NCBI GenBank assembly: GCA_021818615.1
Contig: JAKATT010000136.1
Location: forward strand, 37,981 to 101,980
Source: Actinomycetes bacterium
Lineage (GTDB): Bacteria > Actinomycetota > Acidimicrobiia > Acidimicrobiales > Bog-793
Reading direction: 5' to 3'
Length of the DNA stretch: 64,000 nucleotides
Shown: piece by piece, positions 1-64,000 of the stretch
Layout: every line of letters starts with the position of its first letter
Position numbering within the stretch: position 1 is the first letter of the stretch
Made by a program: the position numbers and the translations under genes
The notes under the pieces: model-generated
The model's input: only the letters and a program-made list of their open reading frames with translations
What the model was told of the DNA's origin: nothing
Database searches by the model: none

Positions 1-648
1 GTAGAGGGTGAGAACCGTCCGCTCACGGTCGCCGAGCGAGGAGATCGCCCGAGCGAGGAGCCGGCGAGTCTCGTTCTTCTCCACTACTGCCACCGGGCCG
101 TCACCGGTGTCTGCCAAGGTGTCGCCCAGAGTGCTCGGACCCTGCTGGCCGAAGAGCATCTCATCGAGCTGGAGGATGCCGGCCCTTGTCGTTTGGCGCA
201 GCAACGAGTCGAGCTCCTGGGGCGTGAGACCGAGCTCGGTGGCGAGCTCCTCGTCTGTGGGCGAGCGCCGCAGCTTGTGCTCGAGCTTGTTGTAAGCCTG
301 GTCGGCCGCCCTCGCCTTGGCTCGAACCGAGCGCGGCACCCAGTCGATCGACCTCAACTCGTCGAGGATGGCGCCTCGGATGCGCGGCACGGCATAGGTC
401 TCGAACTTGACACCCCGCTCCGGGTCGTACTTCTCGATCGCGTCGATCAACCCGAGGATTCCGTAGCTCACCAGGTCGGCCTGATCGACCGAGTCCGGCA
501 GGCGTGACATGACCCGCCCGGCCACGAATTTGACGAGCGGCGAGTAGTGCAGGATCAGGCGGTCGCGGGCCGACCGGTCCGGCGCGAGCCGGTAGTCGCC
601 CCACAGCTCCCCGACCGTCTCTATGCGCTGGACCTCGATCGCCATCAT
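1..648 (-). CDS. FliA/WhiG-type (sigma-28 family) sigma factor, C-terminus beyond window edge
   Basis: Absent from ORF track (runs off edge). Reverse translation from ATG 646-648: MMAIEVQRIETVGELWGDY..LILHYSPLVKFVAGRV..GILGLIDAIEKYDPERGVKFETYAVPRIRGAILDELRSIDWVPRSVR..RERTVLTLY. This covers sigma-70 regions 2, 3 and the start of 4. ATGA overlap with xerC stop. Confidence 0.8.
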   Translation of the reverse strand, partial: MMAIEVQRIETVGELWGDYRLAPDRSARDRLILHYSPLVKFVAGRVMSRLPDSVDQADLVSYGILGLIDAIEKYDPERGVKFETYAVPRIRGAILDELRSIDWVPRSVRAKARAADQAYNKLEHKLRRSPTDEELATELGLTPQELDSLLRQTTRAGILQLDEMLFGQQGPSTLGDTLADTGDGPVAVVEKNETRRLLARAISSLGDRERTVLTLY

Positions 649-1592
649 GCCCTCGGGTGGGCGTTGCGGTAGGCACCGACGAGGCGTTCGGTGGAGACGT
701 GAGTGTAGACCTCGGTGGTACGCAGGCTCGAGTGACCGAGCAGCTCCTGTACGACGCGGAGGTCGGCTCCCCCATCCAGCAGGTGCGTGGCGTAGGTGTG
801 CCGAATGGCGTGGGGATGGGTCGGCACGGGCGATCGGCGGTCGAGCACGCGCCGGACGTCGCGGGGAGTCATACGATTCCGTCGGGCGTTCACGAACAAC
901 GCGTCCATCGGCTCGGAGCCGTCCGAGAGCAGGCGCCGGGCCTGCCCGAGATAGGCGGCCACGGCATCGGCAGCCGGCTCGGAGATGGGCACGCGTCGCT
1001 GCTTCGAGCCTTTGCCCCAAACGGTGACGCTCAAGGATGGGAGGTCGACATCGCCGACATCGAGGCTGCAGAGCTCGCCGACTCGAAGCCCACTGCCGTA
1101 GAGCAGCTCAAGGACGGCATCGTCCCGCATTCGTATGGCAGGCTCCTGCTCCTCCAGGCAAGCTCGGCCTCCTTCGAGCAGCATCTCCATCTCCGAGGAG
1201 GACAGCACCCGCGGCAGGCGGGCGTCACCGGCAGGAGCAAAGAGGCGGCAGGCCGGGTCGGCGTCGACGAAGCCTGAGCGCTTCAGCCACGCGAAGTACC
1301 TCCGCAGAGACGATGCCTTGCGAGCGATGCTCCGCTTGGCGAAGCGGCGCGTGGTGAGGTGGGCGAGATAGCGCCGGAGCACCAGGCGATCGACCGCGGC
1401 AGGGTCGGTGACTCCCGCGCGCTCCAGCCAGTCGAGGAAGGCTGCGACGTCCCCCGCGTACGCGCCACGAGTTGCCGCCGACTCCCCGGCGAGCGAGCGC
1501 ACGAACCCCTCCAGTTCGAAGCCCACGCCGTAAACGGTACCTGAGCCAAGCGGCCACCCGCGACAGAGGTCTCCAAAGTGGCTCCGAGCCAT
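645..1592 (-). CDS. xerC: Tyrosine recombinase XerC/XerD family
   Basis: N-terminal SAM-like domain (AYAGDVAAFLDWL, LRRYLAHL); catalytic C-terminus HPHAIRHTYATHLLDGGADLRVVQELLGHSSLRTTEVYTHVS. Start placed at ATG 1592 (MARSHF) rather than the ORF maximum at 1643. XerC vs XerD not resolvable by eye. Confidence 0.85.
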   Translation of the reverse strand: MARSHFGDLCRGWPLGSGTVYGVGFELEGFVRSLAGESAATRGAYAGDVAAFLDWLERAGVTDPAAVDRLVLRRYLAHLTTRRFAKRSIARKASSLRRYFAWLKRSGFVDADPACRLFAPAGDARLPRVLSSSEMEMLLEGGRACLEEQEPAIRMRDDAVLELLYGSGLRVGELCSLDVGDVDLPSLSVTVWGKGSKQRRVPISEPAADAVAAYLGQARRLLSDGSEPMDALFVNARRNRMTPRDVRRVLDRRSPVPTHPHAIRHTYATHLLDGGADLRVVQELLGHSSLRTTEVYTHVSTERLVGAYRNAHPRA

Positions 1593-1641
1593 GAAAAGAG
1601 AAGTGGATGCCGGTACCCGAGCAGTGCGAGAAGATAGGGGC

Positions 1642-2334
1642 ATGGCGAGCCGGGTACTCCTTGTTGAAGACGACGAGCGGATCAGAGCCTCGATGAGGCT
1701 GTCTCTCGAGGACGAGGGCTATGAGGTCGAGGAGGCAGAGAGTGGTGAGGACGCCCTCGAGGCTCACGCCCGTGCGCTCGTCGCCCAGCCATTCGATCTT
1801 CTCGTAGTCGACATCATGCTTCCGGGGATGGACGGCTTCGACTGCTGCAGAGAGCTCCGCAAGGCGAGTGCAGTGCCCATCATCATGGTGACGGCACGAA
1901 CCGACACCCACGACGTGGTCGCCGGCCTCGAGGCAGGCGCCGACGACTACGTCACGAAACCATTCGAGCCGAAGGAGCTCGCCGCGCGCATTCGCGCCCT
2001 GCTCCGCCGGGCTCGGACCACCGATGGCGGACCAGTCTCGCTCACCTTCGGTGACCTCGAGATCCTCCCCGAGGCCGGTGTCGTGAGGAGGGACGGTGAG
2101 GAGGTCCACCTCACCCGCACCGAGTTCCTCCTCCTCTGCGAGCTCGCGGCGAACACCGGTAGGGTCCTCTCGCGAGAGCAACTCCTCGAACGCGTATGGA
2201 GCTATGACTACTTCGGGGACGGCCGCCTCGTGGACGTCCACATCCGCCGCCTGCGAACCAAGGTGGAGCGCGACCCGAGCGATCCGCGTCATGTCCTCAC
2301 CGTTCGCGGCCTTGGGTACAAGCTGGCGCCTTGA
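1642..2334 (+). CDS. OmpR-family response regulator (MtrA-like position)
   Basis: MASRVLLVEDDERIR..DLLVVDIMLPGMDG receiver domain. Winged-helix C-terminus: LTRTEFLLLCELAANTGRVLSREQLLERVWSYDYFGDGRLVDVHIRRLRTKVE. Confidence 0.88.
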   Translation: MASRVLLVEDDERIRASMRLSLEDEGYEVEEAESGEDALEAHARALVAQPFDLLVVDIMLPGMDGFDCCRELRKASAVPIIMVTARTDTHDVVAGLEAGADDYVTKPFEPKELAARIRALLRRARTTDGGPVSLTFGDLEILPEAGVVRRDGEEVHLTRTEFLLLCELAANTGRVLSREQLLERVWSYDYFGDGRLVDVHIRRLRTKVERDPSDPRHVLTVRGLGYKLAP

Positions 2335-3938
2335 GGTCGTCCGGCGCCCACCTTCACCCCTCGCCCTCGAGGGATCGACGGGTGGACGAGCCGCGAGGGC
2401 GGGCGTTGCGCCAGTCGAAGGCGACGCCTGGCGCCACGGCAGCTGGCGGCACGCCCGCCGGAGCAACCGGGCGCGGCCGCGCCCGCGCCCGGTCAGAGAA
2501 CGGCCCATCCCGCCAGGGCGAGTCGCGACTGACGCGTCGCAGGCCGCGCCGCCATCTCGGCCTCCGGGCCCGAGTCACTACGACGTTCGCGCTCGGTGCC
2601 CTCGTGCTGTCCGGGACGCTCGCCTCGATCACGTACTTCTCGGTGCGCAGCTCCGTGCTCAACCAGCAGGAGCTGTCTCTGCGACACGAGGCGCTCGGAA
2701 GTGCCGTTCTCATGAGCGGCCAGCTGCAGCACGCAGTTCCGGACTACGTCGGGCTGCTCGCATCCGTGGACGCCACCCGAGGGTCGCAGTCCTTCCTCTA
2801 CAAGAACTCCGAGTGGTACGTCTCGGCGCCGACGCTGCTTCCGAATGACCTCCCTCGACGGCTTCGCCAGATCGTTCTCTCGGGGGTCGCGGCTGAACAG
2901 CTGGTCTTGCTGAACGGGACACCTCACCTCGTCGTCGGGGTCCCGGTGAAGTCCGTGAAAGCCGACTTCTTCGAGGTCTTCGACCTCGGCGACATCTCCC
3001 GCACCCTGCATGTGCTCCTCGTGTCCCTCGTCCTCGCTGCCGCCGCTACGACTCTTGGAGGAGCGGTCCTCGGCAGCTGGGGCGCGTCTCGGGCGCTGCG
3101 ACCACTGCACGAAGCCGCCGAGGCAGCGCTCGCCATCGCGAGTGGGCGTCTCGACACCCGCCTCGAGGCAGAAGACTACGCGGACCTCGCCGTCCTCACC
3201 TCGGCCTTCAACCGGATGGCCGACCGCCTGCAGGAGCGGGTCGAGCGCGAGGTCCGCTTCACCTCCGACGTCAACCACGAGCTGCGGTCACCCCTTACGA
3301 CTCTCGCCGCCTCGCTCTCCGTCCTCGAAGGCCGCCGGGACGAACTGCCCGAGCGCTCCCGGAGGGCGCTCGACCTCCTTGGTGCCGAAGTCAGGCGCTT
3401 CCGCCGGCTCGTCGACGACCTGCTCGAGATCTCTCGCCTCGACGCCGGGCTCGGCGAGATCAACAAGGATGAAGTGAGCCTCGGTGCCCTCGTCCGCCAC
3501 AGCGTGGAGGCGACGGGCATCCCGGTCCTGATCGACCTCGACGACGAGGTGGGCGAACGGCGGGTCGTGATCGACAAGGTTCGTTTCGAGCGGATAGTGG
3601 CCAATCTTCTCGAGAACGCCCGCCACTACGCCGGGGGGGCAACTCGATTCGTGGTCGAGGCTGACGGCGACGTCGGCCGCTTCGCGATCGAGGACAGAGG
3701 TCCGGGCGTCGCCCCGGGCGAACGAGACAGGATCTTCGACCGCTTCTCACGGGGAACGAGCGCGAAACGACGCGGCGCGGGCGAAGGCACCGGCCTCGGC
3801 CTCGCCATCGTCTCGGAGCACGCTCGCGCCCTGAAAGGCCGCGTCTGGGTCGAGGCCAACGGCAGCCGCGGCGCCCGCTTCGTCGTCGAGCTGCCTATCC
3901 TGCCCGTCGACGGCGGCTCCGAGGAGACGGTCCCGTGA
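2331..3938 (+). CDS. Sensor histidine kinase (HAMP-HisKA-HATPase; MtrB-like position)
   Basis: TM segment TTTFALGALVLSGTLASITYF; HAMP (LRPLHEAAEAALAIASGRLDTRL..FNRMADRL); H-box FTSDVNHELRSPLTTL; N/G boxes LLENARHYAG, DRGPGV, GTGLGLAIV. TTG start overlaps the regulator stop; true start uncertain. Confidence 0.8.
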   Translation: MRSSGAHLHPSPSRDRRVDEPRGRALRQSKATPGATAAGGTPAGATGRGRARARSENGPSRQGESRLTRRRPRRHLGLRARVTTTFALGALVLSGTLASITYFSVRSSVLNQQELSLRHEALGSAVLMSGQLQHAVPDYVGLLASVDATRGSQSFLYKNSEWYVSAPTLLPNDLPRRLRQIVLSGVAAEQLVLLNGTPHLVVGVPVKSVKADFFEVFDLGDISRTLHVLLVSLVLAAAATTLGGAVLGSWGASRALRPLHEAAEAALAIASGRLDTRLEAEDYADLAVLTSAFNRMADRLQERVEREVRFTSDVNHELRSPLTTLAASLSVLEGRRDELPERSRRALDLLGAEVRRFRRLVDDLLEISRLDAGLGEINKDEVSLGALVRHSVEATGIPVLIDLDDEVGERRVVIDKVRFERIVANLLENARHYAGGATRFVVEADGDVGRFAIEDRGPGVAPGERDRIFDRFSRGTSAKRRGAGEGTGLGLAIVSEHARALKGRVWVEANGSRGARFVVELPILPVDGGSEETVP

Positions 3939-4570
3939 CAAGAGTCGGCGGCCGGTCGCGATGCAGCCACGGGTGCGCTCTTCTCGTGCTCGCGGCATCG
4001 CTCTCTTGCGGGCTTGGCCTCGGTCTCACAGGCTGTGGCGTCCCGGTGAGCGCCTCGCCACAGCCGCTGTCCGCCGGGCTGCTACCAAAGGCTCTCTCGG
4101 AGAGCCTCCCGACGCTTCCTCCCCCGAAGCCGCTCTCGGCGCGCGACGTCCCTGTCCCGATCTACCTGGTGAACCCGCTGCAACGCCTCGTCATCGAAGC
4201 GCGCATCGTGGCCAAGCCGCTCACCGCCCAGAGCGTGCTCGATGTGCTCGAGCAAGGGCCGCTGCCACACGAGTCCCAGGCCGGCCTGTTCACGGCGTTG
4301 CTGCCTGGCTCGCATCTGAGCGTGCTGGCGGTAGCGCACGGCGTTGCCAAGGTGCAGCTCGACAACAACTTCTTCGAGCTGGTCGGAGAGTCAGCAGTGC
4401 TCGAGCTGGCACAGATCGTCGACACGTTGACCAAGGCGCTGCCCCAGAAGGTGAAGTCAGTGCAGTTCTACTTCGATGACGTGCCGACGGAGGCCGAGAT
4501 CGGGAACGGCAGCCTCGTAGCGCGGCCGGTGACGCCGAAAGACTATGCATCGCTCGTCCAGCAGAGCTGA
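3935..4570 (+). CDS. Small lipoprotein with GerMN-like domain (occupies the lpqB position)
   Basis: Signal plus lipobox ALLVLAASLSCGLGLGLTGC. GerMN-like core: VPIYLVNP..AQSVLDVLEQGP..AKVQLDNNFF..LAQIVDTLTKA..VQFYFDDVP. GTGA overlap with kinase stop. Confidence 0.65.
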   Translation: MTRVGGRSRCSHGCALLVLAASLSCGLGLGLTGCGVPVSASPQPLSAGLLPKALSESLPTLPPPKPLSARDVPVPIYLVNPLQRLVIEARIVAKPLTAQSVLDVLEQGPLPHESQAGLFTALLPGSHLSVLAVAHGVAKVQLDNNFFELVGESAVLELAQIVDTLTKALPQKVKSVQFYFDDVPTEAEIGNGSLVARPVTPKDYASLVQQS

Positions 4571-4612
4571 ACTGTCCCACCTGAATCTGGGCCGCGTACG
4601 GGAAGCTCGACT

Positions 4613-4630
4613 GGCCCGCTGTTGCGGGCC
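4613..4630. terminator. GC hairpin between convergent lipoprotein gene and rsfS
   Basis: GGCCCGC-TGTT-GCGGGCC, a perfect 7-bp stem with 4-nt loop in the 74-nt convergent gap. No U-tract. Confidence 0.3.
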
Positions 4631-4644
4631 AACCCGGGCGGGCC

Positions 4645-5016
4645 TCAGGATCCGAGGTGGGCGGCGCCCGCCACGGCCTGCCAGTCGAGCCGGGGTGCGT
4701 CACCCCACAGGCGCTCCAGGTCGTAGTAGGACCGAGCCTCGTCATTGAACACGTGCACTACGAAGTCGCCGTAGTCCATCAGCACCCAGCGGGCGTCGTC
4801 CAACCCCTCGATGCATCGCGGGCTGCCGCCGCCCTCTCTCCTCACGCGATGCTCGACCTCCTCGGCGATCGCCCGGACCTGGCGATCGTTTGTCCCGCTC
4901 GCTATCACGAAGTAGTCGGTGATGGCGAGCAGATCGCCGACCTCGATCACCACCGCCGGCTCGGGCGTCTTCGACGACGACGCCTCCGCAGCTAGGACGG
5001 TGTAATCCACCGTCAC
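4645..5016 (-). CDS. rsfS: Ribosome silencing factor RsfS
   Basis: AITDYFVIASGTNDRQVRAIAEEVEHRV..RWVLMDYGDFVVHVFNDEARSYYDLERLW. Start placed at GTG 5016 (124 aa); the longer ORF would overlap nadD. Confidence 0.85.
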   Translation of the reverse strand: MTVDYTVLAAEASSSKTPEPAVVIEVGDLLAITDYFVIASGTNDRQVRAIAEEVEHRVRREGGGSPRCIEGLDDARWVLMDYGDFVVHVFNDEARSYYDLERLWGDAPRLDWQAVAGAAHLGS

Positions 5017-5095
5017 GCGTGACCGACCGCCGGCTCGGGTCGACCCGCAAACTCGCCAGGCTGGACGCCCCGCTTCGGACGAAGGAAGCTTCTGC

Positions 5096-5695
5096 TCATC
5101 TCTCCTGACCATACAGGCAACGCTCGCGGAGCACGCGGATGGCGGGCTCCGGGATGAGGAAATCGAGGGGCCGGCCGGTCGCCGAGCGGTCGCGCAGATC
5201 GGTACTGGAGATCTCGAGGGCAGGGATCTCGACGGCATCGGCCTTCCATCGCGCGAGCGGTCCCTCCCGGCCGGGGTTCACGGCAGCGGAACCTGGCCGG
5301 TTGACGACGACGAGCCGTACCCGGGTGCGCACCTCCTCGATCCGCTCCCACGTCCCGAGCTGCATCGCCACGTCAGCGCCGATTACGAGGTGGATCTCAG
5401 CGCCTGGGAAACGCTCCTCGAGCTCCGAGACGGTGTCGGCGGTATAGGAGATGCCTCCGCGGTCGATCTCGAGCGCAGAGGCCTCGATACCCTCGACGCC
5501 CTCTACCGCAGCCCGCACAAGGGCGAGCCGGTCGGCGGCGGGCGTCACGGGTCGCTGGCCGATCTTCTGCCACGGATGATTGGCCACGACGAGAAGGACG
5601 ACATCGAGGCTGAGCTCGTGGCGCACGTTCACCGCCGCCACGAGGTGCCCGACGTGGATGGGGTCGAACGTGCCGCCGAGCAGTCCGATGCGCAT
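5096..5695 (-). CDS. nadD: Nicotinate-nucleotide adenylyltransferase
   Basis: MRIGLLGGTFDPIHVGHL (T/HxGH motif); ISSTDLR near C-terminus. Canonical nadD-rsfS pairing. Confidence 0.9.
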   Translation of the reverse strand: MRIGLLGGTFDPIHVGHLVAAVNVRHELSLDVVLLVVANHPWQKIGQRPVTPAADRLALVRAAVEGVEGIEASALEIDRGGISYTADTVSELEERFPGAEIHLVIGADVAMQLGTWERIEEVRTRVRLVVVNRPGSAAVNPGREGPLARWKADAVEIPALEISSTDLRDRSATGRPLDFLIPEPAIRVLRERCLYGQER

Positions 5696-5740
5696 GCGGC
5701 GCCGGCCGCCTCGCGAGGTCCGTTCCATCGCCGGGGGTGC

Positions 5741-6670
5741 TCAGGTCCCGGCGAGGCGCGCCACCACCGGCGCGAATGGTTCGACATCACCGTCATGCAG
5801 GACCCAGTAGGAGAAACCCATCCGCTCGCGCCGCTCGATCAACGTCTCCACGATCTCGTTCTCGGTGCCGATGAGGACCGCCGGCGAAGCCGCCACCTCT
5901 TCCGGTGGAAAGCCGAACAGCTTGGAGAGCTCCTCGGCGGTCTCTGACCGTGGCGGCCCGAGCTTGGTGGCGAACGTCAGGCTCTGCAGCTCGAGGTCCG
6001 CGAAGCGGTCGCCGGCGTCCTCCCGGACCCAGCCGATCCTCTCCTCGAAACGCCCTCGGGAGACCGATGCCATGGTCTCGGCGTCGATGGCCCCAGACGT
6101 GAGCGACGCGTTGACGCCGATGATGTCGGCGTGCTCCACGGCGAGGCGGAGCATGCGCCTGCCGCCGCCGCCAATGATGAGCGGAGGACCGCCGGGACTG
6201 TGCGGGCGCGGAAACCCCTGGGCGTTGTTCAGCTGGTAGAAGCGCCCATCGAAGTCGACCGTCTCGTCGCTCCAGAGGCCCTTCATCACTCGCACGGCCT
6301 CCTCGAGGCGCCCTATGCGCTCTGCGTGGCCGTCGTAGGCGATGCCGGACTGGTCGTAGTCCGCCTTCAGCCACCCTGCTCCGAGACCGACCTCGAACCG
6401 GCCCTCGCTCAGCAGGTCCAATGTGGCGCACTCCTTCGCGAGGACTAGCGGGTGCCTGTAGTCGTTGTCGAAGACGAGGGAGCCGACCCGGAGCGACGTG
6501 GTCGCCTCGGCGGCGGCTGTGAGCGCCGGGAACTGAGCCCACTGATCGTCGAAGTGGTCCGGCATGAACAACGTCGAGTAGCCGAGCCCCTCGAGCTGGC
6601 GGGCGTAGTCACGCCACGATCGCGCAGTCGCGTGCTTGGAGCACTGCACCGCAAAGCGGAACGGGCGCAT
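5741..6670 (-). CDS. Luciferase-like monooxygenase family oxidoreductase (probably F420-dependent)
   Basis: MRPFRFAVQ..LEGLGYSTLFMPDHF..RFEVGLGAGW..PPLIIGGGGRRMLRLAVEHADIIGVN, an LLM TIM-barrel signature. Cofactor assignment is inference. Confidence 0.7.
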   Translation of the reverse strand: MRPFRFAVQCSKHATARSWRDYARQLEGLGYSTLFMPDHFDDQWAQFPALTAAAEATTSLRVGSLVFDNDYRHPLVLAKECATLDLLSEGRFEVGLGAGWLKADYDQSGIAYDGHAERIGRLEEAVRVMKGLWSDETVDFDGRFYQLNNAQGFPRPHSPGGPPLIIGGGGRRMLRLAVEHADIIGVNASLTSGAIDAETMASVSRGRFEERIGWVREDAGDRFADLELQSLTFATKLGPPRSETAEELSKLFGFPPEEVAASPAVLIGTENEIVETLIERRERMGFSYWVLHDGDVEPFAPVVARLAGT

Positions 6671-6703
6671 TGGACGAGGTTATCCACCACCTAGGCTTGG
6701 GGC

Positions 6704-8095
6704 ATGGAAAGCCGCACGCTCGACGCCGACGCCGCCCTGGCCTCGCCTCCAAGCGGGAGGTGGGCACCGCGGTCGTGGCGGGAGCATCCAGCCCTGCAGT
6801 TGCCCACCTGGCCGGACGCCGCGGTCCTCGACGACGTGGTCATACAGCTGCGAGCGCTCCCCCCCCTCGTCTTCGCCGGTGAGGCCCGCCGTCTCACGAG
6901 AGCGCTCTCTTCGGTCCAGGCCGGCAAGGCCTTCCTCCTGCAGGCCGGCGACTGCGCCGAGTCCTTCGACGAGTTCTCGGCCGACGCCATCAGGGACAAG
7001 CTGAAGGTCATCCTTCAGATGGCCGTCGTCCTCACGTACGGCTCGGGCGTCCCGGTGCTGAAGGTGGGCCGGATCGCCGGCCAGTTCGCAAAGCCCCGGT
7101 CATCGCCTACCGAGCGTGTCGGCGACCTCGAGCTGCCCGTTTTCCGCGGCCATATCGTCAACGACGACCTCCCGGTGCCGGCTGCCCGAGTGCCCGACCC
7201 GAGGCGGATGTTGACCGCCTACCACCAGTCCACCTCGACGCTCAACCTGCTACGGGCGTTCACCAAAGGTGGCTTCGCCGACCTCACCCATGTCCACGCG
7301 TGGAACCAGCAGTTCGTCGCGTCCTCCGCCGAAGGCCGGCGCTACGAGGCAATCGCCGAGGAGATCGATCGGGCGCTGCGCTTCATGACGGCGTGTGGCG
7401 TCGACCTGTCGACCGACTCACCGATCCACCAGGTCGATCTGTTCACAAGCCACGAGGCGCTCCTGCTTGACTACGAGGAGGCGCTCACTCGAGAGGACTC
7501 GCTGAGCGGCGAGTGGTACGACTGCTCGGCCCACATGCTCTGGATCGGCGAGCGGACGCACCAGATAGACGGCGCGCACGTCGAATTCGCCCGTGGCATC
7601 CGCAACCCCATATCGGTGAAGCTCGGACCGGCAGCCGAGCCGGACGAGGTGCTGTCTCTTTGCGAGCGCCTCAACCCAGAGCGGATCCCGGGGCGGCTCA
7701 CGCTCACGAGCCGAATGGGCGTCGACAAGGTGCGGCGGGCGCTCCCGCCGCTAGTCGTCGCGACCGAGCGCGCCGGCCACCCTGTGGTCTGGGCTTGTGA
7801 CCCGATGCACGGCAACACCTTCGCGAGCGAGTCGGGGCGCAAGACCAGGCACTTCGACGACGTCCTCGGCGAGATCCAGGGCTTTTTCGAAGTCCATCGC
7901 CGCTGCGGTACCTGGCCGGGTGGGGTCCACATCGAGCTCACCGGCGACGACGTGACCGAGTGCCTCGGGGGGATAGAGGACATTCTCGAGGAGCAGCTTC
8001 CGCTTCGTTACACGACTGCCTGCGATCCCCGGTTGAATGCCCGCCAGGCGATCGACCTCGCATTTCGCGTCGCCGAACTGCTCCGAGGTGACTGA
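6704..8095 (+). CDS. aroG: Class II 3-deoxy-7-phosphoheptulonate (DAHP) synthase
   Basis: 463 aa. Motifs: FLLQAGDCAESF, GRIAGQFAKPRS, HMLWIGERT, WACDPMHGNT, GGVHIELTG. Confidence 0.9.
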   Translation: MESRTLDADAALASPPSGRWAPRSWREHPALQLPTWPDAAVLDDVVIQLRALPPLVFAGEARRLTRALSSVQAGKAFLLQAGDCAESFDEFSADAIRDKLKVILQMAVVLTYGSGVPVLKVGRIAGQFAKPRSSPTERVGDLELPVFRGHIVNDDLPVPAARVPDPRRMLTAYHQSTSTLNLLRAFTKGGFADLTHVHAWNQQFVASSAEGRRYEAIAEEIDRALRFMTACGVDLSTDSPIHQVDLFTSHEALLLDYEEALTREDSLSGEWYDCSAHMLWIGERTHQIDGAHVEFARGIRNPISVKLGPAAEPDEVLSLCERLNPERIPGRLTLTSRMGVDKVRRALPPLVVATERAGHPVVWACDPMHGNTFASESGRKTRHFDDVLGEIQGFFEVHRRCGTWPGGVHIELTGDDVTECLGGIEDILEEQLPLRYTTACDPRLNARQAIDLAFRVAELLRGD

Positions 8096-8354
8096 GGCAG
8101 CCTGGACAGGCTTGCTCGCTGGTGCTCCCGACGATGTGACGAACCCAGGTGCCCACGTGTGTTTTCTGTGACGCAAGTGGAAATGCCCCGGGAACGCGAC
8201 CTATCATGGAGGCGGTCGGTGCAAGGGTGTCGGGGCGCGGCGGTGTCAAGAGGGGGTCGCCGGTATCGCTGGTCGACACGGCGGCACGCGGCGGAGGGTA
8301 CATAGAGCAGGCGCGTTGCGTCGGCTCCCGATTTGGCAGGGGCTGAGCTTTTAG

Positions 8355-10115
8355 ATGTTGAGAAAGGCTCGTCGATCATTTCAACCACGTCTCGTGGTGT
8401 TGGTGCCACTCTTCGTGGTCACCGCCCTGATGCCGGTAGCTGTGAGCCCAATTCCTGCCGCGGCCGGCCTGTTCAAGCAACCAAGAGTTGTGTCGACGAG
8501 GTACACCTACGATCTCGCTACGGCGAGCGGCGAGGTGCTGGCCTTCGGTGGTGCCCGCTCGTTCGGCTCGGCGATCAGCTACAACCTCCCAGCTCCGATC
8601 GTCGGGATCGCCTCGACATCGGACCTGCTCGGGTATTGGCTGGTCGGCGCGGACGGGAGCGTGTACGCCTTCGGCGACGCCGTGCTGCACGGCTCCCTCG
8701 CCGGCAAGCTCACAGCGCCTGACCACGTGATCGCCATCCTGCCGACAGCTGATGACGGCGGCTACTGGCTCGTCGATGCGAACGGCGTCATAAGACCGTT
8801 CGGCGACGCTCACCGCATCGGGCCGGGCAGGCTGCCGCCTGCCGACCTGTCGACACCCATTGTCAGCGCCGCCGTCATGCGCAACGGGCTCGGTGCCTGG
8901 CTGACCAACGCTGCCGGTGAGGTGTTCACGATAGGCGGGGCCGTGTCGTACGGTTCGCTCGCCGGCACGACGCTGGCCAGCCCGGTGACTGGAATGGCTG
9001 CCACGCCGAGCGGGCTCGGCTACTGGCTGACCGAGGCGAACGGGAGCACCTACGCTTTCGGCAACGCGGTGCCGAGCGGCACTGCGACGAAGACGATCCC
9101 CGGCTCGGTGGTCGGGATCGTGCCTGCCGCCGACCGGTGGGGCTATTGGGCTGTCTCCGACAAGGGCTACGTCGTCGCCGGCGGCGACGCGAGGTCGCGC
9201 GGAGGGACCACGCTGAAGGCGACCGGCTCGCCGGTCGTCGGCATCGCTCTGGCGCAGAAATGGGTCCCCTCTCCCGTGGGGGGCGGGTTTCCTTCCGGCA
9301 GCGTCGGCTACGACGTCAACTGGCCTCAGTGCTCGGGCAGCCATGCGGGGAACCTTCCCGGGCCTCCCGGCGACATTGCGGGCTCGGCGGCCTACTCGAT
9401 TGCCATCGTCGGCGTCGACGGTTGGGCCGTCGGCTCTGACAACCCATGCCTCGCGGCCGAGATCGCTTGGGCGAAGAACGCGACCGAGCCGGCGGGGCAC
9501 TCCCCGGGTACCCCGGCCTACGACCTGTACATCTTCCTCAACTCTCCGGCCTCCACGTCCACGATCGACCAGAGCGGACCCGCCGGCACGTGCTCGAAGC
9601 TGTCCGGCGGCGCCAAGGACCACTGCCTCGCCTACAACTACGGCTACAACGCCGCGATCGATGCGATCTCGTACGCGAGCTCGCAAGGGGCGAGCGCCAC
9701 GCGGTGGTGGCTCGACATCGAGAACGACGCGTGCGCGCCTGGCATCTACAACGACATCAGCAACGGCGAGTACTGGTCGTGCAACCAGGAGCTCAACTCA
9801 GCGACGATTCAGGCGGCGCTCGACGCCGTCCGTTCGAAGGGCCTCACGGCGGGCATCTACTCGACGTCGATCCAGTACAAGGGCATCACCGGTGGCTACG
9901 TGCCGACCGGAGGCTCTGGCCCGCTGCCGCTCTGGATCGCCGGTGCCAACTGGACCTCTCCCCCCTACCCTTCCTCCACTGGCTACCCGGCGCCGTCGGC
10001 GAACGCCGCCTACTGCGCCGGGGGCTCGCTCGCCTTTGCCGGAGGGCAGCCGGTGATCCTCCAGGAGACCCCTGGACCGAACGGCTACCCCTTCGACCCT
10101 GACTACGCCTGCTAG
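8355..10115 (+). CDS. Secreted protein: six GYWL/FGDA repeats plus C-terminal glycoside-hydrolase-like (DUF1906/GH25-like) domain
   Basis: Signal-like N-terminus (LVVLVPLFVVTALMPVAVSPIPAAA). Six repeats of about 48 aa (..GYWLVGADGSVYAFGDAVLHGSLAG..PVVGIA..). C-terminal GYDVNWPQCSG..WWLDIEND motif. Domain names recalled from memory, not searched. Confidence 0.6.
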   Translation: MLRKARRSFQPRLVVLVPLFVVTALMPVAVSPIPAAAGLFKQPRVVSTRYTYDLATASGEVLAFGGARSFGSAISYNLPAPIVGIASTSDLLGYWLVGADGSVYAFGDAVLHGSLAGKLTAPDHVIAILPTADDGGYWLVDANGVIRPFGDAHRIGPGRLPPADLSTPIVSAAVMRNGLGAWLTNAAGEVFTIGGAVSYGSLAGTTLASPVTGMAATPSGLGYWLTEANGSTYAFGNAVPSGTATKTIPGSVVGIVPAADRWGYWAVSDKGYVVAGGDARSRGGTTLKATGSPVVGIALAQKWVPSPVGGGFPSGSVGYDVNWPQCSGSHAGNLPGPPGDIAGSAAYSIAIVGVDGWAVGSDNPCLAAEIAWAKNATEPAGHSPGTPAYDLYIFLNSPASTSTIDQSGPAGTCSKLSGGAKDHCLAYNYGYNAAIDAISYASSQGASATRWWLDIENDACAPGIYNDISNGEYWSCNQELNSATIQAALDAVRSKGLTAGIYSTSIQYKGITGGYVPTGGSGPLPLWIAGANWTSPPYPSSTGYPAPSANAAYCAGGSLAFAGGQPVILQETPGPNGYPFDPDYAC

Positions 10116-10119
10116 AGAA

Positions 10120-10869
10120 CTAACGCTCGCCCTCGTAGGCGACCCAGTTCGGGGGCGGTGTACGAAGCCCGTGCCCGGCTCCCCACGCCTCTTTGTCGAG
10201 GTGGGCAGCATCGTTGTAGCGCACGAACCACCATCGCTTGCCCGTCCACGACCACTCTGTCATCGACGAGTTGTCGGCGAACCCGCGAAAACCCGCTCCG
10301 TTCGAAGGGACGCCGAGGAACCTGATCACCGACGCGCCGACTAGGCCGCCATGGCCGGCAATGACGACGAGCCGGCCAGCGTGGCGCGTCAGCACCTCGT
10401 AGAACGCAGCCTCTGCCCGGTCGAGGAACCTGGCCCAGGACTCGCCGCCCGGTGCGAGCACGCGTTCGTCGTCCACGCCTGGGACCTCGCGCCCGTAGAC
10501 GGCCTCGTAGTCCTTCCATGTCATGCCGTCCGCTTCCCCGACATGGCGCTCGCACAACGAGCACGTCTGCTCGATGGAGAGGCCCCCGAGGGCAGGCGCG
10601 AGGAGCTGGGCCGTCTCGATGGCCCGCGGCAGGATGCTGGAGTAGAGGGCGGCGGCGCCTTCGAGCTCCCCGGTACGCCGCAGGCGATCGGCCAGCGCCG
10701 CCACCTGGCGCCGCCCATGCTCGGTGAGGCCCTTGCAGGTCTCATGGCCGCCGAGAGTGTCCTCGGCGTTGCTCACTGCCTCGCCGTGACGCACGATCAC
10801 GAGGCGCGTCCCAGGGGCTAATTGGTCGTAGTCCAGCCTCGCGCGGCTGGCGAGCGGAAGAGCACGCAC
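10120..10869 (-). CDS. Histidine phosphatase (phosphoglycerate mutase-like) family protein
   Basis: RLVIVRHGEAVSN (RHG motif), TEHGRRQ, VVIAGHGGLV. Start placed at GTG 10869 to avoid overlap with the VWA gene; start uncertain. Confidence 0.75.
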   Translation of the reverse strand: MRALPLASRARLDYDQLAPGTRLVIVRHGEAVSNAEDTLGGHETCKGLTEHGRRQVAALADRLRRTGELEGAAALYSSILPRAIETAQLLAPALGGLSIEQTCSLCERHVGEADGMTWKDYEAVYGREVPGVDDERVLAPGGESWARFLDRAEAAFYEVLTRHAGRLVVIAGHGGLVGASVIRFLGVPSNGAGFRGFADNSSMTEWSWTGKRWWFVRYNDAAHLDKEAWGAGHGLRTPPPNWVAYEGER

Positions 10870-10886
10870 GACAGGGAGGCTACGGG

Positions 10887-12404
10887 CTAGACCAGGTGCT
10901 CGACGAAGCCCTCGAGCTGGCGCAGGTTGCGGCACTCGAAGACGCCATCGCAGAACTGGGCGTAGTGCTCGACGATCGAGTCGCCGCTCCCCCAGTAAGA
11001 ACGTGGCTCGGGATTCAGCCAGTACACACGGCGCGCCCGCTGCGCCAGCTCCTTCACCACCCAGGCCTCGGGCGAATGGTAGTTCGAACGGGCGTCGCCA
11101 AGAAGGATGATGCTCGTCTTCGGGCCGACGTCGCCTCCCCACCGCTGCCAGAAGACAGCGAGGGCGTGGCCGTAGTCGGAATGTCCGTCCACCCAGACGA
11201 CATCGGCCTCCTGGTTGACCCGGTGCACCGCCTCGCCCACAGTCTCGGCGCGATCGAAGATGCCCGTCACCTCGTCGATGCCGTCAATGAACACGAAGCT
11301 GCGCACCTGGGAGAACTGCGATGCGATCGCGTGCACGAGATGGAGCGTGAACCGGGCGAACGCCGCCACCGAGCCAGAGATGTCGGCGATCACGAACAGC
11401 TCCGGCTTTGTCGGCTTCGGATGCCGGAAACGTGGCTCGGCCGGCACCCCCCCGTACGACAACGAGTGCCGCATGGTGGCGCGGAAGTCGAGCGCGCCCC
11501 GGCGCAGGTGGCGGTGCTTGCGAGCGAGGCGCGCCTGCAGCTTGCGCGTGAGCGGCTGGACCGCCCTTCGCATCTGGACGAGCTCGTCGCGGGTCGCGTG
11601 CATGAAGTCGACGTCCTCGGGAAGCGGCTTGCGCAGCGACTTGGCAAGCGCCTCGACACCACGGTCTGCGACGAGCCGGCGCCGTATCTCGGCCTCGATC
11701 GCTCGGCGGAGATCATCGATGCGTGCCTTGTACTCGTCCTCGAGCAGGCGCTCTTCCAGGGGGCTCAGGTGCCCGAGCCTGCGCCCGCGGATCACCGGCC
11801 CGAGGTCCTCCCCGGCGCTGGCGGCGGGCTGCGTCCCCGGACCCTCCACCGCTGCGCGCGCCTCGCCGATGAGGCGGGCGAGGGCACCGTCGAGGTCGAG
11901 GTTCCTAAGCGTGCGGTACAGGTAGTACGTGCCACCGACAGGGCGCCCTGGCTCCATGCCGGCGTACCGCCCGACAGCGAGGCGGGCGACCGCTGCGAGC
12001 ATCGAGGAGTCCCCCTCGCTCAACGCCTTGTAGAGCATGGCAGCGAGCTCCTCCGGGCTCACCGCCTCCCCCCCTCCCGCACCCCGCTCAGCCTGGCCCA
12101 GACCTCTGCTCCCGTCGGCTCCTGAAGCGCCGTCCTCGTCCCCAGGCGCGCCGTCGCCACCGTCGGCTCCATCGATCGCGTACTGCGGGCCGCGCAGCGA
12201 GAAGTACACCTCGAACGCCGTGTCGAAGGCTCTCCAATGGGCCGAGGACTTCACCAGCGTCGCCCCGAGGGCGTACTTGATCGCCTGGCGGTCCTCGAGG
12301 GGCAGGTGCCGGATCGCCTCGGCGGCATCGGCCGCCTCGGTCACCGAGACGGGAAGGCCCACCTGCCGGAGCTCGCCGACGAAGCCGGTCAGGACGTCGA
12401 GCAC
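10887..12404 (-). CDS. VWA domain protein, CoxE-like (MoxR partner)
   Basis: MIDAS-type DxSxS (FVIADISGSVAAF), FVFIDGIDEVT, ILLGDARSNY. Lies immediately downstream of the MoxR ATPase. Confidence 0.75.
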   Translation of the reverse strand: MLDVLTGFVGELRQVGLPVSVTEAADAAEAIRHLPLEDRQAIKYALGATLVKSSAHWRAFDTAFEVYFSLRGPQYAIDGADGGDGAPGDEDGASGADGSRGLGQAERGAGGGEAVSPEELAAMLYKALSEGDSSMLAAVARLAVGRYAGMEPGRPVGGTYYLYRTLRNLDLDGALARLIGEARAAVEGPGTQPAASAGEDLGPVIRGRRLGHLSPLEERLLEDEYKARIDDLRRAIEAEIRRRLVADRGVEALAKSLRKPLPEDVDFMHATRDELVQMRRAVQPLTRKLQARLARKHRHLRRGALDFRATMRHSLSYGGVPAEPRFRHPKPTKPELFVIADISGSVAAFARFTLHLVHAIASQFSQVRSFVFIDGIDEVTGIFDRAETVGEAVHRVNQEADVVWVDGHSDYGHALAVFWQRWGGDVGPKTSIILLGDARSNYHSPEAWVVKELAQRARRVYWLNPEPRSYWGSGDSIVEHYAQFCDGVFECRNLRQLEGFVEHLV

Positions 12405-12426
12405 GCCGGCGCTGGCTCCCCGGCGC

Positions 12427-13416
12427 TCAGGCCGGCGCCCGCCTGGTCGCGGCGGCGACCTCCTTGGCGGCAGTCTCGATGTCGGAGCGGTACTTGAGGA
12501 GCAGGTGGAGCGTGTCGCGAGCGGTCTGCTCGTCGACGGAGTCGATGCCGAGGAGCACGAGAGTGCGGGCCCAGTCGAGCGTCTCGGAGATCGAGGGATG
12601 CTTCTTCAACTCGAGCGAGCGGAGCGATCTCACGATGCGCGCCACCTGATCGGCCAGCTCCTCGGTGATACCCGGCACCTTGGCGAGCACGATCTCACGC
12701 TCGCGCTCGACCGACGGATAGTCGAGATGGAGGAAGAGGCAGCGCCGCTTCAAGGCCTCCGAGAGCTCTCTCGTGTTGTTCGAGGTGAGGAAGACGAGCG
12801 GGATCTGGGTCGCCCTCACCGTTCCGAGCTCCGGGATGGAGACCTGGTAGTCGGAGAGTATCTCGAGCAGGAGCGCCTCGGTCTCGATCTCGACCCGATC
12901 CACCTCGTCCACCAGCAGGACCACTGGCTCGCTCGCCCTGATCGCCTCGAGGAGCGGGCGGGTGAGCAGGAACTCCTCGGAGAAGATGTCCTCCTCGAGC
13001 TCCTCCCAACCTGCTCGGCGAGCCTCGTCCGGCGTGGCACTCTCGACCTGGATCCGAAGCAGCTGCTTCTTGTAGTTCCACTCGTAGAGCGCCTTCGCCT
13101 CGTCGAGACCCTCGTAGCACTGCAGCCGGATCAGCCGGGCACCTGTGAGGCGAGAGACTGACTTGGCGAGCTCGGTCTTTCCCGTGCCGGCGGGACCTTC
13201 GACAAGCACAGGCTTCGCGAGTCGATCAGCGAGGTAGACCACACCTGCGAGACCGTCGTCGGCGAGGTACCCGACCTCGCGCAGCCGCTCGCGCAGCTCG
13301 GGCACAGAGGCGAAGCGCGGCTCGCCGATCGGGAGCTCCTCCGACGCTCGCGCCGCACCGAGGCCCTTTGGCTGCTCGCCTGGCGACGCTTCGTCGCTCC
13401 GGGCCGAGATGGTCAC
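12427..13416 (-). CDS. MoxR-family AAA+ ATPase
   Basis: Walker A VLVEGPAGTGKTELAK; RLQCYEGLDEAKALYEWNY; Walker B VVLLVDEVDR; FLTSNNTRELSEALKRRC. GTG 13416 overlaps proA stop (GTGA); the longer ORF is a shadow over proA. Confidence 0.85.
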   Translation of the reverse strand: MTISARSDEASPGEQPKGLGAARASEELPIGEPRFASVPELRERLREVGYLADDGLAGVVYLADRLAKPVLVEGPAGTGKTELAKSVSRLTGARLIRLQCYEGLDEAKALYEWNYKKQLLRIQVESATPDEARRAGWEELEEDIFSEEFLLTRPLLEAIRASEPVVLLVDEVDRVEIETEALLLEILSDYQVSIPELGTVRATQIPLVFLTSNNTRELSEALKRRCLFLHLDYPSVEREREIVLAKVPGITEELADQVARIVRSLRSLELKKHPSISETLDWARTLVLLGIDSVDEQTARDTLHLLLKYRSDIETAAKEVAAATRRAPA

Positions 13417-14684
13417 GTCCTCGTCTGTCCTTGCCCATAGATGACGTACTTGGCGGTCGTGAGCTCGCGCAGGCCCATCGGCCCGCGAGCATGCAGCTTC
13501 TGAGTGGATATGCCGATCTCCGCCCCTAGGCCGAGCTCGCCGCCGTCCACGAAACGGGTCGAAGCGTTCACGAGCACGGCGGCCGCGTCGACCTCGCGGA
13601 CAAAGCGCGTCGCAGCGCCGAGGTCGCTCGTCACGATCGCCTCCGAATGGCCCGATGAGTACCGGCGGATGTGGGCGATCGCCGACTCGAGGCCGTCGAC
13701 GACCGCGACCGAGCACCGCAGGTCAAGGAACTCGGTCGCAAAGTCGGCCTCGGTCGCCGGCGCGATGCCCTTGCCGAGTATCGCCCTCGTCGGCTCGTCA
13801 CCAAGCAGCTCGACGCCATGCGTTCCGAGCAGGCGAGCCACCCGCGGCAGGAACTCGCCGGCGACGGCGGCATCGACTACCAGCGACTCCATGGCGTTGC
13901 AAACGCTCGGACGGGATGTCTTGGCGTTGACGACAATACGCTCGGCCATGTCGAGATCGGCCGAGCGATGCACGTAGACGTGGCAATTCCCATCGCCGTC
14001 GATGACATATGGCACCGACGCCGTCGCACGCACCATGTCGATGAGCGCCGCCCCTCCCCGGGGGACGAGGCAGTCGATCACGCCGCTCATCCGGACGAAG
14101 TGCTCGGCGGTCTCGTGACTGGTGTCCTCGACGAGCACGACGCCGTCCTCGGGGAGCGCCGCCTTTCTGAGCGCCTCCCTCAGGATCGCCGCAACCGCCC
14201 TGTTCGACTCGAGCGCGCCTGACGAGCCGCGGAGGAATGCTGCGTTCCCTGCCTTGAGGCAGAGGGCGGCTGCATCCGCCGTCACATTGGGGCGGTTCTC
14301 GTAGATGACTCCGACCACGCCGAGCGGGACGCGCACGCGTTGCACCTCGAGCCCGTTCGGGCGCCGGTGTCCCTCGACGATCTCGCCCACCGGGTCGGGC
14401 AGCTCCGCCACCGCCCTTAGTCCGTCGGCCATCTGGGCGACGCGGCGCTCGTCGAGGCGCAAGCGGTCGACCACGGTCGCCGTCACGTCCCCGCCGACTG
14501 CCCGGTCGACGTCTGCTTCGTTGGCACGGAGTATCTCGGCCGATCTCGCCGCGAGCAGGTCCGCACCGAGCAGCAGCGCCTCGTTCTTCGCCGCAGTCGT
14601 TGCGAGCGCGAGCACCCGTGCCGCCTCGCGGGCACGGCCCCCGAGACGCTCGAGCTCCTGGTGAGCGCTGGTGAGATCGGCCAT
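13413..14684 (-). CDS. proA: Glutamate-5-semialdehyde dehydrogenase
   Basis: VGVIYENRPNVT, CNAMESLVV (catalytic Cys), HSEAIVT, VNASTRFVDGGELGLGAEIGISTQKLHARGPMGL. Confidence 0.92.
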   Translation of the reverse strand: MADLTSAHQELERLGGRAREAARVLALATTAAKNEALLLGADLLAARSAEILRANEADVDRAVGGDVTATVVDRLRLDERRVAQMADGLRAVAELPDPVGEIVEGHRRPNGLEVQRVRVPLGVVGVIYENRPNVTADAAALCLKAGNAAFLRGSSGALESNRAVAAILREALRKAALPEDGVVLVEDTSHETAEHFVRMSGVIDCLVPRGGAALIDMVRATASVPYVIDGDGNCHVYVHRSADLDMAERIVVNAKTSRPSVCNAMESLVVDAAVAGEFLPRVARLLGTHGVELLGDEPTRAILGKGIAPATEADFATEFLDLRCSVAVVDGLESAIAHIRRYSSGHSEAIVTSDLGAATRFVREVDAAAVLVNASTRFVDGGELGLGAEIGISTQKLHARGPMGLRELTTAKYVIYGQGQTRT

Positions 14685-14725
14685 GCCACAGGCTACCCGC
14701 ACCCGCGCGGGCGGCGGCGAGAAGC

Positions 14726-15643
14726 TCAGTCCACCGGCACCCCGAGCGCAGCTCGCAGGCGCTCCAGCTGCCAGGCGAGCTCGCCGGCGCCTGCCGCGGC
14801 CCCATTGGCATCAGCTGCGGCGTCGCGCGCCCGCGACGCGGCGTCGCGGGCCGCAACCCAGGCGGGCACGATGCCGGCACGGCGACCACCGATGAAGCTT
14901 CCCCAGGGCGTGTCTACAGGCTCGGGCGGCGGTTGAAGCGCTCCGCTGTCCTCCTCGTAGCGGACGTTCTCGCTCTCGAGCAGTTGTGGAACCGCCTCGT
15001 GACGCAGGGCCTCGACGGCGGACAGAACCGCGTCGCGCGCCGCCGCGAGGGCTTCCCAGTCGGGATCGTCGAGGGCGTCGACGTCGGCTGCCTCGTCCTC
15101 GAGCGTGATCGAGAATGCCAGGTCGCCGATGTCGTCGCCTCGCTTGCGCAGGCGGCGCGCCGTGGCGATGCGCGAGATCCGCCCGAGGAGCCCAGTGTCG
15201 CCGTCCGAGCTCTCGAGCCAGGAGCGGGCGGCTCTGAGGACCTCGCCGAGAGTCGCCCCGCTTGGCAGCCAGAGCCGACCGGGATCGACCAGCACGTGTT
15301 CGGCGCAGTCAAGGGCGAAGCGGGCCGCCGCCTGCACGTTCCAGGCGGTCTCGGCGGAGAGCCGGGCGGAGTCGACCTCCACCACACCAGGCAGCCTGGC
15401 CTCGGCACCGGACGGCGGAGCTATCTCAGCGACGAAGATGCGCTCGCCGAGCTCGCCGAGAAGACCGGTCAAGCTGAACAGCGGCAGGCCCGTCAGCGCC
15501 GACTGCGCAGCTTTGTCACCTGAGTCGAGCCACTCGCCGGGACGGCCGCTCGGGTGCGGCAGCGGCCAGCGGAACTCCTCTTCCATGTAGTACTCGACGC
15601 CGCGGGCGTCGGTCGGCACGAACAGCGCGTCGGTCTCGCTCAC
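14726..15643 (-). CDS. Hypothetical protein with Ala/Asp-rich helical C-terminus
   Basis: High-GC3 frame from GTG 15643 (VSETDALFVPTDARGVEYYMEEEFRWPL..). Ends in AARDAASRARDAAADANGAAAGAGELAWQLERL. No family recognised; upstream part of the ORF treated as shadow. Confidence 0.45.
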   Translation of the reverse strand: MSETDALFVPTDARGVEYYMEEEFRWPLPHPSGRPGEWLDSGDKAAQSALTGLPLFSLTGLLGELGERIFVAEIAPPSGAEARLPGVVEVDSARLSAETAWNVQAAARFALDCAEHVLVDPGRLWLPSGATLGEVLRAARSWLESSDGDTGLLGRISRIATARRLRKRGDDIGDLAFSITLEDEAADVDALDDPDWEALAAARDAVLSAVEALRHEAVPQLLESENVRYEEDSGALQPPPEPVDTPWGSFIGGRRAGIVPAWVAARDAASRARDAAADANGAAAGAGELAWQLERLRAALGVPVD

Positions 15644-15711
15644 GCGGCCAGCCTCCCACAGCTGGCGCGAACCGACGTGCGAGGTGGTCAACTTCTCGCA
15701 ATGATGGCGGC

Positions 15712-16398
15712 ATGACGGCGCACAGCGGCCCGCGGTGGTTCGAAGAGGCGCTCGCTCGCAGCGGCGCGAACGAGCGGCTGGCTGCCCAGCTGCGTTTTGT
15801 GCTGGAGCTCGACAAGGCAAAGACGGTGCTCCGCCGCACCTACCTGACCGACGGGTCGAGGCTCGAGGACGACGCTCAGCACATGTGGCACGCGCTGATG
15901 GCCGCAATCGTGCTCGCCGAGCACGCGGCCGAGCGAGTCGACCCAATCCGCCTTGCCCTCATGCTCGCGGTCCACGACGTCGTCGAGATCGATGCCGGTG
16001 ACACCTTCATCTATGACGATGCAGGGATGGCAACCAAGACCGAGCGCGAGCGGCTGGCCGCCGACCGCATCTTCGGCATCCTTCCCCCCGACCAGCAAGA
16101 GCTGTTTCGGCAGCTCTGGGAAGAGTTCGAGGAGCACGACACGGCGACCGCACGGATGGCCACCGCCATCGACAGGCTGCTCCCGTTGCTCATGAACCGC
16201 GCCCTCGACGGGCGTTCCTGGCGAGAGCACGGCGTCAGCTTCGAGCGGGTCTACGCCCGCAACTCGACCATCGAGCAGGGATCGCCAGCTCTCTGGGCAG
16301 TTGGTCGTCAGGTGCTCGAGCAGGCGACAGCCGAGAGCCTGTTTGGCGCCGGTCCGGGTGCTCGGGGTGCCCCGCCCGGCGGCGAGGCGGAGGGCTAG
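15712..16398 (+). CDS. HD-domain phosphohydrolase (YfbR-like 5'-nucleotidase family)
   Basis: EDDAQHMWHALMAAIVLAE..LMLAVHDVVEIDAGDTF (H..HD..D metal ligands), ATARMATAIDRLLPLL. Confidence 0.75.
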   Translation: MTAHSGPRWFEEALARSGANERLAAQLRFVLELDKAKTVLRRTYLTDGSRLEDDAQHMWHALMAAIVLAEHAAERVDPIRLALMLAVHDVVEIDAGDTFIYDDAGMATKTERERLAADRIFGILPPDQQELFRQLWEEFEEHDTATARMATAIDRLLPLLMNRALDGRSWREHGVSFERVYARNSTIEQGSPALWAVGRQVLEQATAESLFGAGPGARGAPPGGEAEG

Positions 16399-16407
16399 GA
16401 GGCTCCC

Positions 16408-17571
16408 CTAGACGAGCACGACGAGGTCGTCGCGGTGGACGATCTCGGGCGGCACGTCCGGCGGAAGTTCGGCCGTCCTGCGCCCCATCCACTCCCCGGC
16501 CCGGGCCGAGGGGGCCCGAACAATTCCCTTCGCGAAGACGATCCCGTCGCTCCCGGCGATCTCGACGGCATCCTTCGGTGAGAATCGTCCGCTCACCTCG
16601 AGCACGCCGCTCGGCAGGAGGCTGGTCCCCCGCTCGAGCAGGGCGCGCCGGGCACCGTCGTCGACGACGAGGCGGCCGCACGGCCGCAGGGCAAATGCGA
16701 TCCAGAGCTTGCGGGCGTTCAACACCCTGCGGTGCGCGAGGAACACCGTGCCGACGGTGCCTGCGCCGCGCACCGAATCCACCAGCACGCTGGGCCGCTC
16801 CGCAGCGGCGATCACGGTGCGCACCCCGGACCACGATGCCATCTTGGCAGCCGCCAGCTTGGATGCCATGCCACCGCGCGCGTTGTCACTCCCGGGCCCG
16901 CCGGCGGCGAGCTCGAGCTCGTGTCCGATCTCGACCACCTCCTCGATCAGTGTCGCTGCCTCGTCGACGCGCGGGTCGGCCGAGAAGAGCCCGGCCGTAT
17001 CGGTCAGCAGGACCAGCAAGTCAGCCTGGAGGAGATGGGCGACGAGGGCGGCGAGCCGGTCGTTGTCGCCGAAGCGGATCTCGTCGTCGGCAATGGCATC
17101 GTTCTCGTTCACGATGGGAACGATGCCGAGGTCGATGAGGCGCCTCAGAGTGTCGCGCGCATGCAGGTAGCGGGCCCGGTGTGCGAAGTCGGTCGGGGCG
17201 AGGAGCACCTGGCCGGCGATGAGGCCGACTCGCCCGAGCGCGTCGTCGTAGACCCGCATCAGACGGTGCTGGCCGATGGCGGACAACGCCTGCAACGCGA
17301 CCGGATCGGTCGGGCGCCTTGTGTCGCCACCGGCGGCCAGCACGGCAACCCCGGCGGTGACCGCCCCGGAGGTCACGACGACGGCCTTGTGGCCGGAGGA
17401 GAGCAGCTCCGCCAGCTCGGTGCCCAGCTTGAGCACGGCACCCTCGTCCACCCCTCCGTCCGGGCGCGTGACGGAGCTGGTGCCGATCTTCACCACGACT
17501 ATCACGGCACCAACCTTGTCACGGCGCCGAGGATGCCGCGCACGCCGGCATCCTCGGCGCCGTTCAGCCAT
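16408..17571 (-). CDS. proB: Glutamate 5-kinase
   Basis: VVVKIGTSSVT, VVVTSGAV, IVPIVNENDA, FGDNDRLAALVA, C-terminal PUA-like LLPSGVLEVSG. ATG 17571 overlaps the obg 3' end by 8 nt. Confidence 0.9.
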   Translation of the reverse strand: MAERRRGCRRARHPRRRDKVGAVIVVVKIGTSSVTRPDGGVDEGAVLKLGTELAELLSSGHKAVVVTSGAVTAGVAVLAAGGDTRRPTDPVALQALSAIGQHRLMRVYDDALGRVGLIAGQVLLAPTDFAHRARYLHARDTLRRLIDLGIVPIVNENDAIADDEIRFGDNDRLAALVAHLLQADLLVLLTDTAGLFSADPRVDEAATLIEEVVEIGHELELAAGGPGSDNARGGMASKLAAAKMASWSGVRTVIAAAERPSVLVDSVRGAGTVGTVFLAHRRVLNARKLWIAFALRPCGRLVVDDGARRALLERGTSLLPSGVLEVSGRFSPKDAVEIAGSDGIVFAKGIVRAPSARAGEWMGRRTAELPPDVPPEIVHRDDLVVLV

Positions 17572-18820
17572 CCTCGTAAGAGAACGCGAGGTCGCCGATA
17601 CGGACCGAGTCGCCTTCCCGGGCGCCCGCTCGAGCGAGGGCGCGGTCAACACCGATCCGCTTGAGGCGTCTCTGCACATGTGCAAGAGCGTCAGGATCCG
17701 TAAGGTCCGAGACAGCGACGGCCCGCACCGCCTCCCGGCCCGACACGACCCAGGTCGTGCCGTCTCGCCCCACCTCTATGCCGCCGCTGTCCGGACGGTG
17801 GGTCACGACGCTGCGCCGCGGTGCCGGGGTGGCGGCGCGAGCCTCGCTCACCATCGCGGCCAGGCGCTGGACGAGCTCGGCCATGTGCTCACCGGTGACG
17901 GCCGAGATCTCGAGCTCACCACCGTAGCCGGCGGGCTCTGGCCGTTCCGCCACCGGCACTGCGTCGACCTTCGAGCCGACGACGAGACGGGGGCGGCCAA
18001 GCAGCTCGGGACGGAACTGCCTCAGCTCGTCAAGGAGCACCGAGACCTGCTCGGGCGGGTCGAGCTCACCTGAGGCGAGATCTGCCAGAACAAGAAGTAT
18101 GCGGGCTCTCTGGACATGCCGCAGGAAGCGGTGACCGAGACCGCGGCCCTCGGCCGCTCCTTCGACGAGCCCGGGGATGTCGGCGATGACGAACTGGGAT
18201 CTGTCCCCGTCCGTCTCGACGACGCCTAGGTGCGGCTGCAGAGTCGTGAATGGGTAGTCGGCGATCTTCGGCCGGGCAGCCGAGACGGCGGCAACGAGTG
18301 TCGACTTCCCTGCGTTGGGAAAGCCGACGACAGCGACGTCTGCCATCAGCTCGAGCTCGAGGTCGAGCCAGCGCTCCTCGCCGAGCTCCCCTTGCTCGGC
18401 GAAGGCCGGAGCTCTCAATCTGTTGGTGAGAAAGCGGGCATTGCCACGGCCCCCGCGCCCTCCTGCGGCAGCGAGGAAGCGATCGCCGGAGACGGCGAGG
18501 TCGGCAAGCACATCGCCTTCGGCCGAGCGCACGACCGTGCCCTCGGGCACGGCTACGACGAGGTCCGTGCCCCGCCGGCCGTGGCGGCGCTTTCCACCGC
18601 CGTGGGTGCCGTCACCGGCACGGCGATGCGGATGGTCCTCGAACGCGAGGAGGGAGGCCACCTGGTTCGAGGCCACCAGGTGGACGTCGCCGCCGGCACC
18701 GCCGTCGCCGCCGTCCGGGCCGCCCTTGGCGACGTGAGCCTCGCGCCGGAACGAGACGGCACCAGCTCCGCCGTTCCCCCCCCTCACGTGGACCTGGGCT
18801 TCGTCGACGAAGCCGGGCAT
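17564..18820 (-). CDS. obg: GTPase Obg/CgtA
   Basis: MPGFVDEAQVHVRGGNGGAGAVSFRRE..GGDGG (Obg fold); G1 GFPNAGKST; G3 DIPGLVEGA; C-terminal TGS-like tail. Confidence 0.95.
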   Translation of the reverse strand: MPGFVDEAQVHVRGGNGGAGAVSFRREAHVAKGGPDGGDGGAGGDVHLVASNQVASLLAFEDHPHRRAGDGTHGGGKRRHGRRGTDLVVAVPEGTVVRSAEGDVLADLAVSGDRFLAAAGGRGGRGNARFLTNRLRAPAFAEQGELGEERWLDLELELMADVAVVGFPNAGKSTLVAAVSAARPKIADYPFTTLQPHLGVVETDGDRSQFVIADIPGLVEGAAEGRGLGHRFLRHVQRARILLVLADLASGELDPPEQVSVLLDELRQFRPELLGRPRLVVGSKVDAVPVAERPEPAGYGGELEISAVTGEHMAELVQRLAAMVSEARAATPAPRRSVVTHRPDSGGIEVGRDGTTWVVSGREAVRAVAVSDLTDPDALAHVQRRLKRIGVDRALARAGAREGDSVRIGDLAFSYEDG

Positions 18821-18831
18821 CGGTCGCCTCC

Positions 18832-19395
18832 TCAGTTGAGGGAAGCGTCGACGGGATGGCGCGCGAGCACGGCCAGCCAGCCGCCCTGTCGTCTGAGGAC
18901 ACGCTCCCAGAGCGCCTCGGGGTCTGAGGCGAGCACATCCTCCGGAGAGCTCTCGAGCACGACCCAGGCTCCGGCCCCTATCTCCTCTTCCAGCTGTCCG
19001 GGGCCCCAGCCCGAATACCCGCTGAAGACTCGCAGGCCGCGCAGGCGGACCTCGATCTCGTCCGGCTCCTTGTGGAGGTCGACCGTGCCGAGATCGTCGA
19101 CGAGGTGTGAGTAGCCCTCGACGTCATCGCTCGGTCCCGAGGCGTTGCGCCCGACACAGATGGCCGCGTTCGGCTGCACAGGACCGCCGACGAACAGGAC
19201 GCCAGGGCTGGACGCGAGCGGGCTCCAGTGGGGCACGATCTCAGAGACCGGAGTCTCGCTCGGCCTGTTCAGCACCACTCCGAGAGCTCCGTCCTCGTCC
19301 GCGGCGAGCAGGAAGACCACGCTCCGGCGGAAGTTCGAGTCCTCGAGCGTCGGGGTCGCGACGAGGAGGCGGCCCCTTTCGGGAGGGGCTGGCAC
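18832..19395 (-). CDS. YqgE/AlgH family protein
   Basis: LLVATPTLEDSNFRRSVVFLLAADEDGALGVVLNRPS..VFSGYSGWGPGQLEEEI. Confidence 0.8.
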   Translation of the reverse strand: MPAPPERGRLLVATPTLEDSNFRRSVVFLLAADEDGALGVVLNRPSETPVSEIVPHWSPLASSPGVLFVGGPVQPNAAICVGRNASGPSDDVEGYSHLVDDLGTVDLHKEPDEIEVRLRGLRVFSGYSGWGPGQLEEEIGAGAWVVLESSPEDVLASDPEALWERVLRRQGGWLAVLARHPVDASLN

Positions 19396-19408
19396 GTGTC
19401 GCTCCCGG

Positions 19409-19693
19409 TCAGGAGTCTGTGGCCGCGAGTGCTCCGGCTGGCTCGAGCGGCACGATATCGACGAGGCGCCGCCCGTGCCTCCTACCGAACTTCACCCGGC
19501 CGTCCGCCTTGGCGAACAGCGTGTCATCCTTGCCGCGCCCGACGTTCTCGCCGGGATGGAAGTGGGTGCCGCGCTGGCGCACGATGATCGAACCGGCAAC
19601 GACGCGGGTCCCGTCGTAGACCTTCACCCCGAGACGCTGAGCTGCTGAGTCGCGGCCGTTGCGGGTGGAGCCGCCGCCCTTGGTCTTCGACAC
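19409..19693 (-). CDS. rpmA: 50S ribosomal protein L27
   Basis: [54 protein letters not shown]. Confidence 0.97.
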
Positions 19694-19705
19694 GTCGGAG
19701 CCTCC

Positions 19706-20029
19706 TCAAGCCTTCTTCGATGGTCCGGCGATAGCGGTGATCTCAAGCGTCGTGTAGCGCTGCCGGTGGCCGTAGCGCCGGCGCTGACGGGTCTTCGCCT
19801 TGTAGGTGAAGCCCGTGATCTTCGGGCCCTTCGAGTCGCCGACAACGGTCGCGCGCACGCTCGAAAGAGCGAGCTGCTGAGAAGCTGACACCACCTTGTC
19901 ACCGTCGACCAGCAGGAGAGGGACGAGCGACAGCTCCTCACCGGGCGCGACAGCCAACAGTTCGACGTCGACCTTCTCGCCGACCTCGACACGTTGCTGC
20001 TTGCCACCGGCGTCGATCACCGCATACAT
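19706..20029 (-). CDS. rplU: 50S ribosomal protein L21
   Basis: MYAVIDAGGKQQRVEVGEKVDVE..KITGFTYKAKTRQRRRYGHRQ. Confidence 0.95.
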   Translation of the reverse strand: MYAVIDAGGKQQRVEVGEKVDVELLAVAPGEELSLVPLLLVDGDKVVSASQQLALSSVRATVVGDSKGPKITGFTYKAKTRQRRRYGHRQRYTTLEITAIAGPSKKA

Positions 20030-20136
20030 AGGGATGTAACCCTAGCAAGCCCCAAAGGGGTGACCGGACGAGCACGGCAGCAGCAGAGGTGGCCCGGGCT
20101 CTACCGCCGGAGCGCGAAAGGCGCCACCAGCTCGGT

Positions 20137-22245
20137 TCAGCCGTCGCTGTCCCGGAAGATGATCCCCCTCCCGTTGCACATCGGGCAGGTCTCCGACAGC
20201 GTCTCGACCAGCCCCTCGCCCACACGCTTGCGGGTCATCTCGACCAGGCCGAGCTCCGAGATCTCATAGACCTGGGTCGGAGTCTTGTCACGGGCGAGGG
20301 CAGCCCGGAAGGCTGCCATCACCGCCTGGCGGTTCGCCTTGATCTCCATGTCGATGAAGTCGATGACGATGATGCCGCCGATGTCGCGCAACCTGAGCTG
20401 CCGGGCGATCTCGTCGGCAGCCTCGAGGTTGTTCTCGAAGACCGTCTCCTCGAGGCTCGAGGAGCCGACGTTCTTGCCGGTGTTCACGTCGATCACGGTG
20501 AGCGCCTCGGTCCGCTCGATGATGAGCGAGCCGCCAGAGGGCAGCCACACCTTGCGGTCGAGCGCCTTGTGGAGCTGCTCGTGGACGTGATGGCGCTCGA
20601 AGAGCGGAAGCGACTCGCTCGCCGTGTCATAGAGCTCGATGCGGTCGGCCAGCTCTGGGTCGAACTCGGCCACATACGCCTTCACCACCTCGTAGAGCTC
20701 CCGATCGTCGATGAGCACGGCGCGGTGTTCTTCGGTGAGCTCCTCGCGAATGATCCTCACTGCCATGTGCGGCTCGGAGTAGAGCAGCGCCGGAGCAGGC
20801 AGCCGACGCGCCCGCTCGTCGATCTCCTCCCAGCGCGCGACGAGCTGAGCGACGTCGCGCCTGAGGTCGTCCGCCGAGGCTCCGGCCGCGGCCGTTCGCA
20901 CGATGAGCCCGTGACCGTCGGGGCGAACCTCGTCGAGGACTCGCCGCAGTCGCTTGCGCTCGTTGTCGTCGAGGCGCCGGGAGATCCCGTACGTCTCCGA
21001 CTGCGGCACGAGCACCACGAACCGGCCCGGAAGCGAGACCTCCTGGGTCAGCCGGGCACCCTTCAAGCCGATCGGGTTCTTCGTCACCTGGCAGACGATC
21101 GTCTGGCCGGGTCGAAGCAGGTGCTCGATGCGGTCGGCTCCCGGTGTCCGCTCGATGTCGTCGCGGTCATAGGAGACGTCACCCCAGTAGAGGACGGCGT
21201 TCTTCGGCGTGCCGATGTCGACGAAGGCAGCCTCCATCCCGGGAAGGACGTTCTTCACCCGGCCCCGGTAGATGTTGCCGATGATCTGGAGCGAGTCGTC
21301 CTGCGGGCGAGCGACGTAGTGCTCGACGAGCGTGCGGCCCTCGAGAACGGCGATGTGGGTCGCACCTGGCTCGACGCGCACACACATGAGGTAGCGACCG
21401 AGTGCCCGACCGCTCCGCCGCTCGGCGGCCAGCCTGGGGCCGCCTGCAAGGGGTGAACCCGGTGCGACCGGCACGCCGTCAGTCCCCGCCTCGCCAGGCG
21501 CCGGCTGCGCACGCGTCCTGGTTACGCCAGAGCCCGAGCCGGAACCGCCCCCGGAACCGGCCTGTGGGCCGGCACCGGCGGCAGCTGCACCGGCACCCTG
21601 CCCCCCGCCTGAGGGGCGCCGCCGGCCCCGACCACCGCGACGACGTCGGGATGCGTTGCTCGAGCCGGATTGCCCTGTCTCACCGCCCAGAGCGGCCCCG
21701 CTGCTCTTCCCGCTGCCGCGGCGCGCGCTCCCAGCGCTGCCCCGGCCGCTCTGGCCGCGCGCGCCACCCTCGCCAGGGCGCGGAGGCGGAACAGGGGACG
21801 GCGCTGGCCGGGTATCGCCAATACGCGGCTTCGCAATCTCACTGCCGGCATCGGCACGCACAGCTGGAGGCGATGCTCCGGGCGGGTGTGGGTCTCCCGC
21901 CCGCCCCTCACCGGTCTTGACGCCGGTGCGTGCAGGCCCCTCCGGAGGTCGGGGCTCGGCTCCATCTGCGCCGGGTCTCGGCGAGGCACCGGCCGCTTGG
22001 CGACCGGGTGTTCCAGTGGTCGCCGGCTCGGCGTGGCGGTCCGGGGCGTTCGGCCCCGGGATCGCCTCGTCCGGCGTCCGGCGTCCGGACATCGGGTCCG
22101 ACATCGGGAAGATCCCTTCTCGAGGGCGCGGCGATACGCGCCGTGTGCACCCGGCGGGCGGTGCCTCCGGCGCGCCGGTGGCGACGCCGTGCAAGCCGAC
22201 CCGGGGTGCCGAATTCAGCAACGAGCACAGTGTCCCGGTCGTCAC
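20137..22245 (-). CDS. rne: Ribonuclease E/G family with long R/G/S/P-rich N-terminal extension
   Basis: S1 plus catalytic core IGNIYRGRVKNVLPGMEAAFVDIG..VTKNPIGLKGARLT..VIDVNTGK..IIVIDFIDM; C-terminal CPMCNGRG. Real start possibly ATG 22104 (MSDPMSGRR). Confidence 0.85.
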   Translation of the reverse strand: MTTGTLCSLLNSAPRVGLHGVATGAPEAPPAGCTRRVSPRPREGIFPMSDPMSGRRTPDEAIPGPNAPDRHAEPATTGTPGRQAAGASPRPGADGAEPRPPEGPARTGVKTGEGRAGDPHPPGASPPAVRADAGSEIAKPRIGDTRPAPSPVPPPRPGEGGARGQSGRGSAGSARRGSGKSSGAALGGETGQSGSSNASRRRRGGRGRRRPSGGGQGAGAAAAGAGPQAGSGGGSGSGSGVTRTRAQPAPGEAGTDGVPVAPGSPLAGGPRLAAERRSGRALGRYLMCVRVEPGATHIAVLEGRTLVEHYVARPQDDSLQIIGNIYRGRVKNVLPGMEAAFVDIGTPKNAVLYWGDVSYDRDDIERTPGADRIEHLLRPGQTIVCQVTKNPIGLKGARLTQEVSLPGRFVVLVPQSETYGISRRLDDNERKRLRRVLDEVRPDGHGLIVRTAAAGASADDLRRDVAQLVARWEEIDERARRLPAPALLYSEPHMAVRIIREELTEEHRAVLIDDRELYEVVKAYVAEFDPELADRIELYDTASESLPLFERHHVHEQLHKALDRKVWLPSGGSLIIERTEALTVIDVNTGKNVGSSSLEETVFENNLEAADEIARQLRLRDIGGIIVIDFIDMEIKANRQAVMAAFRAALARDKTPTQVYEISELGLVEMTRKRVGEGLVETLSETCPMCNGRGIIFRDSDG

Positions 22246-22390
22246 TCGTGGCCTGTGAGGTGGGATCGAGGGTGACCCAGCGCTCGAGGAGCACCACGAG
22301 GACGGTGGAGGCGATGAGCGCGGGAACCACCGACAGCAGCTGCCGGGGCCGTCGCTTCGTCGTCATCCTGGTCAGCAGTGTACCTGTCAT
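21908..22390 (-). CDS. Possible small membrane-anchored protein (only the first ~65 codons look protein-like)
   Basis: GGAGG 5 nt upstream of ATG 22390. MTGTLLTRMTTKRRPRQLL plus TM SVVPALIASTVLVVLL. The frame has no stop until 21908 and runs over the rne 5' region in another frame. Confidence 0.3.
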   Translation of the reverse strand: MTGTLLTRMTTKRRPRQLLSVVPALIASTVLVVLLERWVTLDPTSQATSDDRDTVLVAEFGTPGRLARRRHRRAGGTARRVHTARIAAPSRRDLPDVGPDVRTPDAGRGDPGAERPGPPRRAGDHWNTRSPSGRCLAETRRRWSRAPTSGGACTHRRQDR

Positions 22391-22412
22391 GTGGCCTCCG
22401 CCAGGGTCTCGC

Positions 22413-24548
22413 TCAGTTACCGAACGGGCTCAGGTGGAAGCTCACCTGTCCGACAGGATGGTTGATGAGATACTGGAAGACCTGCCGGGCGACCGGCGCC
22501 GCGGCAGACGCCCCGTACCCGGCGTGCGGGATCACGACGGCTACGACGTATCGAGGTGCTGACGTCGAGCCCGTCGCCGGACCGAACGCCACGAACAAGG
22601 CAGTGGGGGGGGCGTTCGGGTTGTTGCTCGTAGTCGCCGTCCCGGTCTTGCCGGCAAGGGGAAGCTTCGAATAGGGGTACGGAGGATTGGTTCCGGCGAA
22701 GACCGACCCGGCTGTGCCTGTCGCGACATTCGTGATCGCACCTTCGAAACCGGACAGCATCGCCTGGTAGTTGGTCGGCGAGATCGTCACGTGCCCGAGG
22801 ACCTTCGGCTTGAACACCCGGACCACCCTGCCCGCGGGAGAGACGATCCCAGCCGCCACCTCGGGGGCGTACCGGGTCCCGCCATTGGCGAAGGTCGCGT
22901 ACGCCGTTGCGAGCTGCAGTGGCGTGATGAGGGTTTCGCCCTGGCCGAAGGCCATGTTCACGTTGTCGCCCGCGCCGTAGTAGACGTAGGGGAACGCCTT
23001 GGGAGCCTCGGCGTGCTGCAGCTTGCGAAGCGCCGGTGAGTCAACCTGACCCGAGTACTCACCGGGGAGGTCTACGCCGGTCGAGGTACCGAACCCGTAG
23101 GCGGAGGCATATTTCTGGATGGGCATCGTGCCGAAGCGACTGGCCGAAGCCCAGAAGTCGTAGCCAAGCGTGTAGAAGAAGACGTCGTCCGACGCGGTGA
23201 TCGCGGTCGTTATGTCGATCGGCCCCAGCACGACGCCGTCGCCGTTGATGAAGGTGCAGCCACTGCCTGCACAGGGAGGCGGGATGGTGAAGCTGCCGGT
23301 GTCGTTGATGATCGTGCTCGGAGTGATGAGACCGTCCTGGAGCGCAGCAGTGGCGGTGGCGAGCTTGAACGTCGACCCGGGCGTGTAGAGGCCCTGGATC
23401 GCCCTGTTCAGGAGCGGCTGATTGTTCCGCGGGCTCGTGATGTACCGGTAATGAGCCTCCGAGATGCCGCCGACCCACCAGGCGGGGTTGTACGTCGGCG
23501 CCGACTCCATGGCGAGCACGGCGCCGTTCTGCGGGTCGAGGACCACGACGGAGCCTGACGTGACAGGCAGGCCCTGGCTCTGCAGGCTGGAGAGCTGGGC
23601 ATCAAGTGCCTTCTGCACCTCCTCTTGCAGGCCGACGTCGATGTTGGTGACGACGCTGTCGCCGATCACGGGCGAATAGGTGACGGGCGTTCCGACCGGG
23701 TCACCGGCGGCATCGACTCGCAGGATCTCGTGTCCGGCACGGCCGTGCAACCACCGCTCGTACTGAGCCTCTATCCCCGATTGCCCGATGACGTCGCTCG
23801 GGACGTAGCCGTACTTCGCAAGAGCCTTGAGCTCGCTCGCGCTGATGTCTGCGACGTAGCCGAGCGTCTGGGCCGCAAGGTCGCCGAAGGGATAGGTCCG
23901 CTCGGCCACGTAGCTCACCGCCACCCCGGGAAAGAGCGACTGGTGCTCGGACAGGTAGACGATCGCGCTCTCGGGGACGCCGACCTCGACGGGAACCGGC
24001 TCATAGATGCTGTCCTGCTGGTTGGCAAGGTCAGCGCGGATCTGGCGGACGGTGATGGCGAGCTCGACGGCAAGGCGTTGCACGACGGCCGGGTCGGCAA
24101 GTGCGACCTGGCGGTTCAGCGTCACCACCGGCTCGACCTTGTCCCCGACGAGCACCGCGCCGTTGCGGGCGACGATAAGGCCGCGCGGCGGCGAGATCGG
24201 CACGCTGCGCGTGACGAGGTTGAGCGCCTCGGCGTGGTACTTCGACCCCTCCAACACCTGCAGCGACCAGAGTCGCACGAGCATCGCCGAGAAGAGCCCG
24301 AGGATCACGACGCCCATGATCGTGAGACGGAGACCGACGTGGACCGTTTCGCTCCGACGCTGCTGCTCCTTCTCCTCGTCTTCGAGGCGCTTCAGCGGGC
24401 TCGAAGAGACGACCTTCTGCCACCCCCGCTCCGGGCGACCGTCCTCGTCGAGCGACCGGGGCGGGAGCACCGGGCTGCGCGGAGCCCCCGACCGGGACGG
24501 CGGCAGGGGCCGAGTGCCGCTTGAGTGCCGAGTGGCTCTGCCCGTCAT
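22413..24548 (-). CDS. mrdA: Penicillin-binding protein 2 (elongasome transpeptidase)
   Basis: TM LTIMGVVILGLFSAMLV; PGSTFK (SxxK); GKTGTA (KTG). ATG 24548 overlaps mreD stop (ATGA); the upstream 177 codons of the ORF are a shadow over mreD. Confidence 0.9.
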   Translation of the reverse strand: MTGRATRHSSGTRPLPPSRSGAPRSPVLPPRSLDEDGRPERGWQKVVSSSPLKRLEDEEKEQQRRSETVHVGLRLTIMGVVILGLFSAMLVRLWSLQVLEGSKYHAEALNLVTRSVPISPPRGLIVARNGAVLVGDKVEPVVTLNRQVALADPAVVQRLAVELAITVRQIRADLANQQDSIYEPVPVEVGVPESAIVYLSEHQSLFPGVAVSYVAERTYPFGDLAAQTLGYVADISASELKALAKYGYVPSDVIGQSGIEAQYERWLHGRAGHEILRVDAAGDPVGTPVTYSPVIGDSVVTNIDVGLQEEVQKALDAQLSSLQSQGLPVTSGSVVVLDPQNGAVLAMESAPTYNPAWWVGGISEAHYRYITSPRNNQPLLNRAIQGLYTPGSTFKLATATAALQDGLITPSTIINDTGSFTIPPPCAGSGCTFINGDGVVLGPIDITTAITASDDVFFYTLGYDFWASASRFGTMPIQKYASAYGFGTSTGVDLPGEYSGQVDSPALRKLQHAEAPKAFPYVYYGAGDNVNMAFGQGETLITPLQLATAYATFANGGTRYAPEVAAGIVSPAGRVVRVFKPKVLGHVTISPTNYQAMLSGFEGAITNVATGTAGSVFAGTNPPYPYSKLPLAGKTGTATTSNNPNAPPTALFVAFGPATGSTSAPRYVVAVVIPHAGYGASAAAPVARQVFQYLINHPVGQVSFHLSPFGN

Positions 24549-25093
24549 CGGCTGGTAGCGCTGCCACCGGCGAGGCTCGCAAGGTCGCGCGACGATCCCG
24601 AGCTGCCGGCGGTCACCGCCCAGGTGACGAGCGCCGCAGTCGGGATGACCAGGATTGCGTTCCCCACCGCCACGACGAGGCAGATCACGAGAGTCGCGCC
24701 GAGATCCAGGTGGGGCTGACCGAGCAGCGTCTCCAACCCCGCGTAGAGAAGGGTGCCACCGATGCTGCCAAGCAAAGCCGTCACGACCTTGAAGCTGTAT
24801 GGCGCCCTCCCACCTGGCAGTCCGGCGGCAAGGCCGACCGCGAAGGCCACAAGGACGAAACAGAGCGCTGAGAGCCCGTAGGGTGTCGGCACGAACAGGT
24901 CGGCGACGAGACCGCTGACAAAGGCCATGACCGATCCGAGCTGGGGACCGGCGGCGAGACCGCACACGACCGCGACGAGGAGGAACAGGTCGGGATGGGC
25001 GCCTGCCACCGTGATGCCGTCGAGCACGCCCACCTGAACGACTGCGACGAGGACGAGGACCCCGACAAAGCGAAGCCATCCACGAAGCGTCAC
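24545..25093 (-). CDS. mreD: Rod shape-determining protein MreD
   Basis: About 180-aa polytopic membrane protein (FVGVLVLVAVVQV.., LFLLVAVVCGLAAG..) in the canonical slot between mreC and pbp2. Confidence 0.75.
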   Translation of the reverse strand: MTLRGWLRFVGVLVLVAVVQVGVLDGITVAGAHPDLFLLVAVVCGLAAGPQLGSVMAFVSGLVADLFVPTPYGLSALCFVLVAFAVGLAAGLPGGRAPYSFKVVTALLGSIGGTLLYAGLETLLGQPHLDLGATLVICLVVAVGNAILVIPTAALVTWAVTAGSSGSSRDLASLAGGSATSR

Positions 25094-25106
25094 GGCCTCA
25101 ATCCTG

Positions 25107-25946
25107 CTAGGCCGGCGGTAGCCATTGCATGACAGCCACGTACTGGGTGTTCGTGAAGGACGCGAACGGCTGGACTAGGACGGTACGGGTGAGGCTGCCA
25201 CCCGCCGGCCCCACCGAGGAGATGTAGCCGACCGGGATGCCGGACGGATAGGAGTCCGCCCCCATGAGTCCGCTCGTGTAGACGCGCTGGCCGATCCTCG
25301 GCGACATGCTCGCAGTCACGTACTCGAGACGGAGCGGGTCGCCTGAGCCCTGGCCGACCGCGACGGCGACGGAGTTGCCCGTCCCGAGACGCACGCCGAC
25401 GGCTGAGGCCGGGTCGGTCAACAGCCTCACCATGGAGGTGACGTGGCCCGCTGAGATGACCGTGCCCACCAAGCCGGCACCGGCGACCACCGGCATCCCG
25501 ACGCCGACACCGTTGGAGGTGCCGCGGTTGATCTCGAAGGTGAGCTCGAAGTTCGAGGACGAGCCCGAGAGCACTTCGGCGAGCTCGGTCGGGATGTTCT
25601 GGACGAAAGGAAGGTGCTCTTCGGCCAGCACCTGCTGCAGCTGGTGCTCAGCCTGGGCGTTCTCGAGCACCTGGCGCCGCAGCGCCCCGATCTCTTCTTG
25701 CAGGCGGGCGTTCTCCGAGACTGCCGAACCGTAGTTCACGGCACCCGAGAAGAAGTCGCCGATCGGGTGAAGTGCGGCCGAGAGCGCCCGCTGGACCGGC
25801 GAGATCATGTCGCGTGCTGCATTGCGGATCGAGCCGATGTCATGGCTCGCCGTGCCCCGGTAGTCGAGCGTGATAACCGTGACGGACGCGAGCAGCAAGA
25901 TGACGAGGGTAAGGCGCTGGCTCGTATTGCGGCGCGTCGTAGCCAA
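25107..25946 (-). CDS. mreC: Rod shape-determining protein MreC
   Basis: N-terminal TM, coiled coil (ENARLQEEIGALRRQVLE), then beta-domain GMPVVAGAGLVGTVISAG..VRLLTD. Confidence 0.85.
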   Translation of the reverse strand: MATTRRNTSQRLTLVILLLASVTVITLDYRGTASHDIGSIRNAARDMISPVQRALSAALHPIGDFFSGAVNYGSAVSENARLQEEIGALRRQVLENAQAEHQLQQVLAEEHLPFVQNIPTELAEVLSGSSSNFELTFEINRGTSNGVGVGMPVVAGAGLVGTVISAGHVTSMVRLLTDPASAVGVRLGTGNSVAVAVGQGSGDPLRLEYVTASMSPRIGQRVYTSGLMGADSYPSGIPVGYISSVGPAGGSLTRTVLVQPFASFTNTQYVAVMQWLPPA

Positions 25947-25959
25947 CGCGACCCCGGGA

Positions 25960-26991
25960 TCAGCGGTTGGAGGAGGAGATGAGGACCTGCTTCAGGGCCT
26001 CGAACTCCTCGAGGCACATCCCGCTTCCGAGCGCCACGCAATTGAGCGGGTCTGGCGCGACCACGATCGGCATGTGCGTCTCCGCCTGCAGCCTGACGTC
26101 CAAGCCGTGCAGGAGGGCTCCGCCGCCAGTGAGGACTATGCCCTGCTCCATGATGTCGGCAGCCAGCTCGGGTGGGCAGCGATCGAGGGTCACCTTGACG
26201 GCGTCGACGATCGCCGCCACCGGCTCCTCGATCGCCTTGCGGATCTCCTCAGTCGTCGTCACGACGGTCTTCGGCAGCCCGGTCACAAGGTCACGGCCCC
26301 TGATCTCGGCATGCAACTCCTCCTCGAGCTCGCAGGCCGAGCCGAGCGCGATCTTGATCTCCTCCGCCGTCCGCTCGCCGAGGGCGAGCGAGTACTCCTT
26401 CTTCACGAACGAGATGATCGCCTCGTCCAGCTCGTCACCGCCGATGCGGATCGACTGGCTGACGACGATGCCACCGAGGGAGATGACGGCGACCTCGGTC
26501 GTGCCACCGCCGATGTCGACCACCATGTTTCCAGTCGGCTCGTGGATCGGCAGCCCTGCGCCGATCGCCGCTGCCATCGGCTCCTCGACTATGTACGCCT
26601 TTCGGGCGCCGGCATACTCCGCGGCTTCCTGGACGGCACGCTTCTCGACGCCCGTGATACCTGACGGAACGCAGATGACCATGCGGGGCTTGGAGAAGCG
26701 CCGCGGGTGGACCCGCCGTATGAAGTAACGCAGCATCATCTCGCAGATCTCGAAGTCCGCTATCACCCCGTCTTTGAGCGGGCGGATCGCCTGGATGTTG
26801 CTCGGGGTGCGCCCGATCATCCGTTTCGCCTCGACACCAACGGCGAGCGGGTGCCCGTCCTTCACGTTGATGGCGACGACGGAAGGCTCGTTGAGGACGA
26901 TCCCCTTGCCCCGGACGTACACCAACGTGTTGGCGGTTCCGAGGTCCACGGCCATGTCGCGGCCAATAAAAGAGAAACTGTTCTCGGTCAT
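25960..26991 (-). CDS. mreB: Rod shape-determining protein MreB
   Basis: IGRDMAVDLGTANTLVY, VICVPSGITGVEKRAV, VVDIGGGTTEVAVISLGG, GIVLTGGGALL. Confidence 0.97.
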   Translation of the reverse strand: MTENSFSFIGRDMAVDLGTANTLVYVRGKGIVLNEPSVVAINVKDGHPLAVGVEAKRMIGRTPSNIQAIRPLKDGVIADFEICEMMLRYFIRRVHPRRFSKPRMVICVPSGITGVEKRAVQEAAEYAGARKAYIVEEPMAAAIGAGLPIHEPTGNMVVDIGGGTTEVAVISLGGIVVSQSIRIGGDELDEAIISFVKKEYSLALGERTAEEIKIALGSACELEEELHAEIRGRDLVTGLPKTVVTTTEEIRKAIEEPVAAIVDAVKVTLDRCPPELAADIMEQGIVLTGGGALLHGLDVRLQAETHMPIVVAPDPLNCVALGSGMCLEEFEALKQVLISSSNR

Positions 26992-27109
26992 GAAATCAGG
27001 TGCTCCAGGGGACTCGGAAAGCGATCAGCTCAAAGGCTAAGGGATCGTCTCGATTCGGACAAGGCGCCCCCTCATCGCCCGACCAAGGTTACTCGTTCGA
27101 CGCGCCCCT

Positions 27110-27130
27110 CCGTCCGCGGGGTACGGACGG
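27110..27130 (-). terminator. Hairpin downstream of ndk
   Basis: CCGTCCG-CGGGGTA-CGGACGG (7-bp stem) 23 nt past the ndk stop. No U-tract, so weak evidence. Confidence 0.25.
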
Positions 27131-27152
27131 CTCGTCGACCCTCGAGGAAGGC

Positions 27153-27563
27153 TCATGCGAGGGACGGGAAGAAGAGCTCGATCTCCCGCCGGGCCGAATC
27201 AGCGGAGTCCGAGCCGTGAACCAGGTTCTCCGTCAACGCCAAGCCGAAGTCGCCCCGAATCGTGCCCGGCGGCGCCTCTGCCGGGTTCGTCGGGCCCATG
27301 AGTGTCCGCACGACCTTCCAGGCATCCTCCGGCCCGTCGGCGACCACGAGGAAGGATGGGCTCCCGGTTATGAACTCGATGAGGCCGTCGTAGAAGGGCT
27401 TGCCGTAGTGCTCCGCGTAGTGGCGTGCGGCGGTCGCCGGGTCGATCGTGCGCAGCTCGGCGGCGACAAGACGAAGGCCTTTGCGCTCGAGACGTCCGAG
27501 GATCTCGCCGACGAGGCCCCGCTCGACGGCGTCAGGCTTGCAGATCACCAAAGTCCGCTTCAC
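27153..27563 (-). CDS. ndk: Nucleoside diphosphate kinase
   Basis: MKRTLVICKPDAVERGLVGEI..GPTNP..GTIRGDF..NLVHGSDS. Confidence 0.95.
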   Translation of the reverse strand: MKRTLVICKPDAVERGLVGEILGRLERKGLRLVAAELRTIDPATAARHYAEHYGKPFYDGLIEFITGSPSFLVVADGPEDAWKVVRTLMGPTNPAEAPPGTIRGDFGLALTENLVHGSDSADSARREIELFFPSLA

Positions 27564-27631
27564 GGGTGGATGACCCTACCGGGAGGCTGCGACACCGGCC
27601 AGTCCGGCGCCGACTCCAGCGATGCATGCTT

Positions 27632-29104
27632 TCATCTCCTGAGCAGGCCCCTCGCGGCACCGACAACATAGAGAGAGCCGGTGACAAGGACGAGATCGCC
27701 GCTCTCGGCAACCTCGAGCGCCCGCTCGAGGGCGTCAGCCACACTCGTCGGTCCTGACTCGACCTCGTCGGTGGGCAGGCCAAGGGAGCGGGCTGCCTCG
27801 GCGACCTGTGCCGCCGGTTGGGCACGAGGCGACGCCGGCGAGCACGCCACGACCCTGTCGAGCGCTCGTCCGCCGCTCGCCAGCGCCTCGAGCAGCTCGA
27901 GCGGGCTGCGGCCCCGCAAGCAGCCGATGACCACAATGACCCGCCGGGTCGCCGAGAAGTCCTCTGCCAATGTGGCACCGGCGGCCGCCGCACCGGCAGG
28001 GTTGTGCGCACCGTCCAGCACGACGAGGGGTGAGCGGCGTACCACCTCCATCCGACCGGGGACCGTCACCGACCCAAGACCCCGCTCCACCAGCTCCTGG
28101 TCGAGCGGCCCGCCCGAGAACGCCTGCACCGAGGCGAGGGCGACCGCTGCATTGTCGGCCTGGTGCACCCCGTAAAGCGGGATGAATACCTCGCCGTAGC
28201 ACCCAGCCGGGGTGAAAAGCTCGACAACTCGACCGCCGAGAGCGAGCCGGCTGGCCTCCGCTCCGAAGTCCTCCCCGCGTCGCCATACGGAGGCTGCCGC
28301 GACCCGCACGGCCTCGTCGTCGAAGATGCGGGCGATGTCGTCATCCTCCTCGCCGAGCACGAGCACGCTGCCCGCCTTCACGATGCCGGCCTTCTCGGCA
28401 GCGATGTGCGCCCGGGTGGGCCCGAGAATGTCGGTGTGGTCGAGGGCAACGTTGGTCACCGCCGCAACAGTCCCGTCGGCCACGTTCGTCGCGTCGAACC
28501 GGCCGCCGAGTCCCACCTCCACCACCGCGGCGTCGACGGCCTCATCGGCGAACCAGCGGTAGGCACACGCCGTGACGATCTCGAACCAGCTGAGCCGTTC
28601 GCCCAGGAAGAGCTCGAGCTCGGCGAGCGCCCCGAGCTGAGAGGCGAGCTCGTCGTCGCTGATCGCCACGCCGTCGATCGACAACCGTTCATTGATGAGC
28701 TCGAGGTGCGGGCTCGAATAGAGGCCCACCCGTAGACCCTGGGCCTTGAGAAGGGCCGAAGCCATGCGACACGTCGAACCCTTGCCGTTCGTTCCGGTGA
28801 CGTGGATGACCGGGTAGCTGCGCTGAGGCTCCCCGATGGCTTCCATGAGCCGCCTGATGCGCTCCACGGTCGGCAGTCCGTGGCGCCCGGCATGCCCGGC
28901 TTCGATGGCTTCGAGATTTATGTGACGGTCGAGCCAGGCGAGGGCCTCGCCGAGGCTCGCCGCGGTACCGCCGGCCGACGCGCCGGCCCCGCCGCCGAGC
29001 GGCGGAGCAAAGGGACCGGTCTCTCGGAAAGGGTCAGGAAGCGGCGCGGCGCGACCGTTCCGGCTTCTCGGGCGCGCCTCGAGGCACCAGGCTCGGTGCG
29101 ACAC
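27632..29104 (-). CDS. folC: Bifunctional folylpolyglutamate synthase/dihydrofolate synthase
   Basis: [14 protein letters not shown]-loop; Mur-ligase middle and C-terminal domains. Between the clpX stop and the conserved N-terminal helix ([11 protein letters not shown]) there is no in-frame ATG/GTG/TTG. The nearest candidate start is GTG 29104, inside clpX. Confidence 0.8.
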
Positions 29105-30308
29105 GCTCGAGCACGACCGAGCGGTCGACCACGCAGCGGCCGATGTCCTCCCGGCTCGGCAGGTCGTACATGACGTCGAGCAGCACCTCTTCGAGGATCG
29201 CCCGCAGCCCGCGGGCACCCGTCCCTCTCAGCAGCGCCTGGTCGGCGATCGCCTCGAGGGCATCCTCGGTGATCTCGAGCTCAACCTTGTCGAGCTCGAA
29301 CACCCGGCGGTACTGCTTGGCAAGCGCGTTCTTCGGCTCCACAAGGATGCGAACGAGGGCCTCGCGGTCGAGGCTCGAGACGGCTCCGATGACGGGCAAC
29401 CGGCCGACGAACTCGGGGATGAGCCCGAACTTCAAGAGATCCTCGGGAAGCACCTGCATGAGGAGCTCGCCCTCTTTCCAGTGCTTGCCACGGCGAAGGT
29501 CGGCCCGGAACCCGATGCCTGCCCGGCCGATCCGGCTCTCGATGATCTTGTCGAGACCGGCGAACGCGCCACCGCAGATGAAAAGGACGTTCGTCGTGTC
29601 TATCTGGATGAACTCCTGGTGGGGATGCTTGCGGCCTCCCTGGGGAGGGACCGAGGCCGTGGTTCCCTCGAGGATCTTCAACAGCGCCTGCTGCACACCC
29701 TCGCCCGACACGTCGCGGGTGATCGAGGGGTTCTCCGACTTGCGGGCGATCTTGTCGATCTCGTCGATGTAGATGATCCCCGTCTCCGCCTTCTTGACGT
29801 CGTAATCGGCAGACTGGATGAGCTTGAGGAGGATGTTCTCGACGTCCTCGCCCACGTAGCCCGCCTCGGTGAGAGCCGTGGCGTCGGCGATGGCAAAGGG
29901 CACGTTCAGCATCCTCGCGAGCGTCTGTGCAAGGAGGGTCTTGCCACAGCCTGTCGGACCGAGCAGGAGGATGTTCGACTTCGAGATCTCGATGTCGCCC
30001 TCCCGGTACGCTCCCGCCTGCACCCGCTTGTAGTGGTTGTAGACGGCCACCGAGAGGATCTTCTTCGCCTGCTCCTGGCCGACCACGTAGTCGTTCAGGA
30101 ACTCGAAGATCTCCTTCGGCTTCGGGAGGTCCTCGAAGCTGACCTCGCTCGGTTCGGCCAGCTCCTCCTCGATGATGTCGTTACAGAGCTCGATGCACTC
30201 GTCGCAGATGTAGACGCCGGGACCGGCGATCAGCTTCTTCACCTGCTTCTGCGACTTCCCACAGAAGCTGCACTTGACCAGCTCCCCCCCATCGCCGAAC
30301 TTGGCCAC
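29034..30308 (-). CDS. clpX: ATP-dependent Clp protease ATP-binding subunit ClpX
   Basis: Zn finger CSFCGK..CDEC; Walker [12 protein letters not shown]; IIYIDEIDK; [10 protein letters not shown]. Confidence 0.97.
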
Positions 30309-30322
30309 CTTGCCTCCCCCGC

Positions 30323-30955
30323 TCAGGCAGCGCCGACGGCCGCTATTGCCCCGGCGGCTTCTTGCTGCTTGGTGATCACCTCGTCGATGACACCGTACTC
30401 ACGCGCTTCGTCGGCACTCATGATGAAGTCCCGATCTGTGTCGTGATGGATCTTCTCGACCGGTTGCCCGGTGTCATCGGCGAGCATCTCGTTCAGGAGA
30501 TCCCGCATGCGCAGGATCTCCTTGGCCTGCAACTCGATGTCGGTCGCCTGCCCGGCCGCACCGCCGTAAGGCTGGTGAAGAAGGACCCTCGCGTGCCGCA
30601 GGGCGAAACGCTTGCCCTTGGTGCCGGCTGCAAGAAGCACCGCGGCGGCAGATGCCGCCTGGCCGAAGCAGAATGTCGACTTGTCCGGTCTCACGTATTT
30701 CATCGTGTCGTAGATGGCGAAGAGGGCGGTGATGTCTCCACCCGGCGAGTTGATGTAGATATTGATGTCCTTCTCCGGGTCCTCGGACTCGAGAAAGAGC
30801 ATCTGGGCGCAGACGAGATTGGCGACGGTGTCGTCGATCGGCGTCCCGATGAAGATGATGCGCTCGCGCAAGAGGCGCGAGTAGAGGTCGTACGCCCGCT
30901 CGCCACGGCTCGACTGCTCCACGACCGTCGGCACGAGATATCCGTACGCGTTCAA
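30323..30955 (-). CDS. clpP: ATP-dependent Clp protease proteolytic subunit
   Basis: [34 protein letters not shown] (catalytic Ser)..LLHQP. TTG 30955 preceded by GGAGGAAGG, overlapping tig stop (TTGA). Only one clpP is present here. Confidence 0.9.
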
Positions 30956-32349
30956 CCTTCCTCCTCGCCCTCGACCGGTGCATCCGGGCTGCCATCCTCG
31001 GCAGCCGGTCCGCTGCTCCCACCCGCCTCCTCCGACGAGCCCTCGTGCTCGAGAAGCAGCGCTCGATCCATCGGGTTCCCCTGCTCGTCCACGACGTCGA
31101 CGTGCTCGATGAGCCACGTCACCGCCTTCGAGTTCCGTAGCTCCGAGCGTAGCCGTTCCAAGCCCGGACCCTCTGCGATCTGGCGCGCCATCTCGCGCGT
31201 CGACCGGTTGCTCTCCTTGGCGACCCTGGCGATCTCAGAGGTGAGCTCATCATCGCTCACCTCGATCTTCTCGGAGTCGGCGAGCGCTCGCAAGGCGAGG
31301 TCTGCGCGCACCTGGGTCGCCGCTTGTTCCCGCAGCTCTGCCACGAGCTCCTCGGCGGAGATCCCGCGCATCGCCATGTACTCCTCGAGCGCGACGTTGC
31401 CGTCGGCCAGTCTGTGAACGAGCCCGTGCTGCAGGCGGTCCGCCTCCTCGTTCACGAGCGTCTCGGGCATCTCGTCCACCACGAGAGCGGAGAGCGCCTC
31501 GACAACCTTCTCTCGAAGCTCGAGACTGGCCTGCAGCCGGCGATAGGCGGTGAGGCGACCGCGGATGTCGTCTCGTAGAGCAGCAATCGTGTCGAACTCG
31601 GACGCGTCGCTCGCCCACTCATCCGTGGCCTCGGGCAGCACCTTCTCACGTACGAGCTTCACGAGCAAGCGCACCTTGGCCGGTCCACCGGGCGCCTCCT
31701 GGGCGTCGACCTCGACGATATCGCCTGCCTTGGCAGCGCGCAGCTTGGCGTCTGCTCCTTCGAGGAGTCGGTTCGTCCCGATCTCGTAGACGTAGTCGCT
31801 GGCCGAGAGCTCCTCGACAACCTCGTCGCCTCGCATGCCGGTGACGTCGAGGGTGACTACATCACCATCCCTCGCCGGCCGCTCGACCTCGCTCAGTTCT
31901 GCGAACTGCTCCCGCAGCCGGTCGAGCTGCGCCTCGACCTCCCGGTCGGCCGGTTCCGGTGGAGACACCGTGACCTGGAGGCCCTCGTAGCCCGGGATGG
32001 CGACCTTCGGGCGCACCTCGACGATGGCGTCGAAGGCGAGCGGACCGTCCTCCTCACCCGAGGTGATGTCGATCTTGGGTGTGGCAATGATGTCGAGCGC
32101 CGTCTCCTCGACCGCCTGGGCGTAGTAATCGGGAACGGCATGGCGGATCACTTCCTCGCGGATGGCCTTGCCGCCGAGCCTCAGCTCGAGAAGGCGGCGG
32201 GGCACCTTGCCCGGCCGGAACCCGGGAACGTTGACCTCCCGCTGCAGCCGCCGGAGGGTCTCGTCGACGGCCGACGAGAGCTCCTCCTCGTCGACTTCGA
32301 CGGTGAGCTTGACCCTGTTGCCTTCGAGGACCTCGGCGGATGAGCGCAT
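30952..32349 (-). CDS. tig: Trigger factor
   Basis: [41 protein letters not shown] (ribosome-binding motif). Start at ATG 32349; the upstream ORF extension is rejected. Confidence 0.9.
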
Positions 32350-32489
32350 ATGGCTTGCGGATTCTACCGGTCCCCCGCTGTCGGTCCCACCGATCGTCGG
32401 AGGGTCACGGGCGGCCGAAGCAGTACGCTCCGCCACGGAGAGCCGGGAAGGCTGGTCGGCACGCTGTTGCGTCGCGCCGAAGGAGCCGA

Positions 32490-33578
32490 ATGACGAGCCC
32501 CGAGTTCCATGCAGCTCTCGCATCACTTCCAGTCCCCGCCGCAGCCCTCCTGTCAGCGCCGGTCGCCGTGCTCGCGATGCCGGCGGCGGCATCGTTGTTC
32601 ACCGTCGGCACAGCGGTCAGCCTTGCTGCCAGCACCGTCCTCGTCGGGCGGATCGCCCGGGCCGGGGAGTGCCTCCGGCTCTCGAACGCCGCCGTAGGCC
32701 TCATCGCCGCGCTGTGTGCCGACGCCCCGGAAGTGACCTCGGCGGTCACCGCGTTCTCCCACCACCAGGCAGACGTCGGCGTCGGCGTGGTGTTCGGATC
32801 GAACATCTTCAACCTTGCCGGTCTGCTCGGGCTCGGCGCCATCTTCGCCGGCAGCATCTCGGTCCACCGCCGAGCCGCCATCCTCGAGGGAGCTGTCGGA
32901 GGCTTCATCGCCCTCATCGGCCTGCTCGCCGGGCTTAGGGTCATGCCCCCAGCTGCGGCACTCGGCCTTTCAGCCATCGCGCTCGTCCTGTACGCGGCGC
33001 TCACCGCGGTGCGGGCCCGTACGGTACGCCGCCTCCCCATCCCTCCGGCGGCGGCGGTCTGGTTGGTGCGCGCCGTGCGGGAGGAGAGCCTAGACGCCTC
33101 GGCCGCCCTGCCTGCCCACGCAAGCGGCAGACAAGCTGCCCCGGACGCAGCCATCGCGGCGGCGGCGCTCGCCGTCGTCGTGGCGGCAAGCATCGCGATG
33201 GAACATGGTGCCACCTCTCTCGGAGCCCACTACGACCTCCCGAACATCGTTACTGGAGGCATCATTCTCGCGGCGGTGACGAGCCTGCCGAACGCCGTCG
33301 CCGGCATCTACCTGTCGGCCAAGGGCCGGGGTACGGCGGTGATGAGCGGGGCGATGAACAGCAACGCTTTCAACGTGATGGCCGGGCTGCTGGTCCCAGG
33401 CGTCGCGCTCCCCCTCGCCGCCGAGTCCCCAGGGGCTGTGCTCAGCGCGATCTGGTACGCCGCCATGACGGCAGGCGTGATCGTGCTCGTCGTAGCCGGG
33501 CGCGGGCTGACGCGACTGAGCGGCGCGGCGATCATCGCGGGCTACCTCTGTTTCGTCGGGGTGATCGTGGCACGCTGA
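32490..33578 (+). CDS. CaCA (sodium/calcium exchanger) family membrane protein
   Basis: Two alpha-repeat-like motifs: APEVTSAVTAF..VFGSNIFNLAGLLG and SLPNAVAGIYLS..GAMNSNAFNVMAGLL. AGGAG lies 4 nt before ATG 32490. Confidence 0.7.
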   Translation: MTSPEFHAALASLPVPAAALLSAPVAVLAMPAAASLFTVGTAVSLAASTVLVGRIARAGECLRLSNAAVGLIAALCADAPEVTSAVTAFSHHQADVGVGVVFGSNIFNLAGLLGLGAIFAGSISVHRRAAILEGAVGGFIALIGLLAGLRVMPPAAALGLSAIALVLYAALTAVRARTVRRLPIPPAAAVWLVRAVREESLDASAALPAHASGRQAAPDAAIAAAALAVVVAASIAMEHGATSLGAHYDLPNIVTGGIILAAVTSLPNAVAGIYLSAKGRGTAVMSGAMNSNAFNVMAGLLVPGVALPLAAESPGAVLSAIWYAAMTAGVIVLVVAGRGLTRLSGAAIIAGYLCFVGVIVAR

Positions 33579-33651
33579 TGCAGGGCTCGAGCCTGGCGTG
33601 CCGCGGCGCAGTCGGCGGGCAGCGCCACCTCTCCTAGACTCCGGGACCGAC

Positions 33652-33725
33652 CGGGGAGTAGCGCAGCTTGGCAGCGCGCCTGCTTTGGGAGCAGGAGGCC
33701 GCGGGTTCGAATCCCGCCTCCCCGA
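33652..33725 (+). tRNA. tRNA-Pro (anticodon TGG)
   Basis: 74-nt cloverleaf. Acceptor CGGGGAG/CTCCCCG; D arm GCGC-AGCTTGGCA-GCGC; anticodon arm CCTGC-TTTGGGA-GCAGG; T arm GCGGG-TTCGAAT-CCCGC; discriminator A. No encoded CCA. Confidence 0.9.
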
Positions 33726-33779
33726 CACAGGGCTAGCAACTGTTCCCTGAGATCACTATATATGTGATCGAACGCGTGT

Positions 33780-34394
33780 ATGCTAGGTCACGTGAAGCTT
33801 GCCGAGTGGGCCAGGAGCTACGGGGTCCATCCCCAGACCGCCTACCGCTGGTTCAGGGAGGGCAAGCTGCCAGTCCCGGCCGAACGGTTGCCAACGGGCA
33901 CGATAATCGTGCCGAGCAGCGTCAAGACCGGCACTGGCGTTGTCGTTGCCTCGCTGTACGCTCGGGTCTCCAGCCACGACCAGCGCGCTGACCTCGACCG
34001 GCAAGTGGCGAGGCTCAGCCAGTGGGCAGCCGGCAACGGCATGGCCGTCGGCGAGGTGGTGACCGAGGTCGGCTCGGGCACGAACGGCCACCGCCGCAAG
34101 TTGGCGCGCCTGCTCGCTGACCCGGACGCCACCGTCATAATCGTCGAGCACCGGGACCGCCTGGCACGTTTCGGCGTCGAGCACTTAGAGGCCGCGCTGT
34201 CGGCACAGGGGCGCAGGGTGGTCGTCGTGGACGACGGTGAGGTCCAAGACGACCTCGTCAGGGACATGACCGAGGTGCTGACCAGTTTCTGCGCCCGGCT
34301 ATATGGTCGCCGTGGCGCCCGCAACCGGGCAGAGAAGGCCTTGAGGTGCGCAGAGCACGATGTAGGCCCAAAGGCCTTGGCCGAGGCGGGTTAG
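33780..34394 (+). CDS. tnpA: IS607-family serine recombinase transposase TnpA
   Basis: MerR-like HTH (KLAEWARSYGVHPQTAYRWFREGKL) plus resolvase catalytic domain (YARVSSHDQRADLDRQ, VIIVEHRDRLARFG). Confidence 0.9.
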   Translation: MLGHVKLAEWARSYGVHPQTAYRWFREGKLPVPAERLPTGTIIVPSSVKTGTGVVVASLYARVSSHDQRADLDRQVARLSQWAAGNGMAVGEVVTEVGSGTNGHRRKLARLLADPDATVIIVEHRDRLARFGVEHLEAALSAQGRRVVVVDDGEVQDDLVRDMTEVLTSFCARLYGRRGARNRAEKALRCAEHDVGPKALAEAG

Positions 34395-34396
34395 CC

Positions 34397-35817
34397 GTGC
34401 TGGTGCACCAGGCGTACCGGTTCGAGCTTGGCCCCGACAACGCCCAGCGCTCGGGCCTGGCGAGCCACGCCGGCGCCTCCCGGTTCGTCTACAACTGGGG
34501 CCTGGCCCTGGTCAAAGAGCACGTGGCCGCCCACAAGGCCCTGGTGGCCCTGGCGCTGCGCCAGGGGGCCAACGTTGGGCAAGCCGAGGCCTGGGCCACC
34601 GAGGTGACAGGGCCGGTCCCGTGGTCGTTGCCGGCGCTCAGGAGGCAGTGGAACCGGCAAAAGCACGACGTGGCCCCCTGGTGGGCCGAGAACTCCAAGG
34701 AGGCCTACAGCTCGGGCCTCGACGCCCTAGCCCGGGGCTTGAAGGCCTTCTTCGGTTCCCGTTCAGGCGGGCGCAAGGACCGGGCTGTCGGCTTCCCCAA
34801 GTTCAAGAACAAGGGCTCGCGGGCCAGCTTCCGGGTGACAACTGGCAGCTTCGGCGTGGTGGACGACCGCCACGTGCGCCTGCCCCGCATAGGCGTGCTC
34901 CGCACCAAGGAACCCACTGCCAAACTGGCGAGGAAGCTCGTCGACGCCAGTGCCAGGGTGCTCTCGGCCACGGTGTCAGAACGCGCCGGGCGCTGGTATG
35001 CGAGCTTTACTGAGAGCTGGACCGCCTCGAGCCCGAGGTGCCGGCCGGCGCCCCAGTTGGCGTAGACCTCGGGGCAAAGCACCTGGCCGTGCTCTCGACC
35101 GGCGAGGAGGTCGACAGCCCCAAGCACCCCTCCCGCTACGCCCGGCGCATGGCCCGGCTCCAACGCCAGTGCTCGCGCCGGCAGGGGCCAGCCAAGGGGC
35201 ACAGGCCTTCAGGGCGCTGGCGGCGCTCCAAGGCCAAGCTGGCCAAAGCCCACGCCAAGGTGGCCAATGCTCGGGCGGACAAGCTCCACAAGTTGACCAC
35301 CCGCCTGGCCAAAAGCCACGGAGCAGTCGTAGTCGAGGACCTAAATGTCGCCGGCATGACCACCAGTGCCAAGGGATCGGGCCACTGGCGGGGCAAGGCG
35401 GGGCTCAACCGGGCCTTGGCCGATGCCTCCCCGGCCGGGCTGCGCCGCCAGCTTGCCTACAAGACCACCTGGTATGGCAGCCGGCTCGTGGTCGCCGACA
35501 GGTGGTTCCCCTCTTCCAAGACGTGCTCGGGCTGTGGGACGGCAAAAGCCAAGCTGTCCCTGTCCGAGCGCGTGTTTTGTTGTGAGCACTGCGGCTTGGT
35601 CATCGACCGGGACCACAACGCCGCTGCCAACCTGGCGGCCCTGGTGGCTGCCATAGGTACCGCCAGTGGGGCGGGAACCGGCCGGGGAAAGACCGGCCTA
35701 CGCACAGGGAGAGGAGAGGTCACAGGCTACGGCCAGTGCTCCTCGGTGAACTGTGAAGACGGCGCCGGACAACCGGGCAAGACCGCCACCGCCGCCGGGC
35801 AACCGACGGCTGCTTGA
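34397..35817 (+). pseudogene. tnpB: TnpB (RuvC-like RNA-guided nuclease) split by a single frameshift near 35012-35014
   Basis: ORF1 from GTG 34397: VLVHQAYRFELGPDN..FPKFKNKG..RWYASFT. ORF2 frame: ELDRLEPEVPAGAPVGVDLG (D), VVVEDLN (E), CSGCG..CCEHCG zinc finger, DRDHNAAANL (D). The frames join if one base is restored after ACT at 35009-35011. Confidence 0.85.
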
Positions 35818-35887
35818 GACGTGCTCACATTTGGTCACGTTTCGAGCAACGGTTTATGGACTCGTTTATCGACTCCTGATCACCTTG

Positions 35888-36002
35888 CCCTACGCAGCCC
35901 TACGTACGGGGTCGTGGCCGCGCAGGGGCCGTACGCTGGGCTTTCGCGGCGGCGGGGGTCGAAGGCGCCTCTCGTGACTCTCTTTTCCCTACGCAGCCCT
36001 AC
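35888..36002. repeat. 16-bp perfect direct repeat CCCTACGCAGCCCTAC (35888-35903 and 35987-36002)
   Basis: Read directly. The two copies are offset by 99 bp (83 bp between them), immediately beyond the AT-rich right end of the IS607 element. Confidence 0.85.
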
Positions 36003-36135
36003 CGCAGCATGGGGCAGCGCGTTACTCAACGAGATGGGCGAGACGTCGTCGCCTCGAGGGAGGTGGTTCGCGGGTGGGTGATGGGCCTGTGGGTGATGCG
36101 GTCCCGCGGCATCCCTTTTCTCATGTGCCGGTTCC

Positions 36136-36726
36136 TCACTGATCGTCTTCGTCGGCGAGGACGACGATCCCGCTTGGCGCATCGAGGAGCGCCAGGGTGC
36201 GCCGGGCGGCATCCTCGACGTGGATCCGCGGCGGCGCTGGGAGGTCGTCGGGGTAGTAGGTCCTCGGGCCGTAGAGCTGGCCATAGCGGACGACGACACC
36301 GCCGGCATCGAGGATGAGGCGCTCGTGCTCGGCCACTGCTTCGCCACTCCCCGGCGGCGTCCAAGCGATGCTCTGCGCGAGGAAGCGACGCGTGCCCGCT
36401 GCGGCGACAGCGGCGAGCAGGTTGCGCGTCCCTTCGGTGCGGATCCGGTTGTTGCGTGACGCGTAGTCGGGGATCTCGTCGAGGTGGTCGGGGAGATCGG
36501 TGAGCTGGTGCATGACGAGGTCCGGGGCGAAGCCGACGACGGCGTCGACGAGCGCGACAGCGTCGAACACGTCGCAGACAACGGGCACAGCCCCGAGGGC
36601 TGCGATCGCAGAAGCCTTGCCGGGTGAGCGGGTCATGCCCGCCACCTCGTGGCCGGCGCCATGGAGCAGGACGAGGAGCCGGGTTCCGATGACCCCGGTT
36701 GCTCCGGCGATGAACACCCGCATCAC
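36136..36726 (-). CDS. NAD(P)-binding epimerase/SDR-like protein, possibly C-terminally truncated
   Basis: MRVFIAGATGVIGTRLL Rossmann motif. At 196 aa it seems short for this fold as I recall it, and it ends at the edge of the IS-flanking region. Confidence 0.65.
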   Translation of the reverse strand: MMRVFIAGATGVIGTRLLVLLHGAGHEVAGMTRSPGKASAIAALGAVPVVCDVFDAVALVDAVVGFAPDLVMHQLTDLPDHLDEIPDYASRNNRIRTEGTRNLLAAVAAAGTRRFLAQSIAWTPPGSGEAVAEHERLILDAGGVVVRYGQLYGPRTYYPDDLPAPPRIHVEDAARRTLALLDAPSGIVVLADEDDQ

Positions 36727-37076
36727 GACGTAGCCTCGACGTGGCGCACTGCGGGGGTGTCGAAGTGCCGGTGCCGGAGCTCGGAGCAGACCGAGATCGT
36801 GTACTCGAGATAGAAGTCGTCACGGCCGCGTTGCTGGGCCGATCGATGCTCGGGGTCCTCACGCCAGGCTTCGTGGTGGGCGACGGTGTCGAAGGTGACC
36901 AACGACACCCGCTCCCCGTCGGAGGCGACGAAGGTCTTGAAGTCGACGAACCCGGGCATCTGGCGGGCACGAGCCTCCATGCATACGGCGAGCTCGCCGT
37001 AGCCGTTCGTCTCGGCGTCGTCACGCAGGCGCGAGCGGAAGACAGTGACGACGGGCTGGTCAGTACCGGGCTCCAT
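36723..37076 (-). CDS. Antibiotic biosynthesis monooxygenase (ABM) domain protein
   Basis: VVTVFRSRLRDD..YGELAVCMEARARQMPGFVDFKTFVASDGERVSLVTFDTVAHHEAWR. 4-nt overlap with the SDR gene. Confidence 0.7.
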   Translation of the reverse strand: MEPGTDQPVVTVFRSRLRDDAETNGYGELAVCMEARARQMPGFVDFKTFVASDGERVSLVTFDTVAHHEAWREDPEHRSAQQRGRDDFYLEYTISVCSELRHRHFDTPAVRHVEATS

Positions 37077-37462
37077 GCGAACAGCTTCGCCGATGGCGAC
37101 GCCTCCGTGGACAAGGACGCCGAGGCGCCGGAGCGAGACTGCCGCCGTCCCTGGGACACGCCTCGACGTCGTCTGGCTCGTAACCGAGTGCTCCGAAGTT
37201 CACAGGTCACCCCCGCCACCAAGTACCTCGGGTTCCCGCGCCTGAAGGGTTCAAGAACTCGATGCCGAAGGTGCGTGGGAGCTTTGCCGGGACCGAGATC
37301 CGTCAGACCGAACTTCGGCGGGTGAGCCGGTTGTCAATGGCGATCGCCCGAAGCCGTGACCAGGCAATTTGCGTTGTAGATCGCCTGGTGAGCTCAGATT
37401 GTAGGGGCAACATCATCCCCGGAGTCCAGCGAAGAGCGGCCTAGAATAGTCGGCGGGCGTAC

Positions 37463-38990
37463 GTGAAGACCACGGCGGCGCGTCGGGGCGATAAGACGTA
37501 CAGCTGCCTCTCGTTGGTGGAGGCCGTCCGCGAGAGGACCAAGGTGAAGCACCGGGTGCTCCTGCGTCTGGGCAAGGTGAGCGAGCTGCGCGACTCGGGC
37601 CAGCTGGACCGGATCATCGCTGCCCTTCGCCAGCACGCCGAGGGCACGTAGTTCGCAAGCAGCGAGCTGTCGAGCGACGGCTCGCCCAGCTTCGGCGCGA
37701 TGGCCGCGATCTACGCCTACTTCACCCGACTCGGACTCGACCGGCACTTCGCAGCCGTCGGACGCCGACGCAAGTCCGTCCGCCTCGCGACAACGGTGTA
37801 CGCGCTCTGTGCGAACCGACTCTGCGATCCGGCCTCCAAGCGGCGCACGGTCCTCGAGTGGCTCGACGACGTCGCCCTCCCCGCCGGTGTTGAGACCCCC
37901 TCCCTCGACCGCTGCTACCGCGCGCTCGACGCACTGAGCGCGTCGAGGCAGCTGACCGAAGAGGTGCTGTTCTCGGCGGTCACCGACCTCACCAACTTGG
38001 ATCTCCGCCTGTGCTGCTACGACTCACCTCCACCTACTTCGAGACCGACGGACGGGCGAGCGCTGCCTTCCCCGCGCGCGCCTTTGGCTACAGCCGCGAC
38101 CACCGGGGCGACCGGCCCCAGGTGATGATCGGGCTGCTCGTAACCGGAGACGGCATCCCGCTCGCCCACCAAGGTGTTCCCGGGCAACACGAACGACGCC
38201 TCAACGCTCAAAGGCGTGCTCTCGGACCTGAAGGAGCGCTTCTGTGTGGGGAGGATCGCGCTCATCGCGGATAGAGGAATCATCAGCGACGCCAACGTGT
38301 CTGCGCTCGGTGCGTCGGGCTTCGACCACGTGATGGCGACGAGGCTGCACCTGGAGCGTGACCGCCGTCCTGGGCAAGGCGCGCCGACCCGGCCAGGGGT
38401 CCCAGTCCCCGAAGCTCGCTCGGGGGCGACCGAAGTGGTCCACGACGGTTGGCGCTACGTCGTCGTGTTCTCGCCCGAGCGGTTCAACCGCGACAACCGC
38501 CGCCGGGAGGAGATCCTGGCCGAGACCGAGGACGCGCTCTGCGCCTCGGAAGAACGCGTGCGCTCGGGACGGCTGGGCGACCCCGCCAAGATCGGCGCGG
38601 CCGCCCAGCGGATCCTGTCTTCCTCGCCGATGGCCCGAGTGTTCGTGACCCACCTCCGAGAGGGCGCCTTCGCCCCGTTCAAGGTGCTGAAGGACTTCTT
38701 GGGACTGCGTCCGGTCTTCCACTTCAGCGAAGCACGCGTCCGTGGCCACATCGCGCCGTGCGTCATCGCGGCCGCGATCGAGGCGCTGATCGCCATCGAC
38801 CTCGAGCGCTCAGGGATCATGGACCCCGATCTTCCCCACCAGGTGATGACGCCACGACGAGCGCTCCGCGAGCTCGACCGCATCCGCGTTCACGAGCTCA
38901 GCGTGGGCAACGCCGGGTCGAAGTGGTCACCGCCGCAGCGGGCTCCAGGCGTCCATCCTCTCCGCCATGCACGTCGACACCGCCGGCTGG
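37463..38990 (+). pseudogene. IS1634-family (IS4-like) transposase, decayed
   Basis: KTYSCLSLVEAVRERTKVKHRVLLRLG..; in-frame TAG at 37649; frameshifts near 38015 and 38170 (TSTYFETDG..GYSRDHRGDRPQVMIGLLVTGDGIPLAHQ / VFPGNTNDASTL..IALIADRGIIS); apparent internal deletion before FKVLKDFLGLRPVFHF. Confidence 0.75.
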
Positions 38991-39184
38991 GACCGGGCCG
39001 CAATAGCCGACCAGGGAGCTCGGCCGACTTGGCGTCGAAGGACTGTCACCTGGTGGCGCAACACAAGGATCTCGGCGTCCTTCGCGAACGTGTCCCTCCT
39101 CGCCAACCCAAGGAGTCCGAAGGTGCGATGGACGAGTCGATACAGGAACGAGAGCACCACGGCGAGCAGCCTCGCCGACTCCAT
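38927..39184 (-). pseudogene. N-terminal fragment of another transposase/integrase (family not assigned)
   Basis: LLGLARRDTFAKDAEILVLRHQVTVLRRQVGR matches the N-terminal motif I recall from actinobacterial IS integrase-core proteins. No catalytic domain follows. Abuts the IS1634 remnant. Confidence 0.4.
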
Positions 39185-39430
39185 CCTGGCAGGTCAAGGC
39201 GGTGGCTGGGAGTTTCTGGACCCTTCAGGTCGCGATCGGCGTGCCCGGGATTCCTCGGTGTTCAAGCTTCGCGATTGCTCCGTCGAGGTCGTCGACCGCG
39301 ACCGTCACCATGGCATGCCCGGCACGACTCGGAGCGTCGACCATGCAGAGCCACGCAGCGTCGGGTCAGTATCGCCGGTGCCATCGCGCGCCGATCGGGT
39401 GACATGCAACCAGGGTGGCGCGCAGCCACG

Positions 39431-40120
39431 TCATCGCCGACGCATGGTGACCAGCCAGAGTCGGCGGGGTAAGCCGCCCTCCTCGAACGCGGTGACGCTG
39501 TCGAGATCGAAGCCATCGGCCAGGCGCTCGACGAGGGACCGATCGAAGAAGTGCACGACGAACCCGCCGTTCTCGTACAGGCTGTCGCCGAGCGAACGAC
39601 CGGCGCCGTAGTGGGCGTCGCCGGTGTGGCGCACGGTGTAGACGCACAGCCCCCCCGGGCGCAGTACCCGGCGTACCTCGGCGGCGAGGGCCGCGAGCTC
39701 GGGCGTGGTCAGCGCCATGTTGAAGAGCATGTGGGAGAAGCAGGCGTCGAGGGAGCTGTCGGCGAAGGGCAGCGGACGCCGCACGTCGTGCACCGCGGTG
39801 GCGAGACGCCCGGCGAGCTCGGGTCCCGCTGCGGCCGCCAGGCCGGCCACGGCAGTCGCGGCGTAGTCGAGGGCGTGGACCTCGAGACCTGCACGCAGCA
39901 GCTCCAGGGTGTCACGGCCCTGGCCGGCTCCGAGCTCGAGCACCTCCACGAGGCCTTCGCCGGCAAAGCGGCCCGCTGCGTAGCGACCGGCCTCGCTCGG
40001 CTCGGACCCGTACATCTCGGGGTTGGCACCGAGGGTCGTCTCCCACTGACGCCGCTGGTCGGCGATCAGGGTTCCGGTGGTCACGGTTCCGGTGGTCACC
40101 GGGACGTCGGTCCCGTTCAT
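39431..40120 (-). CDS. Class I SAM-dependent methyltransferase
   Basis: VLELGAGQGRDTLELL (motif I), LRPGGLCVYTV. Start at ATG 40120 (MNGTD). Contains the VTTGT x2 repeat. Confidence 0.8.
   Translation of the reverse strand: MNGTDVPVTTGTVTTGTLIADQRRQWETTLGANPEMYGSEPSEAGRYAAGRFAGEGLVEVLELGAGQGRDTLELLRAGLEVHALDYAATAVAGLAAAAGPELAGRLATAVHDVRRPLPFADSSLDACFSHMLFNMALTTPELAALAAEVRRVLRPGGLCVYTVRHTGDAHYGAGRSLGDSLYENGGFVVHFFDRSLVERLADGFDLDSVTAFEEGGLPRRLWLVTMRRR
40070..40099. repeat. 15-bp tandem duplication GGTTCCGGTGGTCAC x2
   Basis: Read directly. Encodes VTTGTVTTGT at the methyltransferase N-terminus. Confidence 0.85.
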
Positions 40121-40152
40121 CGGGTCGTTCGCTCGGGCTCGCAGGTCGCGCT

Positions 40153-40470
40153 TCACCTGCCCCTCGGCGGCATCCACCTGTCGGGCTCCGTGCGCAAGAG
40201 GCCATCGACGCGCTGCTCGAACTCGGCGATGTCGATCTCGCCGCGTGCGTAACGTTCCCGCAGCGTCATCATCGGGTCCTCGCGGGCCGGCGGCTCGGCC
40301 AGCTCCCCGGGAGCTCCCGGAGCGTGACCGAACCCGCAGCCGGGCCCCCACCCTCCAAGAGCACTACGAGATCGCTGGGACATCAGCCTCAGGCTCATGA
40401 AGAGAGCCACGGCGATCATCGCCGGGATCACGAGGAGCATCGGCCACGGGAAGCTTCCCCACATCATCAT
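40153..40470 (-). CDS. Small membrane protein with C-terminal SHOCT domain
   Basis: AGGAGGAAT immediately upstream of ATGATGATG. TM FPWPMLLVIPAMIAVALFMSL; SHOCT-like LRERYARGEIDIAEFEQRVDGL. Confidence 0.65.
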   Translation of the reverse strand: MMMWGSFPWPMLLVIPAMIAVALFMSLRLMSQRSRSALGGWGPGCGFGHAPGAPGELAEPPAREDPMMTLRERYARGEIDIAEFEQRVDGLLRTEPDRWMPPRGR

Positions 40471-40585
40471 GATTCCTCCTGAAGCTCGACCGGCACCCCT
40501 GTGCACGTTCTCGCCAAGGTTGTCCGCGCCAGGCAACCGGATCCGGCACCGCGAGGCTCGCAGTGGTAGAGCCGGGTGGAGCTCA

Positions 40586-40918
40586 TCAGGATCTCCCGTC
40601 GACGAGCAGTGCCCGGACCGCCTCGATGGCAGGGCGCAGCGCGTCGCTGGTGGCGCAGTAGTAGACGTAGGTGCCGCGGCGCTCGGCCCGCACGACTCCC
40701 CGGTCGCGCAGCACGCGCAGGTGGTGGGAGACGGCTGGCTGGCGAAGTCCCGCCGCCGTCGCGATCGCGCCGACGGAGACACACGCCGTGTCGAGGATCG
40801 AGAGGATCCGAAGCCGCGTCGGATCGCCGAGCGCCTGAAGCAGCTCGGCGAGCTGAGCTGCCTCGCCTCGGTCGATCGTCGGAGCTGCGTCCAGAAGCGT
40901 CGTCACGCTGTATATCAA
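40586..40918 (-). CDS. ArsR/SmtB-family transcriptional regulator
   Basis: LLQALGDPTRLRILSIL..VGAIATAAGLRQPAVSHHLRVLRDRGVVRAERRGTYVYY. TTG start lies inside an AT-rich repeat. Confidence 0.85.
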   Translation of the reverse strand: MIYSVTTLLDAAPTIDRGEAAQLAELLQALGDPTRLRILSILDTACVSVGAIATAAGLRQPAVSHHLRVLRDRGVVRAERRGTYVYYCATSDALRPAIEAVRALLVDGRS

Positions 40919-40940
40919 CAGATCTATATCTACAGATATT
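40911..40940 (-). promoter_or_regulatory. AT-rich repeat/palindrome overlapping the arsR start (candidate operator)
   Basis: Gene-sense: ATATCTGTAGATAT (palindrome), then AGATCTGTTGATATA. ATCTGTWGATAT occurs twice. Conspicuous in GC-rich DNA. Confidence 0.35.
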
Positions 40941-40978
40941 CCGAGCTCTCGAGCCCGACGACGGACGGAGGGATCCCT

Positions 40979-41674
40979 TCACCTCGTCGCCCGGGTGGTC
41001 TGCTCGTCGCGGCCGCCCCGCCACCGAGTGCCCGCCGCGACGGCGACGAAGCCCGCTTCGGATAGGGCTCCCTCTCGTACCTCCTCGTCCACCGGGGCGT
41101 CCATCGGGGCCTGGCGAAGGGTGGAGCGGGCGGCCACGACCTCGAATCCGGCACGTCCGAGCAGTCCGAGATGGTCGGCGAGTGTGAGGAAGTGGGCGCC
41201 CTGGTAAAAGGGGTGGCCGGCGCGCCGCTTCTCCTCATAGGCCTGACCCCAGGCGCTGTCACCGGGCACGAGCCCGACGACGAGGCTGCCGCCCGGGCGA
41301 AGCACCCGGCGGACCTCGTCGAGGAGCCCGGCCGGGTCGTCCGCGAAGCAGAGCGTGACGACGAGGATCACCACGTTGAACCCGTGATCGGCGAATGGCA
41401 GCTGCTCGCCGGCTCCCTGGACGACGCGCACGCCCCTCCTCGCGGCCAGGTCGAGCGGTGCGCGGGCGGGGTCGAGACCTACCTCGATTCCGAGCGCCGT
41501 GGCGAAGCGCCCGGAGCCGACCCCGACCTCGAGACGTGGTGGCCCCGTCCCAGACAACAGCGGGCGCAGGCACCTGAGCTCGAGGTCGAACAGCTTGCGC
41601 CCTGACGCCATGTCATACCAGGCGTCGTAGCGTGCGGCGAGGTCTTCGAAGGCCGATCCCACCGGCACGGCCAC
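40979..41674 (-). CDS. Class I SAM-dependent methyltransferase (type 11-like)
   Basis: RLEVGVGSGRFATAL (motif I), LPFADHGFNVVILVVTLCF, LRPGGSLVVG. Confidence 0.8.
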   Translation of the reverse strand: MAVPVGSAFEDLAARYDAWYDMASGRKLFDLELRCLRPLLSGTGPPRLEVGVGSGRFATALGIEVGLDPARAPLDLAARRGVRVVQGAGEQLPFADHGFNVVILVVTLCFADDPAGLLDEVRRVLRPGGSLVVGLVPGDSAWGQAYEEKRRAGHPFYQGAHFLTLADHLGLLGRAGFEVVAARSTLRQAPMDAPVDEEVREGALSEAGFVAVAAGTRWRGGRDEQTTRATR

Positions 41675-41678
41675 GCTC

Positions 41679-41906
41679 TCAGGGCCGGTCGACCCTCAGG
41701 TCCCGCAGCTTGCCCGTGACCTCCGCCAGCTCCTGTTCGAGGTCGCGCTGGCGCTCCTCGAGGATGCTCCGCCGGCTCGCTGTCTCCTCCTCGCGATCCC
41801 GGTGCGGGCCACCGCCGTGGCCGCCGCAGCAACCCGAGCCTCCGCAGCAGCCGTGCCCCCGGCCCCTCGGGCCCCGCTCGACGTCGTCTCGTTCCATCGT
41901 TCTCAT
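41679..41906 (-). CDS. Small Cys/Gly/His-rich coiled-coil protein (DUF5320-like)
   Basis: GPRGRGHGCCGGSGCCGGHGGGPH followed by coiled coil LEERQRDLEQELAEVTGKLRDL. 2-nt gap after padR, 4-nt gap before the methyltransferase. Family call from memory. Confidence 0.5.
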   Translation of the reverse strand: MRTMERDDVERGPRGRGHGCCGGSGCCGGHGGGPHRDREEETASRRSILEERQRDLEQELAEVTGKLRDLRVDRP

Positions 41907-41908
41907 TG

Positions 41909-42328
41909 TCAGTCCTTTCCGTGGTAGGTGTTGTCGATCTTCTCGGCGACCGCCCCGTAGCGCTCGAGCACTCGTGCGATCCGCGCCTGGCCGGACCGGA
42001 GCGACCCCGCCCAGGCGCCGAGCAACGCGGCACCCTCACCAGTGAGCTCGTAGATCCGCTTGAGCGGACCGGGGGCGTCTTCGCTCCACGAGGAGGCGAC
42101 GAGGCCTTCCCCTTCGAGCGAGCGCAGCAGCCGGTAGAGGTTGCCGAAGTCGACCCTGCCCTCTTCGAGGAGCTCCTCGAGCGCGTCAGCGAGCTCGTAG
42201 CCGTGGCTCGGGCCCTCCGCCAACAGCAGCAGCACGGCCGGCTCGGCAAAACGCTCGACCCGGGCCCGGACCTCGAAGCTGCCCGGGCCGACCCGGCAGC
42301 GGCAGCGTGGTTGACGATCGACCTTCAT
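41909..42328 (-). CDS. PadR-family transcriptional regulator
   Basis: RFAEPAVLLLLAEGPSHGYELADAL..FGNLYRLLRSLEGEGLV..KRIYELTGEG. N-terminal RCRCR. Start at 42328 or 42355. Confidence 0.8.
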   Translation of the reverse strand: MKVDRQPRCRCRVGPGSFEVRARVERFAEPAVLLLLAEGPSHGYELADALEELLEEGRVDFGNLYRLLRSLEGEGLVASSWSEDAPGPLKRIYELTGEGAALLGAWAGSLRSGQARIARVLERYGAVAEKIDNTYHGKD

Positions 42329-42405
42329 CGCTTTTCGAGTATAGGTGAACGACATAGGTGTCGTACATCCCCCGGGACCCCTCCAGGTCTTGTCCTGCGC
42401 CTGTG

Positions 42406-42429
42406 GATCTGTTATCCATAGATATATGG
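42406..42429 (+). promoter_or_regulatory. AT-rich motif overlapping the start of the ArsR-rhodanese gene (candidate operator)
   Basis: GATCTGTTATCCATAGATATATGG. Shares GATCTGTT and GATATA with the site at 40911-40940. ATG 42426 lies inside it, with no SD upstream. Confidence 0.35.
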
Positions 42430-43187
42430 AGTATCAGAACAGCGAGCAGGGGCGGGCCGATCTCTACGGGCAGCTGGCCCGGATCGGCAAGGTGGTCATG
42501 CACCCCAAGCGCATCGAACTGCTGGACCTGCTCTGCCAGGGCGAGCGCAGCGTTGACGCGCTCGCCGCGGCGAGCAGTCTCAAGCTCACGACGGCTTCGG
42601 CACATCTGCAGGTGATGCGCCAGGCCCGGCTCGTCGAGACCCGCCGGGAGGGGACTCGGGTCTACTACCGGGCGGCCGGCGAGGAGGTCTGCCGTCTCGT
42701 CACCGCGCTCAGCGACCTGGCCCGTGCCCGTCTCGCCGAGGTGGACCAGATCCTCCGGGCGATCGGCACCGACGCGCACGGCGCCGAGCGGGTGACCCGA
42801 GCCGAGCTGCTCGAGCGGGTCCTCGTGGGGGACGTCGTCGTCCTCGACGTGCGACCCCCCGAGGAGTACGCGGCCGGCCACATCGCCGGTGCGATCTCGC
42901 TCCCATTGGAGCAACTCGAGGCGCGGCTCGACGAGCTCGACCCCACGATCGAGGTTGTCGCCTACTGCCGGGGCCCGCTCTGCCTCCTCGCCCCTGAGGC
43001 CGTCGGCACCCTTCGCGAGCGTGGTCGCCGGGCACGCTGCCTCGAGGACGGCATGCCCGAATGGCGCCGTGCGGGCCTGCCCGTCGCCGCCGGGGTCGGG
43101 GTCGCCGCCGGGGTCGGGGTCGCCGCCGGGGTCGGGGTCGGGGTCGGGGCGGCGACGGCGCCCGATGGCACGCGGCGGTCGCGATGA
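42426..43187 (+). CDS. ArsR-family HTH fused to a rhodanese domain
   Basis: HPKRIELLDLLCQGERSVDALA..ASAHLQVMRQARLVETRREGTRVYY, then rhodanese VVVLDVRPPEEYAAGHIAGAISLP..VVAYCRGPLC (active-site Cys loop). Repeat-encoded (GVGVAA)n tail. Confidence 0.85.
   Translation: MEYQNSEQGRADLYGQLARIGKVVMHPKRIELLDLLCQGERSVDALAAASSLKLTTASAHLQVMRQARLVETRREGTRVYYRAAGEEVCRLVTALSDLARARLAEVDQILRAIGTDAHGAERVTRAELLERVLVGDVVVLDVRPPEEYAAGHIAGAISLPLEQLEARLDELDPTIEVVAYCRGPLCLLAPEAVGTLRERGRRARCLEDGMPEWRRAGLPVAAGVGVAAGVGVAAGVGVGVGAATAPDGTRRSR
43083..43149. repeat. 18-bp tandem repeat GTCGCCGCCGGGGTCGGG x3 plus GTCGGG partial units
   Basis: Read directly. Encodes AAGVGV repeats at the C-terminus of the ArsR-rhodanese protein, ending about 35 nt before the overlapping cysteine desulfurase start. 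Confidence 0.9.
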
Positions 43188-44338
43188 CCGCGGAGCGCGC
43201 TCCCGGCCTGATCTATCTCGACCACAACGCGACCACGCCACTGGCGCCGCAGGTGCTCGAGGCAATGCTGCCCTACCTGCGAGAGCACTTCGGCAACCCC
43301 TCCAGTGACCACGAGCCGGGTCGGCGCGCCCGTCGGGCCGTCGAAGAGAGCCGGGAGCTGGTTGCGTCGCTCATCGGTGCTGCACCCGGAGAGATCGTGT
43401 TCACCTCCGGTGGCACCGAGTCCAACAATCTCGCCATCCGCGGCTGTGCAGCATCCGCACCGCCGGGACGTCGCCGCATCGTCACCTCCCAGGTCGAGCA
43501 CCCGGCCACGAGCGGCCCTTGCGGGTTGCTGGAGGCACAGGGGTGGACGGTCACCCGCGTGCCGGTCACCCATACTGGGACGCTCGACCCCGTCACGGTC
43601 GACGCCGCGCTCGGCACCGACGTGGCGCTCTTGACGGTGATGCTCGCCCAGAACGAGACCGGGGCCGTCATGGCGATCCCCGCTCTGGCACAGGCGGCCC
43701 GGGGGTCAGGCAGCGTCGTGCATACCGACTCCGCCCAGGCCATCGGAAAGATCGCCGTCTCGGTCGAGATTCTCGGGGTCGACCTCCTCTCCATCGCCGG
43801 CCACAAGTGCTATGGCCCCAAAGGTGTCGGCGCGCTGTATGTCCGGCGCGGGACAACGCTCGAGCCCGTGATCCGCGGGGCCGGCCAGGAACGGGGACTA
43901 CGCCCCGGCACGGAGAACGTCGCCGGCATCGTCGGCCTCGGAGCCGCCTGTGAGCTCGCGCAGTCCCGCCTGACCGATGAGGGAGAGCGGATGCGGACGC
44001 TTCGCGACATGTTGTGGGGAGCCCTCTCGGAGCGCATCGCTGGCCTCGTCCGACACACCCCGATGGACACCAGCCTGCCCAATACCTTGACCGTGTCCTT
44101 CCCCGGCGCCCTGGGCAGGGACGTGCTGGGCCACGCCGAAGGCCTCGCCGCATCGACCGGGTCGGCCTGCCACGCTGGCGAGGAGACCCCCTCTGCCACG
44201 TTGCTCGCCATGGGCGTGCCACCCGACGTCGCACGTGGTGCCGTGCGGCTCTCGCTCGGCCGCGCCAATAGCCCGACCGAGATCGCCGCCGCCGTCGAGA
44301 TGCTCGTGAAAGCCCACCGGGAGGCAACCGGACCGTGA
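43184..44338 (+). CDS. Cysteine desulfurase (class V aminotransferase, NifS/IscS-like)
   Basis: IYLDHNATTP, FTSGGTESNNLAIRG, HTDSAQAIGK, SIAGHKCYGPKGVGALY (PLP Lys), STGSACHAG (catalytic Cys loop). ATGA overlap with the upstream gene. Confidence 0.9.
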   Translation: MTAERAPGLIYLDHNATTPLAPQVLEAMLPYLREHFGNPSSDHEPGRRARRAVEESRELVASLIGAAPGEIVFTSGGTESNNLAIRGCAASAPPGRRRIVTSQVEHPATSGPCGLLEAQGWTVTRVPVTHTGTLDPVTVDAALGTDVALLTVMLAQNETGAVMAIPALAQAARGSGSVVHTDSAQAIGKIAVSVEILGVDLLSIAGHKCYGPKGVGALYVRRGTTLEPVIRGAGQERGLRPGTENVAGIVGLGAACELAQSRLTDEGERMRTLRDMLWGALSERIAGLVRHTPMDTSLPNTLTVSFPGALGRDVLGHAEGLAASTGSACHAGEETPSATLLAMGVPPDVARGAVRLSLGRANSPTEIAAAVEMLVKAHREATGP

Positions 44339-44630
44339 CCGGCGACTGCCGATCGATCCATCGCAGGAAGAACCGCATTCGGGCCGGCTCCCCGCCGCTG
44401 GTTGCGAGCAGCTCCTGTCGCAAGCCCTTGCTGATGTGGCCCGAGAGCCTTCCACAGGAAGCTCGGCACCCATACCTCGCAGTGGTGAGCGCCCCCGACG
44501 TCTGCCGGATCGCCCGGCGGGCTGTCGGCACCGGAAGCCGAGCAGCACCGTGGCGCCAGCGGCGACCACGTGCGTTCACGAGCCGGTGGGGCACCTCAGC
44601 CAGCCGGAGCCTCGAATACAAGGAGCGAGC

Positions 44631-44981
44631 GTGAAGATCCTCGTCATCTTGAACGACCCACCGTATGGGACCGAGCGCTCCTACAACGGGCTTCGTCTCG
44701 CGGGCGCCCTCGCCAAGCGCGAGGGCGTCGAGCTGAAGGTGTTCTTGTTCGGCGACGCCGTCGGCTGCGCGCTCGCCAAGCATAAGCTGCCCGACGGCTA
44801 CTACCACCTCGATCGGATGGTGGCTTCCGTCGTTCGCCACGGCGGCCAGATCGGCTGCTGTGGCACGTGCATGGACGCCCGTGCCTTCACCGACGACAAG
44901 CTCGTCGAGGGCGCCCGGCGGTCGAGCCTCGAGGACGCGACCGAGTGGACGATCTGGGCCGACAAGGTCGTGAGCTTTTGA
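44631..44981 (+). CDS. DsrE/TusD-like sulfur-relay family protein
   Basis: AAGGAG 6 nt before GTG 44631. VKILVILNDPPYGTERSYNGLRLA..VFLFGDAV..IGCCGTCMDARA. Confidence 0.7.
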   Translation: MKILVILNDPPYGTERSYNGLRLAGALAKREGVELKVFLFGDAVGCALAKHKLPDGYYHLDRMVASVVRHGGQIGCCGTCMDARAFTDDKLVEGARRSSLEDATEWTIWADKVVSF

Positions 44982-45105
44982 GCACGACGGGTCCGCGTCA
45001 CACGGGGGCACACCTCGCCGCGGTGACGAAGCGGCAGTTCACGAGCTCGACGAGATTCCTTGGTGACATCGAACGCGGGGCTCTCCTCGACAACGAGGTC
45101 ACACG

Positions 45106-46326
45106 GTGACCGGGCGCGTGCGGGTAGTCATCGTCGGAGGTTCCTTCGGCGGCCTCACCACCGCCTACGAGCTACGCCGCCAACTCTCACCCGAGCGGGC
45201 GGAGATCACCCTCGTCGCCAAGGAGGAGCGCTTCACCTTCGTCCCCTCGCTCACCTGGGTGGTGACGGGGTCGCGCACCCTCCCCCAGATCTCCTTCGGC
45301 CTCGCCAGGCCGCTCGCCGCCAAGCAGGTCCACTTCGCCCACGGGACCGTGACCGGCATCGACACCGAGGCCAAGGTGCTGACGACGACGAGCGGCGAGC
45401 ACCACTACGACTTCCTCGTCGTGGCCACCGGACACCGCAGCGCCAACGAGGCCGTCGAGGGCCTCGGGCCCTTCGACGGGCCGGGGCACTCGCCCATGTC
45501 CCCTCCCGAGGCCGAGGAGCTCGCCATAGCGGTTCGTGCTCTGCTCGCCGACCCCGGCCCGATCGTCGTCGGCGCAGCGCCCGGTGCGAGCTGCATCGGA
45601 CCGGCCTACGAGCTCGCCTTCGGGCTCGATCACCTGCTGCGCCGGCACAAGCTGCGCCACCTCGTGCCGATGAGCTTCGTCACCCCCGAGCCCTACCTGG
45701 GCCACATGGGCATGGGCGGCGCCGGCAAGATCCGCCAGCTCCTCGAAGGCGAGCTCGAGGAGCGCGACATCTCCTACCGAACCTCCGCGGCGGTGACCAA
45801 GATCACCGCCGACGCCGTGGATGTGGCGGGGGAGAGGTCGATCCCCTCGGTGCTCTCGATCGTCATCCCGCCACTCGCCGGGGTCGAGGCGGTCGCCACG
45901 AGCCCAGGGCTCGCCAACCCCAAGGGCTTCATCGCCGTCGACGCCCACTACCGTCACCGGAGTGCAGTGGGCGTCTACGCAGTCGGGGTGGCCGTTGCGC
46001 TTCCACCCGTCGGCGAGACCCCGGTGCCGGTCAACTTCCCGAAGACCGGCCACATGACCGAGCAGATGGCACAGATCGCCGCCTCCGACATCGCAACCCG
46101 GATAGCTGGAGCAAAGCCTCGCAGCTTCGAGCTGTCCGCCCGCTGCGTGCTCGACATGGGCAACAGCGGCGCCTACCTGGCGGTCGATCCCGTCCGCCCG
46201 CCGCGAGACAAGATCCCGACCGTGTCCGAGGGACCCCAGTGGCTGCTCGCCAAGCGGGTCTTCGAACAAGCCTACCTCTGGCACGCCAAGCACGGCCGGC
46301 GGATGCCGACCGCGATCGGGTGGTGA
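45106..46326 (+). CDS. Sulfide:quinone oxidoreductase-like FAD-dependent oxidoreductase
   Basis: VVIVGGSFGGLTTA (FAD); PGASCIGPAYELAF and ARCVLDMGNSGA (positions of the SQR redox cysteines); FPKTGHMTEQ. NDH-2 is less likely, as there is no second dinucleotide motif. Confidence 0.7.
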   Translation: MTGRVRVVIVGGSFGGLTTAYELRRQLSPERAEITLVAKEERFTFVPSLTWVVTGSRTLPQISFGLARPLAAKQVHFAHGTVTGIDTEAKVLTTTSGEHHYDFLVVATGHRSANEAVEGLGPFDGPGHSPMSPPEAEELAIAVRALLADPGPIVVGAAPGASCIGPAYELAFGLDHLLRRHKLRHLVPMSFVTPEPYLGHMGMGGAGKIRQLLEGELEERDISYRTSAAVTKITADAVDVAGERSIPSVLSIVIPPLAGVEAVATSPGLANPKGFIAVDAHYRHRSAVGVYAVGVAVALPPVGETPVPVNFPKTGHMTEQMAQIAASDIATRIAGAKPRSFELSARCVLDMGNSGAYLAVDPVRPPRDKIPTVSEGPQWLLAKRVFEQAYLWHAKHGRRMPTAIGW

Positions 46327-46329
46327 CAG

Positions 46330-46818
46330 GTGCGCCGACGCCGAGGGCCTGAGCCCCTCGTCCTCGGCGCGGTTCTCTCGGTGCTGTCAGGACAAGGGAC
46401 CTCGGTGCGGGTCCTGTGCTTCACCCACGCCGAAGCCTCGACGCTCGATGGAGCGAGCCGGCCCCTCGGTGCAGTCCGGGCCGAGGAGCTCCGAGCTGCG
46501 GCCGCTGTGCTCGGGGTCGACGAGGTCACCTTGCTGTCGTACCCAGATGGCGATCTCGGCGAGATCCTGAAGGGTGCAGTGCCGCTACGAGTTGCTCGCG
46601 CCGCTCCACGCCTGGGCGAGCGGGAGAAGCTCGTTCACGCGGCGGCGCGAAGGCGAGCGATCGAGCTGCTGCATCTGCCTCGCGGCGGCCAACCGTCGCC
46701 GGCACGCCGGGGACCGGTCGAGCGCGACACCGACGAGCACACGCTGGAGCGGTCCACCCGGGGCTGTGTGACTGTGGCTGCTGGAACGGCGAGGACTGCT
46801 GGATGCCATGTTCGCTGA
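46330..46818 (+). pseudogene. PIG-L/LmbE-family deacetylase-like fragment (degenerate)
   Basis: VRVLCFTHAEASTL..LGAVRAEELRAAAAVLGVDEVTLLSYPDGDL resembles the family core. The N-terminal HPDDE motif and the C-terminal half are not recognisable. Confidence 0.3.
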
Positions 46819-46998
46819 ATCCACCGGATGCACTCTCCTCGCTGTCGGTCGTCACGAGCGCCAACCGGCTGCGCCGGTCGCGCCTGGTCAGAACGCCTCC
46901 TTCGAGCAGACGTGCTGCACGAAGCCCTCGCCCCTCGATCGGGCGGCACGTCGCGACCGGCGCGACCCAAGCGGCGTGAAGTCACCGGAGGGCGAATC

Positions 46999-47418
46999 GT
47001 GCAAGTGAAAGGCGCTGCACCAAGCGCTGATCAAGAGTCGTCGCGCTCACCCGATGGGAGAGGCACCTCGCCGCTGGCCGCATCCCTCGCCGGCCTCGTG
47101 CTCAAGCCGTTCGCCGGGTGGGCGGCGCCCGCGGCGATCGCCGGCCGCACCCTGGCGATGTTCGAGGCCCTGGTGGACGAGGACATCGAGCGCGACCACG
47201 CCGTCGAGCTGGTGGGGGATGCCTGCTGGGAAGTCTACGCGCAGTGGGGCCAGATCCCAAAGCTCGCATCGTGGATACGCTCCGGTGACCGGGTGCTGGC
47301 ACGCCTGTGGGGCGGCCATCTCGAACGCCATGGTTCGCTTCCCGGAGGCGCACCGTGTTGTGACTTCCGGTTCAAGGCGGATGTGGAACCGCCCTCGCCG
47401 CCAGTGCGGAGTTCGTGA
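46999..47418 (+). CDS. Hypothetical protein ending in CCDFRF
   Basis: GGAGGG 6 nt before GTG 46999. GC3-rich frame from about 47060 (LAASLAGLVLKPFAGW..VELVGDACWEVYAQWG..GGAPCCDFRFK). Any family assignment would be a guess. Confidence 0.35.
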   Translation: MQVKGAAPSADQESSRSPDGRGTSPLAASLAGLVLKPFAGWAAPAAIAGRTLAMFEALVDEDIERDHAVELVGDACWEVYAQWGQIPKLASWIRSGDRVLARLWGGHLERHGSLPGGAPCCDFRFKADVEPPSPPVRSS

Positions 47419-47588
47419 TGCGGATCCAATGCGCCGCGTGCGGCTGCATCGTCGACGGCGGCATCCGAGTCGCCGTGTGCGGCGACCCTCGATCTTGCTG
47501 CTCGGCCCTGCCCGTAGTCGAGGACCTCCCTCGATCCTCCACCGCCGACGCATCCGAAGAGCAGGACCGCTCCGCGCACCACACCTGA
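47418..47588 (+). CDS. 56-aa Cys-rich micro-ORF (not in track)
   Basis: ATG overlaps the upstream TGA by 1 nt (TGATG). MRIQCAACGCIVDGGIRVAVCGDPRSCCSALPVVEDL... has six Cys in the first 28 residues. No homology evidence available. Confidence 0.3.
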   Translation: MRIQCAACGCIVDGGIRVAVCGDPRSCCSALPVVEDLPRSSTADASEEQDRSAHHT

Positions 47589-47653
47589 AGACGCCAGCAC
47601 CTACGAATCGGAGAAACCCTTGCGCAGCCGGGACCGTTCCGGGTGCCGCTTTC

Positions 47654-48979
47654 TCAGATCCGCGCCAGGGTCAGGGGCACCATGACCAGGCCGAAGCCGA
47701 CGACGCCGAGGCACAGAGCCGTGGCGGTGACACGACGGGCGCCGTGCATCCGGTGCTCCTCGGCGAGGGCCCGCCTCTCCAGCGCCAGCAGGAACCCCAG
47801 CACGATTGGCAGCAGGAGGGCGTTCATGACCATGACGTCCGTGACCAAGCCGACGAGGTCGACGCTCAGGAGCACCATGACTGCACCGGCGACGTGCGCT
47901 GCGCTGTATGCGATGTAGAACTTCGCCGTCTTGGCGCTGGGCTTCTCGTTGAGCGTGTGGGTCCAGCCCGAGACCTCTGCGAGCCCGAAGGCGCCCGCGA
48001 GGGAGGCGACCAAGGCGGCCACGAGAGCCGCACCGAGCATGGCGCCACCGAGGAGGATCCTCGCCCCGGCGACCCCGAGGAACGGCAGGAGCGCCGAGGA
48101 CATCTCTCCCACGGTCTCGAGGGAGGCGCCGGGATGATGCAAGCCGACCGTGGCAGCAAAGGTGACGACAGTGGCGATCATGACGAGCTGGGTCAGGACC
48201 GCCCCGGTGGCGGTGTCTCGTCGCGCGCTGCGGATATCTCGCGCCCCCAGCCCTTTGTCGATCACCGCACCCTGCTGGTAGAAGATCATCCACGGCATGA
48301 TCACGGCCCCGACGTTGGCGGCGAGCAGCTCCACGTACGAAGCGCGCTCGAGCGGCAGGTGACCCAAGCCTGCACCGAGGGACGGGAGGCTCGGGTGGGC
48401 GAGGATCATGGCCGGGATGAAGACCAGCTCCATCAGCCCGAGCACCACCCCGGCGCGCTCGGCCCGGCGATAGCTGCCAGTGAGGGCGATGCCGATGAGG
48501 AAGGCGGCGGCGAGCGGCACGGTGAGGACCCGGGAGACGCCGAAGAGCTCCCCGACGCCCGCCACGGCGGCGAGCTCGGTGAGGAGCGCTCCGACCGCCG
48601 ATGCGAAGAGCGTCGTCGCGGAGAGCCATGCCCAGCCCGGCCCGAAGCGCTCCCGGATCAGAGCGCCGTGGCCTTTGCCGGTGTGGATGCCGAGCCGGAC
48701 GGTCATCTCCTGGACGAAGTAGAGGACCGGGACGAGCACGAGCTGGGGTAGGAGCATTCGGTAGCCCCAGCGAGCTCCGGACTGAGCCGCCGTGATCAAG
48801 CTCCCGGCGTCCGTGTCGGCCAACATCACCAAGAGGCCCGGGCCCCACACGACCATGAGCCCTGCGAGCAGCAAGCGCCGTCTGCGGCGCGGCAACCCGG
48901 CGAGGGGACGGGGGAGTGTTTCGGTGGCTGCTGTCGGACCAACGACTCCGATACGGCCAGGCATGCGCCACCGCCCCAT
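47654..48979 (-). CDS. NRAMP-family metal transporter with non-canonical TM1 motif
   Basis: LLVMLADTDAGSLITAAQSGARWGY..YFVQEMTVRLG..AVIMPWMIFYQQ. Eleven or more hydrophobic segments. Begins 3 nt after the DUF3105 stop. Confidence 0.8.
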   Translation of the reverse strand: MGRWRMPGRIGVVGPTAATETLPRPLAGLPRRRRRLLLAGLMVVWGPGLLVMLADTDAGSLITAAQSGARWGYRMLLPQLVLVPVLYFVQEMTVRLGIHTGKGHGALIRERFGPGWAWLSATTLFASAVGALLTELAAVAGVGELFGVSRVLTVPLAAAFLIGIALTGSYRRAERAGVVLGLMELVFIPAMILAHPSLPSLGAGLGHLPLERASYVELLAANVGAVIMPWMIFYQQGAVIDKGLGARDIRSARRDTATGAVLTQLVMIATVVTFAATVGLHHPGASLETVGEMSSALLPFLGVAGARILLGGAMLGAALVAALVASLAGAFGLAEVSGWTHTLNEKPSAKTAKFYIAYSAAHVAGAVMVLLSVDLVGLVTDVMVMNALLLPIVLGFLLALERRALAEEHRMHGARRVTATALCLGVVGFGLVMVPLTLARI

Positions 48980-48982
48980 CCG

Positions 48983-49852
48983 CTACGGTTGAAGCGGGGT
49001 GCCGACGCCTCCTGCGCAAGGACCACCGAGCTCGGGCGTGTAGCGCTGGCTCGCCCGGAAGGTGTCGACGAACCGCTGCAGCCTTGGGTCGTTCGGCGAG
49101 TTGACCCGCAGCTGGAATCCCCACGAGGAGATGACGATTGGCGAGGCCAGACCGGGGAAGGGGCTCAGATCGACGTAGCGCGACCCGGAGTGGTCCACGA
49201 CGCTCTGTCGCGACTCGAAGGAACGCAACTCGGCTACTTCGGCGGGTGGAAGCGATGGTTGGTAGGTGATCCAGACGGCGCCGTGCTCGAGGTCATGGAC
49301 GGCACGCTCGTTCGGCACCGGGTTGTCGTAGACCCCGCAGTTCATCCACACCGCGTTGTGGTCGCCGCCGACCGGCGGGATGACGGCGTAGCTGACGGGA
49401 CCGGAGACGTGGGTGTGCCGAAGTGCGCGGACTGCGGGGCCATTGTGGCTGTCGGCCGGCCAGCCGGTGGTGTCATAGGCGACAACTCCCGGGATGCCCG
49501 AGGTGTTCGGCACTTCGAGCGCGGCCGGCTGCACGTCGGGAGTCCCGCCTCCAACTCCTGGCGGCATGGTCTCGTCGCCCGTCCGGGTCCCCGAACCGCC
49601 CGAGACAAGCAAGACCACGATCAGCACGAGCACGAGGATCGTGGCGACGGCGCCCCCACCCCACCAGGCGACGCGTCGGCGGCGCCTTCGCGCCTCCTCG
49701 GCGGCGCGCTGCCCGGCGAGCTCGGCCTGACGCCCGCGGCGGATCTGAGCCTTGGTCGGGCGGCGCGCAGTCGGCGGTGCCATGCGGCTGGAGCCCGGAC
49801 GGCGAGCGTGCGGCTCGCTGCGCTGCTTCGGAGTCGTCGCTTGTCGGCTCAT
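48983..49852 (-). CDS. DUF3105 domain membrane-anchored protein
   Basis: Basic N-terminus plus TM (GGAVATILVLVLIVVLLV), then YAVIPPVGGDHNAVW..AVHDLEHGAVWITYQP. An alternative duplicated start lies at 49882. Confidence 0.75.
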   Translation of the reverse strand: MSRQATTPKQRSEPHARRPGSSRMAPPTARRPTKAQIRRGRQAELAGQRAAEEARRRRRRVAWWGGGAVATILVLVLIVVLLVSGGSGTRTGDETMPPGVGGGTPDVQPAALEVPNTSGIPGVVAYDTTGWPADSHNGPAVRALRHTHVSGPVSYAVIPPVGGDHNAVWMNCGVYDNPVPNERAVHDLEHGAVWITYQPSLPPAEVAELRSFESRQSVVDHSGSRYVDLSPFPGLASPIVISSWGFQLRVNSPNDPRLQRFVDTFRASQRYTPELGGPCAGGVGTPLQP

Positions 49853-49896
49853 CTGTAACCTCTCAATCGCTTGTCGGCTCATCTGCGACCTCTCGC
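49837..49896. repeat. 30-bp tandem duplication (26/30 identical) spanning the TorD stop and the DUF3105 RBS/start
   Basis: TCGCTTGTCGGCTCATCTGTAACCTCTCAA / TCGCTTGTCGGCTCATCTGCGACCTCTCGC. Each copy carries GAGAGGT-N5-ATGAGCCGACAAGCG in gene sense. Confidence 0.85.
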
Positions 49897-50522
49897 GGGT
49901 TCTCCCTGCGGCGCAGGTCTGCCTCGACGAGCGACAGCGCGCAGGACACAAGGAGCCGCGGCATCTCGCCGGTGTGCTTTGCCTCCAGTGCCGCCGCCAG
50001 GCGCGGCAGCCACGCGACGAGATGGGCGAGCATCGCTTCGACCCGGCGGGCCCGTTCTGGACTGGCAGGACGACCGGAGGCCACCGCCACGAAGGCGAGC
50101 TCCACGCCGACATGGTCCGGCGCCTGGATGAGTGAGCCCCCCGGACCGCGCCGGCGCCGGTCCCACGAGAGCTCCTCTGCGTCGAGCAGCGCGAGGACAT
50201 CGAAGGTGGACCGACCCCAGAGCAGCCCGTCGTCGAGGTAGACGGAGGCATAGGACGGAACGTGCCGAGCGGGGACCGGCGGCCCGAAGCAGGCGATGTG
50301 GTCCGCCGCCGCCCGCGCCCGCTCGGTCGCGGTCGCGGCGGCGAGCTTCGTGATCGTGCTGATCCATACGTCGCGGTCCTCGCACACGCGGGCGGTGGCC
50401 TCGATGAGAGAGTCCAGCTCCGGCAGCGAGTCACGGCTCACGGCGGCGGGGCCGTCAAGAAAGGCGTGAGCCAACAGGTCATAGCTGGCGGTGAAGACGT
50501 CAATGGCCTGGGCAGTGAGCAT
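49863..50522 (-). CDS. TorD/DmsD/NarJ-family redox-enzyme maturation chaperone
   Basis: MLTAQAIDVFTASYDLLAHAFL..ACFGPPVP..SLIQAPDHVGVELAFV (E/QPxDH motif). GGAGAGGA upstream. Starts 3 nt after the catalytic gene stop. The upstream 291 codons of the ORF are rejected. Confidence 0.75.
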   Translation of the reverse strand: MLTAQAIDVFTASYDLLAHAFLDGPAAVSRDSLPELDSLIEATARVCEDRDVWISTITKLAAATATERARAAADHIACFGPPVPARHVPSYASVYLDDGLLWGRSTFDVLALLDAEELSWDRRRRGPGGSLIQAPDHVGVELAFVAVASGRPASPERARRVEAMLAHLVAWLPRLAAALEAKHTGEMPRLLVSCALSLVEADLRRRENPREVADEPTSD

Positions 50523-50524
50523 CG

Positions 50525-53500
50525 TCAAATCCTCTCCACGGCAACTCGCGTCTCGAAGTAGGCCTGGCCGCCGGTGACCGCGTCCATGCACCCGACCGTC
50601 CACCCGTCGGCACCGGCGAGGGAGGTGTCGAGCCGGATGACCGAGTTGAGCCGCACCGCAGTCCCCCGGGTGGCGTCGCCGCCGACCGCACTGCCGTCGA
50701 TCGTCGTGCTCGCAGCCCCGGATTGCCAGTGCCCGTAGCCGTGGGGGAAGGCGACGACGCCCGGTCGCACGCCGGGGAGCAGCCGCAGGCGGCCGACGGG
50801 TGCCCGCTCGCGGGGCAGCGTCGCGGAGTAGACACGCACGAGGTCTCCCGCTTCGAACCCGCGGCGGGCGGCGTCGCTCGGGCACATGTCGATGAACCCC
50901 TCCGGCATGAGCTCGGTGAGCCAGGGATCGACGATGCACTGGCTGTGGCTGAGGATCGTCGACTTGTGGGTGCTGAGCACGAAGGGGAAGCGCGAGGCGG
51001 GATCGAGCTGCTCGAAGCTCCTCCCTGCCAGGTCGGTCATCGGCGCGAAACGGGCGGTGCCGCAGAAGCGCTCGCCGCTGAGCGAGTTGCGGGTCGTCGC
51101 CACGTCGGGGTTGTAGAGCTGGCAGGGGAGCCCGCCCTGTCCGTAGCGGTAGGTCATCCACGCCGGGCCGGTGGCCGGGTTCGCTGGAAGCCTTACCGCC
51201 GACAGGAACGACGCCCGCACCTCGGCAGGGCTGATCTGGTTGGTGGCACGGGCGTAGTGCTCCAAGCCGGTGTCGAGCACGAGGTTCTGGACGATCCTGC
51301 CCAGGCGGGAACTGCTGCCCGTGCTCGGTAGGTACGCGACCTCGTAGTCCTCGAAGCGCCCGCCACGCGCCAGCACGTAGGCGACCTTCGGCCACTCGGA
51401 GCTTCTGATCGCGCGGCGGCGGGTGGCAATCAGCGGCGCGACTGCGGCAAGCTCGGCCCTGCTCGCGTTTGGGACGGGTCCCAGGTTGTGCAGAGCTCCG
51501 TCACGCCAGGCCTGGAACGTCGGGTCGTAGGCGACGTTGGCCACCATCTTCAGGTAGTAGTCCTCACGGGTGTCGAGGGAACCCCCCTCGGCGAAGGCGT
51601 GCTCGCCGAAGCCCGGCAGGCCGAGCGCTTTGGCGACGTCGATGAGGAACTGCTCCATGCACATCGGGTAGCCGCTGGCTGTGTGCCCGGTGAGGGGCTC
51701 GATCACGGGCTGGCGGACGCCCTGGGCCTTGGTCGGGACGACGGGCCAGACGCCCGGGAACTCCCACGACTCGAGGAAGGTCGTGTCCGGCACGACGTAG
51801 TCTGCGAAGACGGCAGTCTCCGACATCACGATGTCGGTGGCGATGAAAAGCGGCACCCTGTCGAGGTCGGTGATGAGCCGCTGGAAGGGGAGGGCGGGGT
51901 CGTCGCAGCCGCCGATCGCTGGCGCGCTCCAGGCCGGGTTGGCGGCATGTGACAGGACGATCTTCGCCCCGTACGGGTAGCCCTCGCGGATCCCGGCGAA
52001 CATCTCCGGCCACTGCCCGCCGCCGAAAGGGAACCAGGGCCGCCGCGCCGGGTAGGGATTGACGCCGGCCTTCACTTTGGCGGCGTACTCGCCGGAGGTC
52101 TCGTAAGCGACGCCGCTACGCGAGATCGGGACGCCGGCAGGGACGTTGGCGGGCTGGCCCGGCCAGGACCCGAGCGCGTACGGAGCCCCGGAGCTCCCTC
52201 CGGCGTAGTCCGCCGTCCCGCCGCCGACCACGTAACCGCCCATCCAATCGAGGCTGCCGACGAGGAAGTTGAGCGTCATGACAGCCCGGCAGGCGTAGAA
52301 GCCGTTCGTGTGCATGGCGGGACCGCGCCCGTAGTCGGCCACCGCCTGGCGGCCGTAGCTGGTGAACTCGGCCGCCAAAGTGGCGATCAGCTCCGGGGGG
52401 ACCCCCGCCTGGGTGGCGTACTGCTCGAGGCTGAGCGCGCGGGCCTCGCCGTAGAGGAGCTGGAACCCGGTAGCGCACCTGACGCCGTTAACCACGGTTG
52501 TGTTGGTGTCGAGCGCGCCGGCCGGCCAGAGCTCACCGGATCGTGCGCCGGTGGCGGGCACGGGCACCCTCGTCGAAGGGTCGATCACGACGCCCGCCTG
52601 CCCGGAGCCGGAGGCAAGCCCCATGGAGCTTCCACCGCCACCTCCCATCTTCTCTGGGGAGAGCCCCGCCTCGGCGGGCGTGAGGAACGATCCGTAGCGG
52701 GGATGCTGCGGGTCGGAGACGACGAGCCAGGTGGCATTGGTGAAGCTCGGCATGCCCGCCTTCGCCGCCGCCTCCTGGCTCGGGCACGACAGGTAGGCGG
52801 CGTCGTAGGCGGCCTGCTCGATGATCGAGCGGATCATCCCCATGGCGAGGGCGCCGTCGCCGCCCGGGCGGACGTAGACGCAGCGATCGGCGTACATCGA
52901 CGAGTTGTTCGCCCGGACGTCGACGACTACGAAACGTAGGGATCTGGAAGCAGACGCCTCGGCGACCTTGCGCCCGAGCGCCTGCATCGGGAACCCTCCC
53001 GTCGTAGGGTTCAGCCCGAAGAAGATCACGTACTGGGCGTTGGCGAGATCCGGCTTGAGCGGGTCCGTCATCCCGTCGAGCGAGAGCATCGTCGCCTTCA
53101 TGCGGGGGAGGTCGCAGACGGCGTCGGCCGCTTCGAGGTTGACCGTCCCGAACGAGGACGCGAAACGTGAGAGGAGATCCGTCTGGCCGTTCTCGGCCAT
53201 TCCGTAGAAGACGACGAGGCCGTTCGTCTCCGGGCCGAGACCTGGGTCGGCCGGGTCGATCGGCCGGTAGCGCCCGCGACCATGGTCGTAGAGACCGGCG
53301 AAGCCCTCGACCTGACGGCGCTCTTCCCCCGCCACCGCCGAGAAGAGCGTCCCGCCGGCGACGACCTCGTCGACGAGCTGCTCCCAAGAGACGGCCTCGA
53401 AACGCCCCGAGCCCCGCGGCCCGCTCCGCTTGAGGGGAAGGGTCAGCCGGTAGGGGTCGTAGACGGTCTGGCGGCCCGCTTGCCCCCGGTTGCAGAGCGA

Positions 53501-55081
53501 GTGCGGAGTCGCCCACACCGCCGCCGAGGCGGCAGGCGTGGCATACCGGGCGTGCGGCTCGGTGCTGGCGGGGTGGTAGGGATTCCCGTCCAACTTCTGA
53601 AGGACGCCCCCGAAGACCTCGGCGGCGAGGCCACAGTCGCTCCCGCACTGCTTGCAGACGCTGTAGATGGTGCTCACGCCGGTGAGGGTCGCCGGGCGGT
53701 CCGGGTAGACGAAGGTGCCCCTGCGATGGAAGAGGTCGCCCACCCATGGCGCCGCACCCCAGCTGGCGGCGGCAACGCCGCCGCTCACCATCCCGGTACG
53801 GGCGAGGAAAGCCCTGCGGCCAAAACGTGCCCGGCCGTCCGCCGCCGGCTCGAGGCGATGAGATGACGGAGCGGAAGGAGTGCCCACCGGTGCAGGCAAG
53901 AGCGTGCCGGCAGGCTCCGTGTCCCGAGCAGCCGCCTCGCGCCAGGGCAACAGCCAGGAGAAGAAGAGGAACAGCAAGACGGCGATGGCGAAGACCCCGA
54001 GCACCGTCTGGACGGAGTCGAAGCCGGTGAGCGGCACCGACATGTGGACGATGCTCGAGGAGACCTTCGACTCCATTTGCCCGCCGAGCACGACGTTGTA
54101 GCGCATCGCGTAGACCCCGACCACGACGCAGAGGGCGATGGCGGCTCCCCCGAGCACGGAACGCCTGACCGGCCGGACGAGGAATAGGAGCAGCGGCAGC
54201 ACGATCCCCACTCCGAGCTGGAGGCCGAGGTAGCTGAAGGCGTGCGGTCCGTGCAGGAAGACCGAGCTCACGCCCTCGCTCACCGGTCCCTGCGTGTAGG
54301 CGGAGACGCCACTCGTGACGAGGTCGACGACGTCCAAGAAGCCGTCGAGGGCGAGGAAGCCCACCAGCCAGAAAAGGAGCGTCCGGGTCAGCTCACGGTC
54401 GCACTGATCGCGGTAGAAGCGTCCCGTGAGCCCGTAGACGAGATACATGAAGGCCATCCCGGAGACGACCGCCGAGACGATGAAGAGCACGGGCATGAGC
54501 GCCGTCGACCAGATCGCCCGTGCCTTCACCGCCCCGAAGACGAAACCGATGTAGCCGTGGAACAAGAAGGCGAGCAGGATGCCGATCGCCGAGAGGCCGA
54601 CGAGCACCTTGGCGTCTCGCCGCTCGGCCCGCTCGCTCAGGTCGCTGCTCCCGAGAGCGAGCAGCGAGGAGAGCCGCGCCCGCCAACCGGTCCCGCCGGC
54701 GCGCATGACGTTCTTGCGCCGAAAGGCGAAGTAGGTCTCGACGGTCATGAGCACGACGTAGCTCAGCCAGATCAAGGTGAAATCGCCGAGCGGCGACCAA
54801 GGGATGTGCGGGCGGGTGAAGAGCTCGAAGGCGTTGACGGGTTGGCGGGCGTCGGCGAGCACGGTCACGGGGGCGGCGAGAAGGAGGGAGAAGCTGACGA
54901 TGAGGGCGAGAGGGGCGAGCCTTGCGAGGCGATGCACCTTGAAAACGTGGCTGAGCGAGGCGACAACGAACGAGCCGGCGACGAGGCCGGAGATGAACGG
55001 GTAGGTGGCGATGAGCAGTCCCCAGTAGACGTTCTCGAGGGCACCTCCTCGAAGGCCCGGGTCGAGCGCGAGCATTCTCAT
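50525..55081 (-). CDS. Fused NrfD-type membrane anchor + internal Tat motif + bis-MGD molybdopterin oxidoreductase catalytic subunit (TtrC-TtrA-like fusion), 1518 aa
   Basis: ATG 55081 (GGAGGGG upstream). Residues 1-380: nine hydrophobic segments of NrfD/PsrC type. Residues 421-447: GRRAFLARTGMVSGGVAAASWGAAPW. Then FS0 motif CKQCGSDC..C, GNPYHP, ALAMGMIRSI, and ~1090 residues to ..AVERI. No stop anywhere in the frame. Confidence 0.8.
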   Translation of the reverse strand: MRMLALDPGLRGGALENVYWGLLIATYPFISGLVAGSFVVASLSHVFKVHRLARLAPLALIVSFSLLLAAPVTVLADARQPVNAFELFTRPHIPWSPLGDFTLIWLSYVVLMTVETYFAFRRKNVMRAGGTGWRARLSSLLALGSSDLSERAERRDAKVLVGLSAIGILLAFLFHGYIGFVFGAVKARAIWSTALMPVLFIVSAVVSGMAFMYLVYGLTGRFYRDQCDRELTRTLLFWLVGFLALDGFLDVVDLVTSGVSAYTQGPVSEGVSSVFLHGPHAFSYLGLQLGVGIVLPLLLFLVRPVRRSVLGGAAIALCVVVGVYAMRYNVVLGGQMESKVSSSIVHMSVPLTGFDSVQTVLGVFAIAVLLFLFFSWLLPWREAAARDTEPAGTLLPAPVGTPSAPSSHRLEPAADGRARFGRRAFLARTGMVSGGVAAASWGAAPWVGDLFHRRGTFVYPDRPATLTGVSTIYSVCKQCGSDCGLAAEVFGGVLQKLDGNPYHPASTEPHARYATPAASAAVWATPHSLCNRGQAGRQTVYDPYRLTLPLKRSGPRGSGRFEAVSWEQLVDEVVAGGTLFSAVAGEERRQVEGFAGLYDHGRGRYRPIDPADPGLGPETNGLVVFYGMAENGQTDLLSRFASSFGTVNLEAADAVCDLPRMKATMLSLDGMTDPLKPDLANAQYVIFFGLNPTTGGFPMQALGRKVAEASASRSLRFVVVDVRANNSSMYADRCVYVRPGGDGALAMGMIRSIIEQAAYDAAYLSCPSQEAAAKAGMPSFTNATWLVVSDPQHPRYGSFLTPAEAGLSPEKMGGGGGSSMGLASGSGQAGVVIDPSTRVPVPATGARSGELWPAGALDTNTTVVNGVRCATGFQLLYGEARALSLEQYATQAGVPPELIATLAAEFTSYGRQAVADYGRGPAMHTNGFYACRAVMTLNFLVGSLDWMGGYVVGGGTADYAGGSSGAPYALGSWPGQPANVPAGVPISRSGVAYETSGEYAAKVKAGVNPYPARRPWFPFGGGQWPEMFAGIREGYPYGAKIVLSHAANPAWSAPAIGGCDDPALPFQRLITDLDRVPLFIATDIVMSETAVFADYVVPDTTFLESWEFPGVWPVVPTKAQGVRQPVIEPLTGHTASGYPMCMEQFLIDVAKALGLPGFGEHAFAEGGSLDTREDYYLKMVANVAYDPTFQAWRDGALHNLGPVPNASRAELAAVAPLIATRRRAIRSSEWPKVAYVLARGGRFEDYEVAYLPSTGSSSRLGRIVQNLVLDTGLEHYARATNQISPAEVRASFLSAVRLPANPATGPAWMTYRYGQGGLPCQLYNPDVATTRNSLSGERFCGTARFAPMTDLAGRSFEQLDPASRFPFVLSTHKSTILSHSQCIVDPWLTELMPEGFIDMCPSDAARRGFEAGDLVRVYSATLPRERAPVGRLRLLPGVRPGVVAFPHGYGHWQSGAASTTIDGSAVGGDATRGTAVRLNSVIRLDTSLAGADGWTVGCMDAVTGGQAYFETRVAVERI

Positions 55082-55086
55082 GTCGC

Positions 55087-56157
55087 TCACTCCCCTCCGA
55101 GGGGTGTCTGCAGGACCATCTGGCCGCTGAGCTCGGCGTACTGATCGGTGTTGGTGCCGACGGCGTAGGGGTAAACGGTGTCGAAGGCGGTGGCGGCGCT
55201 CACGAGCTCGCCGTTCAGGTTGATGTAGAAGATCTGCGGATCCGTCCCCTCCTCGGGAAGGAGCGTGATCGTCGGGTACTGGGCAAGGAGCTGGGAGGCG
55301 GCGCTCTGCGGGTCGTTGAGGTCGCCGAAGACCCGCGCCCTTCCGACGCACGAGGTGACGCAGGCAGGGAGGAGTCCCCGGTCGAGGCGTTGCACGCAGA
55401 AAGTGCACTTGTCCGCCGTCTCCTGCACGCTGTGGAAATATCGGGCGTCGTACGGGCAGGCCTGGATGCAGATCCCACAGCCGATGCACTTCGTGTAGTC
55501 GACAAGGACCGGGCCATCCCCGCGCTTGAAGGTGGCCTGCACCGGGCAAACGATGACGCAGGGCGGGTTGTCGCAGTGGTTGCAAAGTCGGGGGAGCGCC
55601 CACCGCTTCACCGTCGGCGTGAAGCGCCCGTCTTCGGTGACGATGGAGCCCGACGGATCCCGGACCATCGTGCCGAGCTCGACCACCTCCACCCAGGTGC
55701 GGTAGTTGCCCGGCGGCACGTTGTTCTCGCTCTTGCAGGCGACCACGCAGGCCTGGCAACCGATGCAGCGGCGCAGGTCGATGACCATCCCCCAGTGGTG
55801 CGATGCGGCGGACTCGTCGGGGAAGGCCTCGTAGTAGGCGGGCTGGTCGCGCGAGTTGAGGATGGTGGGCACCCAGGCGCCCGGCCGGCTCCAACCGTCT
55901 GGCCGGGCGTTCAGCTCGTCGACCGTCCAGCTCGCCCAGCGGGGCTTGAGCGCGAGCACCTTGGAGAGGGGAAGGCGGCCCTTCAGGCGGGTCGGAAGGA
56001 GCGCTGCGGCGGTCCGTCCGGCCCGCAAGCGGGTGACGACGCCCCCGGACGCGGCAGCGACCGTCATCCCGAGCGCAGCTGTGAGAGCCTGGCGGCGCGT
56101 GAACGCGACCCGCTCGCCGGTTGCTCGGGAGTCGTCCGGTCTCGATCTCGCCCCCAT
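55087..56157 (-). CDS. Tat-targeted 4Fe-4S ferredoxin subunit (TtrB/PsrB/NrfC-like)
   Basis: Tat signal FTRRQALTAALGMTVAAASGG. Cys clusters: CIGCQACVVACKSEN, CNHCDNPPCVIVCP, CIGCGICIQACPYDA, CTFCVQR..ACVTSC. About 90-residue insert between the signal and the first cluster. Confidence 0.9.
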   Translation of the reverse strand: MGARSRPDDSRATGERVAFTRRQALTAALGMTVAAASGGVVTRLRAGRTAAALLPTRLKGRLPLSKVLALKPRWASWTVDELNARPDGWSRPGAWVPTILNSRDQPAYYEAFPDESAASHHWGMVIDLRRCIGCQACVVACKSENNVPPGNYRTWVEVVELGTMVRDPSGSIVTEDGRFTPTVKRWALPRLCNHCDNPPCVIVCPVQATFKRGDGPVLVDYTKCIGCGICIQACPYDARYFHSVQETADKCTFCVQRLDRGLLPACVTSCVGRARVFGDLNDPQSAASQLLAQYPTITLLPEEGTDPQIFYINLNGELVSAATAFDTVYPYAVGTNTDQYAELSGQMVLQTPLGGE

Positions 56158-56238
56158 CGGCTCTCATGCTCCGCCGTCCCGGCAGTCCCCACATCGGCGA
56201 AGCCGCTTACATCGGCCGGTAATCCCGCCTAGGCGATC

Positions 56239-56250
56239 TCGCGTACGCGA
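56239..56250. promoter_or_regulatory. Perfect 12-bp palindrome TCGCGTACGCGA in the divergent ttrB-like / response-regulator intergenic region
   Basis: Read directly. The 140-bp divergent promoter region makes it a candidate dimeric regulator site. Confidence 0.3.
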
Positions 56251-56297
56251 CAGTGCGACGCCGTCGGCCCGGATGGCGATGCACAATGTGAGCAGCC

Positions 56298-56927
56298 ATG
56301 TCGCCCCGCCCGATCCGCGTCATTGTCGTCGACGACCACCAGGTCGTGCGGGAGGGGACACGGCGGATCCTCGAGGCGGCGGGTTTCGAAGTTGTCGCCG
56401 AGGCTGCCACGGCCGCCGAGGCCGTCACGGCGGTCGCCGCCGGTTCCCCTGACGTCGTCCTCGCCGACGTCAGGCTGCCGGGCATGACCGGCATCGATCT
56501 CACCGCCCTCTTGAAGGACAGGCATCCGGCGATCAAGGTGCTGATCCTCTCGTCGTACGCGAACCCGGCTTACGCTCGAGCGGCGCTCAAGGCGGGTGCT
56601 GCCGGCTATCTGGTCAAGACCGCCTCCGACGACGAGCTCGTGGGCGCCGTAAGGTCGGCGTCGCTCGGTACGGGGGTGCTCGACTCGGGCGTCTTGTCGG
56701 AGCTCATCTCGGAGACGGGCGGCGACTTCCAGATGCTCACGGGCCGGGAGCGCGACGTGGTCGAGCTCGTCGTCGCAGGGCTCCCGAACAAGGGGATCGC
56801 CGCCCGCCTCGAGGTGAGCCCGCGGACGGTCGATGCCCACCTTGCGCACCTGTTCACCAAGCTCTCCGTCTCGTCACGGGCCGAGCTCGTGGCGTGGGCA
56901 GCCCGCCATGGGATGTTGGGGGAGTGA
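56298..56927 (+). CDS. NarL/LuxR-family response regulator
   Basis: IRVIVVDDHQVVREG..DVVLADVRLPGMTG receiver domain. LuxR HTH: LTGRERDVVELVVAGLPNKGIAARLEVSPRTVDAHLAHLFTKL. Confidence 0.9.
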   Translation: MSPRPIRVIVVDDHQVVREGTRRILEAAGFEVVAEAATAAEAVTAVAAGSPDVVLADVRLPGMTGIDLTALLKDRHPAIKVLILSSYANPAYARAALKAGAAGYLVKTASDDELVGAVRSASLGTGVLDSGVLSELISETGGDFQMLTGRERDVVELVVAGLPNKGIAARLEVSPRTVDAHLAHLFTKLSVSSRAELVAWAARHGMLGE

Positions 56928-58288
56928 CCGGAAAGGTGCCCTCGGAGCGGCCCGGGAAGGGACTCGGCGCCTATCTGCCGCCGATCCACGACCGGCGCTT
57001 CTGGTTCACCCAAGGGCTGGTTCTCGTGGTGTCCATCGCCCATGCGGTCGTCCACATAGCGGTCGGCGGGTTGCCCGACGTGCTCGTCCTGATCCTGTAC
57101 ACGTTCCCGGTGATCTATGCGGCTCTCGAGTTCGGCTTCCGGGGCTCGGTCGCGACGACGGCGCTCATAGTGGTGCTCTCGCTGCCCTTCGTCATCCACG
57201 ACGCCCTGTCGGGCGTCGGCTCGGATTTCGTAGGGCACCTCGTCGAGCTCGCCATCCTCGTCGTGGTCGCTCCGGTCGTGGGGCGGGTGGTCGAATCGGA
57301 GCGAGCCGCCCGCCGGGCGCACGAGGTGGCGGAGATCCGGTACCGGGCGCTCTTCGAGGCGAGCGGCGTGCCAGCCCTTGTCCTCGACGAACAGGGATGT
57401 ATCCAGGAGGCCAACCCTGCCGCCGCATCGTTGCTGCAGGGCGAGCTGCAGGGCAGGCACCTGAGCCAGGTGCTCGGCATGGCGGCCGCGGACGCGATCC
57501 TCGGAGGCGACCCGCCGCAACGACTCGACGTCTCCTCGGGCCTGGCGTTGCGGCCCATAGTCTCGGCTGCCGTGGGCGAGGCGGGTGAGCGCCTCGCCCA
57601 GGTCCTGTTCCAGGACGTCACGGAGGAGACCGCCGGCAGCCGGAGGACTCGGGCCTTCGCCCTTGCCGTCCTCGTCGCCCAAGAAGACGAGCGCCGGCGT
57701 ATCGCTCAGGAGCTCCACGACGAAGCGTTACAGCTCGTGGTCGAGCTCCGTCGCCGCGTCGAGCGAGTCGTGCGGTCCAGCCCACCCGACTGCGCCGGAG
57801 GCGAAGAGCTGCTCGCGGCGCGTTCGCTCGCCGACGCCGTGATCGAGGAGCTCAGGACCGTCGCCGTCCGTCTCCGCCCGCCCGACCTCGCCGATCTCGG
57901 TCTCACAGCCTCACTCGAGCGGCTCGTTGCCGAGGCCCGCCGCCGGGGCACTCCGGCCGAGATCGAGGTCGAAGGCCGCGAGCCCGCCCTCCCGCCGGAC
58001 TTCGCTCTCTCGCTCTACCGGGTAGCCCAGGAGGCGCTCACGAATGCTGAGCACCACGCCCGGGCCCAGCACGTCGGCTTGCGGCTCGACTTCTCGGACT
58101 CGAGCGCTGTCCTTGTCGTCGAGGACGACGGGGTCGGGTTCGTGGTGGGCGATGCCGCGGCGAGCGAGGCGAACGCCCATCTGGGACTGCTCGGGATGCG
58201 CGAGCGGTTGCAGCTCGTTGGCGGGACCCTCGAGATCACCTCTGCGGTCGGCGAGGGAACGACCGTTGCCGCGGCCGTGCGCCTCTAG
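56894..58288 (+). CDS. Membrane sensor histidine kinase (HisKA_3/NarX-type) with PAS-like domain
   Basis: Four N-terminal hydrophobic segments; PAS-like YRALFEASGVPALVLDEQGCIQEANPAA; H-box EDERRRIAQELHDEALQ; HATPase VEDDGVGF..GLLGMRERL. GTG 56924 (GTGA with the regulator stop) is an alternative start. Confidence 0.85.
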   Translation: MGSPPWDVGGVTGKVPSERPGKGLGAYLPPIHDRRFWFTQGLVLVVSIAHAVVHIAVGGLPDVLVLILYTFPVIYAALEFGFRGSVATTALIVVLSLPFVIHDALSGVGSDFVGHLVELAILVVVAPVVGRVVESERAARRAHEVAEIRYRALFEASGVPALVLDEQGCIQEANPAAASLLQGELQGRHLSQVLGMAAADAILGGDPPQRLDVSSGLALRPIVSAAVGEAGERLAQVLFQDVTEETAGSRRTRAFALAVLVAQEDERRRIAQELHDEALQLVVELRRRVERVVRSSPPDCAGGEELLAARSLADAVIEELRTVAVRLRPPDLADLGLTASLERLVAEARRRGTPAEIEVEGREPALPPDFALSLYRVAQEALTNAEHHARAQHVGLRLDFSDSSAVLVVEDDGVGFVVGDAAASEANAHLGLLGMRERLQLVGGTLEITSAVGEGTTVAAAVRL

Positions 58289-58779
58289 CCCGATCCGGTC
58301 GGCTCACCGGCGGCATAGCGTCCGTGCAGGCTCTCCGCCCCCAGGAACGATACCCCTCCCCCTCCCACGCCGCCACCACGCTCCAGCAGGTGAGGCGCGC
58401 CGACCACCGGGCCAGCTCCGCAAGACGGCCCTCCCCGTACAAGGCCCGGGCACCTCGTAGACGCCGAGGCGGCGCTCGGCGCCCGGGAGATGGGGCTAAC
58501 GCCAACTCTCGCGTCTGTGGGTAGTGCACCTCAGGGCTGATCCTCGGCGGCGGTCAGAGTAGAAGATCCCCTTGCTGTACAAGGCCAAACTGGTCGTGTC
58601 TCTACCGATGCATCGGGTCGTTGTGGGGTCGATCTCGCTGTACGTTGGGTCCCGCCTAGCGGAGTGAAGATGAGGTCAAGCCGCTTTGGGGTCAGCCCGG
58701 AAGGCCGATAGTCACGGGCATGTAAGACCAACTGGCGAGGATGCCTGACTTCGGTCGTCATAGCTTGTGAAGTAATGGC

Positions 58780-60459
58780 ATGAATCGTACAGCGAACCAT
58801 ACCCCAGTCAGAGGACGGGCGGCCCGCCCCGGCGGCGAGTTCTTCGCCCGCCCGGCCGGGCCCAACCACCGTCGCTTCGAGGCCCTACGTGCGTACCTGT
58901 GGGAGGGGGCCAGCGGCGAGGAGGCCGCGGCGAGGGCCGGCTACTCGTTGGAGACGCTGCGATCGGTGGTGCGGGACTTCCGCGCCGGCAAGACCGGGTT
59001 CTTCATCGACCCGCGGCCCGGGCCGAGGCGTGCCCCGGCCAAGAACGCGGCGCGTGAGCGCATCATCGAGCTGCGCCGTGCCGGCCACTCGGCCACGGAG
59101 ATCTCCGAGGCGCTTCTCGGCACCTCGACCCCGCTCAACCGCACCGGGGTCGCCGAGGTGCTGGCCGAGGCCGGGTTCCCCCGCCTACCGGTACGACCGC
59201 CCGCCGAGCGTGGCGCCCCCTACCGCTACCACCCCCGCCGGGCCGCCCGCATTGTGTTCGGCGAGCTGGCGCCACGGGCCGAGACCAAGGTTGGCGGGCT
59301 GCTGGCCGTCGTCCCCGAGCTCGTCGCGCTCGACCTGCCCGGCCTCATCAGAGCCGCCGGCTACCCCGGCACATCGGTCATCCCGGCCACGAGCTACCTG
59401 CTGTCGCTGCTCGCCTTGAAGCTGGTCGGGGTCGCTCGGGTCTCCCACGTCGAGGACCTGGCCGCCGATGTCGGAGCCGGGCTGTTCGCCGGGCTGGTGG
59501 CCCTTCCCAAGGCCACCGCGCTCACCACCTACTCCTACCGGCTCGACCACTCCCACCAGGCCGCATTCCTCGCCGCGCTCGGCAAGGCGATGCTCGCAGC
59601 CGACCTCGTCTCGGACGCCTCCGGCGACCTCGACTTGGACTTCCGCGCCATCATGCACTGGGGCGAGGACGTGGTCCTGGAGAAGCACTACGTCCCCCGC
59701 CGCTCCCAGCGCACCCGCTCGGTGCTGAGCTTCTTCGCCCAAGACGGCGCCAGCCAGACCCTCGTGTATGCCAACGCCGACCTCACCAAGGACACCCAGG
59801 CCCGCGAGGTGCTCGTCTTCGCCGAGCTCGACGCCAAAGGCATCAACTTCCTCACCCTCCGCATGCGCTCACCGTCGCTCCTCCGCCACATCGCCTCCCT
59901 GCCCCCATCGGCGTGGCGGACCGTGGCTCTCGATCGCGACGGCAACTACCGCCGCCCGAAAGTCGTCGACGAACAAGTCAGCATCTCCGCCTACCCCGGC
60001 ACCGTGCGCCAGCTCGTCGTCACCGGCCTCGGTCGCGACGCCGCGACGGTCATCATCACCAACGACCGCGTCGCCACCGCCAAGCAGCTCATCGAGCGCT
60101 ACGCCCGGCGGATGAACATCGAGCAGCACTTGGCCGAATCGATCCGCTCGTTCCACCTCGACGCCCTAGCCGGCTCCGTGCCGCTCAACGTCGACCCAGA
60201 CGTCGCGCTATCGGTGCTCGCCGGCGCGGTGCGCGCGTCGTTGCGCCGCCGGCTCACCGGCTACCACCACGCCACCCCAGACACCCTCCAACGCCGGTTC
60301 CTGTCCACAGGAGGCCTCATCGTCGACAACGGTGACTCCGTCCTCGTCCAACTCAAACGGCGCACCTACTCCCCGGTGCTTCGCCAGGCCGACATCCCCG
60401 AGGTCGCAGTCCCCTGGTGGGGGGGACGCACCCTCCGCTTCGAATACGACCGGCGATAG
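58780..60459 (+). CDS. Putative transposase (family not assigned)
   Basis: N-terminal HTH-like (AAARAGYSLETLRSVVRDF, IIELRRAGHSATEISEAL); LDFRAIMHWGEDVVLEKHYVPRRSQRTRSV; IERYARRMNIEQHLAESI. Flanked by other IS debris. Intactness not verifiable by eye. Confidence 0.6.
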   Translation: MNRTANHTPVRGRAARPGGEFFARPAGPNHRRFEALRAYLWEGASGEEAAARAGYSLETLRSVVRDFRAGKTGFFIDPRPGPRRAPAKNAARERIIELRRAGHSATEISEALLGTSTPLNRTGVAEVLAEAGFPRLPVRPPAERGAPYRYHPRRAARIVFGELAPRAETKVGGLLAVVPELVALDLPGLIRAAGYPGTSVIPATSYLLSLLALKLVGVARVSHVEDLAADVGAGLFAGLVALPKATALTTYSYRLDHSHQAAFLAALGKAMLAADLVSDASGDLDLDFRAIMHWGEDVVLEKHYVPRRSQRTRSVLSFFAQDGASQTLVYANADLTKDTQAREVLVFAELDAKGINFLTLRMRSPSLLRHIASLPPSAWRTVALDRDGNYRRPKVVDEQVSISAYPGTVRQLVVTGLGRDAATVIITNDRVATAKQLIERYARRMNIEQHLAESIRSFHLDALAGSVPLNVDPDVALSVLAGAVRASLRRRLTGYHHATPDTLQRRFLSTGGLIVDNGDSVLVQLKRRTYSPVLRQADIPEVAVPWWGGRTLRFEYDRR

Positions 60460-60563
60460 AGCCTGTTGCACGAACCCCTGAGGCGATCTGCAAAGGCCCT
60501 GGTAGCGCGCGGGAGGTCCACCACCCGAACAGGGCCAGTTGCGACGATGGCGTCGTGGCCTAA

Positions 60564-61459
60564 GACTTCCTCGCCCCCGAGCGCGACCAGCTCTACCTGC
60601 TCCCGCCGTCGATCGCCGACTGGCTCCCCGAGGACCACCTCGCCTTCTTCATCCTCGACGCGGCGGAGGAGATGGACCTCTCCCCCTTCTACGGCGACTA
60701 CCGCCAAGACGGCTGGGGAGGCGCCGCCCACCATCCGAAGGCGATGGTGGCGCTGCTCGTCTACGCGTACTGCGTGGGCGTGCGCTCGTCTCGCCAGATC
60801 GAGCGCGCCTGTTACATCGACGTCGCCTTCAGGGTGATCTGCGCCGGGCTGTTCTTGGACCACACGACGATCGCCCGCTTCCGGAGCCGCCACGAGCAGG
60901 CGTTGAAGCACGTGTTCTCTTCGTCGCTCCGGCTGTGCCAGCGCGCCGGGATGGCCAAGGTCGGCCTCGTTGCCTTGGACGGCACCAAGATGGCGGCCAA
61001 CGCCTCGATGCAGGCGAATCGCACCAAGGAGACCATCGACCAAGAGGTCGAGAAGATCTTCGCCGAGGCAGCCGCCACCGACGACGCCGAGGATGCGACG
61101 TTCGGCACCGAACGAGGAGACGAGCCACGCGCAACATGAAGAACAACCCCGCCCCTCGCACCGTCCGGCGCGGCCCGCTCCGAAAGGACGCCACGATTGT
61201 CGAACAGATGGACCGCAAGGTGTCGAAGAAGGCCGGGCGTGCACTCTACCGTCGTCGCCAGCAGCTCATCGAACCTGTCTTCGGCCAGATCAAGGACGGA
61301 CGGGGCATCCGGGGCTTCATGCGAAGAGGCGAGGCTGCCTGCGACTCGGAGTGGAAGCTCATCTGCGGCACCCACAACCTCTTGAAGCTCTACCGTCGCG
61401 CCCGAGCCGAACCGTCGCTCACCCCGTTCAGCCGGATGGCCGTCAGGACCACCTGCTGA
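60564..61459 (+). pseudogene. IS1182-family (IS5-like) transposase remnant lacking start codon and central DDE region
   Basis: TAA immediately upstream. N-terminal part: LAPERDQLYLLPPSIADWLPEDHLAFF..RSSRQIERAC..DHTTIARFR..ALDGTKMAANAS. The frame then changes at about 61136 to the C-terminal tail YRRRQQLIEPVFGQIKDGRGIRGFMRRG..EWKLICGTHNLLKL. Confidence 0.65.
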
Positions 61460-61799
61460 TCGAAGGCGGCACACCCGACCTCACGGCCACCCAGCGCCTT
61501 CGGGGCAATCGGGCCCGAGGCTCACCTCTCGGCAGCTGCCGGCTGCTGTACGACCGCCACATCCGCGAGGGTTCTCGCAACAGGCTCGATAGGGGTCGAA
61601 ATAGCTGCGCGAGAATCGGCGCTAACGCCCGGAAGGGCTTTCCATCTCGGTGCTGCGATCTCTGCCTGACGAGACGACGAGCGAGGGATACGTGCGAGGG
61701 GTGGCCTGAACGGACTGTTCGAGGAGGCGGTGCAAGAGCATCCGTTGCTGCCGAGTGTGTTCTAGTGAAACGACTCATGCCGCACCTCTTTCGAGGTTC

Positions 61800-61860
61800 T
61801 TCGCCTGACGGTCGCCGTCAGGCGAACCGGAGGGGAGGATCCTTGAGTTCGCTCCCCTCC
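61800..61860. other. Two adjacent strong hairpins
   Basis: TTCGCCTGACGG-TCG-CCGTCAGGCGAA (12-bp stem, 61800-61826) and GGAGGGGAG-N14-CTCCCCTCC (9-bp stem, 61829-61860). They lie between IS remnants. Confidence 0.5.
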
Positions 61861-61990
61861 TCTGCCGCACTCACAGCCAGGAAGCGCAGGGCTCCGTCAT
61901 CGCGAGTTTCGGTGAGGCGGGCTCAATGGATCACTGCAACAGCGCTGAGCGCTGGTCACGATTGACCGGCACCGAGCGAAGGGGGTTGCA

Positions 61991-63123
61991 GTGGCCAGGC
62001 TGTCCGTCGAAGAGCGTGTCCAGATCCTGAGGTTCCACAAGCAGGGACTGCCCGTCCACCAGATCGCCAAGGAGATGAGCCGGTCGTGGTGGGCGGTGAA
62101 GGCGGTGGTGTGTTCCACCGTCGCCATCCAGGAGCGCCTGTACGCGCCCGGTCTGGGCCGGCTGTCGATGGCTGATCGGGAGGAGATCCGAGCCGGCATC
62201 GTCGCCGGGGAGACGTACACGGTCGTCACCAAACAACTCGGCCGGTCGGTGTCGACTATCTCCCGGGAGGTGGCGAAGAACGGCGGACGGGCCCACTACC
62301 GCGCTCATCGCGACCACCGGCGTGCCGCCCGCTGCGCACGTCGACCGAAGGTGGCGAAACTCGCCGGCCAGCCGGAGCTGCGGTCGACCGTCGAGGACAA
62401 CTTCGCCGCCCTCGTCACTGCAACCGATGGGTTCTGCGAGAAAGTCAACGCCCGGCCGCACACCGAGACGCGCCGTCCGCCGGCGCAGATGCTTCTCGAG
62501 GAGCGCTCCCGCATGCACGTGCTGCCCCGGGCGCCGTTCACCGCCGCGCTCTGTGAGACGCGCAGCGTGCGCGACGACCAGACCATCCGCTTCGGCTCGG
62601 TGCACTACTCGCTGCCCAAGCGCTGGGGGGTGCGGAGGAGTGGTGCCGGGTGCACGGCGATCAGCTCGTCGTCACCGGTGTGGGCGACGGCGGCATCGAG
62701 GAGGTCGTCCGCCACGAGCTGTCTGTCCCCGGCCATCCACGCATCCTCGACGAGCACTACCCGAACCAACCGAAGGGCAACGGGCCGCCGGTGCGCCCGC
62801 TTCGGTCCAGAAGCGACGCCGAGCGGGCCTTTGTCGCCTTGGGCGACGGCGCCGAGCGCTGGCTGCGCGAAGCGTGTGCCACCGGGGTGGCCCGCGTGCG
62901 GGCCAAGATGGCCGACGCGGTCGAGCTGGCCACCCTCGTCGGGCCGGAGGCCGTGGACCGGGCCCTCGGGGTCGCCGCGCTGGCCGGGCGCTTCGCCGAG
63001 GGGGACCTCGCCTCGATCGTCGAGCACCTGGCGCAGCGAGGCGCGGTGGAGGAGCTCGTGCACGCGGATGAGGCGCACTCGGCGCAGCCCGGCACCGGCA
63101 CCTGGGAGGGACTTGGACGATGA
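61991..63123 (+). pseudogene. Chimeric IS debris: IS30-type N-terminal HTH region joined to IS21 IstA C-terminal region (frameshifted)
   Basis: Frame absent from track (open to the window end). LSMADREEIRAGIVAGETYTVVTKQLGRSVSTISREVAKNGGRAHYRAHRDHRRAARCARRPKVAKL is IS30-like. ..FCEKVNARPHTETRRPPAQML..RDDQTIRFGSVHYSLP is IstA-like. After a frame change near 62630 it continues as ..ILDEHYPN..ALGVAALAGRF (62650-63123). Confidence 0.55.
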
Positions 63124-63256
63124 TCCACCCTCCGACGAAGACCAACGGACCGCTCGAGGACCACGAGCTCGCCGAGCTCGCCGAGCTGGTGCCCGAGCAC
63201 CTTCGCGTCCGTATCTCCTGGTGGTGGCTGCGCCTCGCGAATGTGGGAGACCGGCC

Positions 63257-64000
63257 GTGAAGGGGCCCGAGCCGCCTGAGCTTCCGGCTGAGCTCGTAGC
63301 CCTGCTGCGCCGCATGCGGCTTCCCTCTCTGCGTCAGGCTGCCCCCGAGATCTGCGCCACAGCCCGGGCCCAGCGCTGGGACCCCGCCGAGATGCTGAGG
63401 GTGCTGCTCGCAGAAGAGGTGGCCGGTCGCGACCGGGCCACCCGGGAACTGCGACGGTGCCGTGCCGGGCTTCCCAACGGCAAGACCTTCGACTCCTTCG
63501 ACCCGGCCCGCTCGACCATCCCCCGTCCTACCCAACGGGCCCTTCGCACCTTGGAGTGGGTGGGGCGGGCCGAGAACTTGGCCATCTGCGGGCCGAGCGG
63601 CACGGGCAAGAGCCACCTCACCGAAGCCATCGCCCACGCCGTGATCGACGCCGGCATGCGCGTGGCGTGGTTCAGCCTGGAGTCGCTCACCGACACCGTG
63701 GGCCGGGCCAAGGTCGACGCGTCGGTCACCAAGGTGGTGGCACGCATCTGCCGGGCGGAGAGACGGTGCGCTCGGCCCAGAACTCCACGGTCGTCGAACA
63801 TACGTGCGGGGTGTGACAGACGACGCCAAGAGATGATCTCCACGACAGACGGACAGCACCGGTCCCCGCGAGTGGAAGAGGCTCCAACTCACCCCAAAAA
63901 GAACCACATCTGCTGTCGACAGGCTCCTGCATCACGCACGTCTCGTGGCCACCGAGGGCCCCTCGCTGCGCCTGGAGGACGCCATGGCCGGCAAGGGGGT
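63257..64000 (+). pseudogene. istB: IS21-family IstB ATPase, disrupted; continues past window end
   Basis: LRRMRLPSLRQAAPEI..KTFDSFD..NLAICGPSGTGKSHL (Walker A) ..VVARICRA, then about 150 nt of unrelated sequence. The C-terminal AVDRLLHHARLVATEGPSLRL resumes in another frame at 63912. Confidence 0.7.

Follow-up and report, generated by a model that had tools for sequence, protein, structure and literature searches.

Do the three gene modules at positions 39431–58288 of the window (the whole stretch of DNA analysed, 64,000 nt) work and travel as one system, or have they become neighbours through rearrangement? The original prediction had taken them for a single chalcogen redox system moving as a cassette, in which sulfide:quinone oxidoreductase (SQR) and the sulfurtransferases make sulfane sulfur or thiosulfate-type species, a Ttr-like enzyme uses the oxidised products for respiration and methyltransferases cap or volatilise reactive chalcogenides. 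In a variant considered here, the Ttr-like enzyme would simply re-oxidise SQR-made quinol in anoxia. For reasons given below we regard this model, its variant included, as unlikely. The explanation we prefer, and consider probable, is a mosaic: the 19 kb would consist of units that are regulated and inherited separately and that share an IS-scarred stretch of the flexible genome in an uncultured high-GC actinobacterium.

Gene content and bounds of the region

Pfam and NCBIfam scans found all of the predicted gene content within 39431–58288, and genes called independently on two public contigs that are near-identical give the same map. Module 1 (PadR, a Cys-rich protein, methyltransferase MT1, ArsR, SHOCT and methyltransferase MT2) lies wholly on the minus strand, module 2 (ArsR-rhodanese, cysteine desulfurase, DsrE and SQR) is on the plus strand throughout, and module 3 comprises a Ttr/Srd-family B-C-A reductase, a TorD-like chaperone and a NarL-type two-component system. 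The truncated PIG-L, Nramp, DUF3105 and TorD-like chaperone genes had previously been left out, and ttrC and ttrA are one fused ORF.

The final core feature ahead of the accessory IS-rich stretch is a tRNA-Pro (UGG) gene at 33652–33726 (plus strand; ARAGORN and Rfam); no repeat of its 3' end was found elsewhere in the window. It is followed by an IS607-family element (33768–35850, plus; IS607 model 209 bits, cut-off 110) made up of a TnpA serine recombinase gene (33768–34394, plus), TnpB in two frames (34241–35065 and 35014–35817, plus) and a Transposase-2 RNA motif (35748–35814). Near-identical contigs part from the window within this element or at its end, and three assemblies of 99.5–100% identity have three different left-hand contexts. 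IS debris does flank the region on both sides, as predicted. On the left is an IS1634-family transposase pseudogene (37445–39300, about 37.4–39.3 kb, plus; six-frame reading), which is spread over two reading frames by two frameshifts and whose reconstructed protein scores 255 bits (cut-off 100). On the right are a 559-aa transposase with helix-turn-helix and DDE domains and weak IS1380 similarity (58780–60459, plus), the N-terminal fragment of an IS1182-family transposase (60564–61139, plus; model positions 2–175 of 488) and IS30/IS21-like remnants that run on to the window end. The 559-aa transposase looks intact and is an insertion that parts the kinase gene from the IS1182 remnant. The set was found to be bracketed neither by terminal repeats that match nor by IS copies in pairs, and in composition the region equals the core. 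That the region is part of flexible, IS-rich DNA is supported.

The sulfide operon and its methyltransferase neighbours

Module 2 (unit A) is a conserved operon: in each of the 22 close relatives (every one a fragmentary MAG contig) whose contig reaches far enough, (CysDes)-DsrE-SQR comes next after the ArsR-rhodanese gene. Its first gene encodes an ArsR-rhodanese fusion regulator (42444–43187, plus; best solved match 2kko/3gw2) with an 18-nt tandem repeat in the stretch for the C-terminal tail (43081–43156). The rhodanese loop C175-R-G-x-x-C180 is invariant (81/81 sequences), while the ArsR-domain cysteines are not conserved in the family (31 and 30 of 81). Next come an IscS/NifS-like cysteine desulfurase (43184–44338, plus; Pfam Aminotran_5 E 2e-70; NifS model 412 bits, under the cut-off of 531), a DsrE-family sulfur-carrier protein (44631–44981, plus), whose orthologues are 67–88% identical across close relatives, and SQR (45106–46326, plus). 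The last matches Acidithiobacillus ferrooxidans SQR (3sz0) over its full length (E 1e-75), keeping the equivalents of Cys160 and Cys356 and having Met instead of Cys128. The palindromic operator TTATCCATAGATATATGGAGTA (42412–42433, no strand assigned) ends 11 nt before the ArsR-rhodanese gene begins, at the same position in 23 of 24 aligned close relatives; it is also kept in many distant relatives, Streptomyces included, and the window has a single copy of it (chance expectation 0).

We propose that this operon detoxifies sulfide and sulfane sulfur. SQR would oxidise H2S to sulfane sulfur and deliver the electrons to the quinone pool, and persulfide sulfur would be carried or mobilised by DsrE, the rhodanese domain and the IscS-like desulfurase. 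The ArsR-rhodanese protein would repress its own operon through the palindrome, with release probably occurring when the CRGxxC loop is loaded with sulfane sulfur.

The genes of module 1 are present, but as two regulatory units rather than the single operon predicted. The first consists of a PadR-family regulator (41909–42355, minus), divergent from the ArsR-rhodanese gene, a 75-aa Cys-rich protein with a C-terminal coiled-coil-like tail (41679–41906, minus; from the translation) and the class I SAM methyltransferase MT1 (40979–41674, minus). The CCGGSGCCG motif of the 75-aa protein is kept in seven orthologues (62–92% identity); the label 'DUF5320-like' was not borne out, there being no Pfam match to DUF5320. 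Whether or not PadR and the Cys-rich peptide accompany it, MT1 divergently adjoins ArsR-rhodanese in 8 of the 19 close relatives with enough sequence upstream to score it, and searches from MT1 (at least 64% identity) gave the same adjacency in every evaluable context (L092, L094 and L095), so that the linkage of modules 1 and 2 holds outside this genome. The PadR/CC-x4-CC peptide/MT1 set habitually accompanies module 2 in divergent orientation; in the scheme proposed here MT1 would methylate a thiol, persulfide or chalcogenide product.

The second unit (unit B) carries ArsR1, an ArsR/SmtB-family regulator (40586–40918, minus), a small membrane protein with a C-terminal SHOCT domain (40171–40488, minus; Pfam SHOCT 30.2 bits, cut-off 27) and the class I SAM methyltransferase MT2 (39431–40177, minus; Pfam). 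Directly upstream of ArsR1 an AT-rich element, GGAATATCTNNAGATNNAGAT (40919–40942, minus), is conserved across L014, L012 and L096; it is a putative operator and promoter for this gene. With a conserved operator of its own, and inverted and detached in L012, this unit is autonomous. The methyltransferase domain of MT2 resembles that of the selenoprotein MduS (NCBIfam E 1e-67, 228 bits, cut-off 380; model positions 5–214 of 338), the C-terminal part of MduS being absent. MduS-like methyltransferases stand beside ArsR-rhodanese again in distant Streptomyces and Pseudonocardiaceae genomes, and in our reading unit B often accompanies unit A.

These genes also invite a reading as metalloid (Se/Te/As) resistance, with the methyltransferases and the Ttr/Srd-family reductase acting on oxyanions and the ArsR-type regulators sensing metalloids. 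MduS is the best family match of MT2, which has weak TehB similarity too, a 59%-identical MT1 relative lies within an ArsR/ACR3-type (SBF)/LMW-phosphatase cluster (L093), and the catalytically versatile TtrA clade takes in the selenate reductase SrdA and an arsenate reductase (PMC10100899). Yet MT1 orthologues of at least 64% identity go with the SQR operon and not with ars genes, the window has no ArsB/ACR3, ArsC, TerD or TehA gene, and both methyltransferases fall far under the ArsM and TehB model cut-offs. We find metalloid resistance decidedly doubtful, less credible even than the single redox system.

The Ttr-like respiratory block

Module 3 (unit C) is read from a TtrB-like four-cluster ferredoxin subunit with the twin-arginine signal TRRQAL (55087–56157, minus; TtrB model 247 bits, cut-off 416) into a TtrC-TtrA in-frame fusion of 1518 aa with NrfD and molybdopterin domains (50525–55081, minus) and a TorD/NarJ-family molybdoenzyme chaperone (49863–50522, minus), followed by a DUF3105 protein (48983–49852, minus) and an Nramp-family metal transporter (47654–48979, minus). 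A 30-nt tandem duplication (49837–49894) spans the beginning of the DUF3105 gene together with the last part of the TorD-like one. Divergent from ttrB are a NarL/LuxR-type response regulator (56298–56927, plus) and a PAS/HisKA_3 histidine kinase (56894–58288, plus). This two-component pair (78% identity) flanks the operon in L003 also, an Nramp gene adjoins it in L003 and L088, a TorD-like homologue lies 3' of ttrA in all five relatives examined, and DUF3105 homologues occur near ArsR-rhodanese in L029 and L053. The product would be a B-C-A(D) molybdoenzyme that is extracytoplasmic, oxidises quinol and belongs to the TtrA/SrdA/alternative-ArrA clade; judged by sequence, tetrathionate, selenate or arsenate-type oxyanions are possible substrates.

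Orthologues of the block (TtrA/B/C, TorD, Nramp) were found within 10 kb at none of 80 ArsR-rhodanese loci. Conversely SQR, DsrE, ArsR-rhodanese and PadR/methyltransferase were found in none of the five contexts examined for relatives of the block (the homologue search gave 23 proteins), all five of which retain B-C-A-TorD. The block comes with a regulator and an IS1182 remnant of its own, both also in its closest relative, L003, where the remnant homologue adjoins the kinase gene; the ArsR-rhodanese operator is missing from it, the sole copy in the window being that at 42412–42433. Between module 2 and the Nramp/Ttr block a truncated PIG-L family gene (46330–46818, plus) keeps only residues 24–95/114 of 227–242-aa orthologues and marks the seam; full-length copies come after SQR in L094 and L095. 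The Ttr-like block is a separate unit that landed beside the other modules in one species. Of the portable cassette, the association of modules 1 and 2 stands, in the form of MT1 with the ArsR-rhodanese operon, but the Ttr block co-occurs with neither (0/80 and 0/5). In the mosaic explanation unit C would move alone, and the rearrangement that cut PIG-L would have put it beside unit A.

A single system gains something from the physical linkage of the modules in at least three near-identical assemblies, from the chemical plausibility of coupling through the quinone pool and from two of 53 distant loci with three-part analogues, for which a rough, uncomputed estimate puts chance expectation under 1%. 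One, in Streptomyces sp. S.PB5 (L035), has a Phs/Psr-like B-C-A molybdoenzyme in the ArsR-rhodanese cluster together with an MduS-like methyltransferase and a DsrE-SQR fusion; in the other, Planomonospora alba (L083), such an enzyme is apparently in the ArsR-rhodanese operon itself. Both are cultured actinomycetes and their molybdoenzymes are non-orthologous to the Ttr-like block; such modules therefore do not always lie side by side by accident, which leaves room for a functional association of molybdoenzymes with ArsR-rhodanese at the family level. Against a single system here stand the lack of orthologous co-occurrence across 80 + 5 loci, the separate regulator and missing operator of the Ttr block, the truncated gene at the seam and a set not bracketed by transposon ends. 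Moreover twin-arginine signals are present on TtrA and TtrB, but SQR, DsrE and the desulfurase have no signal for export; to hand substrate over directly would take a transporter, and none appears to be encoded in the region.

As an observation in its own right, ttrC and ttrA form a single in-frame fusion, whose internal twin-arginine signal (GRRAFLARTG, residues 420–429) lies between about nine NrfD-type transmembrane helices and the Mo-bisPGD catalytic domain. The fusion is recent in its lineage and arose from a gap of about 14 nt that cost ttrC its stop codon and ttrA both its ribosome-binding site and its start codon. That lesion, the unfused state of all the nearest relatives, and the truncated PIG-L, IS debris and several pseudogenes close by might be read as signs that the Ttr block is decaying cargo and much of the region non-functional. 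This seems very improbable: the 1518-aa ORF has no further lesion, the junction is identical in a second strain (99.5% identity overall), homologues that are fused independently also have internal RR motifs, the remaining operon genes are all intact, and the topology is predicted to be right for dual Sec/Tat insertion.

Relation to known systems

The DNA-binding domain of the ArsR-rhodanese regulator has its best solved-structure match (E 9e-25) in 2kko/3gw2, which we take to be the N-terminal domain of mycobacterial Rv0324/Mb0332, presumably a protein of the same two-domain ArsR-rhodanese architecture. The literature searched describes no sensing mechanism or operator for Rv0324, only network and transcriptome studies. 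As in the SQR or sulfurtransferase operons under persulfide-responsive ArsR-family repressors (BigR-Blh, SqrR and the analogous CstR-cst system), a winged-helix ArsR repressor lies directly upstream of sulfide-oxidation and sulfur-transfer genes, and the palindromic operator overlaps its own promoter. The present system differs in that the sensor would be a rhodanese domain, fused at the C-terminal side and carrying the invariant CRGxxC loop (BigR model score 54 bits, cut-off 155), that DsrE and an IscS-like desulfurase replace the persulfide dioxygenase and that a SAM methyltransferase is a regular neighbour.

With the tetrathionate-respiring TtrBCA of Salmonella and the selenate reductase SrdBCA of Bacillus the respiratory block shares B-C-A order, the four-cluster ferredoxin, the NrfD-type anchor, the Mo-bisPGD catalytic subunit and twin-arginine signals on subunits A and B alike; the top-scoring NCBIfam model is TtrA and, as with TtrRS, a NarL-type two-component system is adjacent. 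All subunits are nonetheless under the Ttr equivalog cut-offs (590 vs 1750, 247 vs 416, 21.5 vs 314), as is the response regulator for TtrR (87, cut-off 290), and here the C and A subunits are fused and a TorD-like chaperone, often with an Nramp gene, is attached.

The fusion itself resembles dual Sec-Tat polytopic redox proteins, such as the actinobacterial Rieske protein, the Sco3746 MsrQ-MsrP fusion and NapH-type polyferredoxin (Tooke et al., 2017; PMC5449189), although an NrfD-Mo-bisPGD fusion is absent from the families listed there. Common to both are a Sec-type polytopic N-terminal part with a cytoplasmic end, an internal RR motif before a weakly hydrophobic helix and then positive charges (HRR), an extracytoplasmic cofactor-bearing C-terminal domain and homologues found as two separate polypeptides. 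TtrCA is distinguished by an NrfD-type anchor of about nine helices and by an exported domain that is a Mo-bisPGD enzyme of about 1100 aa.

Gene content and genomic setting of the 19-kb region

Genes were called from third-position GC, as the window is about 69% G+C, and the calls were checked by Pfam and NCBIfam and against gene calls on public contigs carrying the same DNA. By all of these the three-module gene content predicted for positions 39431-58288 is present, and the physical linkage of the modules is real; the region ends exactly at the stop codons of a methyltransferase (39431) and a histidine kinase (58288). All genes named in the original prediction were found, but four others had been left out, and ttrC and ttrA are fused. 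The minus strand carries, from 42355 down to 39431, PadR, a Cys-rich protein of 75 aa (GHGCCGGSGCCGGHG), a SAM methyltransferase (MT1), an ArsR regulator (ArsR1), a membrane SHOCT protein and a second SAM methyltransferase (MT2). The Cys-rich protein had been labelled DUF5320-like, an identity that we rejected since Pfam gives no DUF5320 match with E allowed to reach 5. The plus-strand genes start at 42444 with an ArsR-rhodanese fusion, which is followed by an IscS/NifS-like cysteine desulfurase, DsrE, SQR and a truncated PIG-L. Three copies of an 18-nt tandem repeat (43081-43156) encode the Gly/Val/Ala-rich tail of the ArsR-rhodanese and overlap the desulfurase start; the ArsR-rhodanese of a second-strain contig (L001) is only 97% identical, in a contig alignment with four gaps, and this would fit a difference in repeat copy number. 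The Ttr block then occupies the minus strand and reads, in ascending order from 47654 to 56157 (the reverse of transcription), Nramp, DUF3105, a TorD-like chaperone, a 1518-aa NrfD and molybdopterin ORF and a TtrB-like ferredoxin, with the NarL-type response regulator and kinase divergent from these genes. A 30-nt tandem duplication (49837-49894), which may be a recombination scar, takes in the start codon of DUF3105 with its ribosome-binding site, together with the final codons of the TorD-like gene. DUF3105 homologues lie near the ArsR-rhodanese in two other loci (L029 and L053) and not near Ttr in L003, the closest relative of the Ttr block.

To the left, the core part of the window (1-33.6 kb; DAHP synthase, proB, RNase E/G, mreBC, folC-like, clpX and tig) ends at a tRNA-Pro gene (33652-33726). 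An IS607 element follows (33768-35850), with an intact TnpA, a TnpB split across two frames and, at the TnpB 3' end, an Rfam Transposase-2 RNA that is probably the TnpB guide RNA; this element is the exact break or divergence point of other assemblies of the same population. Next come a short epimerase/ABM pair and an IS1634 transposase pseudogene in two frames. To the right of the kinase there is a 559-aa transposase (IS1380-like), an IS1182 fragment and then, to the window end, IS30 and IS21 remnants (judged by eye), so that the predicted bracketing by IS debris on both sides holds.

The region is flexible DNA by genomic context, with these mobility genes at its borders. The atypical composition expected of an island was not seen, as tetranucleotide usage and GC3 both come out core-like: the tetranucleotide correlation with the core is r = 0.974 for the 19-kb region and 0.944 for the Ttr block, as against 0.93-0.95 for 8-kb pieces of the core, and GC3 is only marginally higher (0.83-0.90 versus 0.81-0.87). 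A compositional island was rejected on the equality of tetranucleotide usage with the core pieces. A contig of GCA_028063625.1 is 100% identical to the window over 35248-56326 and an ENA contig 99.5% identical over 35851-56326, and the left contexts of the three assemblies differ (IS607/tRNA-Pro in the window, IS66 with a tyrosine integrase in one of the others, a PIN toxin gene in the other); a fourth contig of 91 kb ends at the same left point where these three diverge. The join of the block to the tRNA and core should not be over-read, because it runs through a repeated IS607 copy where other assemblies diverge. As the 3' end of tRNA-Pro has no second copy in the window, and as tRNA adjacency is unreliable through the IS607 join, a classical tRNA island was ruled out. 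The same applies to a composite transposon, since the region lacks bracketing long repeats, whether direct or inverted, and the left and right flanking transposases show no similarity to each other. A plasmid origin of the 19 kb was also rejected, megablast against PLSDB giving no match.

Association of the modules in other genomes

Scanning GTDB at one genome per species for the ArsR-rhodanese gave 80 loci, with 337 relatives confirmed. The 80 loci were scored by tblastn with all window proteins and consist of 27 close loci (71-92% identity, all from uncultured Actinomycetes or Acidimicrobiia) and 53 distant ones. DsrE and/or SQR lie downstream, with order kept, in all 22 close loci that reach far enough, and the desulfurase is also present in 13 of the 27. 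Orthologues of TtrA, TtrB, TtrC, TorD and Nramp were found in none of the 80 loci, about a dozen of the close ones reaching roughly 7 kb or more beyond SQR. The idea of a single portable system is therefore not supported as stated: PadR, the Cys-rich peptide and MT1 do co-occur with the ArsR-rhodanese operon in other genomes, but the Ttr block, at orthologue level, never does.

The PadR to MT2 genes form two units, and their association with the ArsR-rhodanese operon is real. MT1 adjoins the ArsR-rhodanese in 8 of the 19 close loci with enough upstream sequence, divergently and together with PadR and the Cys-rich peptide in five (L006, L008, L012, L014 and L019) and alone in three (L023, L024 and L028); elsewhere PadR is visible up to the contig end (L010) or a decayed remnant of the peptide gene is left (L007). 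The peptide (41679-41906, minus strand) always lies between PadR and MT1 and has a charged, coiled-coil-like tail; its CCGGSGCCG motif is invariant in seven orthologues, and it could be metal- or sulfur-binding. A metagenome scan with MT1 gave two short contigs only. A homologue search gave more than 386 MT1 homologues, and in the contexts sampled (L092-L096) MT1 adjoins the ArsR-rhodanese in L092, L094 and L095, L094 not being an independent case because it is on the same contig as L012; L096 starts at MT1 and so is without upstream sequence. The fifth, L093 (4142-7729), has a 59%-identical MT1 relative in an ars-like ArsR / SBF (ACR3-type) / LMW-phosphatase cluster, a hint that metalloids may be substrates in the wider MT1 family. 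The second unit, ArsR1-SHOCT-MT2, is inverted and detached in L012, while the order MT1-ArsR-x-MT2 is seen in L014 and L096, and L035, L046 and L070, all distant actinomycetes, have MT2-like genes of >50% identity beside the ArsR-rhodanese. On the contig of L012 and L094 this unit has a glutaredoxin-like gene between ArsR and SHOCT (L094 9782-10183), which seems to have been lost in the window because only a 39-codon ORF is found there (40488-40586).

The Ttr block appears from its neighbourhoods to travel separately. A homologue search from the fused protein gave 22 relatives, of which five contexts were read (L003, L004/5, L086/7, L088/9 and a JGI contig). The B-C-A-TorD set is kept in all five and none has SQR, DsrE, ArsR-rhodanese or PadR/methyltransferase genes; the neighbours are copper-homeostasis genes (4/5), Nramp (2/5) and various two-component systems. 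L003, the closest at 81% identity, has the same NarL-type pair and, past the kinase, an IS1182 remnant; in the window a further IS has been inserted between kinase and remnant. PIG-L is full-length downstream of SQR in two loci (L094 and L095), whereas the window copy keeps only residues 24-95/114 of the 227-242-aa orthologues. The truncated PIG-L, the IS insertion and the IS1182 remnant in common with L003 together suggest that the Ttr block was brought beside the ArsR-rhodanese operon by rearrangement. An Nramp transporter adjoins the Ttr-like operon in three genomes in three orientations (window 47654-48979, L003 16208-17500 and L088 3920-5197), and such an arrangement suggests a functional tie between the Ttr-like reductase and metal transport. 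Copper-homeostasis genes (CsoR-type repressor, P-type ATPases) recur in L004, L086, L088, L095, L096 and the P0011 contig, near both Ttr-like and MT1/ArsR-rhodanese operons of related MAGs, and may mark shared 'stress islands' in the lineage.

A B-C-A molybdoenzyme inside the ArsR-rhodanese cluster was seen in 2 of the 53 distant loci, both from cultured actinomycetes (L035 and L083). In Planomonospora alba (L083) the ArsR-rhodanese, desulfurase, ferredoxin and NrfD genes and that of an 877-aa molybdoenzyme (best model PhsA) are co-directional and nearly contiguous, and in Streptomyces sp. S.PB5 (L035) a 13-kb stretch holds an MduS-like methyltransferase, TusA, ArsR-rhodanese, a DsrE-SQR fusion and B-C-A. 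As our rough expectation, inferred and not computed, is that chance would give such proximity at <1% per locus, the two clusters are suggestive and lend the joint-system idea of the original prediction partial support; they stand for analogy and not orthology, because their catalytic subunits are only 26-28% identical to that of the window. Coupling through the quinone pool, with SQR reducing quinone and the reductase re-oxidizing quinol, is chemically sensible. Direct hand-over of sulfur to the reductase would be less sensible, because export signals are lacking from SQR, DsrE and the desulfurase, whereas TtrA and TtrB each bear a twin-arginine signal. The best reading is of a mosaic: a conserved sulfide/sulfane-sulfur operon and the methyltransferases that partner it, a further ArsR-methyltransferase unit and what would be an independently mobile respiratory block of the Ttr/Srd family. 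We think it unlikely that a much wider proposal holds, in which the ArsR-rhodanese regulators would define a widespread actinobacterial sulfane-sulfur/chalcogen hub that has repeatedly recruited SAM methyltransferases and also, in three or more lineages independently, extracytoplasmic B-C-A molybdoenzymes, the quinone pool would thereby couple the oxidation of sulfide to respiration of oxyanions, and the TtrC-TtrA fusions would form a new family of jointly Sec/Tat-inserted proteins.

Putative operators and the TtrC-TtrA fusion

The ArsR-rhodanese operon is conserved, and so is its putative switch. Alignment of upstream regions placed a palindrome, TTATCCATAGATCTATGGATAA, directly ahead of the ArsR-rhodanese start codon in nearly all close relatives. 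In the window the palindrome is TCCATNGATNTATGGA (42412-42433), lying about 30-50 nt 5' of the start in most of the close relatives (23 of the 24 in the alignment), and a relaxed pattern recovers it, equally placed, in many distant loci of Streptomyces, Kitasatospora, Lentzea and Amycolatopsis. Its distribution over loci L006-L083, from uncultured Acidimicrobiia-like MAGs to Streptomyces, points to a deeply conserved putative operator. The palindrome occurs only once in the window, and a regulon shared under the ArsR-rhodanese was rejected on this ground. ArsR1-SHOCT-MT2 has its own conserved AT-rich putative operator, and the half-site ATCnnTAGAT common to both operators hints at possible cross-talk between ArsR1 and ArsR-rhodanese. 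All 81 sequences share an invariant C-R-G-x-x-C loop at the rhodanese active site. We infer that the ArsR-rhodanese would repress its own operon at the palindrome and that relief would come when sulfane sulfur made by SQR loads this loop. The DNA-binding domain has its best solved match in 2kko/3gw2, taken to be the Rv0324 orthologue of Mycobacterium bovis. Within the literature searched, Rv0324 appeared in network studies only, none combining 'Rv0324' with 'rhodanese', and nothing was returned on ArsR-rhodanese/SQR/DsrE systems.

In the Ttr block, ttrC and ttrA are joined in frame (50525-55081, minus strand) with the junction near 53800-53900. Relative to L003 and L004 there is a gap of about 14 nt over the segment with the GGAGG ribosome-binding site, where the ttrA ATG and the ttrC TGA overlap; loss of this segment has joined the two frames. 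An assembly error was ruled out by the identical junction in a second strain, whose assembly is 99.5% identical overall. By hydropathy and the positive-inside rule, the N-terminal part would form nine helices, running from an outside N-terminus to an inside C-terminus, and the internal signal has RR at residues 421-422, the weakly hydrophobic stretch TGMVSGGVAAASWGAAPW and then HRR. As the predicted C-terminus of the nine helices is cytoplasmic, the former ttrA signal sits where a Tat-dependent final helix belongs. All 22 relatives at 50-81% identity are unfused, at about 1100 aa. An exhaustive profile-free search gave five other fused representatives (31-35% identity), four with an internal RR motif, suggesting that the architecture is recurrent and probably functional, with the window fusion as an independent, recent instance of it. 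Our literature search returned nothing on TtrC-TtrA fusions.

Significance and relation to known systems

The result is a testable modular picture in place of 'one cassette, five regulators', in which the reliable neighbours of the sulfide-detoxification operon are MT1 with PadR and the Cys-rich peptide, and the Ttr-like block is incidental. The leads most worth taking up are the ArsR-rhodanese with its switch and putative operator, the methyltransferases and the fused TtrC-TtrA protein. The conserved putative operator and invariant CRGxxC loop are experimental handles on a family that includes the Mycobacterium tuberculosis transcription factor Rv0324, for which the literature searched gives no sensing mechanism. 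MT1 and MT2 may be new sulfide or chalcogenide methylases, and the natural fusion could lengthen the short list of jointly Sec/Tat-assembled proteins.

MT2 matches the methyltransferase domain of MduS (methyltransferase-domain double selenoprotein) at 228 bits against a cut-off of 380, but covers only positions 5-214 of the 338 in the model and is without the C-terminal Sec-containing part; the literature search gave nothing relevant on MduS, and nothing close to MT2 or TtrA was found among solved structures. The ArsR-rhodanese resembles BigR/SqrR-type persulfide-sensing repressors in the putative autoregulatory palindromic operator at its own promoter, but the ArsR-domain cysteine pair of those proteins is not conserved in the family (C31 in 31/81, C83 in 30/81) and the BigR NCBIfam model gives 54 bits against a cut-off of 155. 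SQR matches the Acidithiobacillus enzyme 3sz0 over its full length (residues 1-398, E 1e-75) and keeps the redox pair Cys160/Cys356 (A. ferrooxidans numbering), GASCIGPAYE and ARCVLDMG aligning with both, but has Met at the position of Cys128, the third cysteine of type I SQR. In B-C-A order the respiratory genes carry the Pfam domains Fer4_11, NrfD, Molybdop_Fe4S4, Molybdopterin and Molydop_binding, and like TtrBCA they comprise a four-cluster ferredoxin, an NrfD-type anchor and a Mo-bisPGD catalytic subunit, with twin-arginine signals ahead of the A domain (GRRAFLARTG) and at the N-terminus of B (TRRQALTAALG). TtrA is by far the best NCBIfam model for the catalytic domain (590 bits, PhsA 163), but the equivalog cut-offs are not reached (TtrA 590 vs 1750, TtrB 247 vs 416, TtrC 21.5 vs 314 bits). 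The NarL-family regulator and HisKA_3 kinase adjoin the operon here and in L003; the TtrR model gives 87 bits against a cut-off of 290. Both a selenate reductase (SrdA) and an arsenate reductase belong to the TtrA clade, which has been called catalytically versatile (PMC10100899). In Salmonella TtrA the signal anchor stays uncleaved, and the predicted topology of the fused protein fits the criteria for dual Sec-Tat polytopic proteins (PMC5449189). The parts are recognizable variants of known systems, and for specialists no large surprise.

Follow-up and report, generated by a model that had tools for sequence, protein, structure and literature searches.

A gene cassette headed by an ArsR::rhodanese fusion regulator and ending in a sulfide:quinone oxidoreductase in an Actinomycetes bacterium: a probable autoregulated sulfur-responsive operon

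In the present study, a 64-kb stretch of DNA (the window) was analysed computationally, and the four plus-strand genes at 42426-46326 that the first-pass annotation had grouped as a sulfur-trafficking module were found there. They encode, in order, an ArsR::rhodanese regulator, a cysteine desulfurase, a YchN-type DsrE protein and a sulfide:quinone oxidoreductase (SQR). We put at roughly 60% the probability that they form an autoregulated operon responding to sulfide or sulfane sulfur. Judged from sequence, the sensor is most likely the rhodanese domain fused to the regulator, and autoregulation most likely proceeds through a conserved repeat at the regulator start. The features of the locus are as follows.

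40979-42355, minus: divergent unit of PadR, Gly/Cys-rich protein and methyltransferase (Pfam)
40979-41674, minus: class-I methyltransferase (Pfam)
41679-41906, minus: Gly/Cys-rich 75-aa protein
41909-42355, minus: PadR (Pfam)
42389-42418, plus: putative promoter, CTTG motif with hexamers TGTTAT and TATCCA (inference only)
42415-42430, no strand: operator-like inverted repeat TCCATAGATATATGGA (TCCAT-N6-ATGGA; conserved motif)
42426-43187, plus: ArsR-type winged-helix::rhodanese fusion regulator, 253 aa (Pfam, NCBIfam)
42966-42983, plus: rhodanese active-site loop C181-R-G-P-L-C186, candidate sensing cysteine pair
43083-43140, plus: perfect tandem repeat, 18-bp x 3.2, encoding the (VAAGVG)n C-terminal tail (tandem repeat search)
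43184-44338, plus: Group-I (NifS/IscS-like) PLP cysteine desulfurase, ATGA-coupled (Pfam, NCBIfam)
44339-44630, no strand: non-conserved 293-bp intergenic spacer, desulfurase to YchN
44631-44981, plus: YchN-type DsrE-family protein, 116 aa (Pfam DsrE, PDB 1jx7)
45106-46326, plus: SQR, type I-like, 406 aa (PDB matches, cysteine conservation)
46330-46818, plus: remnant of a PIG-L (LmbE-type) deacetylase gene, homologous only over 46351-46566

The regulator has the claimed architecture of an ArsR-type HTH and a rhodanese domain with a YCRGPLC loop. A winged helix (residues ~26-83), a long helix (86-115) and a rhodanese domain (122-219) were distinguished, with Pfam scores of 30.8 bits for HTH_5 and 56.2 bits for Rhodanese and an NCBIfam ArsR/SmtB score (NF033788) of 70.9 bits (cut-off 55). 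The N-terminal domain matched PDB 2kko/3gw2 (M. bovis Mb0332 = Rv0324) with an E-value of 6e-25, and Foldseek placed the winged-helix fold close to 6o8k and 3pqk. The AF2 model reached a mean pLDDT of 76 and a pTM of 0.53, which leaves the mutual orientation of the two domains undefined. The (VAAGVG)n tail is disordered (pLDDT <50) and is not conserved in relatives; the regulator version of a sister contig has 247 aa.

Residues Y180, C181, R182, G183 and C186 (a Y-C-R-G-x-x-C loop) were invariant in 81/81 regulator homologues from Actinomycetota, Proteobacteria, Myxococcota, Chloroflexota, Acidobacteriota, Verrucomicrobiota and Dormibacterota, and the catalytic cysteine of the rhodanese domain is thus retained throughout. 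C37, C89 and C205 varied in the same set, with Ala in place of the ArsR-domain cysteines in most members. Since these cysteines are not conserved, the SqrR/BigR-type pair sought in the ArsR domain is absent from the 81 sequences, and conserved His/Cys metal ligands of an alpha-3N or alpha-5 site were likewise not found in that domain. The earlier suggestion that the fused sulfurtransferase domain may receive the signal is strengthened by the invariant C181 and C186, by the lack of a cysteine pair or ligands in the ArsR domain and by the operator positions.

This fusion is not a one-off but belongs to a large existing multi-phylum family (341 clusters at 50% identity, E<=1e-30) that includes M. 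tuberculosis Rv0324, and its members lie consistently beside genes handling sulfide and persulfide. No published characterisation of the family was found in the literature searched. In distant relatives the commonest partner is a CstB-like persulfide dioxygenase (PDO)-rhodanese, matching PDB 3tp9 at 1e-68 and 3r2u at 9e-43; of 58 distant loci, 30 carry a CstB-like PDO-2x rhodanese gene divergent to the regulator, and nearby genes encode an MFS transporter (41), a desulfurase (16), TusA (9) or YchN (9). Rv0324 shares with the window regulator the two-domain architecture (each domain being 51-54% identical), the YCRGxxC loop, a related inverted repeat upstream and a neighbourhood with PIG-L, a class-I methyltransferase and an SQR-family gene. 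The two loci differ in that the SQR-like Rv0331, 4 kb from Rv0324, is of another SQR/FCSD type, and in that desulfurase and YchN genes are not adjacent to Rv0324. Structures 2kko and 3gw2 cover only the N-terminal fragment of Rv0324. In the literature searched, the protein is treated solely as a transcription factor in networks, hypoxia or bedaquiline tolerance, and neither a ligand nor a mechanism is given for it.

The repeat TCCAT-N6-ATGGA has a single exact match in the 64-kb window, and the regulator ATG falls within its right arm. It is kept in 15/15 close loci, PadR-less ones included. When one mismatch at most was allowed, 44 of the 49 sites in 977 kb of related loci stood at a regulator start; three of the other five precede cysteine desulfurase, PDO-rhodanese or YchN genes, and in locus L027 the motif is 8 nt from the desulfurase start. 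In M. tuberculosis, it was observed twice against 0.20 expected, upstream of Rv0324 and ~25 nt upstream of the SQR-like Rv0331. The CTTG motif (TTG at 42390-42392) is conserved in the 15-locus alignment, and the TGTTAT hexamer (42410-42415) aligns to TACAAT of Streptomyces loci, with TATCCA at 42413-42418. We infer the promoter only tentatively from these elements, because a sigma-70 consensus scan of the locus detected none; the regulator mRNA leader it implies would be very short or absent.

The last gene encodes a flavoprotein which is, judged from its sequence, a type I-like SQR; its coupling to quinone and membrane is presumed. It aligned end to end with the A. ferrooxidans SQR (3sz0; 1.2e-75, 39% identity over 396 residues) and matched that of Aquifex aeolicus (3hyv) at 1.3e-71. 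An NDH-2 or CoA-disulfide reductase identity was rejected, for the protein groups with solved SQRs by PDB match strength: matches to NDH-2 reached only ~1e-12 to 6e-15, and those to CoA-disulfide/persulfide reductases 4e-4 or worse. Both redox cysteines pointed out by the first-pass annotation, C163 (PGASCIGPAYE) and C347 (ARCVLDMG), were present in 15/15 relatives. The equivalents of A. ferrooxidans Cys160, Cys356 and His198 are kept, whereas Cys128 is replaced by Met and His132 by Glu, and the protein is ~25 residues shorter at the C-terminus than type I, with only one C-terminal amphipathic helix evident. The type I-like assignment comes from a comparison with solved structures, which do not exist for types III, IV and VI, so that it discriminates among the other types only.

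The third protein had been called DsrE/TusD-like. Its DsrE family membership holds (Pfam DsrE, 79.5 bits), but the TusD/DsrE equivalog identity was rejected (NCBIfam, 19 bits; cut-off 89), and the protein is instead of the YchN type, with a full-length match to E. coli YchN (PDB 1jx7, E 1.7e-18), equal length and a common C-x-x-C motif. Its C77-x-x-C80 is invariant in relatives. To our knowledge, YchN itself has no established function; the window protein differs in being coupled to SQR, the two genes being adjacent or abutting in relatives (in six, SQR begins directly at the end of YchN). The GTG start of the window gene is preceded by AAGGAG at a distance of 8 nt.

The desulfurase (Pfam Aminotran_5, 1.2e-70) was best matched in NCBIfam by NifS TIGR03402 with 412 bits, below the cut-off of 530; the PLP lysine K208 and catalytic C329 were found in 25/25 relatives. 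Its start overlaps the regulator stop as ATGA (43184-43187), in agreement with the coupling noted earlier. The further remark that a desulfurase occupies the place of a persulfide dioxygenase is true of the window layout only. The gene is optional, occurring in 13/22 close loci and in 16 distant ones (often with TusA next), and one MAG holds both cassette forms, with and without it (L003 and L011). It is not a family-wide PDO substitute, because the commonest distant partner is the CstB-like PDO-rhodanese. The spacer that follows is similar only in the nearest relative (L004, 82% DNA identity), with no Rfam match and a fold z-score of -1.56, and the 99-aa ORF at 44335-44634 is probably not a gene.

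Genes for the regulator, (desulfurase), YchN and SQR follow one another in this order at 22 related loci of other assemblies, and hence the arrangement is not due to chance. Nearly all of these loci retain YchN and SQR, and the desulfurase is absent from 9/22. A Dormibacteraceae locus has the regulator, YchN and a different, type II-like SQR, a sign that the same function was recruited independently. The weakest explanation, with a very small probability, is that the four genes are neighbours by position alone, sharing neither a transcript nor a function. The gaps of 293-bp and 124-bp, which could hold internal promoters, and terminator and promoter calls that do not resolve transcription units speak for it, but the order is kept in 22 loci with gaps much shorter or zero, a different SQR type has entered the same order, and the unlinked SQR-like gene of M. 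tuberculosis is preceded by the regulator's motif.

Among known systems, SqrR, BigR and YgaV are ArsR-type sulfide/persulfide sensors, and ygaV shares its operon with ygaP, which encodes a rhodanese (PMC9774250). As in Rhodobacter capsulatus (SqrR), Xylella/Agrobacterium (BigR) and E. coli (YgaV), an ArsR-type repressor, probably autoregulated, stands here by sqr/PDO/rhodanese genes, the winged-helix folds are similar (the Foldseek matches 6o8k and 3pqk), and by analogy the window regulator looks like a fused form of the ygaV-ygaP pair. Unlike these repressors, it lacks the defining ArsR-fold cysteine pair (C37 and C89 are unconserved), the fused rhodanese domain holds all of its invariant cysteines, and its operator differs from theirs. 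The S. aureus cst operon (CstR; CstA, CstB, SQR, TauE) also combines a repressor-controlled SQR with rhodanese-/DsrE-type carriers, and distant relatives of the window regulator adjoin CstB-like PDO-rhodanese genes (PDB 3r2u, 3tp9); CstA strips SufS, a cysteine desulfurase, of its persulfide and so serves as the acceptor (PMC5480029). The window differs from cst in an ArsR-type rather than CsoR-type regulator, in the rhodanese being fused to the regulator and not to a carrier, and in a desulfurase encoded within the operon, with PDO and TauE absent.

In the autoregulated operon that we favour, the fusion dimer would bind TCCAT-N6-ATGGA over its own start codon and promoter and repress the operon. 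Rising sulfane sulfur, either polysulfide/persulfide made from H2S by SQR or cysteine-derived persulfide made by the desulfurase, would place a persulfide on C181, and the neighbouring C186 may react with it to give an intramolecular di-, tri- or tetrasulfide. This change could be relayed through the long alpha-5 helix and the linker to the winged helix, with weaker DNA affinity and derepression as the result. SQR would then oxidise sulfide with quinone as acceptor, the YchN-type protein (C77-x-x-C80) would act as protein persulfide acceptor or carrier, and the desulfurase would be an optional feeder of the same carriers. Counting against this model, no persulfide dioxygenase, TusA, sulfite exporter or TauE gene is found in the window, and switching on a persulfide-making desulfurase when sulfane sulfur rises makes no obvious sense as detoxification. 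The missing sigma-70-like promoter, the two gaps with room for internal promoters, the SQR differences at Cys128, at His132 and at the C-terminus, and the undefined domain orientation in the AF2 model count against it as well.

Rhodanese domains and TusA receive persulfide from IscS-type desulfurases, and a sulfur-mobilisation or cysteine-catabolism relay can be built on this, in which the desulfurase hands cysteine sulfur on to YchN and the rhodanese domain, either to make a thio-cofactor or to break cysteine down in a controlled way, SQR only recycles leaked sulfide, and the regulator reports relay loading, possibly binding DNA when persulfidated. The ATGA coupling, the recurrence of regulator and desulfurase (with or without TusA) in distant actinomycetes and the L027 motif fit such a relay. 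We nevertheless consider it unlikely, given the nine desulfurase-less close cassettes that nearly always retain YchN and SQR, the MAG with both forms, the catabolic or detoxifying character of the commonest family-wide partners (persulfide dioxygenase and transporter) and an operon without a biosynthetic acceptor enzyme.

Equally doubtful is that the rhodanese domain is merely catalytic, with the regulator sensing sulfite, thiosulfate, cyanide, heme or redox state or with the divergent PadR in control. Enzymes encoded in sqr-pdo operons commonly carry a fused, catalytic rhodanese domain (PMC9163753), the NCBIfam BigR 'sulfite-sensing' model gives the ArsR domain 54 bits (cut-off 155), and PadR is beside the cassette in several close loci, its start in the window being ~60 bp from the operator. 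Against these points, the ArsR domain has no conserved Cys/His ligand, so that no sensing site is evident within it, the invariant second Cys at +5 from the catalytic one is not shared by rhodaneses in general and hints at a function in resolving or switching, and many loci with operator and cassette lack PadR. Improbable to a further degree is a metal/metalloid (As/Se/Te) resistance island, with the rhodanese/Cdc25 fold as an arsenate-reductase-like domain, to which the second ArsR, the methyltransferases, Nramp and weak NCBIfam matches to ArsM-type and selenoprotein families might point. Both metal sites, alpha-3N and alpha-5, are unconserved, the loop is of the six-residue sulfurtransferase type (CRGPLC then L) and not CX5R, every operon partner is a sulfur enzyme with catalytic residues intact, and the Nramp and molybdoenzyme genes are not conserved neighbours of the cassette.

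Around the cassette, the window also holds a second ArsR gene (40586-40918), two class-I methyltransferase genes and an Nramp transporter gene. The divergent PadR unit lies beside the cassette in many close loci, and its membership of the regulon is uncertain. On the other side, the PIG-L remnant aligns with no more than residues 54-125 of its orthologue in L003, which is intact (254 aa) and comes after SQR; PIG-L is likewise next after SQR in L005, L008 and L019, and in M. tuberculosis a PIG-L gene is divergent to Rv0324.

Four plus-strand genes, which the first-pass annotation had read as a sulfur-trafficking module headed by an ArsR-rhodanese fusion, were borne out at the following positions by Pfam, NCBIfam and PDB matches:

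42426-43187, plus strand: ArsR-HTH::rhodanese regulator, 253 aa (Pfam HTH_5 and Rhodanese; NCBIfam ArsR/SmtB above cut-off)
43184-44338, plus strand: PLP cysteine desulfurase, group I, its ATG overlapping the regulator TGA as ATGA
44631-44981, plus strand: YchN-type DsrE-family protein, 116 aa (Pfam DsrE, PDB 1jx7)
45106-46326, plus strand: SQR flavoprotein, type I-like, 406 aa (PDB 3sz0, 3hyv)

The ATGA coupling of the desulfurase to the regulator is present as claimed, and the initial interpretation of the cassette holds in our judgement. The window has a G+C content of 69% and comes from an actinobacterial metagenome-assembled genome; an identical SQR protein is encoded on contig JAPTXY010000311 of GCA_028063625.1. 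The best-supported reading is that the cassette would be an autorepressed operon, derepressed by sulfane sulfur. More broadly, we put at roughly 40% the probability that ArsR-rhodanese fusions are a distinct class of sulfane-sulfur sensors, spread over many phyla, with a C-R-G-x-x-C switch, that they control a TCCAT-N6-ATGGA regulon, and that Rv0324 of M. tuberculosis regulates Rv0331. As parts of that reading, the switch would consist of the catalytic Cys of the fused sulfurtransferase and a resolving Cys, not of a Cys pair of the ArsR fold, and the regulon would include genes for SQR, persulfide dioxygenase, cysteine desulfurase/TusA and YchN-type carriers. It would follow as a corollary that the YchN-type DsrE protein is a dedicated acceptor of SQR-made sulfane sulfur.

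The winged helix-turn-helix of the regulator is of the ArsR type (Pfam HTH_5, 30.8 bits at a cut-off of 22; NF033788, 70.9 bits at a cut-off of 55), and the AF2 model superposes on SmtB, CzrA and HlyU. The closest structure to this N-terminal domain is a structural-genomics fragment of M. bovis Mb0332 (2kko, 3gw2), the counterpart of Rv0324; no full-length homologue of the regulator was found in the PDB. The second domain matches Pfam Rhodanese with 56.2 bits and has a six-residue active-site loop, C181-RGPL-C186, which is headed by the catalytic Cys and differs from the CX5R (Cdc25/Acr2) type. In the AF2 model (mean pLDDT 76), the wHTH is followed by a long helix (86-115), a short linker of low confidence, the rhodanese (122-219) and a disordered tail; the domains are good and the interdomain geometry is not reliable (pTM 0.53). 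The disordered (VAAGVG)n tail is encoded by a perfect 18-bp tandem repeat of 3.2 copies (43083-43140); relatives do not conserve it. On a sister metagenome contig (L001) the encoded regulator has 247 aa instead of 253 aa, and the repeat copy number may differ between samples.

The family of the regulator is large, with more than 5,000 clusters at 90% identity with E<=1e-10. With E<=1e-30 the count is 341 clusters at 50% identity, most of them 220-235 aa long and spanning both domains. The genome scan found members in actinomycetes (Streptomyces, Kitasatospora, Amycolatopsis, Lentzea, Rhodococcus) and beyond them in Beta- and Gammaproteobacteria, Myxococcota, Chloroflexota, Acidobacteriota, Verrucomicrobiota and Dormibacterota; Mycobacterium and many uncultured lineages have the family too. 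The cassette is one member of a widespread and annotated, apparently uncharacterised, regulator family. In an alignment of 81 family sequences, the rhodanese loop Y180-C181-R182-G183-x-x-C186 is invariant, and the catalytic Cys is retained in 81/81 rather than lost in close homologues. The ArsR-domain cysteines are replaced (C37 by Ala in 49/81, C89 by Ala in 37/81). No Cys or His was found among the ArsR-domain residues with at least 95% conservation in these sequences, and neither the alpha-3N nor the alpha-5 metal site is conserved. Since the Cys and His residues of the ArsR domain are not conserved, the regulator is not a metal sensor, and by the defining feature of the SqrR/BigR clade it does not belong there either; the metal-sensor reading was rejected for lack of conserved ligands in this domain, and the BigR equivalog model gives 54 bits against a cut-off of 155.

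In an alignment of the 140 bp upstream of the regulator, an AT-rich block abutting the start codon is conserved in 15 close loci, and loci that lack the divergent PadR gene have the block as well. The corresponding block of distant actinomycete loci reads TACAATATTCCATGGATTTATGGAGGATGCCATGG, and the core common to close and distant blocks is the inverted repeat TCCAT-N6-ATGGA. The putative operator of the window is TCCATAGATATATGGA at 42415-42430, with the ATG within its right arm, and it is the only exact match within the 64 kb. When one mismatch is tolerated, 977 kb of related loci contain 49 sites, 44 of them at a regulator start. Of the other five, three are found immediately upstream of a desulfurase (L027), a PDO-rhodanese (L062) and a YchN gene (L034).

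A further candidate, the palindrome TTATCyATAGAT, linked to a similar site at 40926-40939, was rejected as the operator, as the family-wide comparison gives TCCAT-N6-ATGGA instead; the site at 40926-40939 does not contain this motif and is probably the own operator of a second ArsR. Next after this second ArsR (110 aa, 40586-40939 region, minus strand) come a SHOCT-domain protein and a class-I methyltransferase (39431-40351), and the near-palindrome ATATCTACAGATAT (40926-40939), about 10-20 nt upstream of the start of this ArsR, resembles part of the regulator upstream block. The ArsR-SHOCT-methyltransferase unit recurs in two related loci (L008, L010). Class-I SAM methyltransferases are found repeatedly near the regulator (39431-40351; 40979-41674, minus strand; 6732-7367 of the M. 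tuberculosis locus L083), and a 231-aa methyltransferase is present in at least 8 close loci. The divergent neighbours, PadR and a 75-aa Gly/Cys-rich protein (41679-42367 region, minus strand), are conserved in several close loci. The 75-aa protein has GCCGGSGCCGG followed by a coiled-coil-like tail and gives no Pfam match, and a separate inverted repeat, TGAACGACA/TGTCGTACA, is located at the PadR start (42346-42367).

The protein search for full-length Rv0324 matched only truncated clusters, and the M. tuberculosis locus (L083, CP005386) was recovered via a frameshifted Rv0324 allele. Both Rv0324 and Rv0331 are frameshifted in CP005386, possibly by sequencing errors. Rv0324 carries a YCRGAYC loop, and Rv0331 is a flavoprotein of the SQR/FCSD family in which both cysteine contexts are present. 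The 248-aa methyltransferase of the window (39431-40351) has 52% identity to Rv0325/0326, immediately downstream of Rv0324, and the PIG-L protein Rv0323c has 62% identity to the PIG-L protein after SQR in a close relative. In the 12.5 kb of L083 the operator motif was found twice, where 0.20 occurrences would be expected. The first site precedes Rv0324, and the sequence there (L083 5960-6030) contains TCCAATGAGCAATGGA and a second TTCC...TGGAA element touching the ATG; the other, TCCAAAGATATATGGA (L083 10796-10818), is located some 25 nt ahead of the Rv0331 ATG and agrees with the window operator at 15/16 positions. The motifs at Rv0324 and Rv0331 lend independent support, at the level of sequence, to TCCAT-N6-ATGGA as the predicted operator of the regulator and to SQR-type genes as its likely targets. 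The putative operator upstream of Rv0331 gives a testable regulatory link for Rv0324. In the literature searched, Rv0324 appears only as a network transcription factor for hypoxia and bedaquiline tolerance, with no ligand named; no paper naming Rv0324 and Rv0331 together was found in this search, which left most subscription journals outside.

In the window, the ORF after SQR (46330-46818) is a remnant of a PIG-L/LmbE-type deacetylase; its homologous part (46351-46566) corresponds to no more than residues 54-125 of the 254-aa orthologue that is intact in the close locus L003, and the AHPDDE region is lacking. An intact PIG-L gene follows SQR in L003, L005, L008 and L019 and is divergent to Rv0324 as Rv0323c. 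These PIG-L neighbours hint at a connection with low-molecular-weight thiols such as mycothiol.

The SQR-like flavoprotein with both redox cysteines was confirmed, with the best scores coming from solved type I SQRs: 258 bits and 39% identity over 396 residues for the A. ferrooxidans enzyme (3sz0), and 245 bits for that of Aquifex (3hyv). Lower scores were obtained for type V (83 bits), FCSD (~60), NDH-2 (~58) and type II (~38), and those for human SQOR and the CoA-persulfide reductase are also far below type I; the protein groups with solved SQRs, not with NDH-2 or CoA-disulfide reductases. This type I assignment is made against solved structures, with types III, IV and VI outside the comparison. 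C163 and C347, at the positions of A. ferrooxidans Cys160 and Cys356, are invariant among relatives. The third type I cysteine (A. ferrooxidans Cys128, Aquifex Cys124) is Met in the window SQR, and the His132 equivalent is Glu. The alignment stops at residue 398/406, against 409/437 of the type I reference; one conserved amphipathic helix (K383, E387, L391) is left at the C-terminus, the second is missing, and the window SQR appears to lack part of the C-terminal membrane-binding region.

The desulfurase matches Pfam Aminotran_5 (1.2e-70), and both H207-K208 (PLP Lys, HK motif) and G326-S327-A328-C329 (catalytic Cys, SxGSAC loop) are invariant in 25/25 sequences. It falls below the equivalog cut-offs of NifS (TIGR03402, 412 bits against 530) and IscS (313-322 against 548-643), and represents a separate group-I (NifS/IscS-like) subfamily. 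The label 'DsrE/TusD-like' stood in its first half only: Pfam DsrE gives 79.5 bits over the full length, and the TusD/DsrE equivalog TIGR03012 gives 19 bits against a cut-off of 89. Among solved structures its one relative is E. coli YchN (1jx7, E 1.7e-18). C77 and C80 are invariant in 17/17 relatives, and no TusB/C or DsrF/H genes were found near the gene.

Four rival readings, less well supported, have to be weighed. If the four genes were merely adjacent, their association would be a local accident; tblastn with the window proteins on 80 related loci found the order regulator, YchN, SQR in 22 close relatives (70-91% identity), in six of which the YchN and SQR coordinates abut. In the distant set (58 loci, 47-60% identity, neighbours clustered), YchN is found in 9/58, a cysteine desulfurase in 16/58 (with TusA following it in 9), an MFS transporter in 41/58, and in 30/58 a divergent 450-aa protein that joins an MBL-fold persulfide dioxygenase to two rhodanese domains (PDB 3tp9, 1e-68; S. 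aureus CstB 3r2u, 9e-43). The sulfur-gene neighbours of the regulator across the 81 loci are SQR, YchN, desulfurase, PDO-rhodanese, MFS and TusA. A Dormibacteraceae locus (L040) has the regulator followed by YchN and a type II-like SQR; with the type I-like SQR of the window and the FCSD/SQR-like Rv0331, three SQR-family types are tied to the regulator family. A relay of cysteine-derived sulfur would have the desulfurase as its source, and this gene follows the regulator in 13/22 close loci. It is missing in 9/22; the nearest relative, L004, resembles the window minus the desulfurase and half of the spacer, and the MAG LSA5.bin114 holds both forms of the cassette (L003, L011), one copy with the desulfurase and one without.

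The rhodanese could also be purely catalytic, with something else doing the sensing. Its sulfur-transfer activity is predicted, and the active site with a second Cys five residues on is the only plausible reactive site of the regulator. The reading as a metalloid island has two ArsR regulators and SAM methyltransferases on its side, and the class-I methyltransferases of the neighbourhood could be thiol, sulfide or metalloid methyltransferases; conserved metal ligands are absent from the ArsR domain. For the autorepressed operon, we infer repression, inducer, chemistry and transfer partners from the observed gene anatomy and its conservation. In this model C181 would take up the signal as a persulfide, which C186 would then resolve; sulfide oxidation would fall to SQR and persulfide transport to YchN, with the desulfurase as a second, optional supplier of persulfide sulfur. 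The recurrent YchN-SQR pairing suggests a function for the long-uncharacterised YchN family.

To our knowledge, the bacterial persulfide sensors characterised so far fall into three architectures (CstR, SqrR/BigR and FisR), and these sense via cysteines of the regulator fold or a separate domain of another kind. Judged from its genes, the window system would work like the SqrR/BigR/YgaV and CstR circuits. It shares with the SqrR/BigR clade the linkage to sqr, PDO, rhodanese and sulfur-transporter genes, whereas the defining cysteine pair of the ArsR fold is not in the window regulator. The cst-type operon has a CsoR-family CstR, PDO and TauE, whereas the window regulator is ArsR-type, and a search of the window for a persulfide dioxygenase, TusA, such a transporter or the family-associated MFS transporter found none. 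The E. coli ygaV-ygaP pair is a split version of the ArsR-rhodanese fusion (PMC9774250). S. aureus CstA shows that a cysteine desulfurase can donate persulfide to sulfurtransferases of sulfide detoxification (PMC5480029). In a survey of the rhodanese domains of sqr-pdo operons, the forms listed are SQR-fused, PDO-fused or free, with no regulator-fused form (PMC9163753), and no functional study of ArsR-rhodanese fusions was found in the literature searched, most subscription journals being outside it. A sensor using a complete rhodanese active site would amount to enzyme-coupled signal loading, which could account for a specific response to sulfane sulfur rather than to other oxidants. If the sensor class is real, the drug-tolerance regulator Rv0324 would be linked to H2S and persulfide physiology. 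The outcome is a concrete, testable model that names an operator sequence and a cysteine pair and predicts a regulon reaching M. tuberculosis.

Some further features of the region were noted. The 293-bp gap 44339-44630, with a 99-aa ORF, was rejected as a gene or RNA, as it resembles only the nearest relative with a neutral-looking 82% identity; it gave no Rfam match and a fold z-score of -1.56. A scan of the window for sigma-70 promoters and terminators gave nothing usable. The downstream Nramp, DUF3105 and NarJ/NrfD-molybdopterin/4Fe-4S genes were rejected as members of the module, since they are not conserved neighbours of the cassette. Among them, a 1518-aa protein (50525-56160, minus strand) is an NrfD/PsrC-type membrane anchor fused to a molybdopterin oxidoreductase; a twin-arginine-like motif, RRAFLART, lies mid-chain. 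Genes for a 4Fe-4S subunit, a NarJ-like chaperone and DUF3105 flank this protein, which looks like a Psr/Ttr-type reductase of sulfur or other oxyanions. One further genome, DBS2-4.bin87, has two paralogous regulator-YchN-SQR cassettes (L012, L017). Two consecutive plus-strand ORFs (37700-39472; 141 aa and 432 aa), with no Pfam match recorded, have a lower third-position G+C than their neighbours; upstream of the methyltransferase genes, they may represent a foreign insertion or a transposase that has been disrupted.

Follow-up and report, generated by a model that had tools for sequence, protein, structure and literature searches.

A tetrathionate reductase-type locus in an uncultured actinobacterium encodes membrane anchor and catalytic subunit as one protein with an internal export signal

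Overview of the locus

The locus described here is a respiratory operon of the tetrathionate reductase (Ttr) type, a kind already noted in acid-mine bacteria. What sets it apart, as the only unusual trait, is a single protein that combines the anchor with the catalytic subunit and keeps the export signal in the middle of the chain. The locus lies in the window, i.e. the whole stretch of 64,000 nucleotides that was analyzed. The host is an uncultured high-GC actinobacterium, and the enzyme belongs to a clade of acidophiles from mine drainage. As one best explanation we favor, with reasonable though not full confidence, a Ttr-type reductase with a C-A fusion that retains a Tat signal, followed by an incidental tail of DUF3105 and NRAMP genes.

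The minus-strand genes follow the order B, NrfD/catalytic fusion, TorD/NarJ-like, DUF3105 and NRAMP, based on the sequence and Pfam matches (Table 1). The intergenic gaps are 5, 2, 10 and 3 nt, of which the 10-nt gap turns into a 20-nt overlap if an upstream in-frame ATG at 49882 is taken as the DUF3105 start. The genes, coordinates and gaps listed in an earlier sequence-only reading, including the choice between a gap of about 10 nt and a 20-nt overlap, were all recovered. A scan for terminator-like sites, which is weak evidence, revealed none between the five genes. The neighboring gene past NRAMP is located on the plus strand, ends at 47418 and is convergent, and the unit therefore stops after NRAMP.

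Table 1. Coordinates of features at the locus (positions in the window).
Feature	Position	Strand	Description
SQR-like flavoprotein	45106..46326	+	Pyr_redox_2; convergent with operon
NRAMP transporter, divergent member	47654..48979	-	441 aa; Pfam Nramp E 1.5e-57
DUF3105 protein	48983..49852	-	289 aa; Pfam E 1.4e-39
30-bp tandem duplication	49837..49894		1.9 copies, 92% matches; Tandem Repeats Finder
TorD/NarJ-family chaperone ("TtrD")	49863..50522	-	219 aa; Nitrate_red_del
Fused NrfD/catalytic ORF	50525-55081	-	1518 aa; NrfD aa 16-336, then Molybdop_Fe4S4, Molybdopterin, Molydop_binding
TtrA-like Mo-bisPGD catalytic portion	50525..53746	-	aa 446-1518 plus stop; Pfam, NCBIfam, tree
Linker and retained internal Tat signal	53747..53926	-	aa 386-445; sequence
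TtrC-like NrfD anchor portion	53927..55081	-	aa 1-385; Pfam NrfD; hydropathy, positive-inside counts
TtrB-like FeS subunit	55087..56157	-	356 aa; Fer4_11 and related domains; NCBIfam TtrB
Tryptophan-rich module in B extension	55813..55950	-	~aa 70-115; P-R-W-A-S-W ... L-N ... D-G-W ... W ... I-x-N ... F
Divergent intergenic (promoter) region	56158..56297		140 nt; sequence
NarL/LuxR-type response regulator	56298..56927	+	Response_reg and GerE; divergent from reductase genes
Sensor histidine kinase	56894..58288	+	Membrane DUF4118-like region, PAS, HisKA_3, HATPase_c
IS1380/DDE-type transposase ORF	58780..60459	+	Flanks regulator side

Enzyme family and probable substrate

The catalytic part scored best against the NCBIfam model for TtrA (590 bits, versus 163 bits for PhsA and 57 bits for ArrA) and the B subunit against TtrB (247 bits), both scores being below the equivalog cut-offs of 1750 and 416 bits, respectively. 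Identity to annotated TtrA was 33% over 94% of the length, as compared to 24% over 27% for PhsA. A neighbor-joining tree placed the catalytic part in one clade with real TtrA (bootstrap 100/100), which provides the phylogenetic placement that the sequence-only reading had proposed and agrees with its view of a Ttr-type locus. The FS0 cysteines C476, C479, C483 and C530 and the putative Mo ligand C656 align with TtrA and PhsA. The length of the catalytic part, about 1100 aa, is indeed TtrA-like, as previously suggested, and larger than in PhsA (TtrA, 1021 aa; PhsA, 758 aa). On these grounds, we assign the molybdoenzyme to the TtrA/SrdA/alternative-ArrA family. Its well-supported clade is composed almost solely of acid-mine-drainage genomes (uncultured actinobacteria, Sulfobacillus and Acidithiobacillus).

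The closest counterpart is the putative Ttr operon of Sulfobacillus. Putative tetrathionate reductases have been described in Sulfobacillus genomes from acid mine drainage (PMC4378227). S. acidophilus, for which strain TPY shows the gene order tatA-ttrBCA-ttrD-tatC-sqr, expresses this operon together with thiosulfate/tetrathionate genes (PMC5114278). The A subunits share a clade and are 53-55% identical, and the two loci have in common the B-C-A order, a TorD-type "TtrD" gene after A, an SQR-type gene nearby and an extended B subunit with a tryptophan-rich module. In contrast to Sulfobacillus, C and A are a single ORF here, tatA and tatC are not in the operon, a divergent LuxR/HisKA_3 pair is present, DUF3105 and NRAMP are appended, and the host is an actinobacterium.

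The SQR-like gene in the window is followed by a DsrE gene (about 44631-44981), a cysteine desulfurase gene and an HTH-rhodanese gene, and SQR-like, DsrE or DsrC genes are also found near the ttr loci of relatives. On the regulator side, further transposase fragments lie beyond the transposase ORF. From the family placement, the sulfur-gene neighbors and the habitat, the most likely reaction appears to be tetrathionate reduction to thiosulfate.

The sequence-only reading was right to leave the substrate open, since the family is catalytically versatile and includes selenate and arsenate reductases (PMC10100899). We consider it possible, though somewhat unlikely, that the enzyme acts on another substrate (selenate as in SrdBCA, arsenate as in the alternative archaeal Arr, or sulfur/polysulfide) or works in the opposite direction, as a thiosulfate:quinone oxidoreductase. 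The low identity to TtrA and the scores below the equivalog cut-offs would fit such a role, as would the B-subunit module peculiar to the acidophile clade, the kinase without a TtrS-like sensor, and the location of the Citrobacter and Enterobacter homologues, and of the closest annotated plasmid homologue (35% identical), inside an arsenic (ars) island. SrdBCA of Bacillus selenatarsenatis and the alternative archaeal arsenate reductase, compared by description, share the TtrA MopB family (PMC10100899) and the B-C-A operon logic. However, the gene context here is related to sulfur rather than to selenium or arsenic, tetrathionate is formed abiotically during pyrite oxidation (PMC10100899), and the co-expression of the homologous S. 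acidophilus operon with thiosulfate/tetrathionate genes also speaks for tetrathionate.

Fusion of the anchor and the catalytic subunit

The linker between the two halves of the fused ORF contains no stop codon, no start codon and no Shine-Dalgarno sequence. In the closest relative (L001), C and A are separate genes with a GGAGG and an ATGA overlap; by comparison, the start codon and Shine-Dalgarno sequence of the separate A gene have been lost here. The twin-arginine pair of the motif RFGRRAFLAR is retained at aa 422-423 (53813-53818), followed by a weakly hydrophobic stretch, the sequence AAA/S and a conserved W-G-x-x-P-W-V-G-D-L-F-H-R-R-G segment. Although no other trait of the locus is as unusual, the fusion had been named only in passing in the sequence-only reading.

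The fusion could be a recent non-adaptive or disabling lesion, in which the stop and start were lost in one lineage and the catalytic domain is not exported or the reductase is inactive. No other member of its own clade shows the fusion, all relatives at 50-81% identity having separate C and A; the linker is poorly conserved, and one frame change in this GC-rich segment is enough to join the frames. Yet two strain variants share the fusion: the ORF recurs in two further assemblies that differ from the window by 0.35% of nucleotides, with four synonymous changes and one conservative change in the fused ORF. Relative to L001, the C part has a dN/dS ratio of 0.21 and the A part one of 0.23, close to the value for B (0.18), and both halves are under purifying selection. 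The cofactor ligands are all intact, and the predicted topology is compatible with a fusion. The Ttr family also contains five other fused clusters (at 50% identity; 1364-1489 aa). They are scattered over no fewer than five positions in the neighbor-joining tree, indicating that the C-A fusion arose independently in at least five other lineages. The twin-arginine motif is kept in four of these clusters, the fifth (P0037) having just TRS. Three of the five were seen in several assemblies and comprise more than one member or contig, a sign that the architecture is viable. A lesion thus seems quite unlikely to us, and we prefer a working fusion with a retained Tat signal.

Hydropathy and the positive-inside rule predict nine membrane helices in the anchor part, with the N-terminus outside and the C-terminus inside; a nine-helix topology is likewise predicted for Salmonella TtrC (PMC8076601). 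The hydrophobicity of the internal signal is 0.87, as compared to 1.5-2.8 for the nine helices, and the signal is followed by the basic residues HRR. As judged from its residues, this segment matches the rule for hand-over from Sec to Tat, by which a signal of low hydrophobicity is followed by basic residues (PMC5449189). The fused ORF is accordingly predicted to be a protein inserted by Sec plus Tat, of a type for which we found no description in the literature. Sec/YidC would insert the nine helices, so that the C-terminus, with the twin-arginine motif still present, stays on the cytoplasmic side. Once the cofactors are loaded, the catalytic domain of roughly 1070 residues would be exported by Tat, with the weakly hydrophobic signal entering the membrane as helix ten. 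Signal peptidase could afterwards part the anchor from the catalytic domain at the retained AAA/S site.

The known dual Sec/Tat polytopic proteins (actinobacterial Rieske, the MsrQ-MsrP-type fusion Sco3746 and the NapH-NapG-type polyferredoxin; eLife 2017, PMC5449189) resemble the fused ORF in several ways. Their N-terminal part consists of several helices of the Sec type, a twin-arginine motif inside the chain directly precedes the last helix, which is weakly hydrophobic and has basic residues behind it, and a C-terminal cofactor domain lies outside the cell (predicted here). They also unite two proteins that exist as individual chains in other organisms. Two to four helices precede the signal in those proteins, whereas nine or ten do so here. 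As its cargo, the fused ORF has a Mo-bisPGD/[4Fe-4S] domain with an estimated mass of about 120 kDa (from the roughly 1070 residues), which depends in addition on a chaperone of the TorD type and on an FeS partner that is exported separately. The Ttr C-A fusion is not among the families listed in PMC5449189.

Iron-sulfur subunit, chaperone and regulators

The B subunit carries an N-terminal twin-arginine motif (FTRRQAL), and all 16 cysteines of its four clusters are invariant in 45 homologues. The TtrB profile match begins at residue 115, corresponding to profile position 37, which makes B longer by about 78 residues; 110 residues separate the twin-arginine motif from the first cluster. The insert of about 90 residues noted previously is therefore real. 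It is a clade-wide, tryptophan-rich module, conserved in actinobacteria, Bacillota, Acidithiobacillus and Campylobacterales of the acidophile clade and absent from the Citrobacter B subunit in our comparison.

The B-C-A order was observed in 53 of 62 related loci, and a TorD-type gene lies directly behind A in 24 of 64 such loci (tblastn), likewise in Halobellus; a ttrD gene of this type is already described in Sulfobacillus acidophilus (PMC5114278). Both traits are usual for the TtrA/SrdA/alternative-ArrA family, and the TorD gene is not an extension of the operon, as had been thought. Its product would be the usual chaperone for maturation and Tat proofreading.

The divergent two-component system had been said to mirror ttrRS. 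This holds for the general layout, but the regulator has MctR and MadR as its best NCBIfam matches and reaches only 87 bits against TtrR (cut-off 290), there is no TtrS model among the NCBIfam matches of the kinase, and relatives at about 70% identity have OmpR-type systems in place of LuxR/HisKA_3. Nor did Pfam or NCBIfam indicate a large extracytoplasmic sensor domain in the kinase, the start of which is called at 56924 on the twin contig (L002), versus 56894 here. The pair is not orthologous to TtrSR, although it probably controls expression of the reductase. The divergent region is 79% identical to its L001 counterpart, and searches of it for sigma-70-like sites, inverted repeats and Rfam matches found nothing.

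The Salmonella enterica TtrRS/TtrBCA system has the B-C-A order in common with this locus, and likewise a two-component system in divergent orientation whose regulator is of the LuxR type. In both, B and A bear Tat signals, the NrfD-type anchor has nine helices by prediction, and a Cys-ligated Mo-bisPGD is accompanied by an FS0 cluster; the A subunits are 33% identical over 94% of the length. The Salmonella system differs in that the locus here falls below the equivalog cut-offs for TtrA, TtrB, TtrC and TtrR, has another kinase type with the regulator preceding the kinase, a longer B subunit, a TorD-type gene, and C fused to A.

The DUF3105 and NRAMP genes

The proposed extension of the operon by DUF3105 and NRAMP was not borne out by the neighborhood survey, which revealed no general linkage. 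Among 80 other ttr loci, DUF3105 was found in none and NRAMP in one, on the opposite strand; conversely, neither Ttr nor DUF3105 was present at any of the 80 loci surveyed around close relatives of the NRAMP. DUF3105 adjoins ttr solely on contigs of the source organism, both genes are missing in relatives at 70% identity, and in four of four loci the DUF3105 relatives adjoin copper-homeostasis genes rather than Ttr. The 30-bp duplication spans the TorD stop and the DUF3105 start, with copy 1 providing the TorD stop and copy 2 the start ATG (49852) along with its ribosome-binding site, which suggests a recent join.

Nevertheless, the two proteins might be true accessory components, co-transcribed and co-selected, e.g. 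for Fe2+/Mn2+ import or extracellular metal handling for an iron-rich enzyme that faces outward into acid water laden with metals. The shared strand, the short gaps and the lack of a terminator-like site point in this direction, as does an NRAMP gene in L001 (55% identical, some 2.2 kb past the ttr genes on their downstream side), although on the opposite strand. The NRAMP dN/dS of 0.47 indicates that the gene is not decaying. Given the surveys and the duplication, we regard an accessory role as very unlikely and conclude that DUF3105 and NRAMP are one-off neighbors and no components of the reductase, probably co-transcribed with the operon.

The DUF3105 protein, which has more than 2000 homologues, displays a basic N-terminus, one membrane helix and a conserved domain on the extracytoplasmic side in which His and Cys residues are invariant. 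Canonical NRAMP members have DPGN and MPH at the motif positions where DAGS and MPW are found here, and the score against the MntH model was 63 bits, versus a cut-off of 430 (NCBIfam). The two genes probably represent a lineage-specific tail related to metal homeostasis that a local rearrangement attached to the operon.

Proposed function

The product of the locus would be a quinol:acceptor oxidoreductase of the TtrA/SrdA/alternative-ArrA family that is bound to the membrane and faces outward. As suggested by knowledge of the family, menaquinol would deliver electrons to the NrfD-type anchor, from where they would travel along the four [4Fe-4S] clusters of B to FS0 and on to the Cys-ligated Mo-bisPGD.

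Organization of the reductase locus

The reductase genes form a cluster of five minus-strand open reading frames (ORFs), in which the membrane anchor and the catalytic subunit are joined in a single polypeptide. This fused ORF consists of a TtrC-like NrfD anchor (C part) followed by a TtrA-like catalytic part (A part), while a response regulator and a kinase are encoded divergently. The intergenic gaps read from the sequence are 5, 2, 10 and 3 nt, and the gene downstream of the NRAMP gene is convergent. The sequence-only reading had described a tetrathionate-reductase-like B-C-A locus extended by TorD, DUF3105 and NRAMP genes, and every detail of its genes, coordinates and gaps was matched by the ORFs and the sequence. 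Scanning for promoters and terminators detected no terminator-like site inside the five-gene cluster, and an Rfam scan of the locus returned no riboswitch or other RNA. In the divergent intergenic region, the same promoter and terminator scan and a repeat search gave nothing usable.

Genes of the reductase locus, with coordinates in the window
Feature	Coordinates	Orientation
B (FeS subunit)	55087-56157	minus
Fused ORF, 1518 aa	50525-55081	minus
TorD/NarJ-like gene	49863-50522	minus
DUF3105 gene	48983-49852	minus
NRAMP gene	47654-48979	minus
Response regulator, GerE-type	56298-56927	divergent from the reductase genes
Kinase, PAS/HisKA_3	56894-58288	divergent from the reductase genes

The G+C content of the window is approximately 69%, and transposase genes flank the locus on the regulator side. 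An IS1380/DDE-like transposase of 559 aa is a single ORF in the window (58780-60459), whereas L002 (4507-6302), a near-identical ENA contig from the same organism, has two ORFs of 252 and 324 aa in its place, owing to an 11-nt indel near window position 59533. Further transposase fragments were observed beyond this gene. A tRNA-Pro (TGG) gene and a match to the Rfam family Transposase-2 RNA are located at 33652-33726 and 35748-35814. These features and the transposases near 58.8-61 kb suggest a region rich in mobile elements.

The membrane anchor and the catalytic subunit are fused

In the closest relative, locus L001 (81% identical), C and A are separate genes, where the end of C overlaps the start of A in ATGA, with GGAGG ahead of it. 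At the corresponding joint in the window, neither a stop codon, a start codon nor a Shine-Dalgarno sequence is present, and the frames are continuous. The fused ORF was also found in an ENA contig and in a Logan contig, which differ from the window by 0.35% at the nucleotide level. Five of the differences fall within the fused ORF, four of them synonymous and one of them A438V, and therefore at least two strain variants carry the fusion. An assembly artefact was rejected as its source, since the fusion is also present in a strain variant with SNPs. Translation of a separate A subunit from an internal start was also considered, the candidate being an in-frame GTG in the linker, within 'APVGTPS'; no Shine-Dalgarno sequence precedes it and C has no stop codon, so this is unlikely. 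Relative to L001, dN/dS was 0.21 in the C part and 0.23 in the A part, similar to the 0.18 of B.

Hydropathy analysis predicted nine helices in the C part, with an alternation of loops rich and poor in K+R that would place the N-terminus outside and the C-terminus inside. An RR motif, 'RFGRRAFLAR', is located at residues 419-428 and is followed by TGMVSGGVAAASWGAAPWVG and then by the Mo-bisPGD domain; the motif is predicted to lie on the cytoplasmic side after the nine helices. Salmonella TtrC has the same predicted topology, with 9 helices and the C-terminus at the N-side, unlike PsrC, with its 8 helices and its two ends on the outside (PMC8076601). The segment after the RR motif has a Kyte-Doolittle value of 0.87, as compared to 1.5-2.8 for helices 1-9, and is followed by D-L-F-H-R-R-G. 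It has been shown that weak hydrophobicity and trailing basic residues cause Sec to release the polypeptide, which Tat then takes over (PMC5449189). The window ORF resembles dual Sec/Tat proteins in its internal RR motif, its C-terminal cofactor domain and, by the criterion of that study, its weakly hydrophobic last segment. An AAA/S site is retained, through which signal peptidase may separate the two parts after export.

The catalytic part belongs to the TtrA clade

Among the NCBIfam models, the A part scored highest against TtrA (590 bits), followed by PhsA (163 bits, with a cut-off of 694), DmsA (116), ArrA (57) and NarG (14), and TtrB was the top match of the FeS subunit. The equivalog cut-offs were not reached by any of the three subunits: the scores were 590 versus 1750 bits for TtrA, 247 versus 416 for TtrB and 21.5 versus 314 for TtrC. 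In tblastn searches of annotated plasmids, the A part was 33% identical to annotated TtrA with 94% coverage and 24% identical to PhsA, with the N-terminal 27% alone aligning. A phylogenetic placement relative to TtrA and PhsA, part of the check that the sequence-only reading had proposed, was made with a neighbour-joining tree (62 sequences, 951 columns, 100 bootstraps, PhsA as outgroup). A 33-member clade supported in 100 of 100 bootstraps unites the window protein with TtrA of Salmonella and Pseudomonas and leaves PhsA outside, and a fully supported 16-member clade nested within it groups the window protein with its relatives from mine drainage, here called the acidophile clade. The Ttr-type assignment made in that reading thus agrees with the profile, tblastn and tree results.

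Identity with PsrABC or PhsABC was rejected on the low PhsA score, the length of the A part (approximately 1100 aa versus approximately 750 aa, bearing out the earlier remark that it is of TtrA-like length and larger than PsrA/PhsA) and the nine predicted helices of the anchor, versus 8 helices or a cytochrome b. No closely related solved structure was found in a sequence search of the PDB, where FdhA and PsrA matched best (E approximately 1e-15). By sequence, the A part is assigned to the TtrA/SrdA/alternative-ArrA clade and not to Psr/Phs, Arr, Dms, Fdh or Nar. The residues C476, C479, C483 and C530 (FS0 [4Fe-4S]) and C656 (putative Mo ligand), in the numbering of the fusion, align with TtrA, PhsA and all clade members and are invariant in A1, the alignment of A subunits. 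TtrA, SrdA and an alternative arsenate reductase have been described as one catalytically versatile family (PMC10100899), and therefore the fold and the electron path are secure but the substrate is not, in agreement with the earlier reading, which had left it open.

Operons of the relatives and the sulfur context

Of the 160 relatives returned by a scan of species-representative genomes, 80 were kept. Among these, almost all relatives with more than 40% identity come from acid-mine-drainage or tailings genomes; they include MAGs labelled 'Actinomycetes bacterium', Sulfobacillus and other Bacillota, Acidithiobacillus sulfuriphilus, Acididesulfobacillus and Ca. Acidulodesulfobacterium. The B-C-A order was observed in 53 of the 62 loci with enough upstream flank, and a TorD-like gene directly follows A in 24 of 64. 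Plasmids of Halobellus, Azospirillum, Pseudomonas and Citrobacter also carry the B-C-A(-TorD) layout. Enterobacterial TtrBCA has in common with the window the B-C-A order, a four-cluster Tat-exported B and a predicted 9-helix NrfD-type C. Sulfobacillus TTRs of the branch to which the window belongs were noted in 2014 (PMC4378227), and the strongly expressed operon of S. acidophilus TPY reads tatA-ttrB-ttrC-ttrA-ttrD(TorD)-tatC, followed by sqr (PMC5114278). Since TorD is already described in that operon, the gene is a standard part rather than an extension as proposed earlier. As an operon it is unremarkable: it adds one member to an acidophile clade of Ttr-like operons that was already on record.

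Just beyond the NRAMP gene, the window encodes an SQR-like flavoprotein, DsrE, a cysteine desulfurase and an HTH-rhodanese protein, and SQR-like, DsrE or DsrC genes recur near the ttr loci of relatives. Tetrathionate can originate from pyrite oxidation (PMC10100899). Because of this sulfur-gene context and the pyrite-derived tetrathionate, we favour tetrathionate as the putative substrate.

Several of the comparison loci depart from the common layout. In L009, L050 and L053, and in L044, L060, L061, L066, L072 and L077, some A genes have neither B nor C upstream and others are directly preceded by B with no C; the 'orphan' second TTR of Sulfobacillus AMDSBA1 is among the A genes without upstream B or C. 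Alternative subunit arrangements thus exist in the Ttr family. In L045 (2431-4142), from the actinobacterial MAG HSP2.bin26, the ttrA homologue is broken after approximately residue 265 by a 1.7-kb insert, probably an insertion sequence, which encodes a 465-aa ORF on the opposite strand. L084 (4013-9408), on the Citrobacter arsenatis plasmid NZ_CP037863.1, is a Ttr-like B-C-A cluster with 35% identity to the A part of the window. It is located inside an arsenic-resistance island (arsRDAB, arsC), is followed by an unannotated gene of 193 aa and has counterparts on plasmids of Citrobacter freundii and Enterobacter ludwigii. The island location hints at a non-sulfur substrate in this branch.

The FeS subunit and the two-component system

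The distance from the RR motif of B to the first cluster is 110 residues in the window and 97-131 residues across the acidophile clade; in most of the distant relatives that allowed a measurement, it is far shorter. The region includes a conserved module of approximately 45-55 residues (P-R-W-A-S-W ... L-N ... D-G-W ... W ... I-x-N ... H-D-x-F) with invariant tryptophans, flanked by a variable linker on one side and the first ferredoxin motif on the other. The extra region noticed earlier between the Tat signal and the first cluster is thus present and contains a clade-wide Trp-rich module, which was absent from the Citrobacter B subunit used for comparison. An AlphaFold2 model of the B subunit built with 45 sequences had a pLDDT of 45.

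The regulator is NarL/LuxR-like and scored 87 bits against the TtrR model of NCBIfam, which has a cut-off of 290; its best matches were MctR and MadR. A DUF4118-like membrane region and a PAS domain are present in the kinase, whose NCBIfam matches did not include a TtrS model. Among the relatives, the LuxR/HisKA_3 pair is shared only with L001, and those at approximately 70% identity have OmpR/HisKA pairs instead. The locus had been said to mirror ttrRS; this holds for the divergent arrangement, whereas the regulator scores and the OmpR pairs of the relatives speak against common identity, and the resemblance is one of layout, not of orthology.

The downstream DUF3105 and NRAMP genes

The DUF3105 protein matched Pfam PF11303 with 135.6 bits (gathering cut-off 25) and has more than 2000 homologues, many metagenomic members being 60-76% identical. 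Four DUF3105 neighbourhoods (loci L086-L088 and a JGI contig of the homologue P0200) contain genes for SCO1/SenC, CopC/CopD, DsbD, redoxins, a CsoR-type repressor with a P-type ATPase, DUF305 or CtaG. Such neighbours relate to copper homeostasis, and suggest that the family may have an extracytoplasmic copper-related role. AlphaFold2 with 36 sequences gave a mean pLDDT of 61, with values below 50 in the conserved His-rich core. A Foldseek search of the PDB found nothing significant (best E 0.12); the top entries were thioredoxin folds, a weak hint. A search of literature largely from outside the subscription journals returned nothing relevant on DUF3105.

Canonical NRAMP transporters of divalent metals carry the metal and proton motifs DPGN in helix 1 and MPH in helix 6. 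The window protein matched Pfam Nramp (E 1.5e-57) and scored 63 bits against the MntH model (cut-off 430); its motifs are 'DAGS' and 'MPW', in which the metal-binding Asp and Met are kept and the Asn and His are replaced. Its clade (L090-L169) has 'D(A/V)GS' and 'MPW' in place of the canonical motifs. A metagenome scan with the NRAMP protein returned 565 relatives, of which 80, up to 73% identical, were kept; most of the contigs are JGI metagenome accessions, presumably from peat and acid soil. A DtxR-like neighbour was observed at 6 of these 80 loci, and neither Ttr nor DUF3105 genes were found at any of them.

In tblastn searches of an initial set of ttr loci, DUF3105 was found only in two contigs of the same organism as the window, and NRAMP only in those two contigs and L001. 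The L001 NRAMP is 55% identical, is encoded on the opposite strand and has three small, unrelated ORFs lying between it and the ttr genes. The junction between the TorD-like and DUF3105 genes contains a 30-bp tandem duplication (49837-49894), of which copy 1 provides the TorD stop codon and copy 2 the ribosome-binding site and start codon of DUF3105. The two alternative DUF3105 starts considered earlier are explained by this duplication, which as a sequence feature is suggestive of a local rearrangement. Both tail genes are probably co-transcribed with the reductase genes; the survey of neighbourhoods found no conserved association that would make them an extension of the ttr operon. Our conclusion is that this tail is a lineage-specific juxtaposition and does not belong to the reductase; we regard a real functional link as quite improbable.

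Recurrence and significance of the fusion

Exhaustive searching of 1.8 billion representatives, by a profile-free method, identified five more fused clusters, of 1364-1489 aa and with 34-36% identity. These are predicted to have nine or ten preceding helices. The RR motif between the NrfD and Mo domains is kept in four of them, the exception being P0037, which has only 'TRS'. Three of the clusters were found in several assemblies, including a Gaiellaceae MAG, and the fused clusters occupy five or more separate positions in the neighbour-joining tree. Other NrfD fusions were also observed in the protein search: P0170 joins an NrfD anchor with an internal 'LSRRNFL' signal to a four-cluster FeS subunit, and P0134 and P0140 join NrfD anchors to unrelated C-terminal domains. 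Fusion to an NrfD anchor seems to be a wider phenomenon.

The dual Sec/Tat substrates named in the eLife study are Rieske, MsrQ-MsrP-type, NapH-NapG-type and YkuE-type proteins, and not NrfD-MopB; in the described families, the cargo is small and two to four Sec helices precede the Tat-dependent helix (PMC5449189). A search with the journal coverage described for DUF3105 found nothing relevant on TtrC-TtrA fusions, and a fused TtrC-TtrA with an internal Tat signal appears to be undescribed. At slightly under even confidence, we propose from the sequences that the fused polypeptide would be a working, undescribed class of dual Sec/Tat protein. A 9-10-helix NrfD anchor would be followed by a retained Tat signal as helix 10 or 11, which would export a folded Mo-bisPGD/[4Fe-4S] domain of approximately 120 kDa. 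The architecture may have recurred in the Ttr family because TtrC ends in the cytoplasm, unlike the 8-helix PsrC.

The locus is, as judged from sequence, one more sign that mine-drainage actinobacteria may respire tetrathionate or a related compound, and the conserved Trp-rich module of B marks the acidophile clade. What stays noteworthy is the fusion, which combines a nine-or-ten-helix anchor with a very large molybdoenzyme in the window as well as in five or more other lineages. It raises the questions of the limit on size and complexity of Tat cargo, of how TorD would read an internal signal and of whether the polypeptide is processed back to two subunits. If the proposal is true and the signal is uncleaved, the catalytic subunit would be covalently tethered to the membrane, in cells that lack an outer membrane.
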